Assembly: GCA_964500725.1 (NCBI GenBank) | Contig: CAZCNP010000003.1 | Coordinates: 59,476 to 123,475, forward strand | Reading direction: 5' to 3' | Source: an uncultured Gammaproteobacteria bacterium | GTDB lineage: Bacteria > Patescibacteriota > Microgenomatia > Daviesbacterales > UBA10151 | Length of the DNA stretch: 64,000 bases | Shown here: positions 1-64,000 of the stretch, piece by piece | How the letters are laid out: each line of letters begins with the position of its first letter | Position numbering within the stretch: the stretch's first letter is position 1 | Notes under the pieces: generated by a model | The model's input: the letters and a program-made list of their open reading frames with translations, nothing else | Databases searched by the model: none | What the model was told of the DNA's origin: nothing | Translations under genes and position numbers: made by a program

Positions 1-115
1 CAGACTGAGCTCGATCTATAAAGGGATTTATGCATATGGGGAAGACTATACACCTCTGGATATTGCTGCCAAACTTATTCCCCTATCTTATATCTCCTTA
101 TATACCACCAGCCAA

Positions 116-439
116 ATGCATGGACTGACTTTCCAGTATTATCAAACTATTTATTCAATTTCTTTAAAAAGCAAAAAGTATCAGATAGGGAAACAAGGAT
201 ATGTCTATCATAAAATTAAAGAGCCAATCTTTTATAACCAGCTAGGTCTTATCAGTAATGGTAGATATACCATAGCGGATAAAGAACGCACTATCACAGA
301 TTGCCTTTATGTATTCCCAGGGATTGCCTTTGATAATTTAGAAGGGATTGACAAAGACAAACTGCTCACTTTATCTAAGATATATGATAATAAAAGACTA
401 GAAAAAGAGGTAAAAAAACTCATCACCTATGCTGGATAA
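116..439 (+). CDS. Putative AbiEi-like antitoxin/regulator, short form, partner of the downstream AbiEii gene
   Basis: 107-aa ORF overlaps the start of the downstream DUF1814 gene by 11 nt, a TA-like arrangement. It carries a 'TIADKERTITDCL' segment that resembles the conserved C-terminal motif of AbiEi antitoxins. The N-terminus may lie upstream of or beyond the window start. Confidence 0.4.
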   Translation: MHGLTFQYYQTIYSISLKSKKYQIGKQGYVYHKIKEPIFYNQLGLISNGRYTIADKERTITDCLYVFPGIAFDNLEGIDKDKLLTLSKIYDNKRLEKEVKKLITYAG

Positions 440-1103
440 AACAAGACACGAACAAATCTTAAAAAATATTTTAAAGGATATTTATACCAGTACTGAACTT
501 GAGGACAAATTTGCTTTAAAAGGTGGCACATGTTTGTATTTATTCTATAACCTGGACCGTTTTTCAGTTGATTTAGACTTTAATTTAATTGCAGAAGATT
601 TTAATGACAAGAAGCTAAACAGAATTATCAGCGAGCATCTCACCATCGATGATTTTAGAAATAAATATTTTACCTGGATCTTTTTGGGAAGTTATGAAAA
701 AGGGCAACGGAAAATCAAAATAGAAATAAACAAAAGAAATTATCCTGATAAATACACTAACAGAGATTTTTATGGCATTACAATCCCCACATTATCGCCT
801 GAGTGTATGTTTGCACACAAACTTTGCGCTATTGCTGACAGAAAAAAGCTGCAGAACAGAGATTTATATGATGCCCATTTTATGTTTAATAAACAGTTTG
901 ATATCAGTGAGGAGATAATTAAAATACGCACAGGTAAAACATTGAAGGAATATTTTGCTTATTTAGTTCTGTTTATTGAAAAAAAAGCCAACCCTGAACA
1001 TATCTTAGACGGACTGGGAGAACTTTTAAATGACGCGCAAAAAAACCATGTAAAAACCACCCTAGTGAGGAACTTACTATTTGATCTTAAATCACGCATA
1101 TAA
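429..1103 (+). CDS. AbiEii/DUF1814-family nucleotidyltransferase (type IV TA / abortive-infection toxin)
   Basis: N-terminal 'LKGGTCLYLFYNLDRFSVDLDF' matches the GGTAL...R.S.DLDF signature of AbiEii/DUF1814 nucleotidyltransferases. Length is 224 aa. Confidence 0.75.
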   Translation: MLDKTRHEQILKNILKDIYTSTELEDKFALKGGTCLYLFYNLDRFSVDLDFNLIAEDFNDKKLNRIISEHLTIDDFRNKYFTWIFLGSYEKGQRKIKIEINKRNYPDKYTNRDFYGITIPTLSPECMFAHKLCAIADRKKLQNRDLYDAHFMFNKQFDISEEIIKIRTGKTLKEYFAYLVLFIEKKANPEHILDGLGELLNDAQKNHVKTTLVRNLLFDLKSRI

Positions 1104-1117
1104 AATTTTTTGAGGGG

Positions 1118-1147
1118 TTGACAAGGTTTTTAGACTATGCATATTAT
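1118..1147 (+). promoter_or_regulatory. Candidate sigma70-like promoter for the pilin gene
   Basis: TTGACA at 1118-1123 and TATTAT at 1142-1147 are separated by an 18-nt spacer. They lie just upstream of the ATG at 1155 with a very short leader. Confidence 0.35.
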
Positions 1148-1154
1148 TAATTAG

Positions 1155-1538
1155 ATGAAAAAATTAGCAGTTGTAGGCTCTACTATTACAGCTTTATTAA
1201 CACCTATTCAGGTATTGGCACAGGATATAGACATCAAACCTCCCACTCAAGGTTATAGAGATTTGGGACCTTTTATTACCAATCTAATAAGTTTGGCCTT
1301 TATAATTGCCTTGATTCTAGTATTAGTTATGATTATCTGGGGAGCACTTGAATGGATCACTTCAGGCGGAGACAAAGAAAACGTTGGTAAAGCCAGAGGT
1401 AAAATTATTAATGCTTTAATAGGCTTGGCTGTTTTAGCAGTAGCCTTTGCTTTGTTTAGGTTTGCTGGCCAATTCTTAGGATTTAATGTTGGTACTGGAG
1501 GAAGCACGATTAGCCTACCTATACCAAAGCCTAACTAA
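1155..1538 (+). CDS. VirB2/TrbC-like pilin candidate (type IV secretion/pilus subunit)
   Basis: 127 aa with an N-terminal signal peptide followed by two long hydrophobic helices split by a 'TSGGDKENVGKARGK' loop. This is the typical T4SS pilin architecture. The next ORF is a paralog. Confidence 0.5.
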   Translation: MKKLAVVGSTITALLTPIQVLAQDIDIKPPTQGYRDLGPFITNLISLAFIIALILVLVMIIWGALEWITSGGDKENVGKARGKIINALIGLAVLAVAFALFRFAGQFLGFNVGTGGSTISLPIPKPN

Positions 1539-1606
1539 TTTAAGTTCAAAAACTCATTGATCTTCAAAGATATTAGTGGTAAGTTAGAAGATATCTCAAA
1601 ACTCAA

Positions 1607-2032
1607 ATGTCAAAACTGTTAATCATATTTTTTACTTTTTCCTTTTTACTTTTTACCCCTACTTCCCCTGTTTATGCAGTCTGCGACCCTAATGCGCCTA
1701 TCGATAAAAGAAGCGCTGATTGTCCTGCAGGACTTGATCAATTTGAAGCCATGGTTGGACAACTTGTTTTTGTGATTGTAGGACTAGGGTTTATTGCCAC
1801 CCTAGTTATGCTAGTTATGGCTGGGTTTAAATACTTAACATCTGGGGGAGAACCTAAAGCTATCCAAGCTGCCCACCAAACTGCCACCTGGGCTCTTTTA
1901 GGAATACTATTTATGGCTGTTGCCTGGGTGCTCTTGCAACTAATCCAAGGGTTTACAGGAATTCAAGTTACAATATTTGATATTAAAGCTTTGTGCGGTG
2001 TTACTGGAGATCCATTGAAATTCTGTAAATAG
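1607..2032 (+). CDS. VirB2/TrbC-like pilin candidate, tandem paralog
   Basis: 141 aa with a signal peptide (…PVYA) and two hydrophobic helices separated by a 'LTSGGEPKAIQAA' loop. It shares the SGG(D/E) loop with the preceding ORF. Confidence 0.5.
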   Translation: MSKLLIIFFTFSFLLFTPTSPVYAVCDPNAPIDKRSADCPAGLDQFEAMVGQLVFVIVGLGFIATLVMLVMAGFKYLTSGGEPKAIQAAHQTATWALLGILFMAVAWVLLQLIQGFTGIQVTIFDIKALCGVTGDPLKFCK

Positions 2033-2081
2033 ATTATTTAAATGTTTTTCCTGAACCTGGTCTTCATATAAGGGAGGCTGG

Positions 2082-3461
2082 TTATATATTGGAATTTCGG
2101 GAACCTTCCTGAAAAAATTCTTTCCCGTTTAGTATCAACCAGGCCCATAATGGTATAAACTCAATTTTCTTACCCTCTATCTTTTTTACATCAGCATAGT
2201 TTTTAGTGAGCACTATTCCCTGATCGAGATTAAACTCACTCAGTCCCTCAACTAATCCCTCTGCCTCCCTATCATGCGGTTGATCGGTATAACTAACGTT
2301 TACAAATGATAAATTCGGGCTCATCACCACAAAATCTATCTCCCTTTTCCCCCTCCAGTAATATACTGCCGGGTTATTCCTCTTAAGCTCCATATAGACT
2401 ATATTTTCAGCGCATTGCCCGATATCCAGACGGGGAAGCGGTATGTTAAAGTTTCGCAACCCATTATCAACAACATAAATTTTTCTTGGCCGTTGAATAT
2501 CCTGAGTCTCTTTAGTTTTATAGGAAAAATGCCTGCTTTCAAAAAAAAGGTATGCTTTCTCGAAGTACTCAAGATATGATTTTACCGCATCCACTGATAA
2601 CTTTTGCGGCCGGCCTAAACTGCTATAGGTATGTGTTCTGGTAAAATCAGACATTATCTGGAGTCCTAGGACTTCTACCTCTTGAGCGTTCCGGATTGCA
2701 TTTGGCTTTAAAACATCACGGCTGATAATATCGGAATAATAAGCTGCTGCCAGTGTTTTTTTCACTTCCTCTTCCGGGGCTAATATAATTTCAGGATAGC
2801 CACCCTCAAACATATAATTTCCCAAATGGTGAAGGATAGTTGACATTCGGCTAAAATTAGCATCCTGAAGACTTTGTAAAGTATCTCCTCTGACATCTAC
2901 TTTGCGCATTAGAAGGTACTCATAAAAATTGAGGGGATATATATCAAGAACCACATTCCTGCCGGTTAACACCGTAGCTGATTCTGACTCAACCAGCGCC
3001 CGCCTGGATCCTGAAAGAATAAATTTGACAGGTTCCTTCCGTTCATACTTTGAAGCTATCCAGCGATTAAAGTCTTTTATTCCCTGAATCTCATCTAAAA
3101 AAAGATATACTTGTCCCTGAGGATCATATGTTTCCAGATAAAAATTATACAGATCATCTAAGAACTTCCATCCCAAGGAAAGATACTGCTGAGCCAAAAT
3201 ATCCTCTAAAAAGAGAAACAAAATGTTTCTAGCAGGAATGGTTTTTTCTTCCAGCAAATGCTTCACCATCTGTTGCATAAGCGTTGATTTTCCTGCCCGC
3301 CTCACACCGGTTAGAATCAGGACGTGGCGAATATCTAAAAGTTTTTTAAGCCTGGAAAGATACTTTTCTCTTGTCACAGTCCCGATCCAACCCCCTTTTT
3401 GAGGGTTAGTAAAATGAGGGTTCCAGGTATCAATTAATTTTTTCAATATTTCAGTATCCAT
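2082..3461 (-). CDS. AAA+ ATPase of the AAA_14/DUF4143 family
   Basis: Walker A 'LILTGVRRAGKSTLMQQ' and Walker B 'LFLDEIQ' are present. The 459-aa size is typical of DUF4143 ATPases. Confidence 0.8.
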   Translation of the reverse strand: MDTEILKKLIDTWNPHFTNPQKGGWIGTVTREKYLSRLKKLLDIRHVLILTGVRRAGKSTLMQQMVKHLLEEKTIPARNILFLFLEDILAQQYLSLGWKFLDDLYNFYLETYDPQGQVYLFLDEIQGIKDFNRWIASKYERKEPVKFILSGSRRALVESESATVLTGRNVVLDIYPLNFYEYLLMRKVDVRGDTLQSLQDANFSRMSTILHHLGNYMFEGGYPEIILAPEEEVKKTLAAAYYSDIISRDVLKPNAIRNAQEVEVLGLQIMSDFTRTHTYSSLGRPQKLSVDAVKSYLEYFEKAYLFFESRHFSYKTKETQDIQRPRKIYVVDNGLRNFNIPLPRLDIGQCAENIVYMELKRNNPAVYYWRGKREIDFVVMSPNLSFVNVSYTDQPHDREAEGLVEGLSEFNLDQGIVLTKNYADVKKIEGKKIEFIPLWAWLILNGKEFFQEGSRNSNI

Positions 3462-3588
3462 GTACTGTATATCTTACATTAAAAATCACAAACCGTCAAG
3501 TATAACTTAAGGTTTATATATAAAACCTTATGATATAGCTTAGGATTTAAGACTTGCAAAGAAAGACTTTTTGGGTTACTGTTAGATT

Positions 3589-5418
3589 ATGTTTGCCCAG
3601 ATCCTTGCCATACTACTTACTACCAGCTACATACTACTAGCCAGTCCTGTATATGCCCAATCTGCAGCTCCTTCTGCAATACAGTCTACCATCTACAGTC
3701 TACCGACTACAGTAAGTCCTACCTCTCCTCTTTATACTGATCTGCTAGTTAATAATCTATTTCACTCCTTCTCTTGTATTGCTTTAGGGCAATCTGTGAT
3801 TGGACAGCCCTGCTTGACTTACCAGGTTACTCAAAATGCCCAGGGAGTGATTCAAAGTGTACCTATGCTTTCCCAAGTTAATACATCCGGAGGAGCTTTA
3901 GGGACAACCACTTCTTTAATTGGAGCATTATATACTCACCCTCCTGTTAGAACTGCTGATTATTTAGCTTCAGTTAGACAAAATTTTGGGATTGTAAAAG
4001 AAGCTAATGCTCAAGTAGTAGGCTCTGGGGCTCAAGTGTTAAATCCTATTTTAAGCCTCTGGCAGGTATCAAGAAATATTTCTTATGTAATTATGATCAT
4101 CATATTCTTAGTAATAGGACTAATGGTGATGTTTAGGAATAAAATTAACCCCCAAACAGTTATCACAGCTCAAGCAGCTTTACCAGGATTGGTAATTGGA
4201 CTGGTGATGATTACTTTTTCCTTCTTTTTTGCTGGTCTTATTTCTGATATGGCCTTTGTGGGAACTAATGTAGTAGGTTATTATTTTGTGGCAGCTGAAG
4301 GAAAATTAAGCGACTCAACTTTTCAAGACCAACTAAACCTATCACAGAAACTATCAGGCGCTAATATTTTAAACATTATGGGTCCACTCACAGGAATCCT
4401 TGATAATGGAGGCATCTTGCACCTTAACAATCTCGGCGGTGATATATCAAGATTTGCCAGCCTAATTTATGATAATTTAAGCAGCGCAGCACAAGGCGCT
4501 ATTCAGATGTTAGTATTTTGGCTCGCTGCTCAATTTATAGCTCCCATTATACCCACTGATGTTAGTACAAGCCCCTGGATGTTAATACTTAAACCAATAG
4601 TCGGCATAGTAGGAGGGGTAGCTGCAAACCTAGCCTTAGCCCCTCTACTGGGTTTATTCTTAAGTTTTGCTGCTGCTTTAGCCTTAGTCTATCAAATGTT
4701 GAAATTATTCTTTAGGTTAATTATGGCCTGGTTAACCATAATATTTTTGACCATTAGCGCTCCGTTCCAGTTCCTTTTTGCTTCTTTACCAGGCAGACAA
4801 GGAATAGCTACCAGCTGGATTTTACAGATGCTAGGTAATATTTTGATATTTCCAGCTGTTATCGCAGTAATTTATTTTGTGGCTTTCTTACTTGGCCCCC
4901 AAAAGTTCAGCGAGAATTGTCCCAAAGACAACTCTAACCCTAACCAGTGTCTAATCAAAATTTCCGCTGCCAACCAAATCAATAATGGATCATTAATATC
5001 TCCTGTATATGCAACTGATGGCAGAGACATTGTTGGAAGTAATGCTTTTCCTTTATTTGGAGGACTTGATTTAAGTTTTATGAGAATATTATTGGCTTTC
5101 GGAGCTTTAATGGCATTACCGAAAATTCCTGATTTAATAGTTAGTGCTGTAGGGAAGGCCGGACAGGCAGGACAAATGATTGGACAAGAAATTATGGCAG
5201 GTACTGGATTTGGTCAAAGATATACTCAAAGACAATTTGGAGCAGGAATTGAAACTGGCCAAGGTGTTATAAAAGGATCCATAGGTGAAACTACTGTTGA
5301 TGCTTATGGTAATGTAGTACTATCAAGGCAAGGAATACTTCGAAGAGGTGTGGGGTCAAGTATTCCATCAGCAGCAGGTGGTGCTAAAGGCGGAGGTAAA
5401 TGGATATGGAAACCATAG
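3589..5418 (+). CDS. VirB6/TrbL-like polytopic membrane protein (T4SS channel candidate)
   Basis: 609 aa with a signal peptide, a ~150-aa extracytoplasmic N-domain, at least 6 predicted TM helices and a Gly-rich C-terminal tail. It sits next to the pilin-like genes. Confidence 0.5.
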   Translation: MFAQILAILLTTSYILLASPVYAQSAAPSAIQSTIYSLPTTVSPTSPLYTDLLVNNLFHSFSCIALGQSVIGQPCLTYQVTQNAQGVIQSVPMLSQVNTSGGALGTTTSLIGALYTHPPVRTADYLASVRQNFGIVKEANAQVVGSGAQVLNPILSLWQVSRNISYVIMIIIFLVIGLMVMFRNKINPQTVITAQAALPGLVIGLVMITFSFFFAGLISDMAFVGTNVVGYYFVAAEGKLSDSTFQDQLNLSQKLSGANILNIMGPLTGILDNGGILHLNNLGGDISRFASLIYDNLSSAAQGAIQMLVFWLAAQFIAPIIPTDVSTSPWMLILKPIVGIVGGVAANLALAPLLGLFLSFAAALALVYQMLKLFFRLIMAWLTIIFLTISAPFQFLFASLPGRQGIATSWILQMLGNILIFPAVIAVIYFVAFLLGPQKFSENCPKDNSNPNQCLIKISAANQINNGSLISPVYATDGRDIVGSNAFPLFGGLDLSFMRILLAFGALMALPKIPDLIVSAVGKAGQAGQMIGQEIMAGTGFGQRYTQRQFGAGIETGQGVIKGSIGETTVDAYGNVVLSRQGILRRGVGSSIPSAAGGAKGGGKWIWKP

Positions 5419-5445
5419 GCTGTTTTTAAAACATTTTTTAATTTG

Positions 5446-8400
5446 CTACCGGCTCATTTTGTTGAACAACCATTTAGCCCTTGTCATCTCTCGTTTTGGA
5501 TCCAGTATGGTTTTTTCCTTAAGCCTTTTATACCATTGTAGCTCTCCCGGATACGCTTCCCCTCCGCCTCCCTCTGTTTCACTAATAAGCCAATCAATAT
5601 ACGCATTAAAGAATTGCTCCTCTGTATGCCTTGCACTGCCAGTATTTCTATCTTTTGCCAAAGCATTTAGTATCTCTACGTTAGGCTTATCGTCTTTGAG
5701 AACTTCCTTATTTTCCAGATTCAAAGCCCCTTGGGCATTTCTGGTGTCTGATTCCATAGTTCTAACCAGCTTCAGCACAGTCCATAATCTATCAAATGAT
5801 TCTAGTACTAAATTCATAAACTCAATTTCAGCGTTATAATCTTTGAATACTCCTGTCTCGTTTTTTTCCAATCTATCCAAGATTTCTTGTATTTTCCCTA
5901 CCCTCTCTGAATTATTAGTTGGTTTTTCAAACAATCCTTCTATACTAAACCCCTTTTCAGAATCAACATGACCAACTAGAGCACCATAAATCATATTACC
6001 AATCTTCATTTGCTCAACCCATTTAGTTATAGCAAATTGACCGGCTAATCTTTGTTCCGACATCTCTCCAACAGGATCTGCAAACATCTCAATTGCTCCT
6101 AAAACCCCTACCTGCCCCCATTGATCTGGCATCGAGGAAACATTCAAGGGCAAATTAGCAAGTTCCGCAGCATAACGTCTCGCAAATCTTTTAGGATTGC
6201 TGGCCACAAACTGTCTCATCCTAATAATAAATCTTGCTATACCGGAATAATCCTCCAAATTGTAACCTGTACGGAATTTAAAGATATTTCCATCTTTGGG
6301 CATGAAAGCCGCATTTAATTCTCTGACAATTCTCCAATGGCTATAGTTTGATGCCTCAACCGCAGCATCCGAAAGAAGTATCTCAGCCTGCTGAGCACCA
6401 GTACCCTCAGGCATATCAGTATCTTTAAGACTAGGCACCCTATTTAGGGTTGGATCCAAAATTAACCGAATATCAGCCAATTTTTCGTGCTGATCCTCCT
6501 CTGATTCCGGCTCTATCATTAAATCCGGCCTCAATAGCCTCATTCTGCGTCTTTTAGCTGCTTGCACAATATCTGGGTTTATAACCTGATGCCTATTTTC
6601 CGGCTGGTAACTTAAGTAGGAATGATTTAACCATTTGTTTAAAGGATTTTCCGGATCTGTAGCAGTCTCAAAATCTATTATTTCTTCCAGATCTCCATCT
6701 AAACCAATAACATCACCAAAATTAGGTGAATTTTTATCCATATCAAACTTAAGTTTCCCAAACTTAAGTTTAGCTTCATAACCATTAGTTTTTAGTTGTT
6801 GGATGGCAACTGCTCTGGCCTGATCAACTGCTTTTGTTCTAACCTCGGCTGAAGAGTTAGCAAACTGGATCTTAATCCTAGTTTCCACATATTGAATAAA
6901 CATCTCTGCCTCATAAACCGGTATATTATCAACAAACCTGCGCCCATTTCCGTCTTTCCTGTCAATAAAGAATACGCCTCCTCCTCTTCTGGCCTTTTCC
7001 CCTGTTGATCCTACCATTTGAAAAGCTGTAGCAAAATTGGCTTTTGAATGATCATATGCTTCCTCCCAAAACTTTTTATCCCTGTCAGTTAGACGTTTCT
7101 GGGCTATTAATTCATCTATTACATCAATAAGCTGATGTTTTTCTTTTCCATCATGAGGAAGCAATAAAGATTGAACTTTTCCAATAATTACCGATTTTCT
7201 AAGGGCGGGCGAAATTGTACGTAACTCGTCGTCATTCCAATCTCTGTATGTTTGATAATTAATTAGATGAGCATTGCCTGAATCAAATCCATTGTATAAA
7301 CTTTTAAACTCTTCCTTTGGTTGGTGAATACCTATTCTTACCAAATTAGCCGCAATGGCTTTCTCTCTGGCTTGCTCAGCCTCCTCCAGCTTCAACACCC
7401 TGATAGAGTTGGAACCGTATGCAGCTGACTCTACATCCCTTGGGTCATAATTTTTCATCACAACACCCATTCCCTCCTCAATCAAAATTCCTTTAATTTC
7501 AGTATGAAGGTAGTGTTGAGTAACAGTGTCATTTAGTAATTGCCCTCTTGATCCGCCTGGGTTATGCATCAGTTTAATCCTTGGATCATAATCAAATTTC
7601 CATAAATACGCACCAACCGCACCATTACCTGATCTGGCAACCCGTATCCATCTATCGGGGCCTTCGTCCATAGCCATCGCCATCAAAAACTGATGAGCAC
7701 TACTCATATTATAGGTTTCAAATGAATAATCGCCCCCAAATACAAACCCATGACCTTGTAGCTCTTGTCTTAATGCTGTACTAAACCCCTCATCCATATT
7801 TTCTGAAGTGGCTGCTTGACCAACCATTTGTGTAAAATTGTTGAAATGCTCGTAAAGCTCGTTAGGAGATTTACCCAAACGGCCTCCTGTTACCGCACTT
7901 AAGAAGCTATCAACTGCTCTACGAAACTGCTTTGGTGTTTTGGCAAGGATTTCATATGTTTTGGGCCAATGTCCAGGCCTCCAATGAGTTTGTGTGTCAC
8001 CTTCATCATCTATATTCTCACTAACACTAAATTCGCCTTCTATAGGATCAGGCCTCTCACCAGTAAGCATTCTCTCAAGAATATCGCAGGTTCGCTGACT
8101 ATAAGCCTCGGCAATTCCACGCAATGGAGCTGCTCGAGGATCTGTTCTGCGACTCCTTAAAAGCGCTTCAATACTCCCTCTAGCAAAATCCCTAACCCTT
8201 GTTAATTCTTCTTCTACTTGCTGCGGAGGGATATTGCCCTGAGTAATTTGTTTATAAAAGGAAGTAAAAAGGGCATCTGCTCTATCAAGTAAGCCAAAAT
8301 TTCTGGCCTCCTTAAACCAAGTAGCCATATCAACTTCAACCGTTTCTGTATTAGCATCATCTGCGTATTTCTCGAATAATACATTTAGTGATTCTGCAGG

Positions 8401-9123
8401 TAGGACTACCGGTCGCTCGCCTCGATCTCTCTGATTAATTCCAAGCTGATTAGTTTCTGATGATTCTCCTCTAGCTCTCCTCTCTAGCGCTTCTTTTATT
8501 TTATTATATATTCTCCTCGGATCCCAAGGATCCTGTTCGTCTCTTATATTTCTTACCCTGCGAAGTGCCCTGGTGTAATCTTGTAGATCTGCATAGAGTT
8601 GATCTAGGTAAGGACCATTTCTTTCATTATATATTTCAGGCTTGCCAACTGTAGATAGCAAACCACTCACCGTGCGATATCTCTCGGTGTAAGGTAGAGT
8701 TGTTTCCAACCTAAGAATCTCCCTAACAATTGCCCTGCCTCTTTCTGGACTGGTTTCCCATTCTGGACCTCTTTCTGGACCGTTCGGAGATTCTGGACCT
8801 CTTAGCCTATCACCCTCACCACCAACGGCTCCTTGCACAGGTAAGTCATCCTCATCTGACCCTCCGCCTATGTCAGGCATTATTCTTGCTACTTCTTTAC
8901 CAGTTAACGGATCAATAAAGCTAGTTTGACCTCCTTTAAGCGGATTGCTTGTATATTCCTTCGCCCTTCTCGGATCATATCCTTCTAAAGGAAGAAATCT
9001 TTGTCTTAGAACAGAGGATTGATGAGGGCCTGTTTCTACTGGTGTATTATGGGCATGCACTCCTTGAGAACCTATTTCTGAAGATAATCCACCTTCTGAC
9101 ATATTTATTTCTATTCTAGCCAT
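5446..9123 (-). CDS. Large hypothetical protein (1225 aa), no recognisable domain
   Basis: Long uninterrupted ORF with no TM segments and no Walker motifs. The N-terminal region is low-complexity with PERGPE-like repeats encoded by four TTCTGGAC(C) copies at 8743-8799. Confidence 0.7.
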   Translation of the reverse strand: MARIEINMSEGGLSSEIGSQGVHAHNTPVETGPHQSSVLRQRFLPLEGYDPRRAKEYTSNPLKGGQTSFIDPLTGKEVARIMPDIGGGSDEDDLPVQGAVGGEGDRLRGPESPNGPERGPEWETSPERGRAIVREILRLETTLPYTERYRTVSGLLSTVGKPEIYNERNGPYLDQLYADLQDYTRALRRVRNIRDEQDPWDPRRIYNKIKEALERRARGESSETNQLGINQRDRGERPVVLPAESLNVLFEKYADDANTETVEVDMATWFKEARNFGLLDRADALFTSFYKQITQGNIPPQQVEEELTRVRDFARGSIEALLRSRRTDPRAAPLRGIAEAYSQRTCDILERMLTGERPDPIEGEFSVSENIDDEGDTQTHWRPGHWPKTYEILAKTPKQFRRAVDSFLSAVTGGRLGKSPNELYEHFNNFTQMVGQAATSENMDEGFSTALRQELQGHGFVFGGDYSFETYNMSSAHQFLMAMAMDEGPDRWIRVARSGNGAVGAYLWKFDYDPRIKLMHNPGGSRGQLLNDTVTQHYLHTEIKGILIEEGMGVVMKNYDPRDVESAAYGSNSIRVLKLEEAEQAREKAIAANLVRIGIHQPKEEFKSLYNGFDSGNAHLINYQTYRDWNDDELRTISPALRKSVIIGKVQSLLLPHDGKEKHQLIDVIDELIAQKRLTDRDKKFWEEAYDHSKANFATAFQMVGSTGEKARRGGGVFFIDRKDGNGRRFVDNIPVYEAEMFIQYVETRIKIQFANSSAEVRTKAVDQARAVAIQQLKTNGYEAKLKFGKLKFDMDKNSPNFGDVIGLDGDLEEIIDFETATDPENPLNKWLNHSYLSYQPENRHQVINPDIVQAAKRRRMRLLRPDLMIEPESEEDQHEKLADIRLILDPTLNRVPSLKDTDMPEGTGAQQAEILLSDAAVEASNYSHWRIVRELNAAFMPKDGNIFKFRTGYNLEDYSGIARFIIRMRQFVASNPKRFARRYAAELANLPLNVSSMPDQWGQVGVLGAIEMFADPVGEMSEQRLAGQFAITKWVEQMKIGNMIYGALVGHVDSEKGFSIEGLFEKPTNNSERVGKIQEILDRLEKNETGVFKDYNAEIEFMNLVLESFDRLWTVLKLVRTMESDTRNAQGALNLENKEVLKDDKPNVEILNALAKDRNTGSARHTEEQFFNAYIDWLISETEGGGGEAYPGELQWYKRLKEKTILDPKREMTRAKWLFNKMSR

Positions 9124-9271
9124 ATCATTCCTTTCCTAGGAAATTCTATGACTAATTCCAGCATAGAACTTCCGAAATTAAATGTCAAAACATTTGCATC
9201 TTAGCAGTCAATTACAAAATGCGCTTGATTTAAAACTGAGAAAATCCTGACAATATTAGTGCTAAATTATG

Positions 9272-9604
9272 TTATGCAGCTTTCTGAAAAAAAGGCCTTG
9301 ATATAGAAATCATCCCTTTTGTACGACATTGACGGCCAGGGTGCACACCTCGATAACATTCAGGACATCTAGGTCTTCTCATTTTTTTTCTTCTTAACCT
9401 CTCTTTTCCTCTATCATCACCTATTGATAATAAATTGCTTTTTGTAACCTCTTGGTCAACCCCCACTCTATAAGGAAGCTTTTCTTCTTTTACATATGCA
9501 ATCAAATCTGTATTGAATCTGGGAATAAGTGGCGATACAATGCCGCAACTAACTGGCAATTTTATTAATTCTTGAGCAGCTTGAGGAATAATTTCTTTTG
9601 TCAT
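9272..9604 (-). CDS. Small basic protein with a C-terminal zinc-ribbon-like CPEC…C motif
   Basis: 110-aa ORF lying between the 1225-aa and 581-aa genes on the same strand. Its C-terminus reads 'RRKKMRRPRCPECYRGVHPGRQCRTKG'. Confidence 0.4.
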   Translation of the reverse strand: MTKEIIPQAAQELIKLPVSCGIVSPLIPRFNTDLIAYVKEEKLPYRVGVDQEVTKSNLLSIGDDRGKERLRRKKMRRPRCPECYRGVHPGRQCRTKGMISISRPFFQKAA

Positions 9605-9658
9605 ACCAACTTTATAACAAAAGTGTATGATATCCTACCTTTTTTAAAATGACAATAA

Positions 9659-11404
9659 CTAACACTGCCTTACTGCAGAGCATTTTGGACACCTCTCTCC
9701 TCTTCTTACCACACATCTTATTTCTGCCCCACAGGCTCCACATTTTATACAATAATCTTTATCTTTAGAAAACAAACCTGAAATCCCTCGAACTACATCT
9801 GAAGACAAACCACTTGTAACTGCTCCTACCCCTCCGGCAGAGAAATCTCCTGAAAAACCACAACCTACCATAACTGCCTTTACTATCATCTTGCCATAAT
9901 AATGCAATTCTTCTTGGAAACTTCTAAGAACCTCAGCCCCTTTTTGAACTGCGTTTTTAACAATTCCTATCCCTCTTTTTACAAGGTTACTTTCCGTTAC
10001 CTGCTCTCTTAGACTATCAAACTTGTTTATAACTGCTTTGTAAGCCTCTCTTACTTTTTCTGGATTAAAGAATTTAGCACAAATAGTCTCTGCATAATAC
10101 ACAATAAATAATCTACACTCCTCTAAATAATACTTAGTCTTCTCTTCCTCTGTCGCTCCTTCTTGTTTTTTAAATTCTGTTGCAAAAATCTGCTGGACGC
10201 TCCTAGTATCTGACTGATCAATATAAATAGGGTTTATTTTAAAATATAGGTCTATACTCTCCTCCATTGGAGCACTTTCTGAATTAAAGTAATTTCTATC
10301 AAGGCTGGTTGCAATTTTTTTGTACGCTTCATAATTTACCCCTGAGGCAAACCTAGTCATTACCACCACAACCTTGCCTGTAGTAGGATCAATAGTCTTT
10401 GTAAAAATATCAACGAAATTATCTGTAAATGCTGTGCCTTTTTTAAGCCCTGGTCCAGAAATAATAACTGCTTTAGACTCTAGAGGTACCTGCGGATCAA
10501 ATAATCCCTTCATTACTTTTTCCCAGCCTTTAAACTCCTCTGCCTCACGTTCGTAATCCACAAATCCCTTTTGTTTGCTATAAACCAAACCTCTTTGCAA
10601 AACCACATCAAAAGATTCTCCAGGAAATTTTGGGTTATATATTTTACCCTTGCTATCTTGGTAATAAACAACTGTACTTTCTGCTGTATGAGCCCGTTCG
10701 TATAAATGTCTTCGCTTATCTTCAATTATCCCCTGCCTTACTGCTTGCCTTTCTGCATCTGTTTTAGCACGCTCATATCTGGCTCTATCTACTGCCGGAT
10801 CGTACGCCAACCTTGGCCCTCCATATATCCCAAGCGCTTTATGCAACTGCTCAACTCTTCTTAAATCTTTACTAAAATCAATAGAACCAGATGAAGGAAA
10901 AATAGTTTTATCTTCTGCTATATTCTGTGTTATCTGGAGCTCTGCAGGGGGCGAAATTCGGTCAGCAGGTCGAGCAAGAATCAATGTGCTATCAAAAGGA
11001 GAAATTTGTTTATTTATGCTATCTAAACTTGGTAAGGTAATATCTTCATCTGATAAAGGTCTCGTATTTTCTAATGCAGAATTCAGGGAAAAAGTAGTTC
11101 TGGGTTTTACTAAAACTACAGTTGATCTCAAATCTACGTCTGGTTTAAACTTATCGCCTGGATCTACCTTAGTTAAAGTACTAATTTTTCTGGAATCTTT
11201 AAGTTTTAAACCGGTAGTTAAGGTTGTAAAATTTGGAGGTGCTTCTACTGTCATATTACTCCTGCTCGGGATAAAAATTGTGGTCGGTCTCCTGACTTTA
11301 CAGTTGCGGCACAGTCTCTGAATTACACAGAGTTCCCTTTTTGTTTCCTTTCTTGCTTTAAGACAAGACGAAACACCACAATTTGTATAATACCAGGATA
11401 ACAA
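9659..11404 (-). CDS. Hypothetical protein (581 aa) with Cys-rich N- and C-termini (zinc-ribbon-like)
   Basis: The N-terminus is 'CGVSSC…CVIQRLCRNC' and the C-terminus is 'CIKCGACGAEIRCVVRRGERCPKCSAVRQC'. No other recognisable motif was found. Confidence 0.6.
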   Translation of the reverse strand: MLSWYYTNCGVSSCLKARKETKRELCVIQRLCRNCKVRRPTTIFIPSRSNMTVEAPPNFTTLTTGLKLKDSRKISTLTKVDPGDKFKPDVDLRSTVVLVKPRTTFSLNSALENTRPLSDEDITLPSLDSINKQISPFDSTLILARPADRISPPAELQITQNIAEDKTIFPSSGSIDFSKDLRRVEQLHKALGIYGGPRLAYDPAVDRARYERAKTDAERQAVRQGIIEDKRRHLYERAHTAESTVVYYQDSKGKIYNPKFPGESFDVVLQRGLVYSKQKGFVDYEREAEEFKGWEKVMKGLFDPQVPLESKAVIISGPGLKKGTAFTDNFVDIFTKTIDPTTGKVVVVMTRFASGVNYEAYKKIATSLDRNYFNSESAPMEESIDLYFKINPIYIDQSDTRSVQQIFATEFKKQEGATEEEKTKYYLEECRLFIVYYAETICAKFFNPEKVREAYKAVINKFDSLREQVTESNLVKRGIGIVKNAVQKGAEVLRSFQEELHYYGKMIVKAVMVGCGFSGDFSAGGVGAVTSGLSSDVVRGISGLFSKDKDYCIKCGACGAEIRCVVRRGERCPKCSAVRQC

Positions 11405-11445
11405 CCTTAGTCAAGACACCTATTCATAAGGTTGCTTAGTGAGGG

Positions 11446-12126
11446 TTATTTCTTAACTACACTCATACCTAATTGCTTTGCTTTCTCCTTATAAAATTCT
11501 TGCAGTTCTTTTAAAGAAAGAGGCACTAACATTTTTGGCAAATCCTCAAACTTTTCTACCTTTAGGAAGTCGCTTCCCAACCATATTAAATCTAGTTCTA
11601 TTCTGAATTTCTCTTTGACAGCATATATCAAGTCCCACAAAGTAAATTCTTTTAAAAGAAAGTACAAATCTATAAAATCTTTAACTTCATTTCTATTAAC
11701 AATAGTTTGTAATTTATTGGCAGCAATATCAAATAAACTATCTACTTGTATCCCTGAAACAGTTAATCCCTTTTTTAATCTCTTATACGGATAATAAGCA
11801 AAATCCACTTTGATTTCTACTTTATTGGCCCTAAGAAGCTCATAGATTCTAGTATATTCTCTTTGCGTGAGCCTAATCTGCAATTTTTTGAAGGCTGCTA
11901 TCTTCTGGATAAAACGGTCAGGGATATCTTTATCGAAATCAGTTTCAGAAAAAAAATCCAGATCTTCAGAATCACGATGCTTAAGATAAGCACTGCTTAA
12001 TGCTGTACCGCCAGTGAAATAAAATTGTTTAATTAATTTGTTGTTTTTAGCAAACTCAGTAAGAATGAATTTTTGCAGAGGAGTTAAAACTAAATCTTCT
12101 AGCAACAAATTATTTACTTTCCCCAT
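11446..12126 (-). CDS. AbiEii/DUF1814-family nucleotidyltransferase (second copy)
   Basis: 'FYFTGGTALSSAYLKHRDSEDLDFFSE' is the same signature seen in the 429..1103 gene. Length is 226 aa. Confidence 0.75.
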   Translation of the reverse strand: MGKVNNLLLEDLVLTPLQKFILTEFAKNNKLIKQFYFTGGTALSSAYLKHRDSEDLDFFSETDFDKDIPDRFIQKIAAFKKLQIRLTQREYTRIYELLRANKVEIKVDFAYYPYKRLKKGLTVSGIQVDSLFDIAANKLQTIVNRNEVKDFIDLYFLLKEFTLWDLIYAVKEKFRIELDLIWLGSDFLKVEKFEDLPKMLVPLSLKELQEFYKEKAKQLGMSVVKK

Positions 12127-12320
12127 ATTAGAAACTCAAATAATCTTTTTCTTGAAGGCTCAAGATTTAGATCATGCCAATGTTTTTTAACTTCTTTTAG
12201 ATCAATTTTTTCTTTATCAGAAGGATAAATCCCATAATTAATTTGTCTTTCTAAAATAAGCAGTCTGCCGCTTTTGGTTTTCTTTAACTTGTTAATATCA
12301 TAATCCCAGATAAAAGGCAT
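12114..12320 (-). CDS. Putative cognate antitoxin/partner of the AbiEii gene (68 aa)
   Basis: It overlaps the upstream end of the AbiEii gene by 13 nt on the same strand. No recognisable motif was found. Confidence 0.3.
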   Translation of the reverse strand: MPFIWDYDINKLKKTKSGRLLILERQINYGIYPSDKEKIDLKEVKKHWHDLNLEPSRKRLFEFLIWGK

Positions 12321-12484
12321 ATTAAAATTATACCACTTTTCCGTAGAAGTTTTGGAAATTTATGAACCATTATACTAAATAGGTATATTTATCTAGTTTC
12401 ATCCAGAATAGTTGAGATTGCCCATAAATGACCTAGTTTGTACCTCTAGACTATAGTTTTTTCACGAGGTATAAAGGGGATAAC

Positions 12485-13504
12485 ATGGAAGCACATCCTA
12501 TCCCGCAAAATGTGACCTCATTCCAATTTAAACTGGTTGGGGATATGACTTTAAAACAATTTGTTTATTTGGCAAGTGGTGTTGGCATGGCTTACCTAAT
12601 TTTTGTATTGTTTGCTGCCAATCTCCCTTTTATTTCTTGGCCTTTTATTATTCTTTTTACTCTGTTGGGGGTAGCTTTTGCTTTTTTACCAATAGAATCC
12701 AGGCCTTTGGATCATTGGCTGGCAGCTTTTCTGACGGCAATCTATTCTCCGACTAAAAGAATTTGGAAGAAAAATGGCAAAAATTACAAAGAAGATGCGT
12801 TATATGCAAGCCGTCTGGTGACATATTTATCAGGACCAGCAAAAGAAGCCCCTCTTGCTATAAAAACAGCAGAGACAGCTCCGCAAACTGCTGATATTTC
12901 TAAATTACCTACTAAAGAAGAGTTACAAAAAACAGTTGATTTAGCCCGCCAAGCCCAACAGCTGCAGATGAAAATAATTCAAACTGAAAGAGCTTTATCC
13001 CAAATTAAAGATCAGGCCCAAAAACCCACCCCAGTACCAATTGATTATGGCCAAGAGGTTAACAAAATCCTGACTGATTTGCAAAGCCTGGTGAGTCAAG
13101 CCTCTGTTATTAAAGAACAAATCCAATCAATTCAAAAGCCCCAAACAGGAGGAGCAAATGTGACTCCTCCACCATTTCCTAAAGAAAAAGTTAAAGTAGT
13201 TATTCCTATCAAGCCTAAACAAACTACAGTAGCTTTAACCACATTCCCAAATGTCCTCAATGGTATTGTCAAAGATGCTCAAAACAATTACTTAGAAAGT
13301 GTAGTGGCAGTTATTTACAATAAAGACGGACTGCCTGTCAGAGCTTTAAAAACCAACAAATTAGGCCAATTTACAGGATCTACCCCACTGCCAAATGGAA
13401 CCTATAACCTTGAGCTTGAAAAAGATAATTTTTCTTTTGATGTCCTGCAAATTGAACTAAGCGGGACAGTTCTACCGCCATTGATGATTACAGCCAAAAC
13501 ATAA
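12485..13504 (+). CDS. PrgI/VirB3-like T4SS membrane protein with a long coiled-coil and beta-sandwich C-terminal extension
   Basis: The N-terminus 'IPQNVTSFQFKLVGDMTLKQFVYLASGVG' plus two TM helices matches the PrgI-family start (…f.GLtlrQf…). A Pro/Gln-rich coiled coil and a ~90-aa C-terminal domain follow. Confidence 0.55.
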   Translation: MEAHPIPQNVTSFQFKLVGDMTLKQFVYLASGVGMAYLIFVLFAANLPFISWPFIILFTLLGVAFAFLPIESRPLDHWLAAFLTAIYSPTKRIWKKNGKNYKEDALYASRLVTYLSGPAKEAPLAIKTAETAPQTADISKLPTKEELQKTVDLARQAQQLQMKIIQTERALSQIKDQAQKPTPVPIDYGQEVNKILTDLQSLVSQASVIKEQIQSIQKPQTGGANVTPPPFPKEKVKVVIPIKPKQTTVALTTFPNVLNGIVKDAQNNYLESVVAVIYNKDGLPVRALKTNKLGQFTGSTPLPNGTYNLELEKDNFSFDVLQIELSGTVLPPLMITAKT

Positions 13505-13507
13505 ATT

Positions 13508-14245
13508 ATGAACACAACCCAAGGCCATCTGGCCATTGCTGACATTTTTGAAAATATCCTCATCTTAAAAGACGGTGGTGGAGCCTTGGTTTTACAAGTA
13601 TCTGCTGTTAACTTTGGCTTACTTTCATCAAGAGAGCAAATTGCCATTATTTCCAGCTTTGCCCAAATGCTAAATTCCTTATCTTTTTGTATTCAAATCG
13701 TTATTCACTCAGAAAGACTGAATATATCTTCTTACTTGCAACTTTTGGATAATGCCAAAAAAGCTCAAACCAATCCCTTACTTTCTCAGATGATCAGTGA
13801 GTATAAACAATTTATTCAAACTACTATAAAAGAAAATGATGTTTTGGATAAAAAATTTTACCTGGTTATCCCCCTTTCCAGCCTGGAACTAGGATTAACC
13901 CCTTCAAAAGAGAATTTACAACAAAAAATCAAAACTGTGCTTTTACCAAGAAGGGATCAAGTAATTAGGCAATTAAGTAGAGTTAGTCTTAGGGCCACTC
14001 AACTTACCAGACAAAAACTAATTGAGCTTTTTTATGATATTTATAATGGTGAATTTTTGGAAACCCCGGTTGTAGAGCCAGTTAACCCTGAACAACTCAC
14101 TGTTAGGCTTAATTCCCCACAGCAAAATATCGAGAAGCAACCAGTTGTAGCAGCGCCACCTCCTCCTCAAGCTGCTCAAGCAGAACCTATGATAACTCAA
14201 AACACCAGAACCCACCCTTTTGTGGTAGAGGAGCTGGAAGGGTAA
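13508..14245 (+). CDS. VirB4/ConE-like N-terminal domain segment, separated from the ATPase ORF by an in-frame TAA
   Basis: 'ILILKDGGGALVLQVSAVNFGLLSSREQIAIISSFAQMLNSL…IQIVIHSERLN' resembles the N-terminal region of Gram-positive VirB4-family ATPases. It is in the same frame as 14249..16006, with a single TAA plus one codon between them. Confidence 0.5.
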   Translation: MNTTQGHLAIADIFENILILKDGGGALVLQVSAVNFGLLSSREQIAIISSFAQMLNSLSFCIQIVIHSERLNISSYLQLLDNAKKAQTNPLLSQMISEYKQFIQTTIKENDVLDKKFYLVIPLSSLELGLTPSKENLQQKIKTVLLPRRDQVIRQLSRVSLRATQLTRQKLIELFYDIYNGEFLETPVVEPVNPEQLTVRLNSPQQNIEKQPVVAAPPPPQAAQAEPMITQNTRTHPFVVEELEG

Positions 14246-14248
14246 TTT

Positions 14249-16006
14249 ATGAATATTTTTGATAAACTTAAAAAGGCAAAACCAGTTGAGGAGGCCAAAC
14301 CTCAGTTAACCTTAGAAGATGCTATTGCTCCTTCAGAAATTGAAGTTGATTTTAAACATTTAAGGCTAAATAACCACTTTTTCAAAACCTATTTTGTGTC
14401 TGGCTACCCCAGATTTGTTGATCCAAACTGGCTAGAACCTTTAATCTCCTTTGATCACTCGCTTTTGATCTCCATGTTTATTTACCCTTCTGGCTCCCAA
14501 GGAGTCTTGGATGAGTTAAAACGTAAAATTGCTGAGATGGAAGCAACCATCCAAACAGACCTGGAACGGGGCAGAGCCATAGATCCAGCAGTTGAGGTAG
14601 CTTTGGAAGATGCCAGAGGGCTGCAAGACCAACTGGTAAGAGGGGTAGAGAGATTTTTCCAATTTGCTCTCTATATTAGTGTGCCAGCCTCATCTTTAGA
14701 TGAGCTTCGCAACACCTCAAAATTGATTGAGTCTACTTTAGCCTCACTATCTATTACTGCCAAGCAAACCACCTTACAAATGGAAAATGGTTTTAAATCC
14801 ACCCTGCCTCAAGGCACAGATTTATTAAACTTGACCCACAATATGGATACTACCTCTTTGGCAACCACTTTTCCCTTTGCTTCATCAGAGCTAACTGCCA
14901 ATGAAGGAATTATGTATGGCATCAACCAACATAATGATTCTTTAATTCTTTTTGATCGATTCAGTTTAGAGAACGCAAACTCGGTTATATTCGCCAAAGC
15001 TGGAAGCGGTAAGTCCTATTTAGTCAAGCTGGAAGCTTTGAGATCTTTAATGTTTGGCACTGAAATTATCGCCATTGACCCTGAGCAGGAATACTTGCCC
15101 TTAGCCCAAGCTGTTGGGGGAGAGTATATTAACTTTTCCCCCTCCAGCCCAGCCAGGATTAATCCTTTTGACATGTCAGGCATTGCCATCCCTGGAGAAA
15201 ATGAGCTAGGCAGAAAAATCCTCTCTTTAACTGTTTTTTTAAAGATTATTTTGGGCAACTTAACTGCCCAGGAAGCAGCCATTTTAGACAGAGCTTTAAA
15301 GCAAACTTACTATCAAAAAGGCATTACTGATGATCCTAAAACCCAAAATAAAGTGCCTCCTTTGATGGAAGACCTGTATAAAGTTTTAATTGGGATGGAG
15401 GAAGGACCTGCTATGGACTTGGCTGCCAGGTTGGAAAGATTTATTAAAGGATCTCTGGTGGGAATTTTCTCAGCTCAATCAAATATTGATCTTTCCAACT
15501 CCTTTACAGTTTTTTCAGTCAGGGATTTACCAGACCAGCTAAGACCTCTGGCTATCCATCTGATTTTGGACTATGTGTGGACCAAGGTCAGAAGCAAGCT
15601 CAAAAAAAGGATTTTAATTGTAGATGAGGCTTGGTATTTGATGAGAAACCAGGATTCTGCTGACTTTTTGGTAGATATTGCCAAAAGATCAAGAAAATAT
15701 TATTTAGGACTCACAACAATAACTCAAGATGTGGAGGACTTTTTGGCAACTGAAAGAGGCAAAGAGATTATCTCCAACTCTTCTATTCAGATCCTTTTAA
15801 AACAAGCTCCAGCTTCAATTGATTTGCTAACCCAAGTTTTTGATCTATCAGAAGGGGAACAAAGGCTTTTAATGTCTGAGGGTATTGGTGAGGGAATCTT
15901 TTTTGCAGGCAATACTCATGTGGCTATTGGTGTGGTGGCCTCCCCCAAAGAACACCAACTAATCACCACCAATCCAGCTGAAATCTTGGCAAGACAAAAC
16001 AAATAA
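14249..16006 (+). CDS. VirB4/TrbE/ConE-family type IV secretion ATPase (Walker A/B part)
   Basis: Walker A 'FAKAGSGKSYLVK', Walker B 'ILIVDEAWYL' and an upstream 'YFVSGYPRFVDPNWLEPL' VirB4 N-domain motif are present. Confidence 0.85.
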   Translation: MNIFDKLKKAKPVEEAKPQLTLEDAIAPSEIEVDFKHLRLNNHFFKTYFVSGYPRFVDPNWLEPLISFDHSLLISMFIYPSGSQGVLDELKRKIAEMEATIQTDLERGRAIDPAVEVALEDARGLQDQLVRGVERFFQFALYISVPASSLDELRNTSKLIESTLASLSITAKQTTLQMENGFKSTLPQGTDLLNLTHNMDTTSLATTFPFASSELTANEGIMYGINQHNDSLILFDRFSLENANSVIFAKAGSGKSYLVKLEALRSLMFGTEIIAIDPEQEYLPLAQAVGGEYINFSPSSPARINPFDMSGIAIPGENELGRKILSLTVFLKIILGNLTAQEAAILDRALKQTYYQKGITDDPKTQNKVPPLMEDLYKVLIGMEEGPAMDLAARLERFIKGSLVGIFSAQSNIDLSNSFTVFSVRDLPDQLRPLAIHLILDYVWTKVRSKLKKRILIVDEAWYLMRNQDSADFLVDIAKRSRKYYLGLTTITQDVEDFLATERGKEIISNSSIQILLKQAPASIDLLTQVFDLSEGEQRLLMSEGIGEGIFFAGNTHVAIGVVASPKEHQLITTNPAEILARQNK

Positions 16007-16021
16007 TGATAAGTTAAACTT

Positions 16022-18130
16022 ATGGCTGATATACACTTTTTAAATGTTTTAGAATTTGAACGGTTTAAATCGTTGCTGTCTGGAAAAACCCTAACTTTAG
16101 CAGAAAAAATTAGCGCCTTAGACACCCTGCGCGAAAAATTACCTGATTTATTTGCCAATTTAACAGCTGGACTATCACCCCAACAACTAAAAGATAATCT
16201 ATTTTTAATCAGGCATTTAACAAACTCACGCAACATAAACAAAATTAAGCTAGCTTTAAGAAAAGAATCATCCCTTTCTCCAGCCCAACAACTTGCGTTA
16301 GAACTAGCTTTGGAAGAAGCTGCTACAAAAGAACCTTTAGCAGAGCAGGCTACACCAACAGCAGCTCAAACTGAAGAAGCTCCTTTACCCTCCCAACCTA
16401 ACCCTTCTGCTTCAAGCGGATTTGGCGGGATGCCTTCTGCTGGAATGTCTTCTTCCGCCTCAGGTCGGGTTTTTGTAAAAGAAGCACCAACAAGTGGCAA
16501 GGCAGGCGGAACAGGTCAAGGAACAGCAGCCACCAATAAAATAAACCGAGCAAATGTGGGTAAAACAATCCAGTTTCCAAAAGCTCCGGCAAGTTTTGTA
16601 AACACTGCTAAAAATTTTAGCTCAAGTTCTCAGATATTTACCAAAAGATGGGGAGGCAGGATATTTAATGGGCTAACCCAAGTTGCCTTGCCTGGCGGAG
16701 CCAGCCTATTAGGCAAAACAGGACTGGGAGCTATCAATCATGGTGGAAATTTTATTAGTAATTTATCAAACACAAGGCTGCGAATGGTAAATAATATCAA
16801 AGGAGCTGGATCAGGATTGTCTTCTTCTTTGCAAGGAGGCAAAAAATTTGCCTTAGCTTCTGTCTTAGCTTTTTTTCTACTTTTAGGTATTGCTATTTCT
16901 GGAGCTACCAATGGCACTACTCCAACAAGTGAGGCTGCTCCAATTAGTACAGGTGGAACAGATATTTCCAACTGTAAATTTACCAGATCAGGCAAACCCC
17001 AACCTATCAAAAGCTCCATTCTTTCAGGCTGGATTAGTTCTACAGCAGTTTCAGCTGGAATTCCTTCGCAAATCTTGGCAGGTATTGCAATGCATGAGAA
17101 TCCAAATTTCCTTCAAACTAAAGAAAATACAGATGAAGAAATTAAAACTAACCGCTTTTGCAATTCTGGAGCAGACTTTTGTGTAAACCAGGATAAAAGC
17201 AAAAATATTCACATGGGCAAATGCACTGATGCAGAAATTGCAGCAGGCAATAGCAACGCTAGCGCTATTGGGTTAATGCAAATTGTTGATGTACATTATC
17301 CAGAAGTGGATTTATGTAATATTCAAACAAATATTGCCTTAGCAGCCCAAATATTTAAAGGCAAGCTTGGAAGCGGATCAATAAATAGTGAGGCAGATCT
17401 TAAGAAAGCTGTTTGTTTATACTATGGAGCGCAAGATGATACAGAGTGCACATATGAGGAGAAATACCACTATGGCCAAGAGGTGTGGAATGATTACCAA
17501 AACTGTCAAACTACCTCTGCTGTAGCTATTTTGCCTGCCCCTGTAAACGGGGATCACAAAAGTTGGGTAAATGGAAACTTTAATATTGATGTATCAGAAC
17601 TACCAGATCAGTATGCATTGTGGGCATACGAAGTTTTAAATGCCTCAACAAGCAAAGCTCCTAAGTTTCGAGGTCTTATTTATAACAAACCAACTAAGGT
17701 TGTCCCTGCAACAGAAGGCAGCTATACCAGTGGGGATACAATCAATATCAGAGCTGGTTATGATGCTAACTTTTTCAAACAAATATTTATTCATGAGCTA
17801 GGACACAGAATAAAAGGTGCTGCTGGAACAACTTCTCCTCAATGCGGAGGAGAAACCCTAGAACAAATACAAGATAGAGAAAAATACTTAACTTATTATG
17901 CTGAAAATGCTACTCCAGCCAATGTAAAAAGCCCTGCTTGCGGCAGCAATGATCAAGCAACCAAAAGTGATGAGGACTTTGCTGAATCCGTATCTTATTA
18001 TATTAATAATATTCCTGAACTTAATTATGGTTCAGACTGCTCAACATATGGCACAGTAAATCCCTATAATCGAACCGCCCAATCCCGTCCTTTGCATAAA
18101 GCATATATTCAGTGTCTTTTAGGTCCTTAG
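16022..18130 (+). CDS. Membrane-anchored cell-wall hydrolase, VirB1-like lytic transglycosylase domain fused to an HExxH zinc-metallopeptidase-like domain
   Basis: A Gly/Ser-rich cytoplasmic N-region is followed by one TM helix (FALASVLAFFLLLGIAISGA). The SLT-like motif reads '…AMHENPNF…AIGLMQIVD'. 'IFIHELGHRIKG' supplies an HExxH motif. The extracellular part is Cys-rich. Confidence 0.6.
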   Translation: MADIHFLNVLEFERFKSLLSGKTLTLAEKISALDTLREKLPDLFANLTAGLSPQQLKDNLFLIRHLTNSRNINKIKLALRKESSLSPAQQLALELALEEAATKEPLAEQATPTAAQTEEAPLPSQPNPSASSGFGGMPSAGMSSSASGRVFVKEAPTSGKAGGTGQGTAATNKINRANVGKTIQFPKAPASFVNTAKNFSSSSQIFTKRWGGRIFNGLTQVALPGGASLLGKTGLGAINHGGNFISNLSNTRLRMVNNIKGAGSGLSSSLQGGKKFALASVLAFFLLLGIAISGATNGTTPTSEAAPISTGGTDISNCKFTRSGKPQPIKSSILSGWISSTAVSAGIPSQILAGIAMHENPNFLQTKENTDEEIKTNRFCNSGADFCVNQDKSKNIHMGKCTDAEIAAGNSNASAIGLMQIVDVHYPEVDLCNIQTNIALAAQIFKGKLGSGSINSEADLKKAVCLYYGAQDDTECTYEEKYHYGQEVWNDYQNCQTTSAVAILPAPVNGDHKSWVNGNFNIDVSELPDQYALWAYEVLNASTSKAPKFRGLIYNKPTKVVPATEGSYTSGDTINIRAGYDANFFKQIFIHELGHRIKGAAGTTSPQCGGETLEQIQDREKYLTYYAENATPANVKSPACGSNDQATKSDEDFAESVSYYINNIPELNYGSDCSTYGTVNPYNRTAQSRPLHKAYIQCLLGP

Positions 18131-18612
18131 TTTTATATAATAAAAACATGCCTAGACTGGGATTAAAAAAATTTGGGGTAATTATAACTGCTGCAATCAT
18201 CTTGATCTCTATTTTTGGCTATAAACTGTATTCTAAACCCACTCCTCCAACAGCTCAACCTACTGCTCGACCCTCTTTCTCTCCTGGACCAAATGATCCT
18301 CCCCAGATAGTTTCTACCAAACCTGACCCTTTGAATGAAACCATTATTTCTGCTGCTGAAATTATAGAGATTACCTTTAACAGGCCTTTGGAAAATGTCG
18401 GCGAGTTCAAAAGCAGAATGGAACCTAAAATAGAATATAAAGTCGAGCTTATAAATGACCGTAAAACAGCCAGAATCATCCCAGCCAAACCTTATGAACT
18501 TGGAGCTACTTATAATCTATATATTGGCCCTGACAGCAAGTTTGATGGGGTAGGAGAGTGGAAACAAGATAAAAGCTTTCATTTTAGAACCATCCCTTAT
18601 AAAGGGGTCTAA
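18112..18612 (+). CDS. Small membrane-anchored protein (N-terminal TM, Pro-rich linker, beta-rich domain)
   Basis: 166-aa ORF that overlaps the hydrolase gene by 19 nt and is the last gene of the plus-strand T4SS-like operon. Confidence 0.4.
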   Translation: MSFRSLVLYNKNMPRLGLKKFGVIITAAIILISIFGYKLYSKPTPPTAQPTARPSFSPGPNDPPQIVSTKPDPLNETIISAAEIIEITFNRPLENVGEFKSRMEPKIEYKVELINDRKTARIIPAKPYELGATYNLYIGPDSKFDGVGEWKQDKSFHFRTIPYKGV

Positions 18613-19724
18613 CTTAGCCTGACTGGCATAATAATATACTCCAAACCTTCAACACCTACTGGTTTAACCAAAGCAGCAGAAAGAGGTCCGGAGAATTCAA
18701 TCATCAGCTGTGAAGTAGGGGAACTGGCCACAGCATCCAGTAAAAACTTGGTATTAAAAGCCACTTGTAATTGCTCACCTTCAACCTCTCCTTCGATCTC
18801 ATTTTCCTGGCTGCCCAGCTCTTTGGTATGAGACTCCAGTTTAAGCAATCCTTTATTGGTTGTTAAAACCACAATATTGGCCTCATTTTTGGCAAAAATA
18901 GCAGCCAGCTTGATCGCCTTTAACAATTCTTCTTTTTCCAATACTGCTCTGGCTATAAACTTTTGGGGGATAATTTTGCTCCAAGCAGGAAATTGCCCCT
19001 CAATTAGCCTTGAGGAAACTACAGTACTTCCTAGGGTAAAAACAATATGATTTTGATTTTTTGAGGTGGAAATACTAACTTCCTCAACATCTTCCTCAGA
19101 CATAATCCTTAAAACTTCTTCAAAGGTTCTTTTAGGAATCAGGCTTTTGAAGCGCGCTTCACCTTTTGGCAAACTAAACTGACGATGAGCCAATCTAAAA
19201 CCATCAGTAGCCACAAAATCCAGTTTGCCATCTGACATTTCAGTTAGTATTCCTGTTAACACTGGTCTGCCCTCATCAACTGCTGAAGCAAAAAGAATTT
19301 GAGATGAGGTTAAAAATGCTTCTTTGGGAAAATTAATACTGGCATCAGTGGCCAATGGGATTGCTGGAAACTCTGAGGCAGAAATTCCATTGATTGAGGC
19401 TTTTAATTTGCCTGATTGGACTGATAAGATTTCCCCTTCTGACTGTAAAGTGACTTCATTTTGTCCTAAACTGGCAATCAGTTCTACTAAAGTTTTAGCA
19501 GGAACAGTTATTTCCCCAGGCATTTGGGCATTCACCTTCAAAAACTTGATAACTCCAATTTCTAAGTTGGTGGAAGCTATTTTTAATTGCCTTTGTTTAT
19601 CTCCTGAATCTTCTATTGCTAAAAAGATATTATCTAGAACCGGGAGGGTTGATCTAATACCCACAGACCTAGCAACAGCCTGCAGAGAGGGTAGTAAATC
19701 TTGTTGTAAAATAGTAAATTTCAT
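18609..19724 (-). CDS. dnaN: DNA polymerase III beta subunit (sliding clamp)
   Basis: 'MKFTILQQDLLPSLQAVARSV…' is a typical DnaN N-terminus. The ~370-aa size and position downstream of dnaA agree. Confidence 0.85.
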   Translation of the reverse strand: MKFTILQQDLLPSLQAVARSVGIRSTLPVLDNIFLAIEDSGDKQRQLKIASTNLEIGVIKFLKVNAQMPGEITVPAKTLVELIASLGQNEVTLQSEGEILSVQSGKLKASINGISASEFPAIPLATDASINFPKEAFLTSSQILFASAVDEGRPVLTGILTEMSDGKLDFVATDGFRLAHRQFSLPKGEARFKSLIPKRTFEEVLRIMSEEDVEEVSISTSKNQNHIVFTLGSTVVSSRLIEGQFPAWSKIIPQKFIARAVLEKEELLKAIKLAAIFAKNEANIVVLTTNKGLLKLESHTKELGSQENEIEGEVEGEQLQVAFNTKFLLDAVASSPTSQLMIEFSGPLSAALVKPVGVEGLEYIIMPVRLS

Positions 19725-20176
19725 TCCGTTTCTTTTCTGGCAGAAACAAACCTATGAACTTCTTCTTCAGTCACCTTAATCAATCTAAAGTTAACCCTTC
19801 CTGAAACAATAAGATTTTTAATATGTTTTTCCTCCTCTGTCAAGATATGGAAACTGCCTGATTTAACTTCAATAAAATCAATTCGTTCATTATTTTTAAT
19901 CCCTATAAAATCAATTGGCCAACCCAAAGGGATAATCCGGTCGTAGTCATAGCGAAGCTCAGCGTAAGTTAAAAGCTCAGCCATTTTACCTTTTTGTGGA
20001 TTAATAGATCCTTGAATAGTTTGTAAAACCTTTGTTGGCAAATCTTGTACCCCTCTGTAAAGATCAATCAAATCTGTAGGAATATCTGTTTTCCCTTTAC
20101 CGTGAAGCCGACCTAGAAGATATGCAACTAAGAGTACCAATCCTAAGATCCCAGTTATCCACCAATTTATCTCCAT
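19721..20176 (-). CDS. Membrane-anchored PD-(D/E)xK nuclease-like protein inserted between dnaA and dnaN
   Basis: An N-terminal TM helix is followed by 'ELRYDYD…IDFIGI…IDFIEVKSG', an E…D…ExK pattern like YraN/NERD-type nuclease cores. Confidence 0.4.
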   Translation of the reverse strand: MEINWWITGILGLVLLVAYLLGRLHGKGKTDIPTDLIDLYRGVQDLPTKVLQTIQGSINPQKGKMAELLTYAELRYDYDRIIPLGWPIDFIGIKNNERIDFIEVKSGSFHILTEEEKHIKNLIVSGRVNFRLIKVTEEEVHRFVSARKETE

Positions 20177-20348
20177 TGTTGTAGATTATACTCTATCTTT
20201 TAAAATAGTAGTTATATTAATATGCTTGGTGGATATGTTGGTAAGTGCAAAATTCAGCTTCATTTTTTGGTAAATTTTCGTGTTTACAGCCTGTTTACAG
20301 ATAGTGGATAAATTGTGGAAAACTACCACAAGCTTGTGGATAAGTTGC
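20177..20348. promoter_or_regulatory. Candidate oriC, DnaA-box cluster plus an AT-rich stretch
   Basis: A perfect TGTGGATAA lies at 20335-20343, AGTGGATAA at 20303-20311 and TGTGGAAAA at 20314-20322. TGTTTACAG occurs twice at 20281-20300. An AT-rich segment spans 20190-20230. Confidence 0.55.
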
Positions 20349-21692
20349 TCAATTTATCATGCGCTGTTTTACCTCGGTTAACATTCTTTGCACTTCCCTA
20401 TCTGTGCTGACTAGTTTTTTCATCTTATCCCTGCCATGCATGATGGTAGTATGATCTCTGCCACCCAAGATCTGGCCGATTTTTTCCACAGTCAGTCTAA
20501 GTTCCTCAGACAAAAGATACATGGTAAGATGGCGAGGCAGCACCAGCTCTTTTTGTCTTTTGGGTCCAGTCAGATCTTTTAAGCTGACATCAAAAAAGGC
20601 GCAGATGGAAGATAAAACTTGTTTATGATCAGAAATAACAGGTTTTTTAGCAACTTTGCCTAAATAGTTGGCAATATTTTCTGGATCAGTGGATAGGTTT
20701 TGAGCTTTGAGAGCTTGAAGTATTTGTATTAGTTTTCCCTCCAGCTCTCTGGTATTTGATTCCAGAGAAGAGGCAATTAGTTTGAGTGAATCTTCAGGCA
20801 GTGTGGTGCCTTGTTGTATGCACTTTGCTCTTAAAATTGCCACTCTAGTGTCAAAATCAGGCTGTTGGATATCAATCATTAGCCCCCCAGCAAAACGGCT
20901 TTTGAGTCTGTCTTCCAGTTTAGCAATCTCTTGTGGGGGTCTATCTGAGGTTAAAATCATCTGAGAGTTTTTAGATTGCAGATCATTGAAAGTATGGAAA
21001 AATTCTTCCTGAGTTCCTTCCCTGCCAGAGAAAAACTGAATATCATCTATAAGTAAAATATCAGCCATTCTATATCTTCTCCTTAAATCCCCCATTTTGT
21101 GCTCTTGGATGGCTGCCACATAATCATTCATAAACTTTTCTGAAGAACAATAGATTACCTTTAAATTTTTTTTCTTGGCCAGCAAAGCATTACCAATACC
21201 TAACATTAGATGAGTTTTACCAACTCCTGTTCCCCCATATAAAAATAAAGGATTGTAGCTCATGCCAGGGTTTTGAATTACAGCCTGAGCTGCAGCATAA
21301 GCCACATTATTAGAAGGTCCCACCACAAAATTTTCCAAAGTATATCTAGGATTTAAAACAGCGGATACAGTTTGGGCTGGTTGAAAAAAACTGTCTTCAT
21401 CTTCTTGAGTATTTTGTTCTGAGGCTTCTATTTCTTTGACAATAAATTCTACTTTAATTTCCCTGCCCAATAGCTCAGAAAAGGTCTTCTCTATTAAAGG
21501 AAGATGTTTTTGGTTTAATGTTTCTTTGGCAAAAGCATGAGGAGTGGAAATTATGATTTTATCTTCCTCTAATGATTTAAGTAGAGTTCTAGAAAAGAAA
21601 GTTTTGAAGTTAGCAGTGCCAATTGTAGGTTTTATTATTTCTAAAAATTTGTGCCAGAGGCGTAGGTTGTCCATTGTGGATAAGTTATCCAC
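20349..21692 (-). CDS. dnaA: Chromosomal replication initiator protein DnaA
   Basis: Walker A 'GGTGVGKTHL' with AAA+ and C-terminal DNA-binding regions. The ORF as listed begins with GTG; an ATG seven codons in may be the true start. Confidence 0.9.
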   Translation of the reverse strand: MDNLSTMDNLRLWHKFLEIIKPTIGTANFKTFFSRTLLKSLEEDKIIISTPHAFAKETLNQKHLPLIEKTFSELLGREIKVEFIVKEIEASEQNTQEDEDSFFQPAQTVSAVLNPRYTLENFVVGPSNNVAYAAAQAVIQNPGMSYNPLFLYGGTGVGKTHLMLGIGNALLAKKKNLKVIYCSSEKFMNDYVAAIQEHKMGDLRRRYRMADILLIDDIQFFSGREGTQEEFFHTFNDLQSKNSQMILTSDRPPQEIAKLEDRLKSRFAGGLMIDIQQPDFDTRVAILRAKCIQQGTTLPEDSLKLIASSLESNTRELEGKLIQILQALKAQNLSTDPENIANYLGKVAKKPVISDHKQVLSSICAFFDVSLKDLTGPKRQKELVLPRHLTMYLLSEELRLTVEKIGQILGGRDHTTIMHGRDKMKKLVSTDREVQRMLTEVKQRMIN

Positions 21693-21693
21693 A
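21675..21693. promoter_or_regulatory. Inverted pair of perfect DnaA boxes at the dnaA 5' end
   Basis: TGTGGATAA at 21675-21683 and TTATCCACA at 21685-21693 are both perfect consensus 9-mers, consistent with autoregulation or an origin element. Confidence 0.55.
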
Positions 21694-21771
21694 ATTTAAT
21701 TCACCAGGCTATTTTTGACAATATAGAGAAACTATTAAAAACTAGATCAACTTTTATGATATACTTTTTTT

Positions 21772-22173
21772 ATGACAAGCAGCAACCTAGATGAAAAAAA
21801 ATTAGCAAACATATTTAAACTCTTACCTGCAGTTAAACTGGTTTATTTTTTCGGTTCCAAAGCTTTGGGGAAAGAAGGGCCTTTAAGTGATTATGATTTT
21901 GCAGTGTATTTAGATGAACAGGACGCTAAGAAAAGGTTCCAAACCAGAATGGAACTTCTGGGTAAATTATCCATAAGTTTAGGTACTGATAAAATAGATT
22001 TGTCTGTTTTGAATGATATTGAACGCCCTGAGTTAAAATACTCTATCATTACCAGCGGTCATGTAATCTACGAACGGGAACCGTTTAAGATCTTACTTGA
22101 ACCCAAAATCCTTAACGAATATTTTGATTTTATGGATGGTTTAAAGAGGTTTGGATTGACAAGAAACATATGA
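21772..22173 (+). CDS. MNT-type nucleotidyltransferase antitoxin
   Basis: 'FFGSKALGKEGPLSDYDFAVYL' gives the GS…DxD minimal nucleotidyltransferase motif. It overlaps the downstream HepT gene by 4 nt. Confidence 0.7.
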   Translation: MTSSNLDEKKLANIFKLLPAVKLVYFFGSKALGKEGPLSDYDFAVYLDEQDAKKRFQTRMELLGKLSISLGTDKIDLSVLNDIERPELKYSIITSGHVIYEREPFKILLEPKILNEYFDFMDGLKRFGLTRNI

Positions 22174-22589
22174 GTAATATTTCGGTGGTTGAATCTAAGG
22201 CTAGTTCTATCCAAAAATATCTTAGGATTTTAAAGACCTTCCAGCATTTTCCTCAAAACAAATTAGAGAGTGACCTTATCTTAAAAGGGGCAGTGGAGCG
22301 TTATCTTTATCTGCTAAGCCAGGCAGTGATTGATTTGGCAGAAGCCATGATTGCTTTAAAAGACTTCCGCCGTCCTACTACCTACAGCGATACTTTTCAT
22401 ATTTTGCATGAGGAAGAATTTATTGATGTTGATCTTACAGAGAGGTTAATTAAGATGTCGGGATTCCGCAACATCATTGCCCATGATTATGAAGATTTGG
22501 ATTTTGGGATTATCTATGATGTTTTACAAAACCATCTGCAAGATATTGAGGAATTTTTATCGGTTATTAAAGATAAACTGCATTCTTGA
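22170..22589 (+). CDS. HepT/DUF86 toxin
   Basis: 'FRNIIAHDYEDLD' is the Rx4HxY HepT motif. Length is 139 aa. Confidence 0.75.
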   Translation: MSNISVVESKASSIQKYLRILKTFQHFPQNKLESDLILKGAVERYLYLLSQAVIDLAEAMIALKDFRRPTTYSDTFHILHEEEFIDVDLTERLIKMSGFRNIIAHDYEDLDFGIIYDVLQNHLQDIEEFLSVIKDKLHS

Positions 22590-22833
22590 TATTTTGTACA
22601 GATGACTACAGAAATAAAAAGAGGGTATGCTCTGATTGAAGGAAGGGCTAAACGTAGAGATTTTGCCAAAGAGTATGCAAGTACTTTAAGAGACAGAACC
22701 CATTGGTATACAGTTCCTGCAGAATCAGGTGGAGCAGCAAACAGCAGATGTTCAACTACCGGAATCATTTTCAATAATCAGTATTCAAAGATGACTAATT
22801 GTATTTACGTGTCTGATTTAGTAAACTACACAT

Positions 22834-22971
22834 ATGCCAAAACGAACATATCAACCAAAGAAGGTAAAAAGAATTAAAAAGCATGGTTTTAGAGCCAGAA
22901 CACAAACTGCTGGTGGCAGGAAAGTCTTAAAAAGAAGAAGGGCTACAGGTAGAGCTCGCCTCACAGTTTAA
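22834..22971 (+). CDS. rpmH: 50S ribosomal protein L34
   Basis: It translates to [45 protein letters not shown] (45 aa), a canonical L34. It is not in the supplied ORF track, being under the track's minimum ORF length. Its stop overlaps the rnpA start (TAATG). Confidence 0.9.
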
Positions 22972-23306
22972 TGCTTTCAAAAGATAAACGCCTTAACTTA
23001 AAAAAGGATTTCAAATGGGTAGCTGCTGGTAAGAAGCTGGAAACACAGTATATAAAGCTGTTTATAAAACATGGAGACAATAAAATACCAAAGGTAGGAA
23101 TAGCCCTTTCTTCCAAATATTTTAAAAAGGCTACAGAAAGAAACTTAGCTAAAAGATTGGTCTCGGCAGCTTTTGAAAGTTTATACCAAAGTCTTCCTAC
23201 TACTATTAATATTGTGGCTCTTCCCAAACACAGGGTAATTAAGGTAAAATCAACTGATGTGCTTTTGGATCTGGAGGAAGGATTAAAAAAAGCAGAAGTA
23301 TTATGA
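22971..23306 (+). CDS. rnpA: Ribonuclease P protein component
   Basis: A basic 111-aa protein immediately after rpmH with a '…KRLNLKKDFKWV…LAKRL…' RnpA-like sequence, in conserved rpmH-rnpA-yidD-yidC synteny. Confidence 0.8.
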   Translation: MLSKDKRLNLKKDFKWVAAGKKLETQYIKLFIKHGDNKIPKVGIALSSKYFKKATERNLAKRLVSAAFESLYQSLPTTINIVALPKHRVIKVKSTDVLLDLEEGLKKAEVL

Positions 23307-23503
23307 AATCTCTACTAGTAGCTTTAATAAATTATTATCAAACCTATCTCTCCTTTGACAAAGGTATACTAGCTTTATTTGCTCCAGGAGGGGCTTGCAG
23401 GTATAATCCTTCCTGTTCGCAGTATTTAAAACAAATGATTAAAGAATATGGTGCTTTAAAAGGACTTGGGCTGGGTTTGAAAAGAATTTGGAGCTGTAAA
23501 TAA
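23303..23503 (+). CDS. yidD: Membrane protein insertion efficiency factor YidD
   Basis: 'ALFAPGGACRYNPSCSQY' is the YidD signature. Length is 66 aa. Confidence 0.85.
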   Translation: MKSLLVALINYYQTYLSFDKGILALFAPGGACRYNPSCSQYLKQMIKEYGALKGLGLGLKRIWSCK

Positions 23504-24343
23504 ATGGGTCCTATTATTGATATTTTCAACTTAATATTTTTTGGCCCAGTAATTAATTTATTAGTATTAATTTTTCAAGGGTTACAAGCTATTGGTATTC
23601 CAGGGGCTTTGGGTTTTTCTATAATGATTTTAACTGTCTTAATTAGAATCCTGGTTTGGCCTTTTATGTCCTCCCAAATTAAAGCCACCAAAAAAATGGC
23701 TGATTTAAAGCCTCATTTGGATGTTTTGAAAGCTAAACATAAAGATGATAAGCAGGCTTTAGCTGCTGCCCAGATGGCTTTATATAAAGAGCATGGGGTA
23801 AATCCAGCAGGTGGTTGTTTGCCAGCTGTAATTCAGATCCCAGTGTTTATTGCTCTTTATCAGGCCATAATTAATATCTTGCCTGGAGCAGGCGGAAATT
23901 TAAATGTTATAAATTCCTTGCTATATTTTCCCCAGTTTAAGCTGCCTGCAACTTTAGATCCTAATTTTTTTGGACTTAATTTAGGTATTAAGCCTGCAGA
24001 ATTTGGAAAATACGGCGCATTGCTTTTGCTCATACCAATTATTACTGCTTTGCTGACTTTTGTTCAATCCAAGATGACTTTGCCCAAACCTGTAAAGCAG
24101 TACCCATCAGATTCTCCTAAAGAGAAGAAGGAAAAAGAAAGTATAGAAGATAGTATGGGTCAGGTTCAGTCCCAAATGGTATTTTTAATGCCAATTATGA
24201 TTGGTTATTTTGCCTTCTCTTTTCCAGTAGGGCTTGCAATTTATTGGAATACGTATACAATACTAGGCATCTTGCAGCAGCACAGGGTTTCTGGCTGGGG
24301 AGGAATGGCTGATTTGATAGCTAAGTTAAAAAGTAAAAGTTAA
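23504..24343 (+). CDS. yidC: Membrane protein insertase YidC (short form)
   Basis: 279 aa and multi-TM, with 'PFMSSQIKATKKMADLKPHL…LYKEHGVNPAGGCLP' as the conserved YidC/Oxa1 core. Confidence 0.85.
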   Translation: MGPIIDIFNLIFFGPVINLLVLIFQGLQAIGIPGALGFSIMILTVLIRILVWPFMSSQIKATKKMADLKPHLDVLKAKHKDDKQALAAAQMALYKEHGVNPAGGCLPAVIQIPVFIALYQAIINILPGAGGNLNVINSLLYFPQFKLPATLDPNFFGLNLGIKPAEFGKYGALLLLIPIITALLTFVQSKMTLPKPVKQYPSDSPKEKKEKESIEDSMGQVQSQMVFLMPIMIGYFAFSFPVGLAIYWNTYTILGILQQHRVSGWGGMADLIAKLKSKS

Positions 24344-24356
24344 AAAGTAAAAAATT

Positions 24357-24845
24357 ATGGAACAGCAACTATCAGATATATTAGATAACCTACTGGGAAT
24401 GCTTCTTTTGGAAGGCAGCTATGATATTGAAGAAAAGGATGATAACTTTTTAGTTTCAATTGAAACTAAAGATGCTGGAAGGCTTATTGGAGCCAGAGGT
24501 GAGTCTTTAGATTCCCTGCAGCTGCTAGTAAACCAGATGGTTTCTAAAAAGGTTGGAGAGGATGGATACAAAAGAGTGGTGATTGATGTAATGGACTGGA
24601 GAAAACAAAAAGAGGAAGAACTGGTAAAAAGTGCTCAAAGTTGGGCAAAGCAAGTTTTAGAAAGTAAGCAGCCTTTGGATTTGGAACCTCAATCCCCTTG
24701 GCAGAGGAGAATTGTCCATATGACTATTTCTGGGTTGGATGGGGTGGAAAGTGAAAGTGTGGGTGAAGGCAGAGACAGACACATTGTTATCAAGTTAGCA
24801 GATCAAGGTTCAAATGCAAAAGACGACGAAGCTCAAGAAGCTTGA
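24357..24845 (+). CDS. Jag/KhpB-like RNA-binding protein (KH + R3H)
   Basis: It follows yidC, the conserved position. 'KDAGRLIGARGESLDSLQ' is KH-like and there is a C-terminal R3H-like region. Confidence 0.7.
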   Translation: MEQQLSDILDNLLGMLLLEGSYDIEEKDDNFLVSIETKDAGRLIGARGESLDSLQLLVNQMVSKKVGEDGYKRVVIDVMDWRKQKEEELVKSAQSWAKQVLESKQPLDLEPQSPWQRRIVHMTISGLDGVESESVGEGRDRHIVIKLADQGSNAKDDEAQEA

Positions 24846-26046
24846 GGAAATCCTTCTTTTTTTAACCCTGCTTTTTCTTCCTACACAACTCGGTAAACAT
24901 TTTTGGCCAACTTTTTCATATATTTACTCTCTAAAAATAGATTATCTATCCCCCACTGTTTATTTTTGGGATCTGCTAGCAGTAACCCTTCTTTTGGTAT
25001 GGGTTTTGACAAGACCTAAAATAAACAAAGTTGCTTTAAACCTATTTTTTCTTTTCTTGCTAAGCCAGGCGCTCTCCCTGTTTTCTGCAGCTAACTTGGG
25101 GGCAGGACTGGTCAGGATGGAGCAGTACGGGGTTGCAGGATTATTTGGGGTCTTTTTAGCCTCGTCTGATTTTAATAGCTTGAGAAAGAAAATTTACCTT
25201 CCTCTTGCTCTAGGTATTTTAACTGAATCTGTGCTGGCTATTTTGCAGTTTGTTAAAGGAGGGCATTTAGGATTTTGGATTTTAGGGGAAAGAGCTTTTT
25301 CTATTACCACTCCAGCTATTGCTAAATTTGATTTTCAAGGCAGGCAATTATTAAGGCCATATGCAACTTTTCCTCACCCTAATGTGCTAGCAGGTTTTTT
25401 ACTGCTAGGGATATCTGTCTTGTACCAGCTATTAAAAGAGAGGAAGATTTTAATTAGTTTGGTGTCTATTTTGGGAGGGGTAGCTGTTTTTCTTGCTATG
25501 TCCAGAACTGTTATTTTGGCAGGAATTGTCTTGGTGGCAGTTTTGCTAAAAAGAAACTGGTTGATTTTAATAGGTATTGCTCTTTTGGTTGTTTCTCCTG
25601 TTCTGTTTACCAGATTTGCTAGTATTTTAAATTTTGATAATTTAACTTTACTCAGAAGAGAGCAATTGATTGGAAATGCTTGGGAGATATTTTTAAAAAG
25701 CCCAGTTTTTGGGACAGGTCTGAATAGTTTTATTCCCACAATATCCTCTACTTTACTAACTGGCCCCAGCAGATTTTTGCAGCCGGTTCACAATATTTTT
25801 ATGCTATCTTTAGCAGAGACAGGGTTGGTAGGCTTTTTTGGGTTACTATTTTTAATTGGCTACCCTATTTGGAAAATGTACAAGGTAAAATTTACAATGT
25901 ACAATTCATTGCCTTGGTTTATTATCATTTTTCTGGGGATGTTTGATCACTATTTTTTAACTCTGCCACAAGGATATAGACTGCTTTTTTTGGTATGGGG
26001 ATTGTCATTTTCTTTTTTGGCTCTTCATTCTAATACCCGTTCTTAG
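24814..26046 (+). CDS. O-antigen ligase (Wzy_C) family membrane protein
   Basis: A polytopic protein with the 'SRTVILAGIVLV' and 'PVHNIFMLSLAETGLVGFFG' (HN…E.G..G) O-antigen ligase motif. Confidence 0.55.
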   Translation: MQKTTKLKKLEEILLFLTLLFLPTQLGKHFWPTFSYIYSLKIDYLSPTVYFWDLLAVTLLLVWVLTRPKINKVALNLFFLFLLSQALSLFSAANLGAGLVRMEQYGVAGLFGVFLASSDFNSLRKKIYLPLALGILTESVLAILQFVKGGHLGFWILGERAFSITTPAIAKFDFQGRQLLRPYATFPHPNVLAGFLLLGISVLYQLLKERKILISLVSILGGVAVFLAMSRTVILAGIVLVAVLLKRNWLILIGIALLVVSPVLFTRFASILNFDNLTLLRREQLIGNAWEIFLKSPVFGTGLNSFIPTISSTLLTGPSRFLQPVHNIFMLSLAETGLVGFFGLLFLIGYPIWKMYKVKFTMYNSLPWFIIIFLGMFDHYFLTLPQGYRLLFLVWGLSFSFLALHSNTRS

Positions 26047-26061
26047 TATTCTAAATAGTAT

Positions 26062-27276
26062 ATGAATTATTTTTCTAAAATTTTTCAGCAAACTTCTTGG
26101 CAGATTTTGGGAAAAGTTGTGACTTCTTTTTCCACCTTTATTATTCTTGGGATGGTTGCCAGAAATTATGGTAAGGAAGGAACAGGCCTCTTTACCCTAG
26201 CTTTAACTTACCTGGCTATATTTTATATGCTGTCTGATTTTGGTTTTAATGCCCATGTTATAAAAGTATTTAAAGAGCAAAACTCAGATATAAAGTCTGA
26301 ATGGAGACATGTATTAGGTACAAGGCTTCTGTGGTCAGCAGCCTTGGTTATTTTGGCAGTAGGGTTACTGCCTTTTTGGCCTTTTACTAACCCTAATTTT
26401 GCCCAGGCTGTCCTATTTGGTAGTTTGGCAATTGTAGGTTCAGCTGTATTTGTGACTTGTAATTTAATCTTTCAAACCAAGTTAAGATATGATTTGTCAG
26501 TTTTGGCATCAAGCATTGGAGTCTTAGCTAGTCTAATAATTTCTGCTGCCATAGTTTCTTTGGGTTGGCCAGTTACTACTCTTTTAATTGCTCATTTTGC
26601 AGGATGGTTAATAATTGCAATAGCTGCCCTTTTTTTTATAAAGAGATTTATTGGGAATATCAATCCCCTATTTGATAAAAAATATGCCATGAGTTTACTT
26701 AAAAAGACTTGGCCAATTGCAGCTACCCTTTCTTTAAATGTGCTGTATTTTAGGGCAGATGCATTTCTAATTGCTTATTTTAAATCTGTAGCTGATGTGG
26801 GTATTTATAATGTGGCTTATTCAGTTTTTCAATCTGCTTTGGTGCTGCCAACTTTTATAATGAATGCTTACTACCCTTTAATGCTTAGATCCTTAAGCGG
26901 AATAAAGCTTATGATATTGGGTCTGCTGGGGATTTCGATTGCTGGCAGCATGCTTACTATATTTTTTTCTCCACTTATAATCAATCTTTTAACAGGTGGC
27001 GGATTTGAGGGCTCCATTACAACTTTGCAAATTCTCTCCTTAGGTTTTCCAGCATATTTTCTCTCATCGCTGATGATGTGGCTGTTTATTTCCAAAGATA
27101 AATATAAAGTTATGCTTTTGCTTTACACGTCTGGGACGATATTTAATCTAGTTTTAAACTTTGTTTATATACCCAAGTATTCTTTCCTAGCAGCTGCCTG
27201 GACAACGGTAATTTCCGAGTACTTGATTTTACTTTTACAAGCAGCTATCTTAACAAGGGAAAGGTTTAGTAAATGA
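26062..27276 (+). CDS. Polysaccharide/oligosaccharide flippase (MOP/Wzx-type)
   Basis: 404 aa with about 12 TM helices, adjacent to the ligase-like gene. Confidence 0.55.
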   Translation: MNYFSKIFQQTSWQILGKVVTSFSTFIILGMVARNYGKEGTGLFTLALTYLAIFYMLSDFGFNAHVIKVFKEQNSDIKSEWRHVLGTRLLWSAALVILAVGLLPFWPFTNPNFAQAVLFGSLAIVGSAVFVTCNLIFQTKLRYDLSVLASSIGVLASLIISAAIVSLGWPVTTLLIAHFAGWLIIAIAALFFIKRFIGNINPLFDKKYAMSLLKKTWPIAATLSLNVLYFRADAFLIAYFKSVADVGIYNVAYSVFQSALVLPTFIMNAYYPLMLRSLSGIKLMILGLLGISIAGSMLTIFFSPLIINLLTGGGFEGSITTLQILSLGFPAYFLSSLMMWLFISKDKYKVMLLLYTSGTIFNLVLNFVYIPKYSFLAAAWTTVISEYLILLLQAAILTRERFSK

Positions 27277-27680
27277 AACTTGTAATTTACACAGATGGCG
27301 CTTCTCGGGGAAATCCCGGGCCCTCAAGCTATGGTTACACGCTCTCGGACGGAAGTGGAAACTTAATTTACGAGGAAGGTAAATATATCGGTATTACAAC
27401 TAATAATGTGGCAGAATATACCGCGGTTTACGAGGCCTTAAAGTATATAAAAGGAAAGTATGACAGGATGAAAATAGAGCTGGAGCTTTTTGCTGACTCA
27501 AAGTTAGTAGTAGAGCAGCTGTCAGGAAGATTTAAAGTAAAAAGTGAACACCTTAAGCCTTTAATAGAAAAAATCAGGCTACTCAGTCAGCAATTAGGAG
27601 GGGTAGTTCACACCCATGTGCCAAGGGCGCAAAATACTAAAGCTGATAGATTGGCTAATCTTGCCCTAGATTCTCGCTAA
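27273..27680 (+). CDS. rnhA: Ribonuclease HI
   Basis: 'MKLVIYTDGASRGNPGPSSYGY' is an RNase H N-terminus with DEDD-type residues. Length is 135 aa. Confidence 0.8.
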   Translation: MKLVIYTDGASRGNPGPSSYGYTLSDGSGNLIYEEGKYIGITTNNVAEYTAVYEALKYIKGKYDRMKIELELFADSKLVVEQLSGRFKVKSEHLKPLIEKIRLLSQQLGGVVHTHVPRAQNTKADRLANLALDSR

Positions 27681-27719
27681 TTGACATAGATCGTCACCGT
27701 TTATCTCTATTGATTTTAT

Positions 27720-30647
27720 GTGATAGAATGCTACGATTTACGCGTGGACCAAATCACCGAAAATAGCAATAGAAAAAATAGCATTTCCCTTTCGCGAAAT
27801 ACCCCTGTAGCTTTAGTTGTGGGGGCTGCTTCATTTTTAGGGTCCCATTTAGTTGACAGGTTACTGGAGAAGGGTATACAAATAGTAGGAATAGATGACC
27901 TAAAGAAGGGGAAAAGACAAAACCTCCACAAAGCAACAGAAAATAAAGACTTCCATCTTTTAATAGAATCCCCTGAAAGACTGGAAATAGATTTACCTAG
28001 GCTTGATTATATTTTTATAGTTCCTACGGAGGAAGCTGGGTTAAAAAGGGTATTAGATATTGCTGAAAAGTATACTTGCAGGTGTCTTTTGGTTTCCTCA
28101 ATTGATCTTTATGATAAGGAGAAGCAAGGCTCAGCTGGATTGAGGTGGTTAAAGGAAGTGGAAAAAGAAGTTGCCAGGTTTGCCTCGGAGCATAAATTGA
28201 ATGCCAGGATAGTCAGGTTAGGAAGTGTTTACGGGCCCAGGATGGAGTTTGCTGGCAAAGACCCAATAGTTAAGCTAATACAACAGGCTTTAACAGATAG
28301 CTTGCAAAAGGATGTAACTTTAGAGTTTTCATCAAGAGCTCTTTATATATCTGATGCTGTAGATTTATTAATTAAAACTATGCTGGCTGGAAGTACTGCC
28401 CAAAAGATTTTTGATGGGGTAGAGCTTGATCCGATTAAGGTGGCAGAGATAAAGCAGGTGTTGCTGGACCCTATTTGGTATGAAACAAGGGATTTTGCTC
28501 CCACACCATTGCCTCCTTGGCCAACTCCAAACTTGGAAAAGACTGTTCAATTTTTAAATTGGCGCCCCAAATCAAAATTGGTTGCAGGTTTGAGACATAC
28601 TTTAAGTTATTTTAAGGATAACGAGATAGAGGTGCCGGAAATAGAAGTCTCAGGTTTTAAAGATCAGGCTGATGTAGCGCTAGAAAAAGTTGAACCGGAA
28701 AAGGAGGCCTTAGGAGAAGAAAAAAAGAAGCTGCTGGAGGAGCTAAAGCCGGAGAAAAAAGAGGGGACACCTAAAGCAAAAAACAAGATCTTAACAAGAC
28801 TGTCTGTACCTTTGTCCAAAATATATCTAGTTTTGCTTATCTCTCTGGTGACTTATGCCTTAATTTGGCCAAGCTTGCTGCTGGGATGGGGGATTTTGAC
28901 TTTTAGGTCCCAGCTCAGCGCTGGTTTAAAAAGCTTGCAAGAGGGGGAGTTTGAACAAGGTTTACAAAGCATTAAGCAGGCAGAGGAGGGAGTAGAAATA
29001 GCCAAATCGGTTTTTGAAATAGCGCAGCCTATTAAAAGTACAGGGTTATTAAAACAAGAATTTGAAACAGGAGAACGGATTTTGACTTTGTCTAATCTGT
29101 CAATAACTTCTGCCAAAAGCACAATTTTAGGCACAAGGGCGCTTCTGCAAAGCTTGAAAGCGGTAACAGGGGAGTTAAATGAATCTCCGGGTGAATATTT
29201 TGATGAGGCACAAGCAGAGTTATCTGCAGCTACTGAGGATTTGTCTAAGGCCTCAGCTATTTTAAAAAATGAAAATTTTACTAAAAATCTTCCTCAAATA
29301 CTTGCCTTTAGGGTGGCTGGTATTTCTGAAAAGTTAGGTTCTTATACAGATTTGGCAAATAAAGCTCAAACTATGAGCATTTTACTACCCAAGCTGGTGG
29401 CGATGGATGGCAGCAGGAGCTATTTAATACTGCTGCAAAATAATATGGAATTGCGGCCGGCTGGTGGTTTTATTGGTTCATTTGCCAAGGTTTCTTTAGA
29501 GGGCGGTAAATTAAAAAAGCTGGATGTTAATGATATTTATACTATAGATGGACAACTGGGTATTCAGGTTGAACCTCCCAAAGAAATAAAAACTGATTTA
29601 GGGCAAAACTATTGGTATTTAAGAGACTCAAATTGGGAGCCAGACTTTCCTACCAGCGCCAGGCAAGCTGAGTGGTTTTATACAAAAGAAACAGGGGAAA
29701 GGGTAGAGGGGGTAATAGCTTTGGATATTTCTGCGATGGAGGATTTGCTATCTAATATTGGTTCTTTGGAATTGCCGGATTATAAAGAAAAGATTACTAT
29801 TGAAAACCTGTTTGAGAGGGCAATTTCTTATGCTGAGTTGAGTTTCTTTCCCGGGTCACAAGCCAAAAAAAGTTTTCTAACAGCCTTGACTAATGAGCTT
29901 TTTAATAAAATGTTTTTCTTGCCTCAACAGAATTTCTGGCCAAAGATTGTTTCTAGTTTAGGTAAATCTTTAGAGGAAAAACACATTAGTGTTTACCTTA
30001 ATGATCCTAAAGATTTCTCTTTTATACTTTCCCAAAATTGGGCCCAAGCTATGCCTAGGCAATCTGCTCAAAATGAAGACAATGACTTTTTAAGCTTGGT
30101 TGAAGCTAATTTAGGAGCAAACAAAGTTAATTATTATCTAGAAAGAGCCTACAATTTAGAAACAGTAGTAGGAAAATATGGAGAAGTCAAACACAGACTC
30201 AGGGTAAATTATACAAACAGAAGCCCCTCTGATACTTTTCCTGGGGGAAAATACAAAAATAGAATGAGGGTGTATTTGCCATTTGGGTCAGCACTCACCA
30301 GAGTTTTATGGGGGGAGACAGATATCACCAAAGAGGCAACAAGCTTTGTAGATTATGGCAGATCAGGTTATTCTCTGTTGTTAGAACTTGCTCCTAAGGA
30401 GCAGAAGACCCTAGTTTTGGATTATACAGTTCCTATCAAATTAGATTTTAAAGATAGCAGAGCTAATTACAGGTTGGATGTTGTAAAACAAGCAGGGACT
30501 TTAAAAGATCCTTTCAAATGGACAATTACCTATCCATTAAGTTACAAAGTGGTTTCTGGCCAAACTAAAGTAATCGGCCCACAAGAACATACAATTTCTA
30601 CAGATCTATCTAAAGATAGGAGTTTTGAAGTACAATTTAGCAAGTAA
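27720..30647 (+). CDS. Fusion protein, NAD-dependent epimerase/dehydratase-like Rossmann domain plus TM plus DUF4012 extracellular domain
   Basis: The N-terminus 'VVGAASFLGSHLVDRL' is a GxxGxxG motif. A TM segment sits near aa 365-390. 'LLQNNMELRPAGGFIGSF' is the DUF4012 hallmark. Confidence 0.6.
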   Translation: MIECYDLRVDQITENSNRKNSISLSRNTPVALVVGAASFLGSHLVDRLLEKGIQIVGIDDLKKGKRQNLHKATENKDFHLLIESPERLEIDLPRLDYIFIVPTEEAGLKRVLDIAEKYTCRCLLVSSIDLYDKEKQGSAGLRWLKEVEKEVARFASEHKLNARIVRLGSVYGPRMEFAGKDPIVKLIQQALTDSLQKDVTLEFSSRALYISDAVDLLIKTMLAGSTAQKIFDGVELDPIKVAEIKQVLLDPIWYETRDFAPTPLPPWPTPNLEKTVQFLNWRPKSKLVAGLRHTLSYFKDNEIEVPEIEVSGFKDQADVALEKVEPEKEALGEEKKKLLEELKPEKKEGTPKAKNKILTRLSVPLSKIYLVLLISLVTYALIWPSLLLGWGILTFRSQLSAGLKSLQEGEFEQGLQSIKQAEEGVEIAKSVFEIAQPIKSTGLLKQEFETGERILTLSNLSITSAKSTILGTRALLQSLKAVTGELNESPGEYFDEAQAELSAATEDLSKASAILKNENFTKNLPQILAFRVAGISEKLGSYTDLANKAQTMSILLPKLVAMDGSRSYLILLQNNMELRPAGGFIGSFAKVSLEGGKLKKLDVNDIYTIDGQLGIQVEPPKEIKTDLGQNYWYLRDSNWEPDFPTSARQAEWFYTKETGERVEGVIALDISAMEDLLSNIGSLELPDYKEKITIENLFERAISYAELSFFPGSQAKKSFLTALTNELFNKMFFLPQQNFWPKIVSSLGKSLEEKHISVYLNDPKDFSFILSQNWAQAMPRQSAQNEDNDFLSLVEANLGANKVNYYLERAYNLETVVGKYGEVKHRLRVNYTNRSPSDTFPGGKYKNRMRVYLPFGSALTRVLWGETDITKEATSFVDYGRSGYSLLLELAPKEQKTLVLDYTVPIKLDFKDSRANYRLDVVKQAGTLKDPFKWTITYPLSYKVVSGQTKVIGPQEHTISTDLSKDRSFEVQFSK

Positions 30648-31489
30648 TGGAATATTCGGGCATTCTTGCTGCGGTTGGAGCAGCTTTAGCTTGGGGAACC
30701 TTTATGGTTCCTTTTAAAATATCTAAATCAAGTAAGCTGGTATTATTTCAGGCTTTTATGTCTGTGGGGATTTTAATCTCCGGGTTGGTTTTATCTTTAA
30801 TATTAGGTTATCCTTTAAAACCAAATATCTATGGAATCTTTGCAGGAGTAATGTGGGCAATTGCTAATTTACTGGCTTTGAGTGCTATTTCTAATTTGGG
30901 GCTTTGCAGGGCAGTTCCACTACTTTCTTCTTTGGTGGTAATATCTTCCTTTTTATGGGGAGCATTAGTTTTTGGAGAGCTGCCTGCAGGCATATTATTA
31001 GGTGTTGTTGGTGTAATGCTAATTATTTTAGGAGTTGTATTGGTAAGTACAGTTGGAAGCAATCAAGCTTTGAATATAAAAAAAGGATTGCTTGCTGGAG
31101 TAGTGGCTGGTTTAATATTTGGCAGCCAGCTGGTGCCATTAAAAATTGGCCATGTTACAACAGGGGAGGCATTCTTTTCTACAGGGCTTGGTATTTTTGT
31201 TACAGCCATGATGGTTACTATTTTTAGCAGAACCAAATTTTCTAAAGAGATTTTTAAAGCAGGTTTATTAAGTGGTGTAATTTGGAACATGGGTAATTTA
31301 TTATCTTTGATCTCTTTATCCTTAATTGGTTTATCTAAGGCAGGGCCTATCAGTCAAATTGCCACAGCAGTAGCAGTTTTGTGGGGGTTATTTTATTTTA
31401 AAGAGGTTACAATACCAGCAGCAAAACTTCAGGTTTTAATGGGATCAATTATCTTGCTTGTAGGGGTAATTATCTTGGGATTGGCCTAA
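30647..31489 (+). CDS. DMT-superfamily (GRP/EamA-like) 10-TM transporter
   Basis: 280 aa, entirely hydrophobic helices with an internal two-fold repeat. Confidence 0.45.
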   Translation: MEYSGILAAVGAALAWGTFMVPFKISKSSKLVLFQAFMSVGILISGLVLSLILGYPLKPNIYGIFAGVMWAIANLLALSAISNLGLCRAVPLLSSLVVISSFLWGALVFGELPAGILLGVVGVMLIILGVVLVSTVGSNQALNIKKGLLAGVVAGLIFGSQLVPLKIGHVTTGEAFFSTGLGIFVTAMMVTIFSRTKFSKEIFKAGLLSGVIWNMGNLLSLISLSLIGLSKAGPISQIATAVAVLWGLFYFKEVTIPAAKLQVLMGSIILLVGVIILGLA

Positions 31490-31536
31490 CTCTTGCTCCG
31501 CAAGCTCAAATGTGGTAAATTACCTTCACCTAAAAT

Positions 31537-32295
31537 ATGGATAGATTAAGTTTAAATGCTGAGGAACGAAAAATCCTTGGTAAAAAAGTTAAAAGTTTGA
31601 GAAAGAATGGCCAGCTTCCTGGTCATGTGTTTGGTAAGGGGATAGAAACTGAAGCAGTTTCAGTAGATGGTAAAACTTTCCTTAAAACCTTTAAAGAAGC
31701 AGGAGAGACTGGTTTGATTGATTTAAAGATTGGAACAGAGAAGGTAAGACCTGTAATGATAAAAGGAGTCCAGTATGATCCAGTTTCAGGAGATCCTGTG
31801 CATATAGATTTTTACCAGGTTAATTTGACTCAAAAAGTTAAAGTGCCTGTTCCTTTAGTTTTGATTGGAGAGCAGCCAGAATCAGTTCATATGGGCGAGA
31901 CAATTGTCCTGCAAACTTTAAATGAGATAGAAGTAGAAGCTCTGCCTACTGATTTAATAGAAAAGATTGAAGTTGATATTACATCTTTGAAAAATATTGA
32001 TGATGCTATCACTGTTGGGCAGCTGCAATTTGATAGAAGTAAATTAACAGTAAGCGCAGGAGAAGAAGAGATTGTTGTTAAACTTGCTCCAGCCATTACT
32101 GAAGAGATGAAGAAACAAATGGAGGAAGCAGCCGCAGAAGCTGCAGCCGCAGAGGCAGCTGGCGCTGAAGAGGGTGCTGCTGCTCCTGCTGCTGAAGGCG
32201 AAGAAGGTGCTCCTGCAGAAGGTGAAGCCCCAGCAGAGGGTGAACAAGCCCAAGGTGGAGCTACTGAAAGTGATAAAGAAGCTCCAAAAGAATAA
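31537..32295 (+). CDS. rplY: 50S ribosomal protein L25/Ctc with an Ala/Glu/Gly-rich C-terminal tail
   Basis: 'MDRLSLNAEERKILGKKVKSLRKNGQLPGHVFGKG' is an L25 N-terminus. The C-terminal ~60 aa are low-complexity and acidic. Confidence 0.8.
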   Translation: MDRLSLNAEERKILGKKVKSLRKNGQLPGHVFGKGIETEAVSVDGKTFLKTFKEAGETGLIDLKIGTEKVRPVMIKGVQYDPVSGDPVHIDFYQVNLTQKVKVPVPLVLIGEQPESVHMGETIVLQTLNEIEVEALPTDLIEKIEVDITSLKNIDDAITVGQLQFDRSKLTVSAGEEEIVVKLAPAITEEMKKQMEEAAAEAAAAEAAGAEEGAAAPAAEGEEGAPAEGEAPAEGEQAQGGATESDKEAPKE

Positions 32296-32326
32296 GTTGT
32301 TCGGTATTTTTGCGTTAATTCTGCGG

Positions 32327-34432
32327 TTAATTAGCCTCAGGCCATTTTGTTATCATTATAGATTCTCCTTTATGAGGTAACTTCTGCCAAAGTTCCTCTG
32401 TAATATATGGCATAAATGGGTGTAAAAGCTCCAAACAGGTTCTAAAAACATACTCTAAAACAGGTTGAGCTTCTACTCTTCTATCTTTTGAGCTTTCAAT
32501 ATATTTATCTGCAAATTCATGCCAGATAAATTCATATAAAGCATCTGCCCCATCATGAAATCTGTATGACTCTATAGACTGAGAAACTGTTTTAATAGTT
32601 GCAGATAGCTTTTCCAAAATATCTTTGTCATCTTTGTTGGCTATCTTAATGTTTATATTAGGATCTAAATGTTTTGCCTCCTCAGGAGCAAAATCAATAA
32701 TAAACCTGCCTATATTCCACAGTTTATTAGTAAAATTTCTCATAGCCTGAAGTTTTGGGTGAGATAAAGCTTGATCATGTCCAAAAGCAGTTCCATACAC
32801 CAAAGCCATCCTTAAAGCATCTGCTCCATATTGATTGGCAATATCAATAGGATCAACCACATTGCCTTTGGATTTACTCATCTTTTTGCCTTGAGGATCT
32901 AAAACTTTGCCATGCAGGACAATATTTTTGAAAGGTATTTTACCTGTAGTATAGATTCCTAACATTACCATCCTGGCTACCCAGAAAAGTAAAATATCAT
33001 ACATAGTTTCCATAACAGTTGTAGGATAAAACTTCTCAAAATCTTCAGGTTGGCTTGCCCTGAGCGTAGCGAAGGGCCATTGCCCGGAAGAAAACCAGGT
33101 ATCAAACACATCAGTATCTCTTTCTAAGGTAACATTGTCGCAATTGTTGCAAGCCTGGGGAGTTTCTCCTTCTGTAACTGTCCACTGTTTGCATTGCCCG
33201 CAAAACCAGGCTGGAATCTGCATTCCCCAAACAATTTGCCTGGAAATATTCCAATCCCGGATATTTTTGAGCCAATTAAAATAAGTTGATTCCCAGTTTT
33301 TTGGATAAATTTTTATTTCTTTGTTTTTGACTACCTCAATAGCTTTTTTAGCCAAGCCTTCCATTTTAATAAACCACTGCTCCAAAGGTAGAGGTTCTAT
33401 TTCTGTGCCGCATTTATAACAAACACCAACTCTGTTTTTATAATTTTCATCCACTTTTTCAAGCAGGCCCTTGTCCTGCATCTCTTGAGCAATGGCATAT
33501 CTCGCTTCCTTGACTCTCATGCCGGCAAATTTGCCGGCTTTTTCATTTAACCTGCCGTCAAAGCCAATTACCTGTTTTATTTCTAAATTATGTCTTTGCC
33601 CCATTTCAAAATCCACCGGAGCATGAGCCGGAGTTACCTTAATAACACCTGTTCCAAAATTAGGATCAACCGCTTTGTCTGCAATTACTTTAATTTTGGC
33701 AGGGCCTAAAACTGTTTCTATCTCGATGGTTTGTCCAATGTATTTTTGGTATCTTTTATCATCTGGGTGTACAGCCACAGCTGTGTCCCCAAATTTAGTT
33801 TCCGGTCTTACTGTGGCTAAGGTTAATGGTCCATATCTGATGTAATAAAGTGGGGTAGTTCTATCTTCATATAAAACCTCTAAATCAGAAAAGCTGGTGC
33901 CATCTTTAGTGCAGTAATTGACCAGCCTGTTAGCACGGTAAGCCAGACCCTCATCAAACATCTTTTTAAAAGTTTGATAAATAATTTTGACAATATCAGG
34001 GTCAAGGGTATATTTAAGTCTGCTCCAGTCCAGAGAAAAGCCCATTCTTTTCATCTGTACCCTCATATTGCCTCTGTTTTCTTCCACAAAATCCCAAATC
34101 ATCTGATAGAGGGTAGGCCTGTCATAGTCAAAACGGGATTTGCCAATTTTTGCAAGATTTTTCTCAAATACAAATTGGGTTTCAGTACCAGCGTGGTCCT
34201 CACCAGGCAGCCATAAAGCAGCAAAGCCTTTCATGCGGTAGAAACGTATTAAAATATCCTCCACTACATACATAGCATGGCCAAAATGCAAACTGCCATT
34301 AGCATTTGGTGGAGGTAAAATAATAGTAAAAGGCTTGCCCTCCGGGTTTATCTCAGGCTTAAAATACCCCTTATCTTCCCAGAGTTTATACCATTTATCT
34401 TCAACTTTGCTTTGATCATAAATTTTGTCCAT
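32327..34432 (-). CDS. valS: Valyl-tRNA synthetase (compact class I aaRS)
   Basis: HIGH region 'PPPNANGSLHFGHAM' fits the ValRS pattern PPPNVTG.LHMGHA, and KMSKS is present as 'KMSKSKGN'. The 701-aa length lacks the usual C-terminal coiled coil. Confidence 0.7.
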   Translation of the reverse strand: MDKIYDQSKVEDKWYKLWEDKGYFKPEINPEGKPFTIILPPPNANGSLHFGHAMYVVEDILIRFYRMKGFAALWLPGEDHAGTETQFVFEKNLAKIGKSRFDYDRPTLYQMIWDFVEENRGNMRVQMKRMGFSLDWSRLKYTLDPDIVKIIYQTFKKMFDEGLAYRANRLVNYCTKDGTSFSDLEVLYEDRTTPLYYIRYGPLTLATVRPETKFGDTAVAVHPDDKRYQKYIGQTIEIETVLGPAKIKVIADKAVDPNFGTGVIKVTPAHAPVDFEMGQRHNLEIKQVIGFDGRLNEKAGKFAGMRVKEARYAIAQEMQDKGLLEKVDENYKNRVGVCYKCGTEIEPLPLEQWFIKMEGLAKKAIEVVKNKEIKIYPKNWESTYFNWLKNIRDWNISRQIVWGMQIPAWFCGQCKQWTVTEGETPQACNNCDNVTLERDTDVFDTWFSSGQWPFATLRASQPEDFEKFYPTTVMETMYDILLFWVARMVMLGIYTTGKIPFKNIVLHGKVLDPQGKKMSKSKGNVVDPIDIANQYGADALRMALVYGTAFGHDQALSHPKLQAMRNFTNKLWNIGRFIIDFAPEEAKHLDPNINIKIANKDDKDILEKLSATIKTVSQSIESYRFHDGADALYEFIWHEFADKYIESSKDRRVEAQPVLEYVFRTCLELLHPFMPYITEELWQKLPHKGESIMITKWPEAN

Positions 34433-34452
34433 AAATTGCGCTTTTAACTATA

Positions 34453-34773
34453 TTATAGAACAATTATCCGGTTGTTGGTTTGGCTGAGCACCACCCGTAC
34501 TTCCCTATAATTATAAGAAGCCATCCCGTTTTCGCCATGATCATCTTCAAAGACAATATGGACCATGTTTGTTATTGGATTGACAATTACCACCCTCAGT
34601 CTGGTGTCATATACAGAAGGAGGTGTTGTTATTGCCAGGACAGAGGTAACATTTCCTCGTTGTCTCTTGTGGGTGTGATCATATGGAAAATATAACCTGA
34701 TGGTATCAGATCCTGGCAGACCAGGTTGATTCCAGTCTTTGTTGAGACGGTCAAATAGTTCTCTTTCCTGCAT
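34453..34773 (-). CDS. Hypothetical small protein (106 aa)
   Basis: An ORF between valS and tsaD on the same strand with no recognisable motif. Confidence 0.35.
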   Translation of the reverse strand: MQERELFDRLNKDWNQPGLPGSDTIRLYFPYDHTHKRQRGNVTSVLAITTPPSVYDTRLRVVIVNPITNMVHIVFEDDHGENGMASYNYREVRVVLSQTNNRIIVL

Positions 34774-34801
34774 AAACTATAAGTTTACTCCTTTAAGCAA
34801 T

Positions 34802-35797
34802 TTACGTCAAGGATAAGCCAGGATTTGCCTGCAGGATTAAGGGGTTAACCGGATGGTAATTAAAAAAAGCTGCAGCTGCAATCATGGCTGCATTATCTGT
34901 GCAAAGCTCTGGAGGTGGTACATGTAATTTTGTTTTCAATTGTAAATTGTAAATTGTAAATTGTAAATTTCTAACCAGTTTCTGGTTAGCTGCCACTCCT
35001 CCTGCAATCATAATTTGTTCAACTGGGTATATTTTGGTTGCTAAAATAATCTTATCTATTAATGATTTTACAATAGTTTCTTCAATTGCTGCAGCCAAGT
35101 CTGCTTTATCTTTTTCGCTCCGAACTAAATTAGCTACTGCCGTTTTTAAGCCAGAGTAGGAAAAATCCAAGTCTTTACTGCCCTTCATAGGTACTGGTAG
35201 ATTAAATTTGGTTGGGTTACCTTGTTTGGCTAACTTACTAATCTCAGGCCCTCCTGGGTAAGGCAACCCTAAAAGCCTGGCGCATTTATCAAAACACTCA
35301 CCAGCTGCATCATCTCTAGTACCACCAAGGTATTTATATTTTCCGTGATTTTCAAATAAAACCAGGTCAGTATGCCCACCAGAGACGAGGAGTCCAAGAC
35401 AGGGGAATTTAGGTACTTCCTTGCCAATCCAATTTGCATAGAAGTGTCCAATCAAATGATTTACTGGGATTAAAGGTTTTTCCCAGATTAAGCTTAAAGT
35501 TTTGGCAGTTTCAACTCCTACTAAAAGAGAACCGATCAGTCCAGGACCAAAGGTAACAGCAATAGCATTTATATCATTAATCTTAAATCTTGAATCGTTA
35601 ATCGCTGTTTCTATCACTGGAATAATACTTTTGATTTGTTCTCTGGCTGCCTGTTCTGGGATTATTCCTCCATATTTAGCTTGTAAGGTAGCTGATGAAG
35701 CCACCACATTGGATAAAATAGTTATCCGATCTCCCTGTTTTTGCAATACAGCAGCTGCTGTTTCATCACAAGAAGTCTCGATACCAAGAATTATCAT
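34802..35797 (-). CDS. tsaD: tRNA N6-adenosine threonylcarbamoyltransferase TsaD (Kae1/Gcp family)
   Basis: 'MIILGIETSCDETAAAVL' and 'CTDNAAMIA' are present. Length is 331 aa. Confidence 0.9.
   Translation of the reverse strand: MIILGIETSCDETAAAVLQKQGDRITILSNVVASSATLQAKYGGIIPEQAAREQIKSIIPVIETAINDSRFKINDINAIAVTFGPGLIGSLLVGVETAKTLSLIWEKPLIPVNHLIGHFYANWIGKEVPKFPCLGLLVSGGHTDLVLFENHGKYKYLGGTRDDAAGECFDKCARLLGLPYPGGPEISKLAKQGNPTKFNLPVPMKGSKDLDFSYSGLKTAVANLVRSEKDKADLAAAIEETIVKSLIDKIILATKIYPVEQIMIAGGVAANQKLVRNLQFTIYNLQLKTKLHVPPPELCTDNAAMIAAAAFFNYHPVNPLILQANPGLSLT
34937..34970. repeat. Heptanucleotide microsatellite (TGTAAAT x4 plus a partial copy) inside the tsaD coding sequence
   Basis: Read directly as caat|tgtaaat|tgtaaat|tgtaaat|tgtaaat. 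It encodes 'NLQFTIYNLQL' in TsaD. Confidence 0.9.
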
Positions 35798-36207
35798 GAG
35801 AACATTTTAACAGAATGCATCTTTAGCCATTTGGAGATTTGCTCAACTGTATAATCTTGATCGTGGGCTTTTCTGACAAATTTAACAGCCTCTTTTCTTT
35901 TAAATTCTACACTCCATTTATTCTTTTCCAGAAATGTAATAGCAGAAAAAAAGGAAGTTCTTTTGTTGCCATCTAAAAAAGGGTGGTTATTGATTATAGA
36001 ATGCAAAAGTGCAGCAGCTTTATCAAAGATGGATTTATAGGCATCCTGGAATCCAACTGACATTTGAGGCCTACCTACAGCTGATTTGAGTAATGATAAA
36101 TCTCTGACACCATGGATACCACCAAATTGGGAAACCATCTCTTCATTAATAGCAACCACCTCTGCTTCAGATAAATAGTGGATTATATTCTTGCTAAGTC
36201 TTGCCAT
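35794..36207 (-). CDS. doc: Doc (death-on-curing) Fic-family toxin
   Basis: 'HPFLDGNKRTSF' is the Fic/Doc motif HPFxDGNKR. Length is 137 aa. Confidence 0.8.
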   Translation of the reverse strand: MARLSKNIIHYLSEAEVVAINEEMVSQFGGIHGVRDLSLLKSAVGRPQMSVGFQDAYKSIFDKAAALLHSIINNHPFLDGNKRTSFFSAITFLEKNKWSVEFKRKEAVKFVRKAHDQDYTVEQISKWLKMHSVKMFS

Positions 36208-36422
36208 ACCCCTGCATATTTTTTAGAGAGTTTTTTAATAATCTTTGCTACTTCGGGGTCGATATCAGTAGGCTTCTTGATTCTTTTTTCATGAACCAAC
36301 AATAGGCCTTCATTTGTCTGCTTCCACTCTACTTGTGACCCATCCCTGATAGAGAGCTGGTGGGCATAAACTTTAGGCACTGTGACGGCCAAAGAATTAC
36401 CATTTTTAAATACTTTTCTCAT
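36183..36422 (-). CDS. AbrB/MazE/SpoVT-type antitoxin, partner of Doc
   Basis: 'MRKVFKNGNSLAVTVPK' is a swapped-hairpin AbrB-type motif. The start is taken at the internal Met (complement of 36420-36422) rather than the 148-aa track ORF. It overlaps doc by 25 nt. Confidence 0.6.
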   Translation of the reverse strand: MRKVFKNGNSLAVTVPKVYAHQLSIRDGSQVEWKQTNEGLLLVHEKRIKKPTDIDPEVAKIIKKLSKKYAGVWQDLARI

Positions 36423-36479
36423 GTGATTATTATACCACAAATGTACTGACAATGTACTGACATAAAATATTGATCTGGA

Positions 36480-37406
36480 TTGCTCCAGAAGAGAGATCTT
36501 GTAGTATCTATAAAGATAAGCTATTTTAGGTACATGGCTTTTGATAATATCCCCCGTACTCATTGTTTTTCTTTGGGAGATCTTCATGAATATGATAGAT
36601 GTGTATTTTCTTTCTTTGTAAAACACCATTTAGGTAAAAAATATGAACTGGCAGAAGGTAATGCAAATCAAGTTATAGGAACACTTTTGGACATAGCTAT
36701 GAAAAAGCTTCATCAAACACAAGCTTATGATCAGCCCCCAGAATACCTGCAAAATTTAGTAAAAGCTGCAGAAAGAATCATCAGAGAAGATGTGGAAAAG
36801 CGGGGTAAAAATTCCTTTTATGGTGCTCAAATAGAATTTTTGACTGAAGAAACTATCTTAAAGGCTCAGGAAATATTTAAAAAGTATACTGAAAATTTAG
36901 CTGGCAAATATAAAAAATATGTTCAAACTGCTATTTCTCAAAGGCCTAAACCTTTTTGGGAAAGGGTTATAGCTTCACAGCAATCTTTAAAATTATGGGG
37001 AGCCCCGGATGCTATAGAAATGGGTGAAGATGGAATACCTGAGGTGGTTGATTATAAATATTTTGAAGATTTGGAAAGAGCCCAAAAGAATATCGATATG
37101 GATTTGATGCCTAAAGTTTATACCCTTCTTTGTGCTCAAGACCTGCAAGAGTCAGGTTATTCTAGAGTTAGATTTAAAGTCAGGTTCTGGCAAGATCCCA
37201 AAAATGAGTCTTTTTATGAGGAGTTTGATCTTTTAACTGCCCAAAATCTAGAAAACTTTTTAAAAGATAAAATAGAAAGAATTTTAAGGACTACTGAGAT
37301 CTCTTTTTGTGAGAAAGCATATTGTCAAGTTTGTCTTCATCCTGACAGGCCAAAATGGCTGCAGGAATTAGCAGATAAAGGTTTTTCAAAATTATGGAAA
37401 GAGTAA
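36480..37406 (+). CDS. Cas4/RecB-like PD-(D/E)xK nuclease with a Cys cluster (standalone)
   Basis: '…PDAIEMGEDGIPEVVDYKY' matches the D…ExVDYK RecB-nuclease motif III. There is an N-terminal Cys (HCFSLGDL…C) and a C-terminal 'CEKAYCQVC' Fe-S-like cluster. The real start may be the Met at 36534. Confidence 0.5.
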   Translation: MLQKRDLVVSIKISYFRYMAFDNIPRTHCFSLGDLHEYDRCVFSFFVKHHLGKKYELAEGNANQVIGTLLDIAMKKLHQTQAYDQPPEYLQNLVKAAERIIREDVEKRGKNSFYGAQIEFLTEETILKAQEIFKKYTENLAGKYKKYVQTAISQRPKPFWERVIASQQSLKLWGAPDAIEMGEDGIPEVVDYKYFEDLERAQKNIDMDLMPKVYTLLCAQDLQESGYSRVRFKVRFWQDPKNESFYEEFDLLTAQNLENFLKDKIERILRTTEISFCEKAYCQVCLHPDRPKWLQELADKGFSKLWKE

Positions 37407-38053
37407 AAGATAACTTTACAGGTAGAATCAGAAGAGTGTTTTTCCCAACCAGCAGGCCTAAAGTACCAAGTTTAAGATTTCATATTTCTTCAGGTACAGA
37501 TCAAATACCAGGTGATAGAGTAACCAGACTTATAGATAATGATGCCCGGGCCAGGCTGCTTCAGTATGAAGGAAAATATTCACCTAAGGCGGTCATTAGC
37601 GGTCAATCAGGCATATATAATGTATTAGTTTTTGCCCAGGTTTTAAGCTTGTCAGACGCAGAGCGTCTTATTAAGGCAGAATCAAGAGCAGTAGAAGTTG
37701 CTCCTTTGTATACACCAGCTTTAGAGCGTTTCTTGGGAAAGTTCCAAAAAATTGTAGATGAGTTAGATATTAAAAAGGAGCCAAAGATTATGTTAATTGG
37801 GGGAACAGGTACCCAGATTTCTACCACTGAAGAAATTAAAAAGGAAATAGTCAGACAAGCAATAAGGCCTTATGACGAACAATTGCTTGATAATGCGCTT
37901 GGTCTCTTAGGTATTCAACGTCCTCTGGAAATAGGATTGGAGCCTAAGGGTGGTAACATAAAATATGTAATAGGAGCGACTGTAATTGGTATAGGAGGCG
38001 TAATAGCAATCTTGGCATTGCGCAGATACCAATCCAGACGGCGCTCTAGATAA
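37394..38053 (+). CDS. Hypothetical protein with a C-terminal TM anchor, co-operonic with the Cas4-like nuclease
   Basis: 219 aa, overlapping the upstream gene by 13 nt. The C-terminus is 'VIGATVIGIGGVIAILALRRYQSRRRSR'. Confidence 0.4.
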   Translation: MERVKDNFTGRIRRVFFPTSRPKVPSLRFHISSGTDQIPGDRVTRLIDNDARARLLQYEGKYSPKAVISGQSGIYNVLVFAQVLSLSDAERLIKAESRAVEVAPLYTPALERFLGKFQKIVDELDIKKEPKIMLIGGTGTQISTTEEIKKEIVRQAIRPYDEQLLDNALGLLGIQRPLEIGLEPKGGNIKYVIGATVIGIGGVIAILALRRYQSRRRSR

Positions 38054-38606
38054 GCCTTATCTCTGCTAAAGTATTGTGTTTATGAAAGCCTTCAGATGGG
38101 ACTGATTCAAATAGTTTTATTGATGAAATCTGAATTGGCTCAAAGTTTTTAACCATTATTTCTTCCAGGTCCCTTTCAAGGTCTGTATTTATTTGAAAGT
38201 GACTATTTAATTTAGCAATAGAAATATGAGGCACAAACCGTCTTTCATCTGCTGGTAACTTTAAAGCTTTAAGCCCATCTTTAATTCTTTCATGCATCAA
38301 AAATAATTTACCAACATCCCCCTTAACTCCCACCCATAAAACAGAAGGATTATGGATGGTGGGAAACCCATCAATATAGGCAGGAGCAACCTCGAAAGGA
38401 GGAATTTGGAAAGAAGCAGTCTTGATAATATTGATAAGTTGATTTATGAATAGATCAGATTGTTCTCCGATAAAGGCTAAAGTTAAATGAACCTTGTTTA
38501 AATCTGTTAATCTGGTTTGAGGGATTAATGTATGCAAAGATGTCTGGATAGCTTGAAACTGTGCTCTTTTATCACTTGGTATTTCTAAAGCTATAAAGAA
38601 TCTCAT
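38046..38606 (-). CDS. thpR: RNA 2',3'-cyclic phosphodiesterase (LigT/ThpR, 2H family)
   Basis: Two HxT/Sx motifs, 'VHLTLAFIG' and 'PHISIAKL'. Length is 186 aa. Confidence 0.75.
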   Translation of the reverse strand: MRFFIALEIPSDKRAQFQAIQTSLHTLIPQTRLTDLNKVHLTLAFIGEQSDLFINQLINIIKTASFQIPPFEVAPAYIDGFPTIHNPSVLWVGVKGDVGKLFLMHERIKDGLKALKLPADERRFVPHISIAKLNSHFQINTDLERDLEEIMVKNFEPIQISSIKLFESVPSEGFHKHNTLAEIRLI

Positions 38607-38672
38607 ATATTAATATTTTTAAGGTTGATTCTTTGCGATTTTTCAAATCTAAAAAAAGCGCATAATGGTTAT

Positions 38673-39209
38673 TTATACCAAAACTGGTGCAAAAGAGTGA
38701 GCAAGATGATGCTGGACTCTTCCGTTAGTAGATTGAGAATTAACAAAAGGATTATCAGGTTCTATAGGCAAATCTCTGGTAAAAAATAACAGATGTTCTC
38801 CATTAGAACCTCTTATATGACTGATTTGTAAATCAGGTAGTGCAGGTGTCCATAAATAAGTATAACGGCCTAAGCGCTCTCTTAGGTTATATTTAATATC
38901 TTGATTGTTGATATTACCGTTAAGCCAGCCTAATTCAGCAAAAGGTGTAACCCAAACTTGCTCTTGTACAGTTTGGCCTACAGGTGCAGGAAGGAAAAAG
39001 CCATGGACTGGTCCCCAAGTAGTTCCTGCAGTCCAGGCAATATGGCCATCAGGGTGTGTGCACTTTATTGCAATTGCATCCATTAGTCTGGGAATCATTT
39101 CTCCAACTCTTGATAGATTTTCAGCTACCCAAATATCTGCAAAAGGTACACCCCTATCTGCTTCTTTAAGCATACTATTATTAGTATGGTTTTTTGGGAG
39201 CATTGTCAA
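38673..39209 (-). CDS. Hypothetical protein (178 aa)
   Basis: An ORF with plausible coding statistics and no confident family assignment. Confidence 0.4.
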   Translation of the reverse strand: MTMLPKNHTNNSMLKEADRGVPFADIWVAENLSRVGEMIPRLMDAIAIKCTHPDGHIAWTAGTTWGPVHGFFLPAPVGQTVQEQVWVTPFAELGWLNGNINNQDIKYNLRERLGRYTYLWTPALPDLQISHIRGSNGEHLLFFTRDLPIEPDNPFVNSQSTNGRVQHHLAHSFAPVLV

Positions 39210-39392
39210 GACTTGACAGGGGTAAGTGTTTGGTTTAAAGTATCTTTACAATTTAATATTCAAAATCAAGAGTGGTAGATAGAGAATTGGCTCGTTAAGC
39301 TACCCAGCAACCGATCTGAAAAATACGGTGCTACACCCAACCCTTTACAAAGGGAGGATTTGTCCTGAGCGAAGTCGAAGGAAATAAATTTA

Positions 39393-39420
39393 ACCTCTCT
39401 TTTAAAAGAGAGGTTTTTTA
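39393..39420 (+). terminator. Intrinsic terminator-like hairpin followed by a T-tract, directly upstream of the RBS of 39426..39803
   Basis: ACCTCTCTTTT/AAAAGAGAGGT is a perfect 22-nt palindrome followed by TTTTTT. AAGGAGG and the ATG follow within 20 nt. Confidence 0.5.
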
Positions 39421-39425
39421 ATGGT

Positions 39426-39803
39426 TTGAAAGGAGGTGAAAATATGGAATTTCTAACAGAAATTAAACGAGAAATTTTGAATTACGCACCAGTTAAAAGC
39501 GAACAACAAGCAAGACCGCTTGTTAGATTAGGACATATTTATAATGGAACAGAATTAGTGTATGGCATTTTCCCTTATCAGCAAAGAATTGTCAATTTTT
39601 CTGAGCAGCCATTAGTGACTAAGTGGACTGAGCAGCCAGTTTTAGCTTTAGTTGATAAAGAAGGTTATAAAACCTTAGCTTACAATGCTGATCTTGATGA
39701 GGTTGGTAGGACATATGGCGAGACAGTAATCGTGAGCATTCTGGATCGTATTAGGCAACTAAGTAGTTCTGCTGATCGATGGGAAGGAAATGATGATTTC
39801 TAA
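39426..39803 (+). CDS. Hypothetical protein (125 aa) with a strong Shine-Dalgarno sequence
   Basis: AAGGAGGTGAAAATATG. There is no recognisable domain. Confidence 0.45.
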   Translation: MKGGENMEFLTEIKREILNYAPVKSEQQARPLVRLGHIYNGTELVYGIFPYQQRIVNFSEQPLVTKWTEQPVLALVDKEGYKTLAYNADLDEVGRTYGETVIVSILDRIRQLSSSADRWEGNDDF

Positions 39804-39847
39804 AGATAGGTCTTGAATATTGCATACAAAAACTATATAATTGTATT

Positions 39848-40135
39848 ATGCAAAGAGTAATTGTTCAGGTTCCTATGTCTAAAGAATTGAAAAGATCAGC
39901 AGAAGTGGTTTCTGCTGATTTGGGATTTTCCTCCATTCAGGAAACAATCCGGGTGCTTTTGACTAAACTTTCCAAAAGAGAATTTAGTTTGAAAGTTGAG
40001 GAGGTTGAAGAAATAACTCATCTTTCTCCTGCTACTGAGAAGAAGTTTAAAAAAGCAGTTGCAGATATAAAAGCTGGAAGAAATATTACACAAGCTAAAA
40101 ACATTGATGAACTTTTATCTCTCCTGCATTCATGA
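39848..40135 (+). CDS. Putative antitoxin of the downstream RelE/ParE-like toxin
   Basis: 95 aa, overlapping the toxin gene by 4 nt. Confidence 0.5.
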   Translation: MQRVIVQVPMSKELKRSAEVVSADLGFSSIQETIRVLLTKLSKREFSLKVEEVEEITHLSPATEKKFKKAVADIKAGRNITQAKNIDELLSLLHS

Positions 40136-40410
40136 AAGTTCAATTTACTCATGATTTCATCAAGATTTTTAAAAAAAGATTTTCTTCCAAACCTAACATT
40201 CACAAGAAATTTGATGAACGAGTAAAAAAGTTTGCTGAAAATCCAGACGATCCAATTCTGCTCGATCATGCATTAGGTGGTAGATTACAAGGCCACAGAG
40301 CGTTTTCCATAACTGGAGATGTTAGAGTGGTGTATTATGTCTTTGAAGATACAGCCTATTTTGTGGATATTGGTACCCATAATCAACTAAACAAAAATTT
40401 GTGTGGCTAG
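40132..40410 (+). CDS. RelE/ParE-superfamily toxin (type II TA)
   Basis: 92 aa. '…LQGHRAFSITGDVRVVYYVFEDTAYFVDIGTHNQL' fits the RelE/YafQ-like C-terminal pattern (…RiiY.v.d…i..igtH…). Confidence 0.65.
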   Translation: MKVQFTHDFIKIFKKRFSSKPNIHKKFDERVKKFAENPDDPILLDHALGGRLQGHRAFSITGDVRVVYYVFEDTAYFVDIGTHNQLNKNLCG

Positions 40411-40497
40411 ACTGCTTCTAAGGCTGCCAAAATGGGCTTTTCTTATTTACAGGATGCAAGTTAGGGTTACAGCAAGATGATCGATGAAGTAGAATCT

Positions 40498-40589
40498 AAA
40501 ACTACCTAAATTTAGCTTCAAAATTTCTTTAAACTACCTAAAACTACCTAAATTTAGCTTCAAAATTTCTTTAAACTACCTAAAACTCC
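40498..40589. repeat. 43-bp tandem direct repeat (2 copies plus a partial) between convergent genes
   Basis: AAACTACCTAAATTTAGCTTCAAAATTTCTTTAAACTACCTA occurs at 40498-40540 and 40541-40583 with perfect identity, followed by the partial AAACTCC. Confidence 0.9.
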
Positions 40590-40593
40590 TTGA

Positions 40594-42192
40594 TCATTTA
40601 TTAACGAGCATCCAAACACCTTTAGAAGATCGTGGTGTGCCTTCAAAAAAGATTTTGTCTTCTCGTTTTAGCTCTTCCAGTAGATTAGAGATATTTTTGC
40701 TTGATAGCTCAAATTTGAACATTTCAGCGAAATCTCTTTTTGTAGCAGACTCAAAATTACTTAAGTGTTGTAATATTAATTCTTTATTTTTGATTTTAGG
40801 AAGCCCTTTTTTCTTGGTATACTTTACTTTTTGATTGGTATCTGTGTAATACTGTTTTGAAAGCATATATTTTGAAAATCCGATTTTTTCTATTAAACCG
40901 AGTTCCAATAATTGTTCTGTTATGGAGTTTGGTGCTAGTTGCTCATTACTCTTAATTTTATGAAGAATAAGTAGTTCTTCGTCATTAAAATCTTTATTTT
41001 TACTATCAGCAATTTTCAAAACATATTTTGCAAACTCCACGTCTTGAATATTGCCATCTAATTCTAGGACAACCCTTTCATCGGTGGAATTCTTATAATT
41101 TGGAGGATTTTTGCCTAGTGACAGTTGATTCTTATACATTAAATTTACTCCATTCCCAAATTGTTCCACGAGTTCGCATTTGAATAACATATCGGCAATT
41201 AGTTTATTACGAGGTTTCGATTCGGAAATAATATTATGTATGGTAATTCCTTCGGGGAAGCCACCAGGGCTTTTGATGACTATTTTAGTGGGGTATTGCA
41301 TTACAAAACTACTTTCGGAGAGTAAATAATCCCTATGAATAACTGCGTTGTTTAATGCTTCACGGATAGATTGTTCATCGAACGCCCTTCGTTCAATAAC
41401 CCGCATACCTAGAGGTATACTGACGTTTAAATTTCTTGCCTGGATTTTTTCCCAGATTGTATTGTAGTAAAGAAGGTATCCTCCTTTGAATATAACTGTA
41501 TCTTGATTTCTTATTTCAGCCTCGTTAACTTTATATCCAAATCTTACCTCTGCATAGGGCAGTGCTTTGCTTAAAGTAGCCTCTGTAGCTAATAAAATCA
41601 AGGCTGCAATTGTTAGCTTGCCATCCTGCATTAGTAGTAAGTCTTTAAGTAGCTGTTCATCAGAAAGAGTTGTTATATTAACCTCATATCTAGCAGATTG
41701 AATCAAAAGTTTTCTTAGTTCTAAGATAGCTTCAGGAGAAAGATCGGATATGTTAAAATCAGTCAGCGTTGTTGAAGAATAATCTTTATTAGTACTTTTG
41801 TAATACATCAATCGGTACTGGTATTCTTCTTGGGGCATAGACTTAGTACTAGCTCCAATTCTAATGTATGGTTTTTTACGAAAAGTATGATAGGGAGTAG
41901 AACTTTTATCAACTATTACTTTAATTACCTCAAGGCCACCTATATTTTCTTTAGTAACACTTAATATTTTTTGGGGTTCAAGGTTGTCAAAAACAAATTG
42001 AGCAACATCTATAAGAGTTTTCTCTCCAATTGTTTGTATGCCCACTACCTCTCCATCATTTCTAATCCCGAAGTAGAGTGTGCCTCCTTTTTGGTTTGTA
42101 AAACCACAAATAGTTTCTCCGCCTGCGTCTAATTCACTTAATGATACCTTGAATTCGATTATTTCTGATTCAGTAAATCCTATTTTAGCCAT
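40594..42192 (-). CDS. AlbA_2 (Schlafen-like) N-domain plus HATPase_c_4 C-domain protein (annotated elsewhere as 'RecG-like putative regulator')
   Basis: The N-terminus 'SEIIEFKVSLSE…ICGFTNQKGGTLYFGIRNDGEVVGI' is an AlbA_2 pattern. The C-region 'EALNNAVIHRDY' is the HATPase_c_4 hallmark. No helicase motifs were found. Confidence 0.7.
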   Translation of the reverse strand: MAKIGFTESEIIEFKVSLSELDAGGETICGFTNQKGGTLYFGIRNDGEVVGIQTIGEKTLIDVAQFVFDNLEPQKILSVTKENIGGLEVIKVIVDKSSTPYHTFRKKPYIRIGASTKSMPQEEYQYRLMYYKSTNKDYSSTTLTDFNISDLSPEAILELRKLLIQSARYEVNITTLSDEQLLKDLLLMQDGKLTIAALILLATEATLSKALPYAEVRFGYKVNEAEIRNQDTVIFKGGYLLYYNTIWEKIQARNLNVSIPLGMRVIERRAFDEQSIREALNNAVIHRDYLLSESSFVMQYPTKIVIKSPGGFPEGITIHNIISESKPRNKLIADMLFKCELVEQFGNGVNLMYKNQLSLGKNPPNYKNSTDERVVLELDGNIQDVEFAKYVLKIADSKNKDFNDEELLILHKIKSNEQLAPNSITEQLLELGLIEKIGFSKYMLSKQYYTDTNQKVKYTKKKGLPKIKNKELILQHLSNFESATKRDFAEMFKFELSSKNISNLLEELKREDKIFFEGTPRSSKGVWMLVNK

Positions 42193-42290
42193 TAAGATGA
42201 TTGAATTTTAACATAAGTAACTTTAGGATATTTGAATGAATATCTTACCAAAGTAGAGCCATTGTATGTTGTTTTGGCAACATAAGTTGT

Positions 42291-43547
42291 TTATGTTCCT
42301 TCGTTCCAGGAGGCTAGGTATTTCTTTTGGTCTGCTGTTAGAGTATCAATGGAAATACCTAGTGACTCCAGTTTAAGTTTGGCAATCATATCATCAAGTT
42401 CTTGAGGAACAGTATAAACTCCTACTTCTAGTTTGCCTTTATTTTGGACTAAATATTCTGCTGCCAAAGCCTGGTTGGCAAAAGACATGTCCATTACATC
42501 AGGTGGATGGCCCTCTGCTGCACTCAAATTAATCAGTCTTCCTTCAGCCAGCACAAAGATCTTTTTTCCAGTATCCAGGGTAATTTCTTCTAAATGGTCT
42601 CTAAGAATTCTTCTATTTTTGGCAATTTTTACTAAACCTTCATAATCAAACTCCACATTAAAGTGTCCGGTATTGGAAACAACTGTTCCATCTTTCATTT
42701 TTTTGAAATGCTCAACTGAAATTACTGTTTTATTGCCTGTGGCTGTGCAAATTATATCTGCTACTTTAATAGCATCCTCAATTGGCATCACATCAAATCC
42801 ATCCATAACTGCTTCCAAAGCCTTTAGTGGGTCTACTTCTGTTACTATAACCTGTGATCCCATCCCTCTTGCTCTGGTAGCAAGCCCCCTGCCACACCAG
42901 CCATAGCCTACTACCACAAACTTTTTCCCAGCAAGTAAAACATTAGTAGCTCTTATTATTCCATCAATAGTAGATTGGCCAGTGCCATAACGGTTATCAA
43001 ACATATGTTTGGTATTACTATCATTTACAGCAATAACTGGAATTTTTAAGGTTCCATCTTTTAACATAGCCCTAAGCCTTATAACTCCTGTGGTGGTCTC
43101 CTCAGATGAGCCAATTACTTCAGTAAGTTGGGATTTTCTTTCAGTATGAAGCAAAGTTACCAGATCAGCCCCATCATCCATGGTAATTTGAGGTTTAGTA
43201 TCCATAACTTCATTTAAATGTTTATAGTAAGTGTCTTTATCTTCACCTTTGATGGCAAAGGTAGGAATATCAAAATCTTCAGATAAAGATGCTGCTACTT
43301 CATCTTGGGTAGACAGGGGATTGGAGGCACATAAAGCTAGATTTGCTCCCCCTTCTTTTAAAGCGATTAAAAGGTTTGCTGTTTCTGAGGTTACATGTAA
43401 ACAAGCACCAAGAGTAATGCCTTTGAGGGGTTTTTCTTTAGCAAACCTTTCTTTTATCAGATTTAACACCTTCATTTGAGACCCAGCCCACTCAATTCTT
43501 AACTTACCTTTTGGTGCTAAATTAGAATCTTTAATATCTGATTTCAT
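42291..43547 (-). CDS. ahcY: Adenosylhomocysteinase (S-adenosyl-L-homocysteine hydrolase)
   Basis: '[14 protein letters not shown]' and NAD-binding '[12 protein letters not shown]' are present. Length is 418 aa. Confidence 0.9.
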
Positions 43548-43569
43548 AAATTCTTATCTGGGTATAAGT

Positions 43570-45123
43570 ATGACGTTAAGTATAATAGTTACTTTGTATC
43601 TTAAATGCAAGGATTTTGCTAAAATTGGTCTGCGCAACAAAAGTTATTGGGGTAAAAATATGAGTAACGACAAATTAATACAAGATATTTTATCTGTTCC
43701 TTCTGAATCTCGAACAATTGAATTCAAGCGTCTTGGTAGTAGAAACGAAGGAATTGATAAAACGCTCCAATCCATTGTGGCTATGGCTAATACAGATGGT
43801 GGAACGATAATTTTAGGAATAGATGACCCACAAAAAACAAAACTCAGAGGAATAGATAGAATTTTTGGAATAGAGGAAAATATAGAACTTTACGATGAAA
43901 TTGGTCGGTCAGTCAGAAAGATTTACCCTCCAATATCTGGAATTTGGCTGCCTGTTTTAGTAGATGCCGGGAATGAAAAAAGAATTGGGTTACTTTCGAT
44001 ACCAAAGGTTGGAGATGGATTTAGGTATTACGAAAACCATGTATGGATTCGTCTTGAGCGGGGTAATAAGATGCTCAATCCTCAAGATATTTTACATCTT
44101 GCATATGTGAAAGGATTTTCTAGATCAGATAGAGAACTCGTGGAAGTTGATTTTAGTCTGATAAAAACCGATTTTTACGAGGATTGGAGGAGGAAAAGAG
44201 GCATTGCTGAGAACAAAATTGAACTAATTTTGAAAAAAACAGGATTAGCTAGACAAAATGAAAATGGAAAGTTACTTCCAGCTAGAGCTGCCGTATTGCT
44301 ATTTGCTGAGTTTCCAAATGATCTTTTAGAGACAAAGTGTTCTGTGAGAGTTTTCCAAATTGAAGGAAATCGAGAGACAATTACTAAAGAAACATTAAAT
44401 TGGATAGGGACTCCAAAGAACATAAATGGCCCAATTGTAAAACAGATTACCGATGCCCATGAGTATGTTCTTGGGTTGTTGAAATCGGGTATGAGAGTGT
44501 CATCTGGATTTAAAACAACATACAGTATTCCTGAGCGTGCTGTTAAGGAAGCAATAACCAATGCGGTAATCCATCGTGATTATCATACAAAACGAGATAT
44601 TGAAATACGAATTTTTGAAGATCGTATAGAAATTGAAAGTCCTGGATTGTTACCGTTTAACATTACCCCTTCAAATATTGGAATCGAACGCTCACACCAG
44701 TACCGCAACGATTTATTGGTTAAACATCTGCGTGAATTTCCAGATCCGCCTAATCTTGATCAAAATGAAGGTGTGCGGGCAATGCGTCATACTATGAAGG
44801 TAGCAAATTTATACCCACCTATTTTTTGGACATATCCAGATCTTCAGGATGCTGTTAGGGTAATTTTATTAAACGAGCAGGCTCCAAATGAATGGGATAA
44901 AGTTTCTGATTATTTAATTAAAAATAAGTATATTACAAACACTGAAGCTCGAGGAATATTACATACGGAGGATACTGTAAAAGTTTCGAAGAGATTTAAT
45001 AGGTGGGTTAAGCAAGGACTTCTTACGAAAATTACCCCACGGACTGGAGCTAAACGCAATGTTCGATATAGGTTACCAACAGCCGATGAAAGAAGTTTAT
45101 TTACCAACGACAAAAGTAAATAA
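43570..45123 (+). CDS. AlbA_2 (Schlafen-like) plus HATPase_c_4 protein, paralog of 40594..42192
   Basis: 'ESRTIEFKRLGS…MANTDGGTIILGIDD' and 'EAITNAVIHRDY' are present. The probable true start is the Met at 43660 (MSNDKLIQ). Confidence 0.7.
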   Translation: MTLSIIVTLYLKCKDFAKIGLRNKSYWGKNMSNDKLIQDILSVPSESRTIEFKRLGSRNEGIDKTLQSIVAMANTDGGTIILGIDDPQKTKLRGIDRIFGIEENIELYDEIGRSVRKIYPPISGIWLPVLVDAGNEKRIGLLSIPKVGDGFRYYENHVWIRLERGNKMLNPQDILHLAYVKGFSRSDRELVEVDFSLIKTDFYEDWRRKRGIAENKIELILKKTGLARQNENGKLLPARAAVLLFAEFPNDLLETKCSVRVFQIEGNRETITKETLNWIGTPKNINGPIVKQITDAHEYVLGLLKSGMRVSSGFKTTYSIPERAVKEAITNAVIHRDYHTKRDIEIRIFEDRIEIESPGLLPFNITPSNIGIERSHQYRNDLLVKHLREFPDPPNLDQNEGVRAMRHTMKVANLYPPIFWTYPDLQDAVRVILLNEQAPNEWDKVSDYLIKNKYITNTEARGILHTEDTVKVSKRFNRWVKQGLLTKITPRTGAKRNVRYRLPTADERSLFTNDKSK

Positions 45124-45288
45124 CGACAATTTTGATATTTTGAAGCTGAGAATATGACTTTATTTACTTTTATAACTTAATTATGGCATTACATAAAGAT
45201 TTTCCAAAAGATCCATATGTTATTTGCGATCCAGCCCACTCAATTCTTAATTTCCCTTTAGAAGCTAAATTTTTATCTTTGACATCAC

Positions 45289-46254
45289 TCATAGTTTTAA
45301 ATCTTCTCCAAAATTTTCTTTATACCTTTGGGCAAACTGTTCCAGTGTAAAAGTGTGATTAGTTGTACCATATTTTTCTACAGCAAAACAAGCAGCAACA
45401 GAACCCATTTGCCCACAAACCTTCAAATCTAAATTCTTACTGTATCCTGCTAAAAATCCACCCCTATAAGCATCTCCTGCTCCTGTTGGGTCTACTGCTT
45501 TGCTAACTTTACCAGCCTGGATTTGAATATTTTGGTCTTTGGTTTGAATCAAAGAACCCTTTTCTCCTAAAGTAGTAATTAATATATTAACTTGTTCTAA
45601 TAACTTCTCACTTGTCACTTGTAACTTATCGCTTAATAAAGCTATTTCATAATCATTGCCAACTAAAATTGTGGCTCCTTTTAACATATTTTGCAGATCT
45701 TCAGCAGATAAAGCAGGCAGCTGCATACCTGGATCTAGCATAAATGGGGTATTTGTTTTTTGGCACTGAGCGCAAAAATTAATCATAGCCTGAGGATTAT
45801 TAGGGGAAATTACTGCAAAATCACTTTCTGTTTCTTCTAAAGATAATTTATCAGTATAATCCATTGCTCCTGGGTAAAAGGCTGTAATTTGGTTATCAGA
45901 TTTATCAGTCATAATAAAAGCAGAGGAGGTTAAATTATTTTCAACAGTCTTGATGGCTGTGGTATCTACTCCTGTGGCTTGTAAAAACTTGGCATATTCT
46001 AAAAAATCCACCCCGACTGCCCCGATCACACCGACAGGAATTTTGAGTAAAGCTAAATTATAGGCAATATTGCCAGCAGTCCCACCTTTTTGTTTGCTTA
46101 AAGTATTAACTAAAAAAGATAAATTAATCTGATGGATCTTGTCTGGCATGATGTGCTCAGAAAACCTGCCTGGATAATCCATAATATGATCAAAAGCAAG
46201 TGAACCTGTAACTGTTATCATATAGTTAAAATATTGTTGGCGATAAAAATCCAT
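45289..46254 (-). CDS. PfkB-family carbohydrate/nucleoside kinase (possibly adenosine kinase)
   Basis: 'DPTGAGDAYRGGF' matches the PfkB motif (DTxGAGD) and there is an N-terminal GG dipeptide region. It lies next to ahcY. Confidence 0.75.
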   Translation of the reverse strand: MDFYRQQYFNYMITVTGSLAFDHIMDYPGRFSEHIMPDKIHQINLSFLVNTLSKQKGGTAGNIAYNLALLKIPVGVIGAVGVDFLEYAKFLQATGVDTTAIKTVENNLTSSAFIMTDKSDNQITAFYPGAMDYTDKLSLEETESDFAVISPNNPQAMINFCAQCQKTNTPFMLDPGMQLPALSAEDLQNMLKGATILVGNDYEIALLSDKLQVTSEKLLEQVNILITTLGEKGSLIQTKDQNIQIQAGKVSKAVDPTGAGDAYRGGFLAGYSKNLDLKVCGQMGSVAACFAVEKYGTTNHTFTLEQFAQRYKENFGEDLKL

Positions 46255-47407
46255 CTTTTTCTTGGAACTTTTTTGAAATTACAAAGGTTTGAGATATCCC
46301 AAGTTCGGATGATAATGCAGAAAGTTTGGAAAGATCTTGCGGGGTACCAGTTAATTTTATCTCAAAAGCAGTATCTTTATTTAGGATGGCATCAATTTCG
46401 GCAGTATTGCGGATGTTTAAAAAGCTCACTTTGCCATAACCTGAGAGTTGATTGATAACAGCATTTTCAAATACCTGGGCCTCACTTACTTTCCCAATAA
46501 CATTTAAAAGTCCTGTATCAGTAAAATAAACCTTTTTTCCTCCAGCTACAGCCCGATCAATACTTTTGCTAAATTTAGGAAGAAGCTTAATAAAAAACGT
46601 TCCTTGTAAGAATTCAAGAAATCTATATATTTTCATCCTGTCTATACCAAGTTCGCTTGACAGGCGGGTAACATCAAGCATTGATCCGGTCCGGGGTACC
46701 AGAAGCAAGATCATATCGCGGAGCTCCCGGATATCACTGTAATCTGATAAAATCTTAATATCTTTTTCAAAAAAAGATGCAAAGATATTTTTTAAAACCA
46801 TTATTTTAGTGTTTTTGTCTTCTGTGGTTACCACCTCTGGAAAACCGCCATATACAAGAAAGTCCTCATATTCCGCGGTATGCGCTTTATGAGTAAAAAT
46901 ACTATTTTTTTTGATTACGGTTTGTAAATTAGAATCTTGAGCCTCTTTTAGGGAAACAATATCTTTAAAGTAGAGATATTCCTGGAAACTGAGTGGAGGA
47001 AGCTCGTATAAGAATTTACGGCCAGATAATGATTCAGGAAATAGGTTTTTAAGATAAAAGCTGGAAGAGCCTGTTAGGTAAAATTTAACGCTGTGATGGT
47101 CAATAAGATATTTAATAACTTTAGTAATTTCAGGAAAATTTTGAATCTCATCAATAAATACTGATAATTTACCTGTTTTCCCATACATATTAACGAGCCT
47201 TTTATATATTACCTTTATATCCTCATCTTCGAATACTTTTTGATCAAGCGGATTATCAAAGTCAAACCACAATTTAGGTTCCTTTATCTCCTCAAAGATT
47301 TGACGCATGAGGGTGGTTTTCCCAACTTGACGCATGCCTGTTATTAAAAGAGCGTTTTTGTGGTTAAGATATTTTACTAATTCATAATACAGAAGCCTCT
47401 TTTTCAT
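46226..47407 (-). CDS. AAA+ ATPase of the AAA_14/DUF4143 family (second copy)
   Basis: 'LLITGMRQVGKTTLMRQI' Walker A and 'VFIDEIQ' Walker B are present. Length is 393 aa. Confidence 0.8.
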   Translation of the reverse strand: MKKRLLYYELVKYLNHKNALLITGMRQVGKTTLMRQIFEEIKEPKLWFDFDNPLDQKVFEDEDIKVIYKRLVNMYGKTGKLSVFIDEIQNFPEITKVIKYLIDHHSVKFYLTGSSSFYLKNLFPESLSGRKFLYELPPLSFQEYLYFKDIVSLKEAQDSNLQTVIKKNSIFTHKAHTAEYEDFLVYGGFPEVVTTEDKNTKIMVLKNIFASFFEKDIKILSDYSDIRELRDMILLLVPRTGSMLDVTRLSSELGIDRMKIYRFLEFLQGTFFIKLLPKFSKSIDRAVAGGKKVYFTDTGLLNVIGKVSEAQVFENAVINQLSGYGKVSFLNIRNTAEIDAILNKDTAFEIKLTGTPQDLSKLSALSSELGISQTFVISKKFQEKDGFLSPTIF

Positions 47408-47465
47408 GGTTTGATTAGTGTAAATATAGTATTACAAATCTGCGTAAATTTGTAAAGTCCATTCT

Positions 47466-47510
47466 ACAATATGATCAAAAGCAAGCGAGCCAGTTACAGT
47501 TATCATTTAG
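47466..47510 (-). pseudogene. Diverged duplicate of the PfkB-kinase 5' end (encodes MITVTGSLAFDHI…) upstream of the DUF4143 gene
   Basis: acaatatgatcaaaagcaagcgagccagttacagttatcat at 47466-47510 matches ataatatgatcaaaagcaagtgaacctgtaactgttatcat at 46180-46225 at about 88% nucleotide identity. All differences are synonymous for the MITVTGSLAFDHI peptide. Confidence 0.6.
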
Positions 47511-47587
47511 TAAACAGTATATACCAGGACACTTCTTCCTACGAGGTAAATGATGCTGAAATATGTTACTCTAAATAATATCTGCCT

Positions 47588-50500
47588 ATGGCTGTGGAAC
47601 TAAGTGAAATATCGCCCCAACCCAGTATTAAATCTCCAATTAGCCTGGAGAGATGGAAAAATAGAGAACAACTTACCAATGAGTTCGGGAATACTAATAT
47701 CCCTGTACTTAAGCCTTTCAAATCAGTCAATGTTTCAGTAGAGACAGTTGATCAATCAGGCAACCCAGTAACAACTGTTCGTAACTTTGATACTCAAATA
47801 GAAAAAAGTTTTCAATATTACTCAAGAACCCGTAATTTAGAAGTTAATACGCCAAGAACTCAAATTTTACAAAACTTGGTAGATAAAATGACTAATGGTA
47901 CAGGTATTCAAACTAGGGTAATAATTATGAATAAGGGTAAAGAATCTAATGCCTTTGTTACCCCTGATGGAACTATATTTATTTCTCAAGCTATTATTAA
48001 TGACTTAGGCAGTTTAGATGAGATCGGAGCAATACTGGCACATGAAGTAGGACATCTTTATATCCGGACCTTTGAACATAAAGTCCAGGCAGGAAGCTTT
48101 TCAGAACATGTAACAGTGCCATGGGTGCATGAGGGAGTTTCCGATGCTTTAGCTTCTGAGTTTGGAGCGAAGGCTGATTTAAATACCTTCGCCTTTGGAC
48201 CAGCTATTGAGAAGATTTCAGGAGCAGATAGAGGATTTGAACATCAAGGAGGGTATATGCGTTCTTCGCAAAATGTGGCGCAACATTCACTAAAAAATTA
48301 TGAAACTAGTGCTAAAGCGGTTAAGCCAGTTCCAATACTGCTTCTGGGACGAATTAAACCAACTAATTTAGAAATTATCGGAGAAAGGTTGAAAAAACAT
48401 CAAGGTAGGCATCTGAAAGAAGCTCTCAGCAAGCTTCACCCTCAAGACCTGCAAAAAGTTTACCAGGATTTTCTGGGAACTCTAAATGTTGAAGAAAAAT
48501 ATCACACAGAACGTTACCAGCAAACATTTGAATTGCTAGATCAATTTAACCAACTTTTTAAAGGCAGACTAGCTCAGGCAGGCTATTCAGAAGGTCAAAT
48601 TCTGGCTTGGTTAACAACTGCTAGTCACTATCCTAGTTATGTTCGCCATAACCGCTATTTGTTTAAAACCTTACAGGATCCTATGACAGTGGCTCAGGTG
48701 ATGGTAGAAATAAGTGAAAACAGTGATCCTAAGCTTGGAGACCCTCGTATGGCTTTTTTTCGCAACATGTCAGAGGGTCTGTTTGGAGAAGCTGCTGTTT
48801 CTCCTCCCGTAGATACCTTCCTTGGATTACTTCGTGACTACCTTTATGATGAGTCCGCAAACCATCTTGACGGAAGAATACCGGTCAACCGTGACACCAT
48901 CCTGGAGATTGTAAGCAAACTGAGCGTTTTAAATTTATATTCTAATGAACAGAGTAATCTCGGTCATGTGCTGTTATCTTATATTGAGAATACATTTTAT
49001 AATACTGCAACCGAAGTAAAAGAGGAGATAGATGTTTCTCACATTACTGGTTTTTTGGATGAAGCAAAAGAAAGGGGAATTAAGCTTGAAGGATGGATAA
49101 CTGGCGGGCTAGTCGGTTTAGCTGGAGATCATCTTCATGCTTTAAAACGTGGCTCAGAAGAAGGTAGTATCGAGGTCCAAAACTATCAAAAAATAGTTGA
49201 TGTCTTAAAAGATTATTTTGGACTTTCCGAATGGCAACCATTTAGTGATATTAACCAGGAAATTGATGCCTTTTTTCAAAACTTGTCAAATGAGAGGGCT
49301 TATGCAGACTGGACAAACAGAATAAGCCTATTTTTTGGTAACTTGAGAAGGACTTTTAAACATCAGGAATTAGATGATGCCAGTAGAGAAAAGTTTATAA
49401 AATATTTATCTGATAAATTCGATAACTGGTCTGGTTTTAACAAGTACTCAGTGAGAGATATTTTAGAATCTAATCAGGTTATAGAAGCGAGGGGGCAAAA
49501 TATTGATCCAGAGGAGAATGCTGAATTAGCCAAACTACAGATCAAAACTGTCTTGGCTTTAATATTATTTCAGCAAGATGGCGATGAGTTCTACCGGTTT
49601 TTAGAAGATACAATAAATAGCAGCAGCGTTGATCTATCGTCTTTTTCTAAAGTAGGTCTGGCAAATCTTTGCAGTCCTTTATTTTTAGCTTTTAAAGATA
49701 GCATTCCTTATAATGGTTTCTGGGTGTATCACCCTGAGGCTCCTCATATGTCTGTTAGAGCATCTTTTGGTAATTTGAGAATTACCAACTTTGACCGGCT
49801 GGCAAATGTCAGTCTAGTTTCCGAATTTCTGGGAAGAGAGGAAGCAGTGGATCTTTCGTCTTGGGAGAAACTGAGAACATCTGTATTAGGTTTGGTTGGT
49901 AGATTAGGTGCAAATTCCTACGAAGCTTGTGATTTTCCTGATAGAAGTTCTAGTGCGTCACCAAAGGAGCAGTACGATATCTTCTCAGATAATGCTTTAG
50001 CTTTGATTCTTTTTTCCCAGCATCGCCAAGCATTTTTAAATTTGCTAAGTCAGGAAATTACAGAAGCAGATTTAAAGCCGCTTACTGAGGTTATTACTAC
50101 TTTATATCCGGCTGAAACTGGTAGGGATAATTTCTTACGGGCTATTCAAAAAAGATTGCTGCAGTCCAAAAATATCTCTTTGGAGGATAAAACTGAGTAT
50201 TTGCTGGATAATTTAGAAAGTTTGGGACCAGAAGGAGTTTGGATGGTGGCAGATCAAATTACTACCTTAGTTGACTATCAGAAATTTAGAGAAAAATTAG
50301 GAGATAAATTGGTTACTTATCTTGAAGGAGGAGGGGTAGTATTAAAAGCTATGGCAGCAGACTTGGTAACTAGTTTGTTAAGCGAGGGATTTGATAGAGT
50401 TATTCAAACTACTATTGATGACTCGGAGGTTGCCAAAAAAGGTTCTACTGAATTTGCAACACTATGGTTTTTGCGTAATCTAAATTTAGTAAATTTGGAA

Positions 50501-52393
50501 CACATTGGCCGTGCCAGGTATGATAGAGAGGGACAGAAATTTATTACTGGCGAAAAATCAAGAGGTGCTTTCCGAAGCATTAATGATGTATTTTCAATCC
50601 TAAGAAACTTCACTCCTACTCAGAGGTTGTTAACCCTTCATAAATCTTTGGCTGATGTGACGGGTGGGTTATCTTCTCCCAAGCGGCGTGAAAAATTAGC
50701 TGGTTTAGTAAGTAAAGCTTTAAAGCTTAAGCCTGGTTTTGTGGCAGATATTATTCAAACAACATGTTTAATAGGAGAACCAAGACTAATAAGTTTCCCT
50801 GCTGCAAATATGCTCTCGCCGATGCTTTTTCAAAACTTTGCTGTAGGTAATATTGATTATGCTGAGTTGCTGAAGTATCATTCATCTGAACTGGATGAAA
50901 AAACAGATGATGGATTTAGTAAACGTCTGGATTGGAAAGATTTTTTAACTGAACAGGAAGCAAGAAGAATTGCCAGTTCAACTACCAGACAGTTAACAGT
51001 TTTTGGAGCCAGGTTTATCAGCCAGCCTGATTCATACTTTTATACTAATGCTCAGCAATCAGATGGAATTTACTATCAGGTAAGAAATAATTTAGAAAGA
51101 CAATTGTTTGAAGAAACCAATGGGCATATTGTTGATGCAGAAGATGAAAATGGTCCTAAAGTTAATCCAGCGATTGATGCTATTATCCAAGGAGTTGAGA
51201 TGAGTGGAGCTTTAGGTGTTAGATCGCTTCAACTGGCTACTCAGCTTTTAAAATTTTCTCCTGAGGTAGAAAGAAGATTATCCAGAAGTTTAGATGCTAA
51301 TCCTGGCAGGGGAAAGCTAGCATTTTGGGAGAGATTATATGATGAGTCTCAGAAAGATCCAGCCTTATTAGCCTTATTAAGTACTTTAGAAATCGGGGAT
51401 TATTTAGGAGGGGGCAGTTTATTTACCACTTATGCTGCCACCAGGTTTGACGCCAACGGGAGAAGAAAAGAAATAGTAGTTAAGGCTTTAAATGCAAATG
51501 CTATTGGGTTTGTAGAGCAGTATTATTCTCTGGCTGCTGCAGTATTGTCACGGGTTGAAAGACATAGAGGTAATAGTTCTTTTGCTAAAGTAGCAAAGCT
51601 TCTATTAGGTGTTAGTAGGGATTGGTGTCAAGCAGATGTGGAAGATCCTGATTTTGTAACAGATGATGATAATTTTGCCTCTGTAATTCAGGCTTTTAAT
51701 ATGGCTGCTGGCAGAGAGGTTTTTCATGCTCCTCAAAGGGAATTTACCAGCAAAGATATAAAGGCAGAAGATTTAGCCAATGGTCCAACCTTAAACAAAT
51801 TACTAAAAAGTAATAGAGTTTCGCCTGAACAAAAAAAGGAGATAGTTGCTACTTTAATGAAATTTTTTGCCTTTCAGTTTAAGTTTGCTCTAACAGATTC
51901 TCAAGAGAGGCAATTCTACCAGTTCCATTCTGATCCTCATTTAGGTAATTATATTGCTCTAGATACAGAAAATCTGTCTTTATCAGTTATAGACAGGAGT
52001 ATGTATTTAAAGATACAACAAGAGGATGTAGATTTGTTGCAGGGTTTAGTTAGGGGAACAAATAGCACGAAATTTGTTAATCAGTTTATTACTAGAGTGC
52101 TGGATATAAGGGGTGTAACCAGTAAAGTACAAAGAAGGGCAATTTGGCTGCAGACTTGGTCTGCTTTAGGTAGAGAATTAGGCTCACAGGTTATCAATGG
52201 CAAGATTGATAACTTTTTACTACTTAGAACTTTATTTAATCAGTTAGACAGCTTTGGGTTAGATAAGTCAAAAGGGCCAAATGAACCAGCTTCTTCCGTG
52301 CCTTTAAATTTAAGATTAATGATTAGAAATATAGCGGCAATGAAAAAATTAGCTGAAAAATATGGTCTGAAACTAGAAGATTATATAACTTAA
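47588..52393 (+). CDS. Giant multidomain protein (1601 aa) with an N-terminal M48-like HExxH metalloprotease motif and a C-terminal ABC1/UbiB-like atypical kinase domain
   Basis: 'LGSLDEIGAILAHEVGHL' near aa 145-162 has the M48 motif form (…E..aVlAHElgH). 'LGGGSLFTTYAATRFDANGRRKEIVVKAL' near aa 1275 and 'FYQFHSDPHLGNYI' near aa 1445 match the UbiB/ABC1 ATP-binding and catalytic (ffHADpHPGNi) motifs. There are no TM helices. Confidence 0.65.
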   Translation: MAVELSEISPQPSIKSPISLERWKNREQLTNEFGNTNIPVLKPFKSVNVSVETVDQSGNPVTTVRNFDTQIEKSFQYYSRTRNLEVNTPRTQILQNLVDKMTNGTGIQTRVIIMNKGKESNAFVTPDGTIFISQAIINDLGSLDEIGAILAHEVGHLYIRTFEHKVQAGSFSEHVTVPWVHEGVSDALASEFGAKADLNTFAFGPAIEKISGADRGFEHQGGYMRSSQNVAQHSLKNYETSAKAVKPVPILLLGRIKPTNLEIIGERLKKHQGRHLKEALSKLHPQDLQKVYQDFLGTLNVEEKYHTERYQQTFELLDQFNQLFKGRLAQAGYSEGQILAWLTTASHYPSYVRHNRYLFKTLQDPMTVAQVMVEISENSDPKLGDPRMAFFRNMSEGLFGEAAVSPPVDTFLGLLRDYLYDESANHLDGRIPVNRDTILEIVSKLSVLNLYSNEQSNLGHVLLSYIENTFYNTATEVKEEIDVSHITGFLDEAKERGIKLEGWITGGLVGLAGDHLHALKRGSEEGSIEVQNYQKIVDVLKDYFGLSEWQPFSDINQEIDAFFQNLSNERAYADWTNRISLFFGNLRRTFKHQELDDASREKFIKYLSDKFDNWSGFNKYSVRDILESNQVIEARGQNIDPEENAELAKLQIKTVLALILFQQDGDEFYRFLEDTINSSSVDLSSFSKVGLANLCSPLFLAFKDSIPYNGFWVYHPEAPHMSVRASFGNLRITNFDRLANVSLVSEFLGREEAVDLSSWEKLRTSVLGLVGRLGANSYEACDFPDRSSSASPKEQYDIFSDNALALILFSQHRQAFLNLLSQEITEADLKPLTEVITTLYPAETGRDNFLRAIQKRLLQSKNISLEDKTEYLLDNLESLGPEGVWMVADQITTLVDYQKFREKLGDKLVTYLEGGGVVLKAMAADLVTSLLSEGFDRVIQTTIDDSEVAKKGSTEFATLWFLRNLNLVNLEHIGRARYDREGQKFITGEKSRGAFRSINDVFSILRNFTPTQRLLTLHKSLADVTGGLSSPKRREKLAGLVSKALKLKPGFVADIIQTTCLIGEPRLISFPAANMLSPMLFQNFAVGNIDYAELLKYHSSELDEKTDDGFSKRLDWKDFLTEQEARRIASSTTRQLTVFGARFISQPDSYFYTNAQQSDGIYYQVRNNLERQLFEETNGHIVDAEDENGPKVNPAIDAIIQGVEMSGALGVRSLQLATQLLKFSPEVERRLSRSLDANPGRGKLAFWERLYDESQKDPALLALLSTLEIGDYLGGGSLFTTYAATRFDANGRRKEIVVKALNANAIGFVEQYYSLAAAVLSRVERHRGNSSFAKVAKLLLGVSRDWCQADVEDPDFVTDDDNFASVIQAFNMAAGREVFHAPQREFTSKDIKAEDLANGPTLNKLLKSNRVSPEQKKEIVATLMKFFAFQFKFALTDSQERQFYQFHSDPHLGNYIALDTENLSLSVIDRSMYLKIQQEDVDLLQGLVRGTNSTKFVNQFITRVLDIRGVTSKVQRRAIWLQTWSALGRELGSQVINGKIDNFLLLRTLFNQLDSFGLDKSKGPNEPASSVPLNLRLMIRNIAAMKKLAEKYGLKLEDYIT

Positions 52394-52462
52394 ACAAAGT
52401 ATGCATCTAGGAGTAATTTTATTGCGTGCCCACTAGATATACTGCCTGCCAGGGTTTGCAGC

Positions 52463-52882
52463 TTAATTTGAATCTAATATTTGCTGGGGTTTTTTAACTA
52501 CAATTTCCTTGATTTTGGAAAATTCCTCATCAAAAGTTATTAAAATAGTATCTTTTGACAATTGGGAAGCAATCAAGCAGTCTGTAAATTTGATTCCATA
52601 TTTCTTATAATTTGCCAAAGCTTGCTTAGTATTAGTTTTTTCAACAATTGTGATGCCTCTGATTTCAAATGTGGAGTCTAAAATTTTGATTATTTCTTGG
52701 TAAGGGATCTTATAAACACTTTTTAGCACATAACTCATTTCCAAAAAGACAATCCCAGAGGTATAGACGCTAAATTGACCTGCCTCTATTTGAGATATTA
52801 GCTTATGACAATCTTCAAACTGTTGGTTATTATCTTCCAAAAATAATCTAAGCAGAAAATTAGTATCTAAAAATATTTTCAT
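52463..52882 (-). CDS. vapC: PIN-domain toxin VapC
   Basis: 'MKIFLDTNFLLRLF' gives the PIN acidic-residue pattern. Length is 139 aa and it overlaps the upstream antitoxin by 4 nt. Confidence 0.7.
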   Translation of the reverse strand: MKIFLDTNFLLRLFLEDNNQQFEDCHKLISQIEAGQFSVYTSGIVFLEMSYVLKSVYKIPYQEIIKILDSTFEIRGITIVEKTNTKQALANYKKYGIKFTDCLIASQLSKDTILITFDEEFSKIKEIVVKKPQQILDSN

Positions 52883-53118
52883 GCCTTGGAGTAATCAATA
52901 TAATCCCTAATTTTATCCAAGTTAATATTTTTGCCTTTGGCATACTTGGCATATTTTCCAGCCAATTTTAAAATCTTGCTTTCAACAGGGGTAAGCACCA
53001 GTTTATTTCCTTTAGTTTCAACTTCAAGTTGGGTGGGTTTTGTTAATTTCAAAGCTTTTCTGGCAGCTTTGGGGATATGGATTTGCCATTTGCTGGTAAT
53101 TGATATTGTTGTTTGCAT
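52879..53118 (-). CDS. vapB: VapB/AbrB-type antitoxin
   Basis: 79 aa. 'SKWQIHIPKAARKALKL' is a swapped-hairpin-like N-terminus. Confidence 0.55.
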   Translation of the reverse strand: MQTTISITSKWQIHIPKAARKALKLTKPTQLEVETKGNKLVLTPVESKILKLAGKYAKYAKGKNINLDKIRDYIDYSKA

Positions 53119-53164
53119 AACAATACTAATTATACCACAATACTATTATCTAAACAAGGTAATT

Positions 53165-53280
53165 TTACTGTGTTCCTACCAGGAAAACAGCTTGCCATGG
53201 TTTAATGCGAGTCTTCGAGCATCAAGACATGGCATGAATCTTACTGTGTTCCTACCAGGAAAACAGCTTGCCATGGTTTA
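53165..53280. repeat. Perfect 40-bp direct repeat (53165-53204 and 53241-53280) with a 36-bp spacer; the second copy is the 3' end of the VanW gene
   Basis: TTACTGTGTTCCTACCAGGAAAACAGCTTGCCATGGTTTA occurs twice. Copy 2 encodes the …PWQAVFLVGTQ* C-terminus of 53241..55034 on the minus strand. Confidence 0.9.
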
Positions 53281-55034
53281 TAATTAGACCTCCAGGTTTC
53301 ATTGGCAATGGTTTCCCCATTTTTAGTTACAGTTCTTTGAAAAGAAACAGAAGCTCCCCAGGCTGCCCAATCCACTTGTTTTACTGTGCCTTTGGGTAAA
53401 GTTGGATCATCTTGTCTTAACTCTGGAGGAGGTGGAGTTTGGTTTGCAATAACAGGTCTTGTCAAAGTTACTTCTCTGCCATCAGGGCTGCCATATAAAT
53501 CAACATATAAGGTGGTGCCAGAGGTATAAGCTTGAATTAAAATATGAGCTGGGGTATCATTTTTAAATTGAAAATCAACAGAAGGATAAAAAACTGTAGC
53601 ATCCAATCCAGGAGGAAAGCCTTGCTCATAGTAACCAACTCTATAGGCATGGGCAGTTCTTTTCATAACTGGCAGTCCGGCATTTAAAACTGCTCTAAAA
53701 AGAGTGGTAGAATCCTGGCAAACTCCCCCTCCATCATCTAATACTGTTCTTCCTTCTTTAATTACATATGCCTGTTTAAAGCCAGTAGCTGCAGAAATAT
53801 CTCCAACTGTTTGATTAAAAGAAAAAACTTGTCCAGGAGGTATTAAGACCCCATTAATTTTGGAGGCAGTTAAGGCAATATTGTAGATTCTGTTAGGAAT
53901 AGATCCGGCAAAGTTAGAAATACCCCTGCCTAAAAGTTCTTTGATACCTAAACTATTTACATCAGAAGTCTCAATTTTAGGTTTGACTGTTTCAACGGGC
54001 AAGGTAATGGCGTTACGCTCCAGGGCCTCGCCCTGCGAGGCTAAACTATCATTTAGGAGTTGATAAGTTTTATCTAAATCTAGTTTCCTGCCCATCTGTG
54101 ATGGTTTAAAGGCTGTAACTCTTTTGCTAGTAGGGTTAAATTCAAACAGGCCTTCCTGGACTGGTTGGTCTATTTCAGAAGCAATATTTTTAAGATAAGA
54201 GGCTGTTTGCTCTTTGTCTAAAAGTAGACCTTGCCCATCTGTTAGATTGAGTAGAGCTAGAAGCTGTTTTGCATCAATAGCCCAGCTTTTGTTACTGAAA
54301 ACTAATTTAATGGGATTTTGGTCGGTTTTTTCTAAAGCTTTTTTAGCTTGAGTAACATGACTAGTGGTTACTGTGGGGGCAACAACCTTAAGCGACAGCT
54401 GTGATTTATATTTGCCATATATGAGAAAATTAGTTACTGCTTTTTCAACTTGATTTTTGTTTAACTCTAGTCCATTGATTCCATCCACGATTTGGATATT
54501 AGCAGAGGCGCTGCTTTCAGGATTTGGTGTTTCAGAAAAGACAAGTTGAGCATTTTGAGCATCTTTCCCTACAGCATCTGCAATATTATTTAACTGTTTA
54601 TCTAAAGACAGAGTAATTTTAGGAGTGATTAGAGTAGGAAAAAGTAAAGTTTGCAATTCAGTTTTGATTTGGTTCCACAAAGCTGCTTGATGGGTATTAT
54701 CAAAAGCAGATTCTAAAGCAGAATAATCTAGTGATGCTGATGAGGTCGCAAGATCTATGGTGAAAGCTCCTTGCGCCCACTTAAAAGTTAACTTTTGCTG
54801 AGTCCTTTTTTGAAAAATAGAATCAACTTTTTTAATAGCCTGGCCTTCTGTTAAAAAGGAAATATTAATATCTCCAACAGAGGTTTGCGGGTAATATTTA
54901 TTACTTACAAAGTTTTGATAGGCGGTTATAATCAAGGCAAAAAGCAGGGCTGATAAAGCTGTGGGAAGAATCTTTGATTTTAGTCTCTCCATTATGGATA
55001 ATTTTTTGGCTTTAGCCATGCTGGTATTGTACAA
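53241..55034 (-). CDS. VanW-family protein (N-terminal TM anchor plus VanW domain)
   Basis: '…IPPGQVFSFNQTVGDISAATGFKQAYVI…GGGVCQDSTTLFRAVLNAGLPVMKRTAH' is the VanW domain signature. Length is 597 aa. Confidence 0.8.
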   Translation of the reverse strand: MYNTSMAKAKKLSIMERLKSKILPTALSALLFALIITAYQNFVSNKYYPQTSVGDINISFLTEGQAIKKVDSIFQKRTQQKLTFKWAQGAFTIDLATSSASLDYSALESAFDNTHQAALWNQIKTELQTLLFPTLITPKITLSLDKQLNNIADAVGKDAQNAQLVFSETPNPESSASANIQIVDGINGLELNKNQVEKAVTNFLIYGKYKSQLSLKVVAPTVTTSHVTQAKKALEKTDQNPIKLVFSNKSWAIDAKQLLALLNLTDGQGLLLDKEQTASYLKNIASEIDQPVQEGLFEFNPTSKRVTAFKPSQMGRKLDLDKTYQLLNDSLASQGEALERNAITLPVETVKPKIETSDVNSLGIKELLGRGISNFAGSIPNRIYNIALTASKINGVLIPPGQVFSFNQTVGDISAATGFKQAYVIKEGRTVLDDGGGVCQDSTTLFRAVLNAGLPVMKRTAHAYRVGYYEQGFPPGLDATVFYPSVDFQFKNDTPAHILIQAYTSGTTLYVDLYGSPDGREVTLTRPVIANQTPPPPELRQDDPTLPKGTVKQVDWAAWGASVSFQRTVTKNGETIANETWRSNYKPWQAVFLVGTQ

Positions 55035-55049
55035 GTTTGAGGTATAATT

Positions 55050-56372
55050 GTGAAGGCTACTATGAAAAAGATTATCATCATTGTTTTATCTATAAGCATT
55101 GTTTTGGGTTTTATCATCTGGAAATTTGGGCCCAATATCTCCCTTTTTAATAAGCCTAAACCTGCTGGTCCAATAACCTTAACTTATTGGGGTTTATGGG
55201 AAGATGATAATTTAATAAAGCCGGTAATAGCTGCATACCAGCAGCAAAATCCTAATATCACCATTAACTACGAGCGTAAATCTTCAGTAAATTACAGAAC
55301 CAGGGCCCAGACTCAAATTAGAGAAGGAGTAGGGCCGGATGTTTTTAGAATTCATAATTCCTGGTTGCCTATGTTTATTGCTGATCTGGCTCCTGCTCCA
55401 CAGGATATTTTTACAATAACAGACTATAAAAATCTTTTTTATCCGGTAGCTGCTGATAGTTTTACTTCTGGCAACCAAATTTATGGCGCGCCAATGGAGG
55501 TAGATGGTTTGGCTCTTTTTTACAATGAAGAGATGTTGGCAGGGATTGGAGGTAAGCCGCCTAAAAACTGGCAGGAATTTATTGACCTTTCTACTAAAAT
55601 GACAGTAAAAGATGCCACTGGTATTCAAACCGCAGGAGCAGCTTTAGGGACTGCCTCAAATGTTGATCACTGGTCTGATATTTTGGGGCTGTTGCTTTTT
55701 CAGCAGCCAGGAGTGGATTTCAATAATTTAGCCACAACCCAAGTTGCTGAAATTTTTAGCTTTTATACCGGATTTGTGATAGATCCTAGAAAAAAGACCT
55801 GGGATGTGAATTTGCCTAAGTCGACAGATATGTTTGCTGCAGGCAGATTAGGTTTTTACTTTGCTCCTTCTTGGAGGGCTCATGAGTTAAGGATTACTAA
55901 TCCAAACTTGAAGTTTAAAGTGGCACCAGTGCCTCAGCTTCCTGGAAAAACTGTAGGTTGGGCAACGTTTTGGGGAGAGGTTGTTTCTTCGAGATCTCAA
56001 AATGTGTCAGAGGCCTGGAAGTTTGTTAAGTTTCTGACATCTGCGGAGACAGAAAGATTAGCTTACCAGCAAGCTTCTCAAATCAGATTATTTGGTGAGC
56101 CTTATTCTCAGGTTAGTCTTGGGTCAGAGCTTGCTGCTGACCCAATAGTGGGGGCATTTGTGACTCAAGGGCCAAATTATAAATCCTGGTATTTATCTTC
56201 TAGCACTTTTGACAATGGTATAAATGATGAAACGATCAAATATTTTGAAGATGGGATAAATGCCACTTTGGCAGGAACAGATCCCCAAGCTGCTTTGCAA
56301 ACAGTAGATCAAGGGGTAAAACAAGTCCTGGATAAATATACCAGATCTGTACCTACGCCAAGTTCCAGATAA
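55050..56372 (+). CDS. ABC transporter extracellular solute-binding protein (family 1, sugar-type)
   Basis: An N-terminal anchor/signal is followed by 'ITLTYWGLWEDDNLIKPVIAAYQQQNPNITINYER', typical of SBP_bac_1. Length is 440 aa. Confidence 0.7.
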   Translation: MKATMKKIIIIVLSISIVLGFIIWKFGPNISLFNKPKPAGPITLTYWGLWEDDNLIKPVIAAYQQQNPNITINYERKSSVNYRTRAQTQIREGVGPDVFRIHNSWLPMFIADLAPAPQDIFTITDYKNLFYPVAADSFTSGNQIYGAPMEVDGLALFYNEEMLAGIGGKPPKNWQEFIDLSTKMTVKDATGIQTAGAALGTASNVDHWSDILGLLLFQQPGVDFNNLATTQVAEIFSFYTGFVIDPRKKTWDVNLPKSTDMFAAGRLGFYFAPSWRAHELRITNPNLKFKVAPVPQLPGKTVGWATFWGEVVSSRSQNVSEAWKFVKFLTSAETERLAYQQASQIRLFGEPYSQVSLGSELAADPIVGAFVTQGPNYKSWYLSSSTFDNGINDETIKYFEDGINATLAGTDPQAALQTVDQGVKQVLDKYTRSVPTPSSR

Positions 56373-56395
56373 GCAAACTGTGGTAAAATACACTT

Positions 56396-56677
56396 ATGCA
56401 AAAACAGATTTTAAATTACAGAATTATTATTGAACCAGAAAAAATAGGCAAAAAAATTGTCTATAATGCCTATTGCCCAACTTTGGGGCTTGCTGATTAT
56501 GGAGATACTATTGATGAAGCATTCAAAAATATTCAATCATTAGTAAAATTCCATATAGAGAGTTTGTTAAAAGATGGTTTGGAAGTGCCAAGCGAGAATA
56601 CTGAGGAAGAAGTAATTACTTCTACCAAAGTATCCATTAATTCTGCAGGCGAGAATTATCAAGTCGTAGTCGGATGA
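56396..56677 (+). CDS. hicB: HicB-family antitoxin
   Basis: 93 aa and UPF0150-like ('YNAYCPTLGLADYGDTIDEAFKNI'). It overlaps HicA by 4 nt. Confidence 0.6.
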   Translation: MQKQILNYRIIIEPEKIGKKIVYNAYCPTLGLADYGDTIDEAFKNIQSLVKFHIESLLKDGLEVPSENTEEEVITSTKVSINSAGENYQVVVG

Positions 56678-56895
56678 CAAAATTATTTCAAGTTAGACCA
56701 AAAGATTTAGTTAAAGCATTGGAAAAAGCAGGATTTACAAAGAACCGTCAAAGTGGCAGCCATCTTTATCTAAAGCATCCTGACGGTAGATTAACTTCTG
56801 TTTCAATTCATCCTAAACCTGTTCCAACAGGAACTCTGCGGGCTATTTTAAAACAAACACAATTAAAACCAGATGAGCTAAAGAAGTTATTGTAG
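56674..56895 (+). CDS. hicA: HicA-family mRNA interferase toxin
   Basis: 'KDLVKALEKAGFTKNRQSGSHLYLKHPDGRLTSV' is the HicA/YcfA signature. Length is 73 aa. Confidence 0.75.
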   Translation: MTKLFQVRPKDLVKALEKAGFTKNRQSGSHLYLKHPDGRLTSVSIHPKPVPTGTLRAILKQTQLKPDELKKLL

Positions 56896-56900
56896 TAACT

Positions 56901-57224
56901 ATGTTCAAAATTGTTATCTTTGTGCCTATAAAAGATGCCCAAAAAGTTAGAAAAGCTATGGGAGATGCAGGAGCAGGGGTGTTGGGAAATTATACCCATG
57001 CTTCTTTTTCTACAAAAGGAATTGGTAGGTTTTTGCCTCAAGAGGGTGCTCATCCAGCAATTGGAAAGCTAGGAGAGCTTGCAGAGGTGGAAGAAGAAAG
57101 AATAGAAGTAATTTGCCAGAAAGAAAAAGTAAAAGAAGTAATAGCTGCAATTAAGGCAAATCATCCATATGAAGAGGTGCCTTTAGAAGTTTACCAATTA
57201 GTAGGTGAAGAGGAGTTAAACTAA
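56901..57224 (+). CDS. Small PII/CutA-like protein (uncertain family)
   Basis: 107 aa with a C-terminal 'HPYEEVPLEV' reminiscent of CutA-type HPYEVPE. The N-terminus does not match CutA well. Confidence 0.35.
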   Translation: MFKIVIFVPIKDAQKVRKAMGDAGAGVLGNYTHASFSTKGIGRFLPQEGAHPAIGKLGELAEVEEERIEVICQKEKVKEVIAAIKANHPYEEVPLEVYQLVGEEELN

Positions 57225-58112
57225 GGGTGGAAGGTTGATAAGTTGGACTTCAGGTTCCAGGGTAATTCCAAATTTGTCCTTAACTTTTTGAGCATATTCT
57301 TTGGCTAAATCATAAAAGGCCTTAGCTGTTCCAGCGCCTTGGTTGATAAATAAATTAGCATGGTATGGCGCTATTGCTATTCCATCTGAGGACTGGCCGC
57401 GGGCTCCTACCATCTCAAGGAGTGTTCCAGCAGGTAACTTACCATAAACAATTTTATCTTCAGGAATATTTTTTAGGATTTCTTGAGGGATTTCTGAGGC
57501 TACTAAATTTTTGAAAAAGCTGCCAGGACATTTAATTCCAGGAGGGTATTTAACCAATCTTTTGCTGATAGTTTCTTGGGCTTCTTGTTTTAAAATTTCT
57601 GGATTTCCTGATTCAAAAAGGAAACTAGCTTCTAATATTATGTATTTGCTTCTTTTAAAATTACTGTCTCTATAGTTAAAGCCACACTCTGATTTAGTTA
57701 AAGTGGTTATTTTATTACCATCAAAGACTACAACTTCAGAAAGATAATCAGAGATGGTTTGGCCATATGCTCCTGCATTGCCATAAACTGCCCCACCAAC
57801 TGTACCTGGTATTCCTGATAGCTTTTGTAATCCAGATAGACCATGACTTACAGTGTAGTCAACAAGTTCCTGCAAAGGAGTACCGCTTTTGACAGTTACA
57901 ATATTGCCTTTGCTTTCTACACCTGTAATTTCATTTTTTATGACTAAACAATCTACTCCTTCATCAGAAACAAGTAAATTACTGCCTCCTCCAATGATCA
58001 AAAAATCAGGATTGCTTTTAATTAGCTCCAATAATTCTTGTGGCGTCCGGACAACTTTAAAATCTTGAGCTTCCCCTCCAATCTCCAGGGTGGTGATTTT
58101 ACTCATTAACAT
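57216..58112 (-). CDS. murB: UDP-N-acetylenolpyruvoylglucosamine reductase
   Basis: The FAD-binding 'TLEIGGEAQDF…IIGGGSNLLVSDEGV' and 'SGIPGTVGGAVYGNAGAYG' are present. Length is 298 aa. Confidence 0.8.
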   Translation of the reverse strand: MLMSKITTLEIGGEAQDFKVVRTPQELLELIKSNPDFLIIGGGSNLLVSDEGVDCLVIKNEITGVESKGNIVTVKSGTPLQELVDYTVSHGLSGLQKLSGIPGTVGGAVYGNAGAYGQTISDYLSEVVVFDGNKITTLTKSECGFNYRDSNFKRSKYIILEASFLFESGNPEILKQEAQETISKRLVKYPPGIKCPGSFFKNLVASEIPQEILKNIPEDKIVYGKLPAGTLLEMVGARGQSSDGIAIAPYHANLFINQGAGTAKAFYDLAKEYAQKVKDKFGITLEPEVQLINLPPLV

Positions 58113-58127
58113 GTGTAGAATTGTACC

Positions 58128-58988
58128 ATGGAAAAGGCGGTCTTAAAAACTTTAATCTATGCTGATATTTTTGATTATCCTTTGAAAATAAATGAAATTC
58201 ACAAGTGGTTGGTAGGGAAAAAGTCAACTTTAAGGCAAGTAGACAGGACTGTAAAAAAGTTGAATCTTGAATCAAGAATTGGCAATTTTGGGGACTATTA
58301 CTTTTTAAAGGAAAGAAAACAATTAGTTAGAAAGAGATTATACAGAGTAAATCAGTCAGTAATTTATTTTAAAAAAGCAAAGATACTTTCTCAAATCTTA
58401 AAAATTATCCCCTGGATTAAACTGGTAGGAATATCTGGCGGACTATCTATGGAAAATGCTAGTAAAAAAGACGACATAGATTTGTTTATTATCCTAGGCA
58501 AAAACCGTTTATGGATTTCCAGGCTATTTATTTTAGGACTATTGTCTTTGGCAGGTCAAAGAAGAACAAGAGTTGGGAAAATTGCTGGGAAATTATGTGT
58601 CAATATTTTATTAGAAGAAGATAAGCTAGAACAGGTAAATAAGGATATTTTTATTTCTCATGAAGTTTTACAAATGAAGGTTTTATGGCAAAGGGATGGA
58701 ATGTATTCTAATTACCTTGAGGATAATTCCTGGGCTTTTAAATTTTTACCCAATTGGATAACTAATGAAAGCTTTAAAAATCATAAATCATATATCGTAA
58801 ATCATAAATCACCCTTAGATTATATAGAGAATCTAGCTAAATGGTTTCAGTTAAAGATTATGCAAAAACCAAGAGGTCTAGAGAGAATAGAAGATGGGGC
58901 TTTATATTTTCATCCAAAAGATTTAAGGCAGGAAGTTTTAACCAGGTATAAAAAGAGAATTACAAAGCTAAAAAGTATTGCAAATTAG
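58128..58988 (+). CDS. Pol-beta-superfamily nucleotidyltransferase domain protein (hypothetical)
   Basis: 'GISGGLSMENASKKDDIDLFII' fits hG[GS]…DhDh. Length is 286 aa. Confidence 0.4.
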   Translation: MEKAVLKTLIYADIFDYPLKINEIHKWLVGKKSTLRQVDRTVKKLNLESRIGNFGDYYFLKERKQLVRKRLYRVNQSVIYFKKAKILSQILKIIPWIKLVGISGGLSMENASKKDDIDLFIILGKNRLWISRLFILGLLSLAGQRRTRVGKIAGKLCVNILLEEDKLEQVNKDIFISHEVLQMKVLWQRDGMYSNYLEDNSWAFKFLPNWITNESFKNHKSYIVNHKSPLDYIENLAKWFQLKIMQKPRGLERIEDGALYFHPKDLRQEVLTRYKKRITKLKSIAN

Positions 58989-58996
58989 ACTTAAAG

Positions 58997-59302
58997 GTGA
59001 GCATAATATTTCTAAAGAGCATTATTATTATGCCCAAAAAAAGTAATTCCCAACAAGGTCACCTTCTTATATTATTACTACTGGTAATTGGGGTTGCTGC
59101 TGTATTGGTTTTTTTGGGAAGTAAGTATAAAAACCTTTTTTCTAAAGGATCTGTTGCGGGAACAACTTCTGTTTTAAATGTTAGTGGTATTTTTCCTTCC
59201 CTGGCTATGTTTGGGGATGCGAGAAATGCTGAGCCTGAATGTTGTAATGAGACTGGTATTGGAGCTTTAGTGAATTGGGCAGGCCGATTATGGGCGGTAT
59301 AA
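58997..59302 (+). CDS. Small signal-anchor/TM protein, possibly the detached N-terminus of the following large protein
   Basis: 'LLILLLLVIGVAAVLVFLG' is a TM segment. The ORF overlaps the start of 59275..62031 in another frame. Confidence 0.3.
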   Translation: MSIIFLKSIIIMPKKSNSQQGHLLILLLLVIGVAAVLVFLGSKYKNLFSKGSVAGTTSVLNVSGIFPSLAMFGDARNAEPECCNETGIGALVNWAGRLWAV

Positions 59303-62031
59303 CTTATCCTCCGCATAATTGGAACGGTAGTTACGATCCATTATATTCTATTAATCCTAGTACCTGGCAATTAACAAAATATCCATTAGTTTCTGAGAGA
59401 GGTCAGAGTGGCATTAGTGTTGGGGGTACCAATTCTGCCAGAATGATCCATAAAGAGTCTAACCAGCTAATTATTGGACCATATTTTATTAAAAATGATG
59501 GTTCTGTTAGAAAAATTACCCCGGATAAAATGCCAGGCCGCTTAACTGGTGTAGCCCGTCATTTAACAGATCCCAGCAATAAAGTCTACTTTTATACTAT
59601 GGAACAAGGACTTTATGAAGTTAATGTTAATGATTTATCTGTTAGGCAATTACATATAGATGCTAACAAAGAAGCAGGCAGGCTATCTAATCACATTTTA
59701 AGCCCAATTGCTCCTGGTGCCCATGGGAAATCAGCCTACTCTGGTCAAGGAAGATTAATTATTGCCAATAATGGTATTGATCCTGGTAAGCCGGTACCTC
59801 CGGGTGGGGGTTTGGCTGAATGGGATGGATCAGGAGATCCCGGCAGCGCTAGTTCGTGGAGAGTTATAGAAAATAATAAATTTACAGATATTACTGGACC
59901 TGGAGGTATTGAGGGCTCGCCTTCCAGTAATAGTCCAGTTTGGGCAATAGGCTGGGATAATAAATCAAACATTTTAAAGCTGTTGGATCAAGGGAGCTGG
60001 TATACCTATCGTTTGCCTAAATCTACTCATACATTTGATGATTATCATGGTTGGTTAACAGAATGGCCGAGAATTCATAAGCTTAACAATAATTCCTATA
60101 TTATGGATATGTTTGGGATGTTTTATTCGTTCCCGGGAGTTTTAGCAAGAATCATTCAGCGAGGAAAATTTAGATTCCCTAAGCAAGATCTATTTGAAAA
60201 TACCTATTCTGCAGCAGAAAAACCTCGAATAGTTAAACTGGTGGCGGTTGATAGATATTTGATGAACCTTGCAGGTACCTTATATGAACTACCATACCCA
60301 GAATCAGGAGGGGTGGGAAACATTAAGCCTATTTCAACACATAATAAACTAATTTACGATATGGCTTCATGGAGGGGCTTGCTGGTCTTAAGTGGAAATT
60401 TAACTAGCGCTGCAAATGATGGGCACTTTGTTAAATCTGAAGATGGAAAAACTGGATTATGGTTTGGCAGCATTGATGATTTGTGGAAATTAGGTTCACC
60501 AAGAGGGGTAGGCGGACCTTGGGCTAATACTCAGGTAATAGCCAATCAGCCTTCTGATCCATATCTTATGGCAGGTTATGATAGCAAAACTTTGCAAATA
60601 ACGCACAATTCTCAAAGTAATGTATCTTTTACAGTGGAAGTTGATTTAACAGGAAAGGGAGATTGGCAGGTTTATAATAAAGAGCCTTTTGTAGTTTTGC
60701 CAAAACAAACTTTTATACATAAATTTCCAGATGGATTTTCTGCTCAATGGGTGCGATTAAAAGCAAGCAGTGCTGCAACTGTTACAGCTAAATTTATTTA
60801 TTCTTCAGGTAAAGATGCTTTTAATGAAGGGTTTTGTAGTGCAACAGGGTGGGAAGCTCGTGAAGATCTACCTACCCCAGGACAATCATACAACTCATAC
60901 AGTCATGCTGTATTGCCAGATGGCAGGTTAAAACAAGCTGTTTTAGGAAATGATGGTAAAACTTTATATGCTCGATACCTAACTTGGAATCAAAGTAGTA
61001 AATCATGGGGAAATCCAACAAATTGGGAAAGCACGGCTGAGGGTTGGCCAGATCATAACGGCGCTTACTTGTCCTTTGATGAAGTAACCTTTCCTGATAA
61101 AAGGTTAAAACAAACATTCCTCAGCAGTGATGGTAAAAATCTATATTGGCGTTATTTGACTTGGGATCAATCTAGTAAAAAATGGTCTAGTATTGGGAAG
61201 TGGGAAAACAGAGGATCAAAGGATTTACCTAGTAGTATGGATTCTTACGCCTCCTTTGATCATATAGTATTGTCTGATAACCGAATTAAACAAACAGCAC
61301 TTTTATCCAATGGTAAAACTATTTACTATAGATACCTCAGTTGGAATGATCAAAGTAAATATTGGGATAACCTTACTCAATGGTATTCCCAAAGTCTAGA
61401 TTCTGCTGATTCAAACCAAAGATATAGAGGATTTGATAGTGTTGTATTTCCTGACAGTAGATTAAAAGAAACTTTAATAAGTGCTGACGGTAAAAATTTA
61501 TCTTGGCATTACTGGACAGCTTGTTCTGGATCAGGCGCCCCCTCATCTGGATCTGGAAGTGTTTCAACTCAGACAACAGAAGAATATACTACCTCCTATC
61601 AGGTAGCCTATGATAGCAGGCCTACTAATGAGACAGAATGGGGAGCAGAGCAAGTTTACGCAGAAAATATTAAAGTTACCCATACCTTTTCTTCTATCCC
61701 AGGAGATAAATTTATCTTTGTCAGATTTAAAACTAACAAAGGAAATACAGCAGTAAAACAATTAAAGGTAGTGCTTGTTGCTTCTCCTGCTCCTTCTGCA
61801 ACAGTTATACCAACTACAGTTTCAACCCAAGCTCCTGCAACTCAAATTTCTTGCAATAGGTGCAGTGTTATAAATGCTTATCAGCGAACTGAATTTAATT
61901 CAGAAGATTTAACTTGTAAAAGACCCTGGCCTGCTTCCAACCCTGTTACCAGAACTTGTGACTGCAGCTGTCCATCAGCAGGACTTGATGCTTCCTGGAA
62001 CAGTAGCTGTGCAGCAACTTGTGCACAATAA
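59275..62031 (+). CDS. Large secreted/surface-type protein (918 aa) with four ~55-aa tandem lectin-like repeats and a Cys-rich C-terminus
   Basis: The repeats read 'F(D)xVxxPDxRLKQxxLxxDGKxLYxRYLTWxQSSKxW…' four times (DNA about 60890-61530). The C-terminus is 'CNRCSV…CKRPW…CDCSCPSAGLDASWNSSCAATCAQ'. The listed ORF starts with TTG; an ATG lies at 59290. Confidence 0.6.
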   Translation: MGRPIMGGITYPPHNWNGSYDPLYSINPSTWQLTKYPLVSERGQSGISVGGTNSARMIHKESNQLIIGPYFIKNDGSVRKITPDKMPGRLTGVARHLTDPSNKVYFYTMEQGLYEVNVNDLSVRQLHIDANKEAGRLSNHILSPIAPGAHGKSAYSGQGRLIIANNGIDPGKPVPPGGGLAEWDGSGDPGSASSWRVIENNKFTDITGPGGIEGSPSSNSPVWAIGWDNKSNILKLLDQGSWYTYRLPKSTHTFDDYHGWLTEWPRIHKLNNNSYIMDMFGMFYSFPGVLARIIQRGKFRFPKQDLFENTYSAAEKPRIVKLVAVDRYLMNLAGTLYELPYPESGGVGNIKPISTHNKLIYDMASWRGLLVLSGNLTSAANDGHFVKSEDGKTGLWFGSIDDLWKLGSPRGVGGPWANTQVIANQPSDPYLMAGYDSKTLQITHNSQSNVSFTVEVDLTGKGDWQVYNKEPFVVLPKQTFIHKFPDGFSAQWVRLKASSAATVTAKFIYSSGKDAFNEGFCSATGWEAREDLPTPGQSYNSYSHAVLPDGRLKQAVLGNDGKTLYARYLTWNQSSKSWGNPTNWESTAEGWPDHNGAYLSFDEVTFPDKRLKQTFLSSDGKNLYWRYLTWDQSSKKWSSIGKWENRGSKDLPSSMDSYASFDHIVLSDNRIKQTALLSNGKTIYYRYLSWNDQSKYWDNLTQWYSQSLDSADSNQRYRGFDSVVFPDSRLKETLISADGKNLSWHYWTACSGSGAPSSGSGSVSTQTTEEYTTSYQVAYDSRPTNETEWGAEQVYAENIKVTHTFSSIPGDKFIFVRFKTNKGNTAVKQLKVVLVASPAPSATVIPTTVSTQAPATQISCNRCSVINAYQRTEFNSEDLTCKRPWPASNPVTRTCDCSCPSAGLDASWNSSCAATCAQ

Positions 62032-62112
62032 TTAAGATTAATAATCAGTCCTTGACAAGCAGTGCTAGTCTTTGATATAAATCTAACACAAACTGCTCCT
62101 TAGATTTTCAAT

Positions 62113-62433
62113 ATGGCTAAAACTAAATTAAATAACAGTAACAAAGTTTCAATTAAACCCCTCATGGGTTATGTGTTGGTTGCTCCCTCTGAAGCAGAAA
62201 GCAGAACTTCTTCTGGTATAATCCTGCCAGAATCAGCCCAGGAAAAACCAGCCCAGGGAAAAGTGGTAGCTTGCGGTGATGAGATGGTGATGGAAAATGG
62301 CAAGAGTGTTAAATGTCCAGTAAGTGTGGGAGATAAAGTAGTTTACAAAAAATGGGGTGGGGATGAAATAAAAGTTGATGGTAAAGAAATGAAACTAGTA
62401 AAATTTGATGATTTAATGGCAATATTAGAATAA
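62113..62433 (+). CDS. groES: Co-chaperonin GroES
   Basis: 'IKPLMGYVLVAPSEAESRTSSGIILPESAQEKPAQGKVVACGD' is typical of GroES. Length is 106 aa. Confidence 0.9.
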   Translation: MAKTKLNNSNKVSIKPLMGYVLVAPSEAESRTSSGIILPESAQEKPAQGKVVACGDEMVMENGKSVKCPVSVGDKVVYKKWGGDEIKVDGKEMKLVKFDDLMAILE

Positions 62434-62436
62434 ATT

Positions 62437-64000
62437 ATGGCAAAGATATTAAAATTTGATTCAGAAGCACGAGAAAAGCTACTTAAAGGCATTAATACCT
62501 TAACAGAGGCTGTGGCAACAACTCTTGGTCCTAAAGGCAGGAATGTAGCTTTGGATAAAAAATGGGGAGCTCCAAATGTAGTTCATGATGGGGTAACTGT
62601 TGCCAAAGAAATAGACTTGGAAGACCCATTTGAAAACATGGGAGCCCAGCTTTTAAAAGAAGCAGCTTCAAAAACAGCAGATGTTGCAGGAGATGGTACC
62701 ACCACAGCAACAATTCTTGCCAAAGCTATAGTTACAGAAGGCCTTAAAAATATCCAAGCTGGCTCAAACCCAATGATCTTAAAGCATGGGATAGAAAAAG
62801 CAGTAGTGGTTTTGGTAGAAGAGTTAAAGAAAATGAGCAAGAAAATCTCTACTCAGGAAGAAGTAGCTCAGGTAGCAACAATTGCTGCAGCAGATAGCCA
62901 AATTGGTAATCTAATAGCTGAATCCTTACAGAAAGTTGGTAAGGATGGAGTAGTCACAGTGGAAGAAGGTAAAACCATGGAGATGAGTGTAGATTATAAA
63001 GAGGGCATGGAGTTTGATAAAGGTTTTGTCTCCCCTTATTTTGTAACTGATACAGATAGAATGGAGGCGAGTATTGACGAGCCTCATATTTTAATTACTG
63101 ATAAAAAGATTTCCTCAGCTGCTGATTTAGTTCCATTCCTGGAGAAATTTGTCCAGGTTTCTAAAAGCTTAGTTATCATTGCTGATGAAGTAGAAGGTGA
63201 GGCTTTAGCCCTTTTAGTTGTTAATAAATTAAGAAGTACATTCAATGTTTTGGCAGTTAAAGCTCCTGGTTTTGGTGACAGGAGAAAAGAAATGCTGGAA
63301 GATATTGCTGTTTTAACCGGCGGAACAGTTATTTCTGAAGACACTGGCAAAAAGTTTGAATCAGTAGAAGTTACAGATTTAGGCAGGGCTGGCAGGGTAA
63401 CCTCAGATAAAGATAATACCTTAATTGTTGATGGTAAAGGGGTAAAAAGTAAAATTGAGGGAAGAATTGCCCAAATCAGAAGAGAACTTGCAAATTCTGA
63501 TTCAGAATTTGATAAAGAAAAGTTACAAGAAAGACTGGCAAAGCTAACTGGTGGAGTAGCAGTAATAAATGTTGGAGCTGCAACAGAAATAGAGTTAAAA
63601 GAGAAAAAAGAAAGAGTTATAGATGCAGTAGCTGCAACTAAAGCTGCTATTGAAGAAGGAATAGTTCCAGGTGGAGAAATAGCCTTGCTTAGAGCAGCAA
63701 AAGCACTAGATTCAATGGTTGTAGCAGAGGGTGAAGAAAAAGTTGGAGTAGAAATTGTTAAAAAAGCTTTGGAACAACCCTTCAGAATGTTGGTAAAAAA
63801 TGCAGGTATGGATGAGGGGATTGCTTTATCTAAAATTACATCAACTCAAGGGAATATGGGAATTGATGTTTTAGATGAGCAAGTTAAAGATTTGGTCAAA
63901 GCTGGAGTAATTGATCCTGTAAAAGTTACCAGATCTGCTTTGCAAAATGCTGCCTCAGTTGCAGTAATGGTGATGACAACAAATTGTTTAATTACAGACA
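62437..64000 (+). CDS. groEL: Chaperonin GroEL (partial, runs off the window end)
   Basis: It translates from the ATG at 62437 as [59 protein letters not shown]…, a canonical GroEL N-terminus. The end of the window truncates it. Confidence 0.9.

Follow-up and report, generated by a model that had tools for sequence, protein, structure and literature searches.

AbiE (AbiEi/AbiEii) has been described in Streptococcus agalactiae and Lactococcus as a type IV toxin–antitoxin (TA) and abortive-infection system (Dy et al. 2014, as presented in PMC8080830). It ranks with the commonest defence systems; the antitoxins of MenT/AbiEii toxins are diverse (PMC11375011). The MenAT systems of Mycobacterium tuberculosis pair DUF1814 nucleotidyltransferase toxins with diverse antitoxins (PMC11375011, PMC10435456), and MenA1 touches MenT1 via a single helix. 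Structures exist for type VII MntA–HepT of Shewanella oneidensis (5yep, 6m6u) and Aphanizomenon (7ae2-7ae9). In the CPR, defence-system density per Mb is the highest reported, with Microgenomatia above average (PMC12259885). Surveys of the CPR defensome found few systems in each small genome, AbiE among the commonest, and first-line systems that are not concentrated in islands (PMC12259885; PMC4742961; PMC12455944).

The stretch of DNA analysed here (64 kb in full, hereafter the window) comes from a tiny-genome groundwater bacterium of Candidatus Daviesbacteria (Microgenomates, CPR) and together with about 1.6 kb beyond it makes up the portion of the host genome that was covered. The window spans oriC: it holds the dnaA–dnaN pair, all three of its perfect DnaA boxes (TTATCCACA) at 20335, 21675 and 21685, four one-mismatch boxes at 20155-20322 in a cluster spanning 20155-20343, and the minimum of the cumulative GC skew at about 19-22 kb. 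These landmarks bear out the initial annotation, which had called the region origin-proximal. Conserved housekeeping and T4SS-like backbone genes fill most of the window. The seven TA/Abi modules, two DUF4143 ATPases and two AlbA_2/HATPase_c_4 proteins that had been called from the sequence were all eleven recovered in place, as follows.

1..439, plus strand: AbiEi antitoxin, C-terminal part; gene cut by the window start, the ORF listed as 116-439 being open to base 1
429..1103, plus strand: AbiEii nucleotidyltransferase toxin #1 (DUF1814); Pfam AbiEii 92.4 bits (cut-off 22.5)
2082..3461, minus strand: AAA_14 + DUF4143 ATPase #1; Pfam 105.2 + 65.6 bits, PADLOC PDC-S01 310.4 bits
11446..12126, minus strand: AbiEii-family nucleotidyltransferase toxin #2; Pfam AbiEii 65.3 bits
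12114..12320, minus strand: 68-aa helical partner of AbiEii #2, distantly DUF6922-like, presumed antitoxin
20155..21693, no strand: oriC context with DnaA-box clusters on either side of dnaA; outside the TA set, it defines "origin-proximal"
21772..22173, plus strand: MNT (MntA-like) nucleotidyltransferase antitoxin; Pfam Polbeta 67.6 and NTP_transf_2 38.7 bits
22170..22589, plus strand: HepT (HEPN) RNase toxin; Pfam HepT-like 109.3 bits
35794..36207, minus strand: Doc (Fic-fold) toxin; Pfam Fic 65.8 bits
36183..36422, minus strand: AbrB/MazE-type antitoxin of Doc, 79 aa, inside the listed minus-strand ORF 36183-36629; Pfam MazE_antitoxin 36.3 bits
39848..40135, plus strand: 95-aa putative RelB/DinJ-like antitoxin; overlap with toxin gene 4 nt
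40132..40410, plus strand: YafQ/RelE-superfamily toxin (HP0894-like); Pfam YafQ_toxin 41.1 bits (cut-off 30)
40594..42192, minus strand: SLFN_AlbA_2 + HATPase_c_4 protein #1; Pfam 70.4 + 50.4 bits
43570..45123, plus strand: SLFN_AlbA_2 + HATPase_c_4 protein #2; Pfam 50.5 + 49.8 bits, PADLOC pAgo model 80.9 bits
46226..47407, minus strand: AAA_14 + DUF4143 ATPase #2; Pfam 115.9 + 67.0 bits, PADLOC PDC-S01 202.8 bits
52463..52882, minus strand: VapC PIN-domain toxin; Pfam PIN 56.7 bits
52879..53118, minus strand: VapB antitoxin (AbrB/MazE type); Pfam MazE_antitoxin 31.6 bits, overlap with VapC 4 nt
56396..56677, plus strand: HicB-like antitoxin, 93 aa; Pfam HicB_lk_antitox 26.0 bits, just below the cut-off of 27
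56674..56895, plus strand: HicA toxin; Pfam HicA_toxin 70.1 bits, overlap with HicB 4 nt

The seven modules (AbiEi/AbiEii, 68-aa protein/AbiEii, MNT/HepT, AbrB-type/Doc, RelB-like/YafQ-like, VapBC and HicBA) share one layout, in which the antitoxin or partner gene lies upstream of the toxin gene and overlaps it (by 4, 4, 4, 4, 11, 13 and 25 nt), so that the two are presumably translationally coupled. All seven toxins (two AbiEii, HepT, Doc, YafQ/RelE-like, PIN and HicA) exceed the Pfam gathering thresholds, and alignments together with direct reading of the sequences showed that each has preserved its catalytic motifs; the loss of catalytic residues, which the initial annotation had named as evidence that would speak against its proposal, was seen in none. 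Three partners (the 68-aa and 95-aa proteins and HicB) fall below every curated family threshold. The modules range from 0.303 to 0.367 in GC content, all below the window mean of 0.373.

Module 1 resembles AbiE of S. agalactiae and Lactococcus in that both components are present, the antitoxin gene is upstream and overlapping (11 nt), and the nucleotidyltransferase motifs are kept, GGT..DLDF and KLCA..RDLYD being conserved in the alignment of AbiEii #1 with 4o8s. The complete AbiEi has 192 aa (gene at L002:1022-1600). PADLOC models recognized AbiEii #1 with 188.4 bits and AbiEi with 126.6 bits, but, unlike in the described system, AbiEi lies below the Pfam and NCBIfam thresholds (TAA_AbiEi, weak at 19.9 bits). 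Sequence and context of this module are identical in 9 contigs from independent runs.

Module 2 resembles MenAT, as it joins a nucleotidyltransferase of the AbiEii/MenT family to a small, mostly helical partner that is not AbiEi and is reminiscent of MenA1. The toxin, which overlaps its partner gene by 13 nt, is 26% identical to AbiEii #1, with GGT, DLDF and KL..I..R...D..D.YF aligned; its best PADLOC AbiEii model scored 45.8 bits. Unlike MenAT, it gave no match in a PDB sequence search, its tRNA target would be a matter of family likeness, and its partner bears only a sub-threshold likeness to DUF6922. Searches of Pfam, NCBIfam and PADLOC gave nothing for the 68-aa partner at E<=0.01; it is nevertheless a member of a conserved family (216 proteins of 66-69 aa), with 19 invariant positions across 22 homologues, 12 of which show the DUF6922 similarity (best E 1e-3). 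Here and in both of the other genomic contexts examined, it is followed by an overlapping AbiEii gene. The AF2 model has four helices (pLDDT 76) and gave no PDB fold match, nor was similarity to solved structures detectable. We presume that this DUF6922-like protein is the antitoxin of AbiEii #2; the conserved pairing of such a partner with an AbiEii toxin is the main side finding of this work.

Module 3 lies between dnaA and rpmH, adjoining DnaA boxes, with 79 nt separating the MNT start from the start codon of dnaA. As in MntA–HepT, the MNT gene comes first, the overlap is 4 nt, and the motifs include GSX10DXD in MNT (read as GSKALGKEGPLSDYD) and RX4HXY with the AMPylated Tyr position in HepT, where alignment with Shewanella HepT (5yep) showed RNIIAHDY to be conserved. 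The module differs from MntA–HepT in its distant sequence (E 5e-16) and in its insertion site. We found it identical in sequence and context in 10 contigs from independent runs.

Module 4 resembles phage P1 Doc (3k33) with doc_partner (TIGR02609): HxFxDGNKR is intact (HPFLDGNKRT in the alignment with 3k33) and an AbrB/MazE antitoxin gene lies upstream, overlapping by 25 nt as calculated from the coordinates. It differs from P1 Doc in that the antitoxin is not Phd/YefM, and its TIGR02609 score of 41.4 bits is under the cut-off of 55.9. Modules 5-7 have the folds, catalytic residues and upstream antitoxin genes of E. coli YafQ/DinJ, Helicobacter pylori HP0894/HP0895, VapBC and HicAB. The YafQ-like toxin keeps the histidines of DHAL and IGTHNQL when compared with HP0894 (4ls4/1z8m), VapC, without a match in a PDB sequence search, has acidic residues D6, E48, D101 and D118 as read from its sequence, and HicA aligned with 1whz retains the G-x-H histidine (GSH). 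Unlike DinJ and HP0895, the 95-aa RelB-like partner is unclassified, with no family match in Pfam, NCBIfam or PADLOC; its N-terminus weakly resembles (E 0.008) a protein of relative L110 that matches Pfam RelB and is paired with a YafQ-like toxin. In E. coli hicAB the gene order is the reverse of HicB-then-HicA. The HicB found here precedes HicA, is short, has no recognised DNA-binding domain and matches only the N-terminal half of the HicB profile.

The four NTPases stand alone. Both DUF4143 ATPases match the PADLOC candidate system PDC-S01 strongly and over their full length. The Schlafen-like proteins have the domain pair of Schlafen/AlbA_2-HATPase_c_4 proteins from defence neighbourhoods and match PDLC02394, labelled pAgo, in part (55.3 bits for #1). 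From these matches we regard all four as candidate defence genes only. The paralogous pairs in the window are 23-26% identical (23% for the two DUF4143 ATPases) or, for the Schlafen-like proteins, share a single block of 52 aa; we therefore consider them separate acquisitions. PADLOC does not cover the classical TA toxins, so a defence rather than an addiction role for these has no backing from any of the tools used.

Comparison with relatives distinguishes the modules from their surroundings. In 26 relatives' loci, 302 of 449 ORFs are homologous to backbone genes of the window; over the stretch from 12.5 to 27.7 kb, every backbone gene recurs in 14-26 of the 26. The relatives keep the housekeeping backbone, and the modules are absent or other cargo occupies equivalent slots: AbiEii, MNT, HepT, Fic, PIN and HicA occur in none of the 26 dnaN-centred loci (complete Pfam list, 18 families). 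The slot upstream of tsaD is empty in L086, a complete genome; relative L087 has a MazE–Doc (Fic) pair there, L088 has a KAP NTPase and a type I R-M system, and L089 and L090 both have genes of other kinds. No SLFN_AlbA_2/HATPase_c_4 protein adjoins ahcY in L090 on the side covered by the locus. The rnpA–dnaA gap, site of MNT/HepT here, measures 219-541 nt in 12 relatives' loci and is widened to 0.9-2.1 kb by unrelated cargo, TA-like DUF433 and DUF5615 genes included, in 7 of 19. The proposal of an accessory or defence region thus applies to the TA modules, which are accessory, variable at the tsaD slot and AT-rich, but not to the region as a whole, which is mostly conserved backbone with single insertions. 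The window is not a defence island; its modules were inserted separately between conserved genes.

The window carries 7 TA modules in 64 kb (10.9 per 100 kb), compared with about 2.6 per 100 kb in the homologous regions of relatives (503 kb; Poisson P ~0.002) and about 0.8 per 100 kb around oriC in 19 further CPR genomes (355 kb; P ~2e-6). Over-dispersion of the counts makes both P values optimistic. Background counts came from ORF calling and Pfam on ORFs of 55-250 aa, with some redundant contigs included. The over-dispersion is exemplified by the tsaD-centred locus of L089, where 3 TA modules and an AAA_14 ATPase fall within 21 kb (14 per 100 kb), and region-matched tests alone were not significant (P 0.07 and 0.29). 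The density had initially been called unusually high; an excess of about fourfold over relatives stands, and is moderate, but one of the relatives is no less dense locally.

Collectively, our results favour, with a probability of roughly 0.75, an oriC-flanking chromosome segment of Ca. Daviesbacteria in which seven independent two-gene TA modules were inserted singly into variable slots, accompanied by four stand-alone NTPases. This reading draws on family membership, motifs, overlaps, accessory status from synteny, recovery in several independent metagenome assemblies and low GC. T4SS-like genes (pilins, VirB4-like ATPase) at 1.1-18.6 kb with two AbiE-type modules among them, and the AT-richness of every module, could instead mark the modules as parts of a single mobile defence island, a prophage or an integrative conjugative element. 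We consider this very improbable: we saw no tRNA gene, integrase or transposase in the window, relatives conserve the T4SS-like and intervening genes in unchanged order, elsewhere in the CPR, too, T4SS pilin genes are common beside dnaA (11 of 148 small ORFs), and the modules are 3-16 kb apart, split by dnaA, dnaN, rnpA, yidC, valS, tsaD, ahcY and murB. It is equally improbable that the pairs are functionless decaying remnants or chance ORFs, as three partners without a curated family match might suggest, given full-length toxins far over their thresholds with intact motifs, the invariant positions of the 68-aa partner and its toxin-gene overlap kept in different genomes, and identical copies in independent samples.

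Two further explanations deserve more weight. TA density may be genome-wide and unrelated to the origin, the window being a typical sample of a TA-rich Daviesbacteria genome; we hold this to be possible, at somewhat less than even odds, since the L089 locus reveals dense stretches elsewhere in the lineage, the region-matched tests lack significance and defence density per Mb is high across the CPR (PMC12259885), even though the homologous origin-proximal regions of relatives have a mean of no more than about 2.6 modules per 100 kb. Alternatively, insertions of TA and defence cargo in this lineage could be drawn to the oriC-flanking slots, making these a hot spot or sink, for example through high gene dosage close to the origin or a local recombination mechanism. 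The widened rnpA–dnaA gaps, the genome-dependent cargo upstream of tsaD and the closeness of MNT/HepT to the dnaA start and two perfect DnaA boxes agree with this, but conserved genes with variable slots in between are common throughout bacterial genomes, and our comparison was confined to origin-proximal loci with several redundant contigs, so that we think a hot spot rather unlikely.

If the seven singly inserted modules work like their described counterparts, the AbiEii-type nucleotidyltransferases would, like MenT, modify the 3' ends of tRNA, four other toxins (HepT, VapC, HicA and the YafQ-like protein) would cleave RNA, and Doc would phosphorylate EF-Tu. AbiEi may neutralise its toxin by binding or by induced phosphorylation and MNT may act by AMPylating the Tyr of RX4HXY, while the remaining cognate antitoxins would bind tightly. 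When antitoxin supply fails, for instance upon phage-induced shut-off, the toxins would arrest growth, which could give protection of the abortive-infection type and would also keep the cassettes from being easily lost.

The seven pairs belong to well-known families, and the high defence density of the CPR, including Microgenomatia, is already published, in surveys that lack figures for single regions and differ from us in how they count classical type II TA families. The local TA excess in this chromosome is real but moderate, and agrees with that published picture for the CPR.

Pfam searches bore out all of the family calls made in the initial annotation, the HicB assignment being marginal. 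The seven toxins of the toxin–antitoxin (TA) modules and the four NTPases are placed as follows.

429-1103, +, AbiEii toxin, module 1 (AbiEi/AbiEii)
11446-12126, -, second AbiEii toxin, module 2 (68-aa partner/AbiEii)
22170-22589, +, HepT toxin, module 3 (MNT/HepT)
35794-36207, -, Doc toxin, module 4 (AbrB-type/Doc)
40132-40410, +, YafQ-like toxin, module 5 (RelB-like/YafQ-like)
52463-52882, -, VapC toxin, module 6 (VapBC)
56674-56895, +, HicA toxin, module 7 (HicBA)
2082-3461, -, and 46226-47407, -, AAA_14 + DUF4143 ATPases
40594-42192, -, and 43570-45123, +, Schlafen-like proteins (SLFN_AlbA_2 + HATPase_c_4)

Both AbiEii proteins, HepT, Doc, the YafQ-like toxin, the PIN toxin, HicA, MNT and two MazE/AbrB-type antitoxins scored above the Pfam gathering thresholds. 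The paired genes overlap by 4–25 nt in all seven modules, each of which has an AT content above the window mean. Toxins lacking their catalytic residues were looked for, and the motifs proved intact in all seven. Most partners and small ORFs of unknown family went unmatched in NCBIfam, and PADLOC had no model matching classical type II toxins.

The AbiEii (DUF1814) toxin of module 1 scored 92.4 bits in Pfam and 188.4 bits in PADLOC and keeps the nucleotidyltransferase motifs GG…DLDF and KL..A..R..D..D in alignment to 4o8s. The ORF at 116-439, open to base 1, encodes the C-terminal end of a 192-aa protein whose full gene lies at positions 1022-1600 of L002, a contig extending upstream of the window start. 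This protein matched the PADLOC AbiEi model (126.6 bits over 179 residues) and fell below threshold in both NCBIfam and Pfam; its gene lies upstream of the AbiEii gene and overlaps it by 11 nt. Module 1 thus combines the toxin motifs and the upstream AbiEi gene that characterize AbiE, a type IV TA system.

In module 2, AbiEii scored 65.3 bits in Pfam and its motifs align with those of module 1; a PDB sequence search gave no match for it. No AbiEi-family antitoxin (winged HTH plus C-terminal domain) was found here, as the 68-aa partner had no match in PADLOC, Pfam or NCBIfam. Since the partner is not AbiEi, we class module 2 not as AbiE but as an AbiEii/MenT-family toxin with another type of antitoxin. 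Its composition is MenAT-like: a DUF1814 nucleotidyltransferase with intact motifs and a conserved upstream partner, antitoxins being variable in MenAT. The partner family comprises 216 proteins of 66–69 aa with 19 invariant positions and the motif WDYD...G..LILER.INYG...IWG. In all three contexts seen (window 11446-12320 and two fetched loci, L091:6001-6848 and L092:6001-6869), its gene lies upstream of the AbiEii gene and overlaps it, and the neighbors of the pair (rnc, an rve transposase, T4SS genes) differ across these unrelated contexts. Judged by sequence, the 68-aa protein is a distant DUF6922 relative, the resemblance scoring below threshold. It is predicted to be helical (AF2 model, pLDDT 76); neither a Foldseek search of the PDB with this model nor a PDB search with the family profile returned a solved fold. 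The family probably represents a type of antitoxin for DUF1814 toxins that is as yet uncharacterised. By analogy with characterised homologues (PMC11375011, PMC10435456), the AbiEii/MenT-family toxins would nucleotidylate tRNA 3' ends and, following these two papers only, the putative antitoxin of module 2 may induce neutralisation of its toxin.

Module 3 has both hallmarks of MntA–HepT, a type VII TA system. In HepT (Pfam 109.3 bits), RNIIAHDY aligns to LRNIAVHDY of 5yep, giving RX4HXY with the modifiable Tyr, and the upstream MNT gene, with a 4-nt overlap, encodes a Polbeta protein (67.6 bits) whose GSX10DXD motif is translated as GSKALGKEGPLSDYD. A 91-aa ORF at 22602-22877 matched no family and may be spurious. 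The Fic motif HxFx(D/N)(A/G)NKR is present in Doc, where HPFLDGNKRT aligns to HIFNDANKRT of P1 Doc. Its partner is not a Phd/YefM-family antitoxin but of AbrB/MazE type (Pfam 36.3 bits), a pairing already known as an alternative; the protein also resembles TIGR02609 doc_partner, with a score under the cut-off of that model. The YafQ-like toxin, of the RelE superfamily, scored 41.1 bits for YafQ_toxin (cut-off 30), its DHAL and GTH histidines aligning to HP0894; the 95-aa partner gave no family match, to RelB/DinJ (RHH) or others, and a weak pairwise match (E 0.008) to the RelB-positive partner in L110, a relative with a YafQ-like toxin pair. VapC (PIN, 56.7 bits) carries acidic residues D6, E48, D101 and D118, as read from the sequence, and lies downstream of an AbrB-type VapB (MazE_antitoxin, 31.6 bits); no solved homologue of the PIN toxin was found by PDB sequence search. 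In HicA (HicA_toxin, 70.1 bits) the catalytic His is kept, GSH aligning to GGH of 1whz. HicA is preceded by a 93-aa HicB-like protein (pair at 56396-56895) that scored 26.0 bits for HicB_lk_antitox against a cut-off of 27, over profile positions 1-65 of 123, and in which Pfam detected no DNA-binding domain; a HicB antitoxin has an RNase-H-like N-domain and a DNA-binding C-domain. Proteins of the HepT, YafQ, VapC and HicA families cleave RNA and Doc phosphorylates EF-Tu; by homology, their counterparts here would likewise cleave RNA and phosphorylate EF-Tu, respectively.

Both DUF4143 ATPases named in the initial annotation were present and matched PADLOC PDC-S01, a candidate defence system, over their full length (310.4 and 202.8 bits). 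The two AlbA_2/Schlafen-like HATPase_c_4 proteins were also recovered with Pfam, and in PADLOC each gave a partial match to a pAgo-labelled model. The spacer that separates the first of the two Schlafen-like genes from the gene of the YafQ-like toxin contains, at 40496-40587, a perfect 42-nt tandem repeat in 2.2 copies; one unit fewer in the NCBI copy of the contig is the sole difference over 21 kb. Four large proteins are also encoded.

5446-9123, -, 1225 aa, no family in Pfam or PADLOC
9659-11404, -, 581 aa, Cys-rich ends, no family in Pfam or PADLOC
47588-52393, +, 1601 aa, HExxH motif, no match in PADLOC
59275-62031, +, 918 aa

In one relative (L090), a 1558-aa protein with Peptidase_M48 and weak ABC1 matches adjoins tsaD.

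ORF listing and translation showed that the window is gene-dense, with 37% GC. Cell-envelope genes, valS, tsaD, ahcY, murB and groES/groEL are present, as are rnpA, yidD, yidC and jag and the following features.

1155-18612, T4SS-like cluster (pilins and VirB4-like ATPase), continued at L002:278-958
18609-19724, -, dnaN
19721-20176, -, 151-aa protein with N-terminal hydrophobic segment and Endonuc_Holl domain (33.4 bits)
20349-21692, -, dnaA
22834-22971, rpmH

All three perfect DnaA boxes in the window (20335, 21675 and 21685) and four one-mismatch boxes (20155-20322) fall in this region, and cumulative GC skew is lowest at about 19–22 kb. We therefore conclude that the window spans oriC, in agreement with the origin-proximal location first proposed. 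The 151-aa protein, which is archaeal Holliday-junction-resolvase-like, is kept between dnaA and dnaN in 24 of 26 relatives' loci. The T4SS-like cluster directly adjoins oriC and consists of three pilin-like genes, a 609-aa polytopic membrane protein, the VirB4-like ATPase and a 702-aa secreted protein; the AbiE pair of module 1 interrupts the pilin array, after which comes a DUF4143 ATPase. T4SS_pilin genes are common near dnaA in other CPR genomes too (11 of 148 small ORFs). Several short-read Logan contigs from independent runs (L147, L150) stop roughly 50 nt upstream of MNT (window ~21720), where two perfect DnaA boxes lie in divergent orientation at the start of dnaA. Heterogeneity within the population, or a break in the assembly at oriC, may account for these ends.

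An identical TsaD is encoded on JACQIW010000012.1 (GCA_016198315.1), whose proteins are named Candidatus Daviesbacteria bacterium at NCBI, and homologues sharing 64–79% identity are encoded in CPR genomes of Microgenomates type, whose contigs span 0.8–1.15 Mb. We compared TsaD-centred loci of five relatives (TsaD identity 72–77%). The order rnpA-yidD-yidC-jag-wzy-flippase-RNase H-DUF4012-transporter-L25-valS-tsaD … PDDEXK … LigT … VanW-groES is mostly kept in the five, less fully in L089, and the slot upstream of tsaD varies.

Content of the tsaD-upstream slot and TA genes elsewhere in five relatives
L086 (complete genome, 820,589 bp): slot, nothing; elsewhere, no TA in 21 kb
L087: slot, MazE + Doc
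L088: slot, 445-aa unknown gene, then type I R-M system with KAP NTPase
L089: slot, other genes including VapBC; elsewhere, MazEF, Phd-type pair, AAA_14 ATPase
L090: slot, other genes; elsewhere, Phd/PIN pair

The window's PD-(D/E)XK nuclease (36480-37406, +; PDDEXK_1, 63.8 bits) is kept by four of these five relatives, either at tsaD or close to it, and its LigT-type 2H phosphoesterase (38046-38606, -) by two; though amid TA modules, both therefore look like backbone and not defence cargo.

A DnaN metagenome scan yielded 52 related loci (51–81% identity), and the 26 that reach 6 kb or more (404.5 kb together) were kept. Window backbone homologues account for 302 of their 449 ORFs, and any given backbone gene from the 12.5–27.7 kb interval is carried by 14–26 of these loci. 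Pfam scans of the 119 remaining small ORFs gave a full list of 18 families, including MazE (two), RelB (two), DUF433 (two), DUF5615 (one) and Gp49 with HTH; AbiEii, MNT, HepT, Fic, PIN and HicA were absent among these matches. The commonest non-backbone small ORFs near oriC in these dnaN-centred loci were 23S_rRNA_IVP (six) and bAvd-like (four) four-helix-bundle proteins and DUF5678 (three), none of which occurs in the window. The rpmH/rnpA–dnaA slot adjoining oriC (window 21693-22970), which holds MNT/HepT here, is a recurrent insertion site: the rnpA–dnaA gap measures 219–541 nt in 12 relatives' loci and 0.9–2.1 kb in seven (L099, L105, L109/L119, L115, L132 and L143). The cargo of the expanded gaps is unrelated, comprising Clp_N-like proteins of 423–429 aa, DUF433, DUF5615 and an overlapping pair of aspartyl-protease-like 148-aa and 63-aa proteins.

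The seven modules in 64 kb correspond to 10.9 per 100 kb, compared with about 13 TA-like loci in 503 kb of relatives' homologous regions (2.6 per 100 kb) and about three modules in 355 kb of oriC regions from 19 other CPR genomes (about 0.8 per 100 kb). The latter loci came from a DnaA scan (35–42% identity; other phyla and other CPR, no close relatives) and serve as background only; for background counting, single-seed phmmer was too insensitive and was replaced by Pfam scans of all small ORFs. The Poisson probability of at least seven modules is about 0.002 against relatives and about 2e-6 against other CPR, over-dispersion being ignored. L089 alone holds three modules in 21 kb, and the two region-matched sub-tests were not significant (P 0.07 and 0.29). 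The unusually high density first claimed is therefore real, about fourfold over relatives' homologous regions, and only moderate.

How the modules came to lie together was weighed against several explanations. The initial annotation favored an accessory or defence region, and a defence island would be contiguous and mostly defence genes, often with mobility genes. TA genes occupy 8% of the window (17% once the four NTPases are added), and the modules are scattered singly among conserved housekeeping genes with no integrase seen and no tRNA gene found, so the island reading did not hold. Backbone synteny in relatives, together with the failure to find an integrase or tRNA gene, led us to reject one mobile element (island, ICE or prophage) as the carrier of all modules. 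Module 1 recurs with the same sequence and context in nine contigs, and MNT/HepT in ten, from independent sequencing runs, which argues against an assembly artefact; intact motifs, conserved partners and such recurring copies also rule out pseudogenes or chance ORFs. The families present in duplicate show just 23–26% identity between their copies, or have a single short block in common, which rules out recent duplication of the paralogous pairs. The best reading is repeated, independent acquisition, in which standard TA cassettes would have entered variable slots of a conserved origin-proximal backbone. A defence role for the modules is plausible, with plain addiction as the alternative.

TA systems were long expected to be shed by reduced, host-dependent genomes. 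The window is a counter-example, a ~1-Mb-class CPR genome in which seven intact TA modules, subject to turnover among close relatives, occupy 8% of the origin region (17% with NTPases). AbiE ranks with the most common defence systems (PMC11375011, PMC12259885), its presence in CPR bacteria has been reported (PMC8080830), and Burstein et al. described abortive-infection and TA genes in CPR lineages without CRISPR (PMC4742961). Per Mb, defence systems are denser in CPR, Microgenomatia exceeding the average, and AbiE and other first-line systems are not confined to islands (PMC12259885); horizontally acquired genes of Patescibacteria are enriched in defence genes (PMC12455944). Agreement with these surveys means that known biology is illustrated rather than changed: each module is an additional member of a known family and high CPR defence density is already published, so the finding is confirmed but ordinary. 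We regard as unlikely a broader proposal that oriC-flanking slots (rpmH–dnaA, tsaD-upstream and within the T4SS-like cluster) are recurrent landing sites in Microgenomates, making the origin region a dispersed immune locus, and that the 68-aa DUF6922-like/AbiEii pair is an uncharacterised MenAT-like subfamily with a new small antitoxin type, widespread in Daviesbacteria/Levybacteria. The most useful leads, modest in themselves, are the variable and reused slots adjoining oriC and the conserved DUF6922-like small partner of the second AbiEii.

Follow-up and report, generated by a model that had tools for sequence, protein, structure and literature searches.

A cobalamin riboswitch precedes a widespread uncharacterised gene in an origin-proximal chromosomal T4SS locus of Candidatus Daviesbacteria

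Gene content and setting of the locus

The window analysed here, a stretch of 64 kb to which all positions refer, belongs to a Candidatus Daviesbacteria chromosome that hosts a T4SS-like gene set with dnaN and dnaA adjoining. The secretion genes, their chromosomal neighbours and the cassettes found among them are listed below.

116-439, + strand: AbiEi C-terminal fragment (PADLOC AbiEi, 1e-23, profile positions 82-185 of 186)
429-1103, + strand: AbiEii toxin 1 (PADLOC AbiEii, 4e-56; Pfam PF08843, 6e-26)
1155-1538, + strand: VirB2-like T4SS pilin 1, 127 aa (PF18895 T4SS_pilin, 1.2e-9)
1607-2032, + strand: VirB2-like T4SS pilin 2, 141 aa (PF18895 T4SS_pilin, 2.4e-7)
2082-3461, - strand: AAA_14 plus DUF4143 ATPase (Pfam, 3e-30 and 6e-18; PADLOC PDC-S01, 4e-93)
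3589-5418, + strand: polytopic membrane protein in VirB6/PrgH position, 609 aa (about 8-10 hydrophobic segments)
11446-12320, - strand: AbiEii toxin 2 (11446-12126) with a 68-aa ORF upstream (PF08843, 1e-17; PADLOC AbiEii)
12485-13504, + strand: PrgI/VirB3-like membrane protein, 339 aa (PF12666 PrgI, 7e-9, residues 5-93)
13508-14245, + strand: TrsD-like protein, 245 aa (NCBIfam TrsD/TraD family, 6e-8)
14249-16006, + strand: VirB4-type ATPase, 585 aa (NCBIfam conju_CD1110, 1e-114, 384 bits, cutoff 325)
16022-18130, + strand: candidate cell-wall hydrolase in VirB1 position, 702 aa (motifs GLMQ and HELGH; one transmembrane segment)
18112-18612, + strand: membrane-anchored Ig-like protein, 166 aa (PF13205 Big_5, 1e-5; N-terminal transmembrane segment)
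18609-19724, - strand: dnaN (Pfam match)
19721-20176, - strand: Holliday-resolvase-like endonuclease gene (Pfam match)
20349-21692, - strand: dnaA (Pfam match)

All open reading frames listed in a first-pass annotation of the window were present at their coordinates. The two tandem VirB2/TrbC-like pilins that it had proposed were borne out by the Pfam matches; they have in common a signal-like segment and two hydrophobic segments, and related loci contain pilin-gene arrays of 2-6 members. The gene for the 609-aa polytopic protein always follows the pilin array and always faces the giant-protein gene in the loci compared. At least 308 homologue clusters of this protein were found, and all named ones are from Daviesbacteria or Microgenomates. 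Searches of Pfam, NCBIfam, PHROGs and PDB returned no match, even with a 39-sequence profile. Because HMM and PDB matches are lacking, we infer its identity as VirB6 from topology and position only; the HMM searches did not confirm the earlier VirB6/TrbL-like label.

The proposed PrgI/VirB3-like protein with an extension was recovered as such, the C-terminal part giving a weak CarboxypepD_reg-like match (5e-4). The ATPase, previously called VirB4/ConE-type, falls into the CD1110 family and also matched Pfam P-loop_TraG (6e-24), but the separate TrsD-like reading frame preceding it had gone unlisted. This protein aligns with VirB4 profile positions 26-169 and 131-276 and is the equivalent of the VirB4 N-terminal domain, encoded as a separate gene; a separate TraC-like ORF was called in L003, L005, L006, L007, L012 and L013. 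For the 702-aa protein, described before as a lytic transglycosylase plus metallopeptidase, the motifs are in place (GLMQ at residue 417 and HELGH at residue 591, the only ones seen) but no HMM or PDB match was obtained. In L003, the protein in this position bears a CHAP domain. The small anchored protein was correctly described, with its single transmembrane segment and Big_5 domain.

Both AbiEii genes noted earlier were confirmed by PF08843 and PADLOC. The AbiEi fragment and the first AbiEii gene (116-1103) constitute a variable toxin-antitoxin cassette at the locus edge, while the second AbiEii cassette is an insertion separating the riboswitch promoter from the PrgI operon. In L003, L005, L012 and L013, this gap is free of such a cassette. 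The two modules are two among many interchangeable toxin-antitoxin cassettes at locus junctions across genomes. The AAA_14/DUF4143 ATPase gene is missing from the corresponding position in L001, L003, L012 and L013 and is considered an inserted candidate defence gene outside the T4SS proper.

The genes are organized in three transcription blocks. One runs from the pilins to the protein in VirB6 position, a second from PrgI via TrsD, VirB4 and the hydrolase-like protein to the Ig-anchored protein, and the third comprises genes A, S and B, which lie between the other two on the opposite strand in the order promoter, cobalamin riboswitch, A, S, B. The dnaN, Holliday-resolvase-like and dnaA genes (18609-21692) are markers of the chromosomal origin region, and the same neighbours occur in L001, L003, L004, L005 and L007.

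The homology of VirB4, TrsD and PrgI to monoderm conjugation proteins, together with toxin-antitoxin and Abi cassettes, which are frequent on mobile elements, would also fit a degraded or split integrative conjugative element with relaxase, coupling protein and integrase beyond the window. We hold this to be highly improbable. As the first-pass annotation had claimed, no VirD4, relaxase or integrase domain was detected among the scanned ORFs of the window (all non-overlapping ORFs of at least 250 aa and 19 of the smaller ones). The window contains no tRNA gene and its GC content is even (0.33-0.41). On at least five other contigs the locus adjoins dnaA/dnaN with housekeeping neighbours, and a relaxase is missing from most Patescibacteria T4SS clusters in the literature. 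The region is an origin-proximal chromosomal T4SS locus typical of Patescibacteria and kin to monoderm conjugation machinery. This agrees with the earlier view of a chromosomal, non-conjugative, monoderm-type T4SS-like locus in a reduced-genome bacterium, a picture that had already been published (PMC12102498).

A cobalamin riboswitch in front of gene A

The block on the opposite strand contains the following features.

5446-9123, - strand: protein B, 1225 aa, soluble giant protein of mostly helical structure, 130 disordered N-terminal residues
9272-9604, - strand: protein S, 110 aa, Arg-rich, with a CCHC zinc knuckle CPECYRGVHPGRQC at residues 80-93
9659-11254, - strand: protein A, 531 aa (start ATG 11254 after an AGGAG Shine-Dalgarno sequence)
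11265-11395, - strand: cobalamin riboswitch aptamer in the 5' UTR of A (RF00174, 61.2 bits, E 1e-12, full-length match)
11387-11414, - strand: promoter-like site TTGACT, 16 nt, TG-TATTAT (consensus scan, 10/12 matches, extended -10)

The Rfam gathering score for RF00174 is 31.5 bits. The Shine-Dalgarno sequence and the start codon of A follow within 10 nt of the aptamer, and in the locus alignment a conserved post-aptamer element, CCCGAGCAGGAG, includes the Shine-Dalgarno sequence. Related loci exhibit compensatory changes in the aptamer stem around GUGNAANUC. Judged by sequence, the RNA at 11265-11395 is a genuine cobalamin aptamer. It had been missed in the first-pass annotation, and the start of the first gene was set wrongly for this reason: the 581-aa ORF (TTG 11404) was over-extended, its first 50 codons overlapping the riboswitch, and the real start is ATG 11254. 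The resulting 531-aa protein is identical to the deposited protein HY383_01890. The promoter-like site would begin the transcript at the riboswitch P1 stem, although the region shows no enrichment of such sites, which makes this weak evidence.

For 14 related loci the DNA upstream of A or its operon was present, and each of them has a cobalamin-clan match or an exact 15-nt core there. Riboswitches upstream of A scored 56 bits in L005, 49 in L012, 46 in L013, 45 in both L003 and L006 and 41 in L001, and those of L015 and L017 reached 51 and 44 bits. The match upstream of A in L007 (35 bits) is recorded as below the gathering score, with a local E of 1e-6, and that in L018 is weak (21 bits). The exact core, CTRTGCCGYAACYGT, occurs as a single copy in 13 of 18 loci, including L016, each time shortly before A or the operon to which A belongs. 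No copy was present in L014, a locus devoid of A, even with two mismatches allowed. The unit of riboswitch and A is kept across divergent loci.

Protein A and its gene contexts

The alpha/beta core of protein A follows a disordered N-terminus, the C-terminus forms a zinc ribbon, and a GCG motif is invariant. Its family comprises at least 343 clusters at 50% identity and is a widespread uncharacterised one that accompanies cobalamin riboswitches. We found no similarity of A to known B12 transporters, binders or processing enzymes and no recognisable B12-binding signature; DxHxxG does not occur in A, and only 3 of 150 family members have it. The 64 kb encode no B12-dependent enzyme.

Other loci place A in different company. 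In L015, a single strand carries, with no gap longer than 130 nt, genes for NrdR and class II ribonucleotide reductase, then the riboswitch, and after it genes for DUF4430 (a transcobalamin-like binder), DUF6580, PduO-type adenosyltransferase, A, a protein of 159 aa and a VirD4-like ATPase. L016 has the order adenosyltransferase, core motif, A, with a VirD4-like ATPase further on. In L017, riboswitch and A stand alone, without T4SS genes in the vicinity. Since A has B12 genes as neighbours in two of these loci and no T4SS neighbours in the third, L017, it is not specific to the T4SS; it travels with the riboswitch. From this gene context, the probable role of A is to acquire or handle B12. A may also be linked to the T4SS, given the synteny within one taxonomic order and the VirD4-like neighbour in two related loci.

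Proteins S and B and the coherence of the trio

The zinc knuckle of S was found by regular expression, and the zf-CCHC_5 match is weak. Arg-rich, Cys-containing small proteins are also encoded between A and B in L003, L005, L012 and L018. In L001, L003 and L005, the interval from A to B contains toxin-antitoxin cassettes. Promoter-like sites are present upstream of S and of B. Protein B gave no match in Pfam, NCBIfam, PADLOC, PHROGs or PDB sequences, and Foldseek with its AlphaFold2 model (mean pLDDT 64.7) returned nothing with E ≤ 1e-3. Only 17 homologue clusters were found, indicating a lineage-specific protein. In the loci compared, the B gene is always convergent with the VirB6-like gene, and its slot is occupied by two giant-protein families that are not homologous (hhalign probability 3%). 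Both have an N-terminal MAEG(T)..GPEG leader.

Such a leader on two unrelated families is typical of variable cargo behind a recognition tag. In a refined form of the first-pass reading, A, S and B would serve the T4SS as substrates, effectors or accessory parts, and cobalamin would be only an environmental cue (host contact, nutritional state) that times their production, A having no direct part in B12 chemistry. The long disordered N-termini of A and B, the VirD4-like ATPase encoded after A in both L015 and L016, and the invariable basic zinc ribbon at the C-terminus of A, which could signal to a coupling ATPase, point in this direction, as does the trio's occurrence at one place in every Daviesbacteria-type T4SS locus examined. 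However, in both L015 and L016 the gene directly before A encodes a B12 adenosyltransferase, and DUF4430 and DUF6580 are further members of the operon in L015, which argues for B12 metabolism rather than a mere cue. Riboswitch and A occur without any T4SS gene in L017, B remains in L014 where both are absent, and searches of Pfam, NCBIfam, PADLOC and PHROGs detected no secretion signal or effector domain. We judge this explanation unlikely.

L014 retains the giant protein and the VirB6-like gene without A and riboswitch, and A is found elsewhere without T4SS genes. Hence A and B are separable units and no single block, and B tracks the VirB6-like gene, not the riboswitch. Of the three orphan genes described previously, the conserved trio was upheld for the Daviesbacteria-type loci examined, but not its unity. 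The separability of A and B in L014, L015, L016 and L017 is what would be expected if their co-location were accidental, A being an ordinary cytoplasmic B12-regulon protein (a handling factor or a B12-independent substitute enzyme) and B an unrelated lineage-specific protein in a T4SS locus that rarely rearranges because of its position beside the origin. Consistent with this, the junctions accept unrelated cassettes (toxin-antitoxin, AAA_14 ATPase, PPDK_N and PEP-utilizer genes), and the T4SS-linked examples all stem from one clade, with all named homologues from Daviesbacteria or Microgenomates. On the other hand, the position of A is held in L012 even though the sequence has diverged past profile detection, and the T4SS-type genes beside A come in two architectures, one being the VirB-type cluster and the other the VirD4-like ATPase seen in L015 and L016. 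We regard mere coincidence as quite unlikely.

Proposed role of the riboswitch-controlled unit

Our overall explanation is that a riboswitch-controlled A serves B12 acquisition or handling within a chromosomal T4SS locus of Patescibacteria, to which we assign a probability of roughly 0.6. When cobalamin is plentiful, the RNA would mask the ribosome-binding site and no A would be made. When B12 is scarce, A would be produced; the downstream S and B, where contiguous with A, would probably be expressed along with it. For L015, a terminator-like hairpin past the aptamer points to transcription termination as the mode of control instead. The gene context is consistent with a role of A in, for example, cofactor binding, reduction or delivery. 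More speculatively, A may act via T4SS-type machinery, and B and S could be locus-specific T4SS partners or cargo.

Comparison with known systems

The chromosomal T4SS of Patescibacteria is a relative of the MPF-FATA (monoderm conjugation) type with TrsD plus VirB4, PrgI and VirB2 arrays, lacks a relaxase and lies near dnaA (PMC12102498, Quinonero-Coronel et al. 2025, Microb Genom). Our locus shares the MPF-FATA-related VirB4, the separate TrsD, the PrgI-type VirB3 and the pilin arrays, the absence of relaxase and coupling protein nearby, and the adjoining dnaA/dnaN. Tandem VirB2-like pilin arrays are abundant in Microgenomatia, and VirB6 homologues were found to be scarce there (PMC12102498); here, a conserved polytopic protein takes the VirB6 position. 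A further difference is the conserved A/S/B trio in mid-locus under a B12 riboswitch; riboswitch, cobalamin and B12 are nowhere mentioned in that work (PMC12102498). With monoderm pGO1/pSK41 (Trs) and pCF10 (Prg), the locus has in common TrsD plus VirB4, PrgI, a polytopic channel protein, a cell-wall hydrolase and small anchored proteins. It differs from them in lacking a coupling protein, relaxase and recognised oriT within 64 kb, in possessing VirB2-like pilins, which are absent from Gram-positive systems, and in being chromosomal and vertically conserved rather than part of a mobile element.

The ComB T4SS of Helicobacter pylori is a DNA uptake system (cited in PMC11665869). It resembles our locus as a T4SS without relaxase, is used for import and not conjugation, and is a diderm VirB-type system. 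ComB is a precedent for the idea of a Patescibacteria T4SS acquiring host material. We know of no riboswitch control of ComB.

Cobalamin riboswitches control B12 uptake and salvage operons (btuB, btuFCD, cbrT/ECF type). As in these, the aptamer lies in the 5' UTR directly before the regulated gene, and in L015 a riboswitch of this class lies at the head of an operon that includes DUF4430 and the PduO-type adenosyltransferase. In contrast, A resembles none of the known B12 transporters, binders or processing enzymes and, in Daviesbacteria-type loci, lies inside a secretion-system locus. The PPE2-cobQ-cobU operon of Mycobacterium tuberculosis, located behind a cobalamin riboswitch, ties a secretion-related protein to the B12 regulon. 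There too, the gene under B12 riboswitch control is linked with a specialised secretion system, but this is a type VII system with an unrelated protein family in another phylum, and the likeness is in logic only. Since the architecture was published in 2025 (PMC12102498), the T4SS part of the locus is already known, and the B12 riboswitch on gene A is its new element.

A cobalamin riboswitch in the leader of the gene for protein A

Three orphan genes lie on the same strand in the middle of the T4SS-like locus, and an RNA element was found at the 5' end of the first of them:

11265-11395, minus strand: cobalamin riboswitch
9659-11254, minus strand: gene for protein A (531 aa)
9272-9604, minus strand: gene for protein S (110 aa)
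5446-9123, minus strand: gene for protein B (1225 aa)

Cobalamin riboswitches are covered in Rfam by the families RF00174 and RF01689 (clan CL00101). In an Rfam scan of the window, RF00174 matched over its full length (model positions 1-189) with 61.2 bits against a gathering score of 31.5 and an E value of 1e-12. The first-pass annotation, which had described orphan genes of 1225, 110 and 581 aa, missed this element. It is contained in the initial 50 codons of the "581-aa" reading frame. The riboswitch is located on the sense strand in the 5' untranslated region of A and ends 10 nt before the ATG at 11254. Upstream of the aptamer there is a promoter-like arrangement (TTGACT, 16 nt, TG-TATTAT), and downstream of it follows CCCGAGCAGGAGTAATATG, which holds a Shine-Dalgarno sequence and a start codon. 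Because the aptamer is followed by these translation signals, we conclude that the true start of A is the ATG at 11254. All three orphan genes thus exist, the start assigned to the "581-aa" protein was wrong, and A has 531 residues, as does the deposited protein. When the leader was folded by minimum free energy, the structure of the aptamer did not emerge (z-score -0.43); this result was left out of the evidence.

A genuine and conserved cobalamin aptamer directly precedes A, and we put the probability that it regulates this gene at roughly 0.9. By analogy with the established behavior of this riboswitch class, binding of cobalamin would hide the ribosome-binding site and thereby switch A off.

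Conservation of the riboswitch together with A

Related loci (L001 to L018) were reached by three routes: from homologs of A, from homologs of the polytopic protein at the VirB6 position, and from sequences recovered by searching exhaustively with a profile. The cobalamin-clan matches in these loci are listed below.

Table. Cobalamin-clan matches in related loci, upstream of A or of the operon containing A
L005: 56 bits
L015: 51 bits, heading the operon
L012: 49 bits
L013: 46 bits
L003: 45 bits
L006: 45 bits
L017: 44 bits
L001: 41 bits
L007: 35 bits, under the gathering score, local E value 1e-6
L018: 21 bits, weak

An exact 15-nt core, CTRTGCCGYAACYGT, occurs in one copy each in 13 of the 18 loci, including L008, L016 and L018, and is invariably placed a short way ahead of A or its operon. 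Taken together, a cobalamin-clan match or the exact core precedes A or its operon in all of the related loci with upstream DNA (14/14, corresponding to about 11 distinct genomic places once duplicate and near-identical contigs are considered). The stem around the conserved GUGNAANUC loop covaries from locus to locus (CTCTG/CAGAG, GATAG/CTATC, CGTGG/CCACG and CACGG/CCGTG). The element behind the aptamer that holds the Shine-Dalgarno sequence is conserved between loci, and at the same position L015 carries a terminator-like hairpin followed by a run of seven T, by which B12 binding would lead to termination of transcription in place of masking of the ribosome-binding site. The presence of different expression platforms on one aptamer argues for real regulation.

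Locus L014 keeps the giant protein and the VirB6-like gene and has genes for PPDK_N and PEP-utilizer proteins in place of A. Neither a riboswitch match nor the core motif, even at two mismatches, was detected there. Hence we conclude that the riboswitch and A form a conserved unit.

The set in the A slot of L014 (16738-20500, minus strand), which has no riboswitch, resembles a split PEP synthase or rifampicin phosphotransferase, with a PPDK_N ATP-grasp protein and two proteins that carry PEP-utilizer mobile domains at the end. A-family profiles do not match these proteins, and a weak PEP-synthase match of A itself (E 0.011) was not reproducible.

Protein A belongs to a large family and to the B12 regulon

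A word-index search with A suggested 15 clusters only. Pattern scans of genome and metagenome contigs gave three loci, two of them duplicates of known ones, and so understated the size of the family. When 1.84 billion cluster representatives were searched exhaustively with an HMMER profile, 343 clusters were obtained at E<=1e-3, 141 of them at E<=1e-30. The members have 360-650 residues, and none of those looked up bears a functional name. A four-cysteine zinc ribbon is present at the C-terminus of most inspected members. In an alignment of 118 sequences, E186, R187, G222, C465 (of a GCG motif) and C505 are invariant and several Arg, Glu, Asp and Ser positions nearly so, a pattern that looks more like that of an enzyme or a ligand-binding protein than that of a scaffold.

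No Pfam or NCBIfam domain was recognized in A, and none of Pfam, NCBIfam, PADLOC, PHROGs and the PDB sequences yielded a usable match to A, S or B. When the deep A-family profile was compared with the PDB, the match was limited to the C-terminal zinc ribbon, which is of the ribosomal L37ae type; structure comparison of A returned no match, and no fused domains were found in the ten longest family members. The cobalamin-binding motif DxHxxG is absent from A and present in only 3 of 150 family members, and A contains no recognizable cobalamin-binding domain of the DxHxxG Rossmann, BtuF or transcobalamin types. This makes it less likely that A is a B12 binder of known type and leaves a role of A in B12 handling unaffected. 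The idea that A is a B12-independent ribonucleotide reductase was rejected, since a core of roughly 300 residues would not suffice and known reductases were not matched.

The gene context is more informative. In L015, genes for NrdR and a class II ribonucleotide reductase are followed by the riboswitch, genes for a DUF4430 protein, a DUF6580 protein and a PduO-type adenosyltransferase (Cob_adeno_trans), and A; the last two genes encode a protein of 159 aa and a VirD4-like ATPase. All of these share one strand, and none of the gaps exceeds 130 nt. DUF4430 is a transcobalamin-like domain. L016 has Cob_adeno_trans, the core motif and A, with a VirD4-like ATPase further on; being syntenic relatives, L015 and L016 add roughly a single independent lineage to the riboswitch evidence. 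In L017, the riboswitch and A are situated amid DNA-repair and housekeeping genes. Because of the context in these three loci, we assign A to the B12 regulon. Our best guess from context is a function in acquisition or handling of B12, and we would give even odds that A is indeed a B12-handling factor.

Proteins S and B

S contains an exact CCHC zinc knuckle inside an Arg-rich stretch, which suggests nucleic-acid binding, and S-like small proteins are encoded between A and B in L003, L005, L012 and L018. B is soluble and mostly helical (mean pLDDT of the model 64.7, a moderate value), without sequence or fold match. Its gene is always convergent with that at the VirB6 position. Elsewhere, the B slot is occupied by giant proteins of 1362-1690 aa that are mutually homologous (L012, 11827-15915; L013, 11809-16881; L014, 11813-16558). 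Remote homology of B (5446-9123, minus strand) to these proteins was rejected at an hhalign probability of 3%, so that two non-homologous families share the slot. Most members of both families open with a short leader, MAEG(T)..GPEG, usually preceded by a Shine-Dalgarno-derived 'PEN' when the reading frame is read from an upstream ATG. The shared leader fits variable cargo behind a common tag; it could be a recognition tag or a recombination boundary.

Since B follows the T4SS genes and A follows the riboswitch, A and B are separable units. In some genomes the three genes are split by toxin-antitoxin cassettes, and promoter-like sites were found ahead of both S and B. A defense-system reading for A and B was discarded.

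The T4SS-like gene set and its surroundings

All reading frames of the first-pass annotation were present at their coordinates. The proteins show 100% identity to entries of a Candidatus Daviesbacteria genome built from metagenome data, where they are encoded on a contig of 266,672 bp. The following features make up the T4SS-like set and the cassettes at its junctions:

116-1103: AbiE module 1 (AbiEi C-terminal fragment and AbiEii)
1155-1538: VirB2/TrbC-like pilin
1607-2032: VirB2/TrbC-like pilin
2082-3461: PDC-S01 AAA_14/DUF4143 ATPase
3589-5418, plus strand: polytopic protein at the VirB6 position (609 aa)
11446-12320: AbiE module 2 (AbiEii and a 68-aa partner reading frame)
12485-13504: PrgI/VirB3-like protein with a long extension
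13508-14245: TrsD-like protein
14249-16006: VirB4-type ATPase
16022-18130, plus strand: putative hydrolase (702 aa)
18112-18612: membrane-anchored Big_5 protein

Both pilins matched PF18895 above cutoff, and the PrgI/VirB3 assignment was borne out by PF12666 (7e-9, 36.5 bits against a cutoff of 27), the C-terminal part of this protein being a weak CarboxypepD_reg-like match. The VirB4-type ATPase was recognized by NCBIfam conju_CD1110 (1e-114, 384 bits against a cutoff of 325) and by Pfam P-loop_TraG (6e-24). Directly upstream of virB4, a separate TrsD-like gene that had been overlooked encodes the VirB4 N-terminal domain, as indicated by the NCBIfam TrsD/TraD family (6e-8) and by the positions matched in the VirB4 N-terminal profile. 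The small anchored protein of the earlier description is the Big_5 protein, and the proposed flanking AbiEii modules are represented by two AbiEii genes. In AbiE, a type IV toxin-antitoxin system, the AbiEii nucleotidyltransferase is paired with an AbiEi antitoxin; module 1 shows this pairing, and the 68-aa partner in module 2 carries no family assignment.

Two assignments are tentative. The VirB6/TrbL-like protein is polytopic, with about 8-10 hydrophobic segments, and its place behind the pilin array is kept across at least 308 clusters, the named ones of which are all from Daviesbacteria or Microgenomates; TrbL, VirB6 and PrgH models and PDB chains were not matched by the protein, even when it was used as a profile. 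The supposed lytic transglycosylase plus metallopeptidase shows only the GLMQ and HELGH motifs, and no match was obtained in HMM libraries or the PDB. In L003, a CHAP domain is part of the protein encoded at this position.

A conjugative origin, be it an integrative conjugative element or a plasmid, would require linked mobility genes. In a domain scan of all non-overlapping reading frames of at least 250 aa and 19 smaller ones in the window, no VirD4-type coupling protein, relaxase or integrase was found, as the first reading of the sequence had stated. The window contains neither a tRNA gene nor a compositional break. The T4SS-like block adjoins dnaN and dnaA, and housekeeping genes flank the locus. 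On these grounds, which concern the 64 kb of the window, the conjugative-element reading was rejected in favor of a chromosomal, non-conjugative T4SS-like apparatus.

The junctions of T4SS loci collect toxin-antitoxin and defense cassettes that differ between genomes (the window, L003, L005, L014 and L018). Those in the window are the two AbiE modules and the PDC-S01 ATPase; other loci carry PIN/PhdYeFM, RelB/YafQ, HicA, BrnT/CopG and Fic cassettes. Small 23S_rRNA_IVP or bAvd-like genes are present among pilin arrays and beside PrgI in L001 (20430-20786), L007 (9274-9651), L013 (7016-7402 and 9525-9884) and L014 (5304-5711), and might indicate diversity-generating retroelements acting on pilins. 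The VirB4 of L006 (1402-4953, minus strand, 1183 aa) is interrupted by an intein with Intein_splicing and LAGLIDADG endonuclease domains.

Elsewhere in the window, the following features were recorded:

21772-22589, plus strand: Polbeta/MNT nucleotidyltransferase and HepT-like RNase toxin-antitoxin pair, directly beside dnaA
39258-39398, plus strand: SAM-I/IV riboswitch (RF01725, 44.7 bits against a gathering score of 41.1)
39426-39803: 125-aa reading frame without Pfam match, downstream of this riboswitch and followed by a 95-aa reading frame and a YafQ/ParE-type toxin gene
40594-42192, minus strand, and 43570-45123, plus strand: Schlafen AlbA_2 and HATPase_c_4 paralogs
42291-43547, minus strand: S-adenosylhomocysteine hydrolase gene, near the SAM-I/IV riboswitch and flanked by the two paralogs
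47588-52393, plus strand: orphan of 1601 aa, sole match an N-terminal Peptidase_M48
59275-62031, plus strand: orphan of 918 aa without match, just upstream of groES

A possible link between B12 control and the T4SS

That A works with T4SS-type machinery is speculative. Its fixed place in loci of the Daviesbacteria type and the VirD4-like ATPase that L015 and L016 encode behind A speak for such a connection; against it stand L017, where no T4SS component was found near the riboswitch and A, and the ease with which unrelated cassettes enter the T4SS locus. On balance, a functional link seems rather doubtful. Still less probable is the joint reading in which the T4SS of Patescibacteria, at least in Daviesbacteria, is part of a response to cobalamin starvation. 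Here, low B12 would cause the riboswitch to release A, along with S and the giant protein B, which would then act with a VirB-type channel or a VirD4-like ATPase. The machinery might extract cobalamin from the host cell, or it might import host DNA or deoxynucleotides, a supply that needs no B12 and could stand in for the class II ribonucleotide reductase, which does need it. If true, it would be the first case of a T4SS connected with a metabolite-sensing RNA, and a concrete lead on the transported cargo.

According to a 2024 review, the role of the T4SS in Saccharibacteria is "completely unknown", the system is essential in the one species tested, and effector delivery and uptake of nutrients or nucleotides are speculated only (PMC11665869). 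A conserved ligand-sensing RNA in the locus makes the regulation of this essential but functionally unexplained system open to experiment, and raises the question how B12 supply relates to expression of the locus and to epibiotic behavior. Riboswitches are also listed in that review among the desired means of inducing gene expression in these bacteria (PMC11665869); the elements described here are native and presumably work in them. In addition, a new dark-matter protein family of at least 343 clusters is assigned to the B12 regulon in organisms that presumably cannot synthesize this vitamin. Should the co-location be accidental, this link of a large family to B12 would persist, as would the corrected annotation (start codon, missed RNA element and missed TrsD gene).

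Comparison with known type IV secretion systems

The chromosomal, non-conjugative apparatus, the main reading of the first-pass annotation, is correct but has already been published: a 2025 study describes the same kind of locus across Patescibacteria (PMC12102498). Riboswitches and B12 are not mentioned there (PMC12102498), and we found no paper in PMC or bioRxiv in which a cobalamin riboswitch, or a riboswitch of another kind, is connected with Patescibacteria, CPR, Daviesbacteria or type IV secretion. The T4SS part is thus known, and the riboswitch with A at the locus is the new element. In the published loci, which are often near dnaA and dnaN, VirB4 is related to the monoderm MPF-FATA class with TrsD as its commonest partner, VirB3 is of the PrgI type, VirB2 forms arrays, especially in Microgenomatia, VirB6 is hard to detect in Microgenomatia, and relaxases are almost absent (PMC12102498). 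The window shares with the Patescibacteria and MPF-FATA-type systems the VirB4 ATPase, the separate TrsD, the PrgI/VirB3 protein and the array of VirB2-like pilins.

Follow-up and report, generated by a model that had tools for sequence, protein, structure and literature searches.

The stretch of DNA analysed here (the window, 64 kb) carries a secretion block at 1-18.6 kb, in which one open reading frame of 1225 aa exceeds all others in size; the largest frame of the window as a whole, of 1601 aa, is found at 47588. The 1225-aa frame is genuine and is, as the sequence-only reading had described it, the biggest gene within the block. It encodes the same protein as HY383_01900, a hypothetical protein of a Candidatus Daviesbacteria genome. 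The frame lies between two groups of T4SS genes, a position referred to below as the slot, and the features of the locus are as follows.

1155..2032, forward strand: two VirB2-like pilin genes (PF18895), part of a pilin array past the membrane protein.
3589..5418, forward strand: polytopic membrane protein of 609 aa with about nine hydrophobic segments, candidate VirB6 analogue.
5446..9123, reverse strand: slot ORF, 1225 aa, ATG start, from the ORF call (NCBI HY383_01900).
5449..7371, reverse strand: C-terminal 641 aa (residues 585-1225), predicted alpha/beta-plus-helical domain in an AlphaFold model.
6736..8016, reverse strand: central region, about residues 370-796, defined by hhalign against family F2, with approximate mapping.
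8737..8802, reverse strand: motif region, residues 108-129 (RGPESPNGPERGPEWETSPERG), coded by an imperfect 30-nt duplication.
8803..9123, reverse strand: variable N-terminal part of ~107 aa, rich in G/P/E/S, which contains the portion that BLAST aligns to the slot protein encoded by locus L013 (family F2).
9173-9139, reverse strand: inverted repeat, or 5' hairpin, with a 12-bp stem (dG -17.5 kcal/mol, z -4.0).
9188-9160, reverse strand: promoter-like site TTGACA-17-TATGCT, a consensus match only.
12485..16006, forward strand: PrgI (VirB3-like), TraC-like and VirB4 P-loop genes (Pfam), the divergent operon of machinery genes that bounds the slot opposite the membrane gene.

The slot is bounded by the PrgI/TraC/VirB4 operon on one side and by the convergent VirB6-like gene with the pilin array on the other. 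The 1225-aa ORF fills, in this genome, a slot that is conserved in the T4SS locus of Microgenomates-type Patescibacteria, and each such locus holds one large protein there. In the window, 28 nt separate the stop codons of the slot ORF and the 609-aa membrane gene; a membrane gene of this type adjoins the slot gene, in convergent orientation, in all related loci, and the array at the equivalent place comprises 2-10 pilins. The PrgI/TraC/VirB4 arrangement is repeated in L005, L008, L009, L010 and many metagenome loci, and these genes lie beyond the slot wherever the contig is long enough, usually with other genes between. The position of the slot is kept in 11 loci retrieved by slot-protein homology, and no slot-family gene away from a T4SS was seen among the 14 loci retrieved in this way. 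We also retrieved loci via the neighbouring membrane protein and counted as informative those with at least 4 kb downstream: each of the 48 has a large soluble ORF, 538-1820 codons long from stop to stop, in convergent orientation, and in 45 of them it begins no more than 51 nt from the membrane gene. A scan of GTDB genomes added two loci only, because the search patterns were narrow. The T4SS link proposed from the window alone is strongly supported by this check of co-occurrence and is extended to the same slot in every related locus examined.

The gene content agrees with what Quinonero-Coronel et al. 2025 and Wang et al. 2023 give for the MPF-FATA-like T4SS of Patescibacteria, namely PrgI, TrsD/TraC-like and VirB4 components, arrays of VirB2-like pilins, a chromosomal site beside dnaN and dnaA, and no relaxase. 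The passages of these papers that were consulted describe neither a large soluble protein in the slot nor its hypervariability, and a full-text search of the literature on Daviesbacteria secretion returned nothing relevant. In PMC12102498, PMC10633639 and PMC11665869, the system is placed near dnaA and has a substrate described as unknown. The sole species tested (Saccharibacteria) cannot grow as an epibiont without it, and a relaxase is lacking in that species and in most of the phylum. A Pfam scan of 30 ORFs of the window found no VirD4-type coupling protein (T4CP). No immunity or chaperone gene is conserved beside the slot gene across loci. The small ORFs upstream of the slot gene are not homologous between loci, and the 110-aa upstream ORF was rejected as an immunity or chaperone gene on this ground.

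The slot protein is soluble and mostly alpha-helical. Its maximal hydrophobicity (KD, 19-mer) is 0.98, and none of the 94 family sequences contains a TM-like segment or signal peptide (KD 19-mer maximum below 1.6 in all) or an N-terminal hydrophobic segment. A motif scan found neither a Walker A (P-loop) nor an HExxH motif in the 1225-aa protein, in keeping with the initial account of a protein without TM segments or nucleotide-binding motifs. Pfam, NCBIfam, PHROG and PADLOC gave zero matches, as did the PDB searched by sequence with the single sequence and two profiles, and Pfam with five distant longer relatives. No similarity in sequence or fold was found to a known core T4SS subunit family (VirB1-11, VirD4; PrgA-L/Tra), and Pfam detected no signal domain of the BID or XVIPCD type in the 1225-aa protein. 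The lack of a recognisable domain is thus borne out by the family libraries, and it extends to the fold. The AF2 model of the C-terminal 641 aa (pLDDT 88, pTM 0.87, from a 43-sequence alignment) has no structural neighbour in the PDB, and this confident model predicts an orphan fold relative to the PDB. The domain is closed by a family-conserved tail, W-x-x-W-L-F-x-K-M, which the model packs as a helix; the net charge of the last 30 aa is +7, against a family mean of +1.5 (SD 2.7), so that a positive C-terminus is not a consistent trait of the family. The description of the protein as an orphan lacking homology was, strictly, wrong. The protein has 16 close homologues, and a profile search of a representative library with trimmed sequences as query relates it to 78 clusters at E<=1e-3; what is missing is resemblance to anything characterised. 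Lengths in the family range from 538 to 2141 aa, with big insertions in some members.

The N-terminal ~107 aa contain the leader MARIEINMSEGG and include the short motifs GYDPRRAKEY and DPLTGKEVARI. A leader of the pattern M-x3-6-E-x-M-[APS]-E is found repeatedly across slot families, and both the leader and the N-terminal motifs are common to families F1, F2 and F3. Residues 1-89 are 40% identical to the slot protein of L013 (F2; BLAST, E 3e-7), and BLAST aligns no other part of the two proteins. Immediately after this variable part, four copies of TTCTGGAC occur within 57 nt (at 8743, 8761, 8773 and 8791), against 1.7 expected over the whole 64 kb. The following base is C in three copies and T in one, and together the copies form a single imperfect 30-nt duplication (8738-8767 and 8768-8797, 77% identical). 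TRF reports no tandem array in the region.

The duplication encodes the family motif GPE…PEWxTSPERGR at residues 108-129, in which P116, E121, S125, P126, E127 and G129 are invariant across 17 homologues. Dipeptides of the form P[ERDQ] number 2-9 per homologue within the 60-70 residues up to the end of the motif. The earlier picture of some 130 N-terminal residues of PERGPE-type low complexity arising from the repeats needs revision on each count: the duplication codes for residues ~108-129 only, the ~107 residues before it are G/P/E/S-rich and variable but without PERGPE repeats, and the motif itself is conserved and not free low complexity. A collagen-like run of G-X-Y is absent from the 1225-aa protein, which holds interrupted GPE units only (RGPESPNGPERGPE); the homologues have about 4-8 G-X-Y triplets at most (e.g., GPRGPEGPRGPE), in our judgement too short for a collagen helix. 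A phase-variable tract, be it a homopolymer or a short unit able to shift the frame, is likewise absent from this in-frame duplication.

The slot protein and its flanks diverge at unequal rates. The loci L013, L017, L038 and L071 are 62-69% identical to the window in PrgI, 66-69% in TraC, 50-64% in the membrane protein and 83-85% in VirB4 (covered in three of the four), and yet their slot proteins (family F2) can be aligned by BLAST to the 1225-aa protein in residues 1-89 only. In L005 and L031, flank identity is equal or lower, yet the slot protein is 51-53% identical. In L009, the identities are 86% for VirB4, 70% for PrgI, 66% for TraC, 54% for the membrane protein and 54-56% for the pilins, and the slot protein drops to 30%. 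Within the recognisable family the slot gene is the fastest-evolving gene of the locus, and it evolves out of step with its flanks. The bodies of the proteins are related at the profile level only (F1-F3, E 4.5e-39; F6-F1, E 1e-13; F1-F2, E 6e-8 over ~410 columns). The last of these comparisons (hhalign, probability 94.7%, 413 columns) defines the central region, the sole part with profile-level similarity to F2. A common N-terminal module joined to non-alignable bodies gives these proteins a mosaic build. The adjacent membrane protein also diverges to a fair degree (50-64% in the F2 loci, 54% in L009), so co-evolving structural partners could account for part of the pattern.

Since the occupant of the slot changes far faster than the machinery, it is a credible, albeit unproven, candidate for export. 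The best of the readings considered here, which we adopt tentatively, takes the slot protein to be a T4SS-dependent exported protein that interacts with the host. The protein would be made in the cytoplasm, and the T4SS would recognise its conserved N-terminal module, made up of the MxxxExxM[AS]EG leader, a disordered stretch rich in G, P and E that contains short linear motifs, and PEWxTSPERGR. Once exported, it may reach the surface of the cell, the pilus or the host bacterium, where the fast-changing body with its orphan-fold C-terminal domain would contact the host in a lineage-specific manner. Two properties expected of a T4SS substrate were found: a cytoplasmic precursor, with neither a Sec/Tat signal nor a TM segment, and linkage to the T4SS through a fixed position in all loci examined. 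The earlier designation as T4SS cargo or effector gains from the out-of-step divergence and the mosaic build, and loses from the strictly fixed slot and because no coupling protein (in the window), recognised T4SS signal or immunity gene was found; we retain it as a provisional term. One copy in a strictly fixed slot is a pattern seen more typically with machine subunits than with effectors, which weakens the case for export. Known T4SS signals are usually C-terminal, and the N-terminal location of the shared module counts against export as well; its first ~10 conserved codons could instead be a translation-initiation or regulatory region.

Two known classes of substrate offer partial parallels to export of the slot protein. 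CagA, from the cag T4SS of Helicobacter pylori, folds largely into helices and resembled no known structure when it was solved; one region of it is disordered and repeats short motifs in varying copy number, and its allelic types are strongly divergent. All these traits parallel the slot protein, as do the size of ~1200 aa, the solubility, the lack of a Sec signal and the location of the gene in a T4SS island. The two proteins are dissimilar in sequence and fold, however; the repeat region of CagA is C-terminal and its host eukaryotic, whereas the disordered stretch of the slot protein, for which export is conjectural, is N-terminal and its gene stays in one fixed slot throughout a bacterial class. 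The X-Tfe effectors of Xanthomonas, which act between bacteria via a T4SS, combine a conserved secretion domain, XVIPCD, with a variable toxin domain; if the slot protein is exported, its conserved module and variable bodies would be organised alike. XVIPCD is C-terminal and binds VirD4, and each X-Tfe effector is paired with an immunity gene, whereas the shared module of the slot protein is N-terminal, with no VirD4 nearby, no conserved immunity gene and no recognisable toxin domain.

The main rival, possible though in our view doubtful, is that the slot protein stays in the cytoplasm as a structural or assembly accessory of the T4SS and is never exported: a scaffold on VirB4 and the VirB6-like protein, a stand-in for the coupling protein, or a separate equivalent of the hydrophilic domain of 'extended VirB6' proteins. 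A single copy at a fixed position in every locus, adjoining the VirB6-like gene, is what such an accessory would show, as are the missing signal peptide and TM segment, the central region of ~410 columns kept at the profile level in F1, F2, F3 and F6, and a window whose scanned ORFs include no T4CP. PMC12102498 reports VirB6 homologues to be scarce in Microgenomatia. Extended VirB6 proteins, discussed in PMC12857230, join a polytopic VirB6 domain to a large hydrophilic domain; like them and the TraG type of the F plasmid, the slot protein is large, hydrophilic and mostly helical and is functionally linked to a polytopic protein resembling VirB6, but it is encoded by a separate gene on the opposite strand, and 0/94 family members are fused to TM segments. 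The essential SEML1_0011 and SEML1_0013 of S. epibionticum, located between PrgI and the pilins, have permease-like and ARM-like helical parts and resemble this pair by description only. The rates of change speak against an accessory: cytoplasmic machine parts are the slowest-evolving (VirB4, 83-86%), whereas the slot protein is the fastest, with barely alignable families, lengths of 538 to 2141 aa and large insertions. Lacking a P-loop, it cannot replace the ATPase activity of a T4CP, and its gene, being convergent with the VirB6-like gene, is not co-transcribed with it.

A surface adhesin associated with the pilus (VirB5-like or tip-like), exported via the T4SS and recognising the host together with the pilins, is a sub-case of export that we keep apart because the site of action differs, and we consider it unlikely. 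Known VirB5 and adhesin proteins are Sec-dependent, and the slot protein has no Sec signal, cell-wall anchor, or Ig-like or beta-rich domain, its fold being mostly helical. Its hypervariability does recall receptor-binding proteins, and it is encoded near an array of sequence-diverse pilins that also varies between loci, both here and in PMC12102498; the same paper reports a PrgB-type adhesin as not found in Patescibacteria. Relaxases are large, soluble, locus-encoded T4SS substrates. The slot protein is likewise large, soluble and encoded in the locus, and the locus type is described without a relaxase (PMC12102498), but a role as a relaxase analogue, a 'pilot' that leads DNA through the T4SS, is very improbable: Pfam and NCBIfam find no HUH or Tyr relaxase, helicase or P-loop signature, neither structure model matches a relaxase or helicase fold, and the residues conserved family-wide include no conspicuous His cluster or catalytic Tyr motif. 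We give scarcely any credence to a gene unrelated to secretion, be it a passenger with a role in defence, as a toxin-antitoxin unit or as cargo of a mobile element, or a TTCTGGAC slippage contingency locus, even though insertions of TA modules and AAA_14 genes cluster on the upstream side of the slot gene: the large slot ORF is present in 48/48 informative loci whereas the inserted modules vary, PADLOC and PHROG give zero matches, and a contingency tract is rejected for an imperfect, in-frame 30-nt duplication that encodes a conserved peptide motif, forms no TRF array and cannot shift the frame.

Export remains our preferred reading, and the slot gene a concrete candidate for the export substrate of the Microgenomates T4SS: one universally retained slot, whose soluble, orphan-fold occupant outpaces the machine by far in its diversification and shares an N-terminal module that is testable as a signal. 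A bolder version, which we regard as doubtful, makes the slot proteins the principal cargo of the Patescibacteria T4SS, marked N-terminally, delivered onto or into the host and setting host range. If this is true, the Candidate Phyla Radiation would have its first identified T4SS substrates, an orphan-fold, rapidly diversifying family with an N-terminal rather than C-terminal recognition module. If the protein is a cytoplasmic accessory instead, this T4SS would have a lineage-specific component whose fold is new. The synteny rule of a large ORF convergent with the VirB6-like gene provides a way to collect hundreds of slot proteins from metagenomes.

A cobalamin riboswitch is conserved within the Microgenomates-type T4SS locus, upstream of the slot gene, with its aptamer at 11265-11395; our literature search found no report on such a riboswitch in CPR. 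This side finding also takes in a Cys-rich protein of 531 aa. Co-regulation of the slot gene by B12 via this element was rejected: variable TA modules intervene in other loci, and the slot gene has a promoter-like site of its own. The hairpin overlaps that site, the two spanning 9139..9188, just upstream of the Shine-Dalgarno-like AGGAAAGGA, and a matching inverted repeat is located upstream of the slot genes of L013, L037, L044 and L028.

The 1225-aa open reading frame singled out in the sequence-only reading is present on the minus strand, and its product is identical to the public hypothetical protein HY383_01900 of Candidatus Daviesbacteria bacterium. The window is chromosomal, has a G+C content of about 37%, and adjoins the replication origin genes. 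The block around the target gene matches the MPF-FATA-like type IV secretion system (T4SS) of Patescibacteria as presented in PMC12102498; the locus type is already known. The main features are as follows.

1155-2032, two VirB2-like pilins
3589-5418, polytopic 609-aa membrane protein (candidate VirB6 analogue), convergent with the target gene
5446-9123, minus strand, 1225-aa target, by ORF calling and translation
12485-13504, PrgI/VirB3, on the far side of the target from the membrane protein
13508-14245, plus strand, TraC/TrsD-like protein, same side as PrgI
14249-16006, plus strand, VirB4 P-loop protein, same side as PrgI
18609-19724, dnaN
20349-21692, dnaA

VirB4 function is split at 13508-16006 (plus strand), where the 245-aa TraC/TrsD-like protein, resembling the N-terminal part of VirB4, immediately precedes the 585-aa P-loop protein. 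The arrangement agrees with the TrsD-VirB4 pairing that PMC12102498 reports in Patescibacteria.

Every locus fetched via target homologues has the gene in convergent orientation to a relative of the 609-aa membrane protein, with a pilin array coming next; PrgI, TraC and VirB4 lie divergently upstream wherever the contig is long enough. This slot extends to very distant relatives (L010, L011 and L012, the last matched only at E 1.5e-11); L010 carries dnaN, then VirB4-TraC-PrgI, a 1938-aa homologue in the opposite direction and, convergent with that homologue, a membrane protein of 617 aa, after which come ten pilins and a Peptidase_M23 protein. The possibility that such loci might lack the gene was followed up by scanning metagenomes with the membrane-protein alignment, which returned 404 relatives, from which 80 loci were kept. 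Among the 48 with at least 4 kb downstream of the membrane-protein gene, none lacks a slot gene: all 48 continue into a convergent ORF of 538-1820 codons, which starts within 51 nt in 45. One related locus, L008 (contig CAZJNI010000001.1), carries VirB4, TraC, PrgI, pilins and slot gene 50-83% identical to those of the Daviesbacteria window, and the Gammaproteobacteria label of its assembly is therefore probably wrong.

Scans confirmed that the target has neither a transmembrane segment nor a P-loop. Its supposed lack of homology holds for characterised families, as the single sequence and profiles gave no match in Pfam, NCBIfam, PHROGs, PADLOC or PDB sequences, but not more widely: there are 16 close homologues (32-72% identity), and 78 related clusters at E<=1e-3 emerged when 1.84 billion representatives were searched with a HMMER profile. 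Most of these are full-length (1150-2150 aa), the remainder being shorter and including many apparent fragments; five distant members scanned contain no Pfam domains.

The occupant of the slot is highly variable. The target-family HMM recognises 19 of the 48 slot ORFs, and BLAST clustering yields no fewer than six groups (F1 to F6), of which F1 includes the target. Profile-profile comparison relates F1 to F3 (probability 100%, E 4.5e-39), to F6 (98%, E 1e-13) and, over only about 410 central columns, to F2 (94.7%, E 6e-8); no relation to F1-F3 is detectable for F4 and F5, which come from more distant loci. Slot-protein divergence is out of step with the flanks. In L013, L017, L038 and L071, identity to the window is 62-69% for PrgI, 66-69% for TraC, 50-64% for the membrane protein and, in the first three, 83-85% for VirB4 (the L071 contig stops short of it), yet all four slot proteins belong to F2. 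L005 and L031, whose flanks match the window equally well or less well, have slot proteins of F1 (51-53% identity). Comparisons within F1 show the target evolving faster than every other gene of the locus: in L009, identities to the window are 86% for VirB4, 70% for PrgI, 66% for TraC, 54% for the membrane protein, 54-56% for the pilins and 30% for the target.

The N-terminus is shared across this divergence. The sole significant BLAST similarity between the target and the F2 protein of L013 covers residues 1-89 (40% identity, E 3e-7) and contains the leader MA-IE-NM-EG, YDPxRxxEY and DPxTGKEVAR, the latter two also occurring in L032, an F3 protein. In F1, F2, F3 and F6, the pattern M-x3-6-E-x-M-[APS]-E opens most full-length slot proteins and leads into an acidic stretch rich in G/P; this start is rarer in F4 and F5. 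The slot proteins therefore look like a mosaic with a common N-terminus, although conservation of the first codons may derive in part from a translation-start or regulatory region. Just upstream of the slot gene, several loci have in common an inverted repeat, GGAAGTTCTATG…CATAGAATTTCC, found before slot genes that belong to different families (L013, L037, L044, L028). The window copy (GGAAGUUCUAUG…CAUAGAAUUUCC, 12-bp stem, 9139-9188, minus strand) forms a hairpin of -17.5 kcal/mol (z -4.0) that overlaps a promoter-like TTGACA-17-TATGCT just upstream of the target ribosome-binding site. It may serve as an operator or as a regulatory element in the 5'-UTR.

Four copies of TTCTGGAC are indeed present at 8743-8798, against 1.7 expected across the whole window. 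They are parts of a single imperfect 30-nt duplication (8738-8767 and 8768-8797, 77% identical), where Tandem Repeats Finder reports no array, and read on the coding strand as GGTCCAGAA three times and AGTCCAGAA once. The description of some 130 aa of PERGPE repeats was overstated, because the copies encode only RGPESPNGPERGPEWETSPERG, residues 108-129, and the roughly 107 residues before them are rich in G/P/E/S and variable in length and sequence, with differing counts of proline-acidic (GPE-like) units among homologues. Residues 108-129 are not free low complexity, since P116, E121, S125, P126, E127 and G129 are invariant among 17 homologues (consensus GPRGPEGPRGPEWETSPERGR). Homologues P0003, P0010 and P0023 share another short motif, L-x-RWENEGG, in their disordered N-termini; it and DPxTGKEVAR both resemble portable short linear motifs.

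Two readings of function are compatible with these data. We tentatively favour export of the slot protein by the T4SS, because the target has no Sec signal, its divergence is in rate and pattern more like that of host-interaction proteins than that of cytoplasmic machine parts, variable bodies carry a conserved N-terminal module, and no substrate is known for this type of T4SS, which usually also lacks a relaxase. A surface or pilus role as a variant of export is improbable. That the slot protein is instead a T4SS accessory is possible if doubtful: the slot is single-copy and strictly fixed, the central region is conserved at profile level, no coupling protein was found among the window ORFs scanned, the target shows no known secretion signal, and no conserved immunity or chaperone gene lies beside the slot. 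In S. epibionticum the essential ~1000-aa SEML1_0011 and SEML1_0013 lie between PrgI and the pilins; being permease-like with ARM-like domains, they are positional analogues at most. Readings of the target as a relaxase, a passenger gene or a contingency locus are poorly supported. The slot protein, its orphan fold (the C-terminal 641 aa), its hypervariability and the shared N-terminal module are not described in the literature searched. Judged by context only, the target is a concrete, testable candidate for what an essential CPR secretion system carries, or for the factor by which it contacts the host.

Eleven loci of this T4SS type share a conserved cobalamin riboswitch (RF00174, 41-62 bits), as follows.

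Window, 11265-11395, minus strand, downstream ORF 9659-11254 (minus strand)
L003, 56-210
L008, 3214-3425
L009, 6148-6319
L013, 18481-18615
L017, 17738-17864
L034, 17672-17883
L038, 7254-7382
L046, 11533-11699
L067, 13463-13535
L068, 6570-6706

On contigs that include PrgI, the riboswitch sits between that gene and the slot gene, usually directly beside PrgI; it accompanies slot families F1, F2 or F4 alike. It is predicted to drive an uncharacterised protein of 449-531 aa without Pfam match, which has a Gly-rich segment in all five loci read and ends in a Cys-rich tail (…CIxCGACxxxIxCVVRxGxxCPKCxAxRxC) in four. Such B12 control, predicted from sequence, of a gene linked to the T4SS of a CPR bacterium appears undescribed, as a full-text literature search yielded no paper on it. 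Mechanical ORF calling returns a TTG-start ORF of 581 aa at 9659-11404 (minus strand), whose first ~50 codons cross the aptamer; translation probably begins at the ATG at 11254, which has GAGCAGGAG ahead of it and yields a 531-aa product.

Mobile-type modules are dispersed through the T4SS and origin region (116-1103, 2082-3461, 11446-12326, 21772-22589), including two AbiEii toxin genes with small ORFs upstream, an MNT/HepT pair, and an AAA_14/DUF4143 ATPase whose insertion separates the pilins from the VirB6-like gene. A hotspot of insertion appears to lie upstream of the slot gene, since the toxin-antitoxin modules there differ between related loci (PIN, PhdYeFM, BrnT, MazE). Elsewhere, the sole match in a 1601-aa ORF at 47588-52393 (plus strand) is a short one to Peptidase_M48, close to the N-terminus, and a 918-aa ORF at 59275-62031 (plus strand) has no Pfam match. 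A SAM-I/IV riboswitch match (RF01725, 44.7 bits, barely over the gathering score) at 39258-39398 (plus strand) precedes a 125-aa ORF at 39426-39803.
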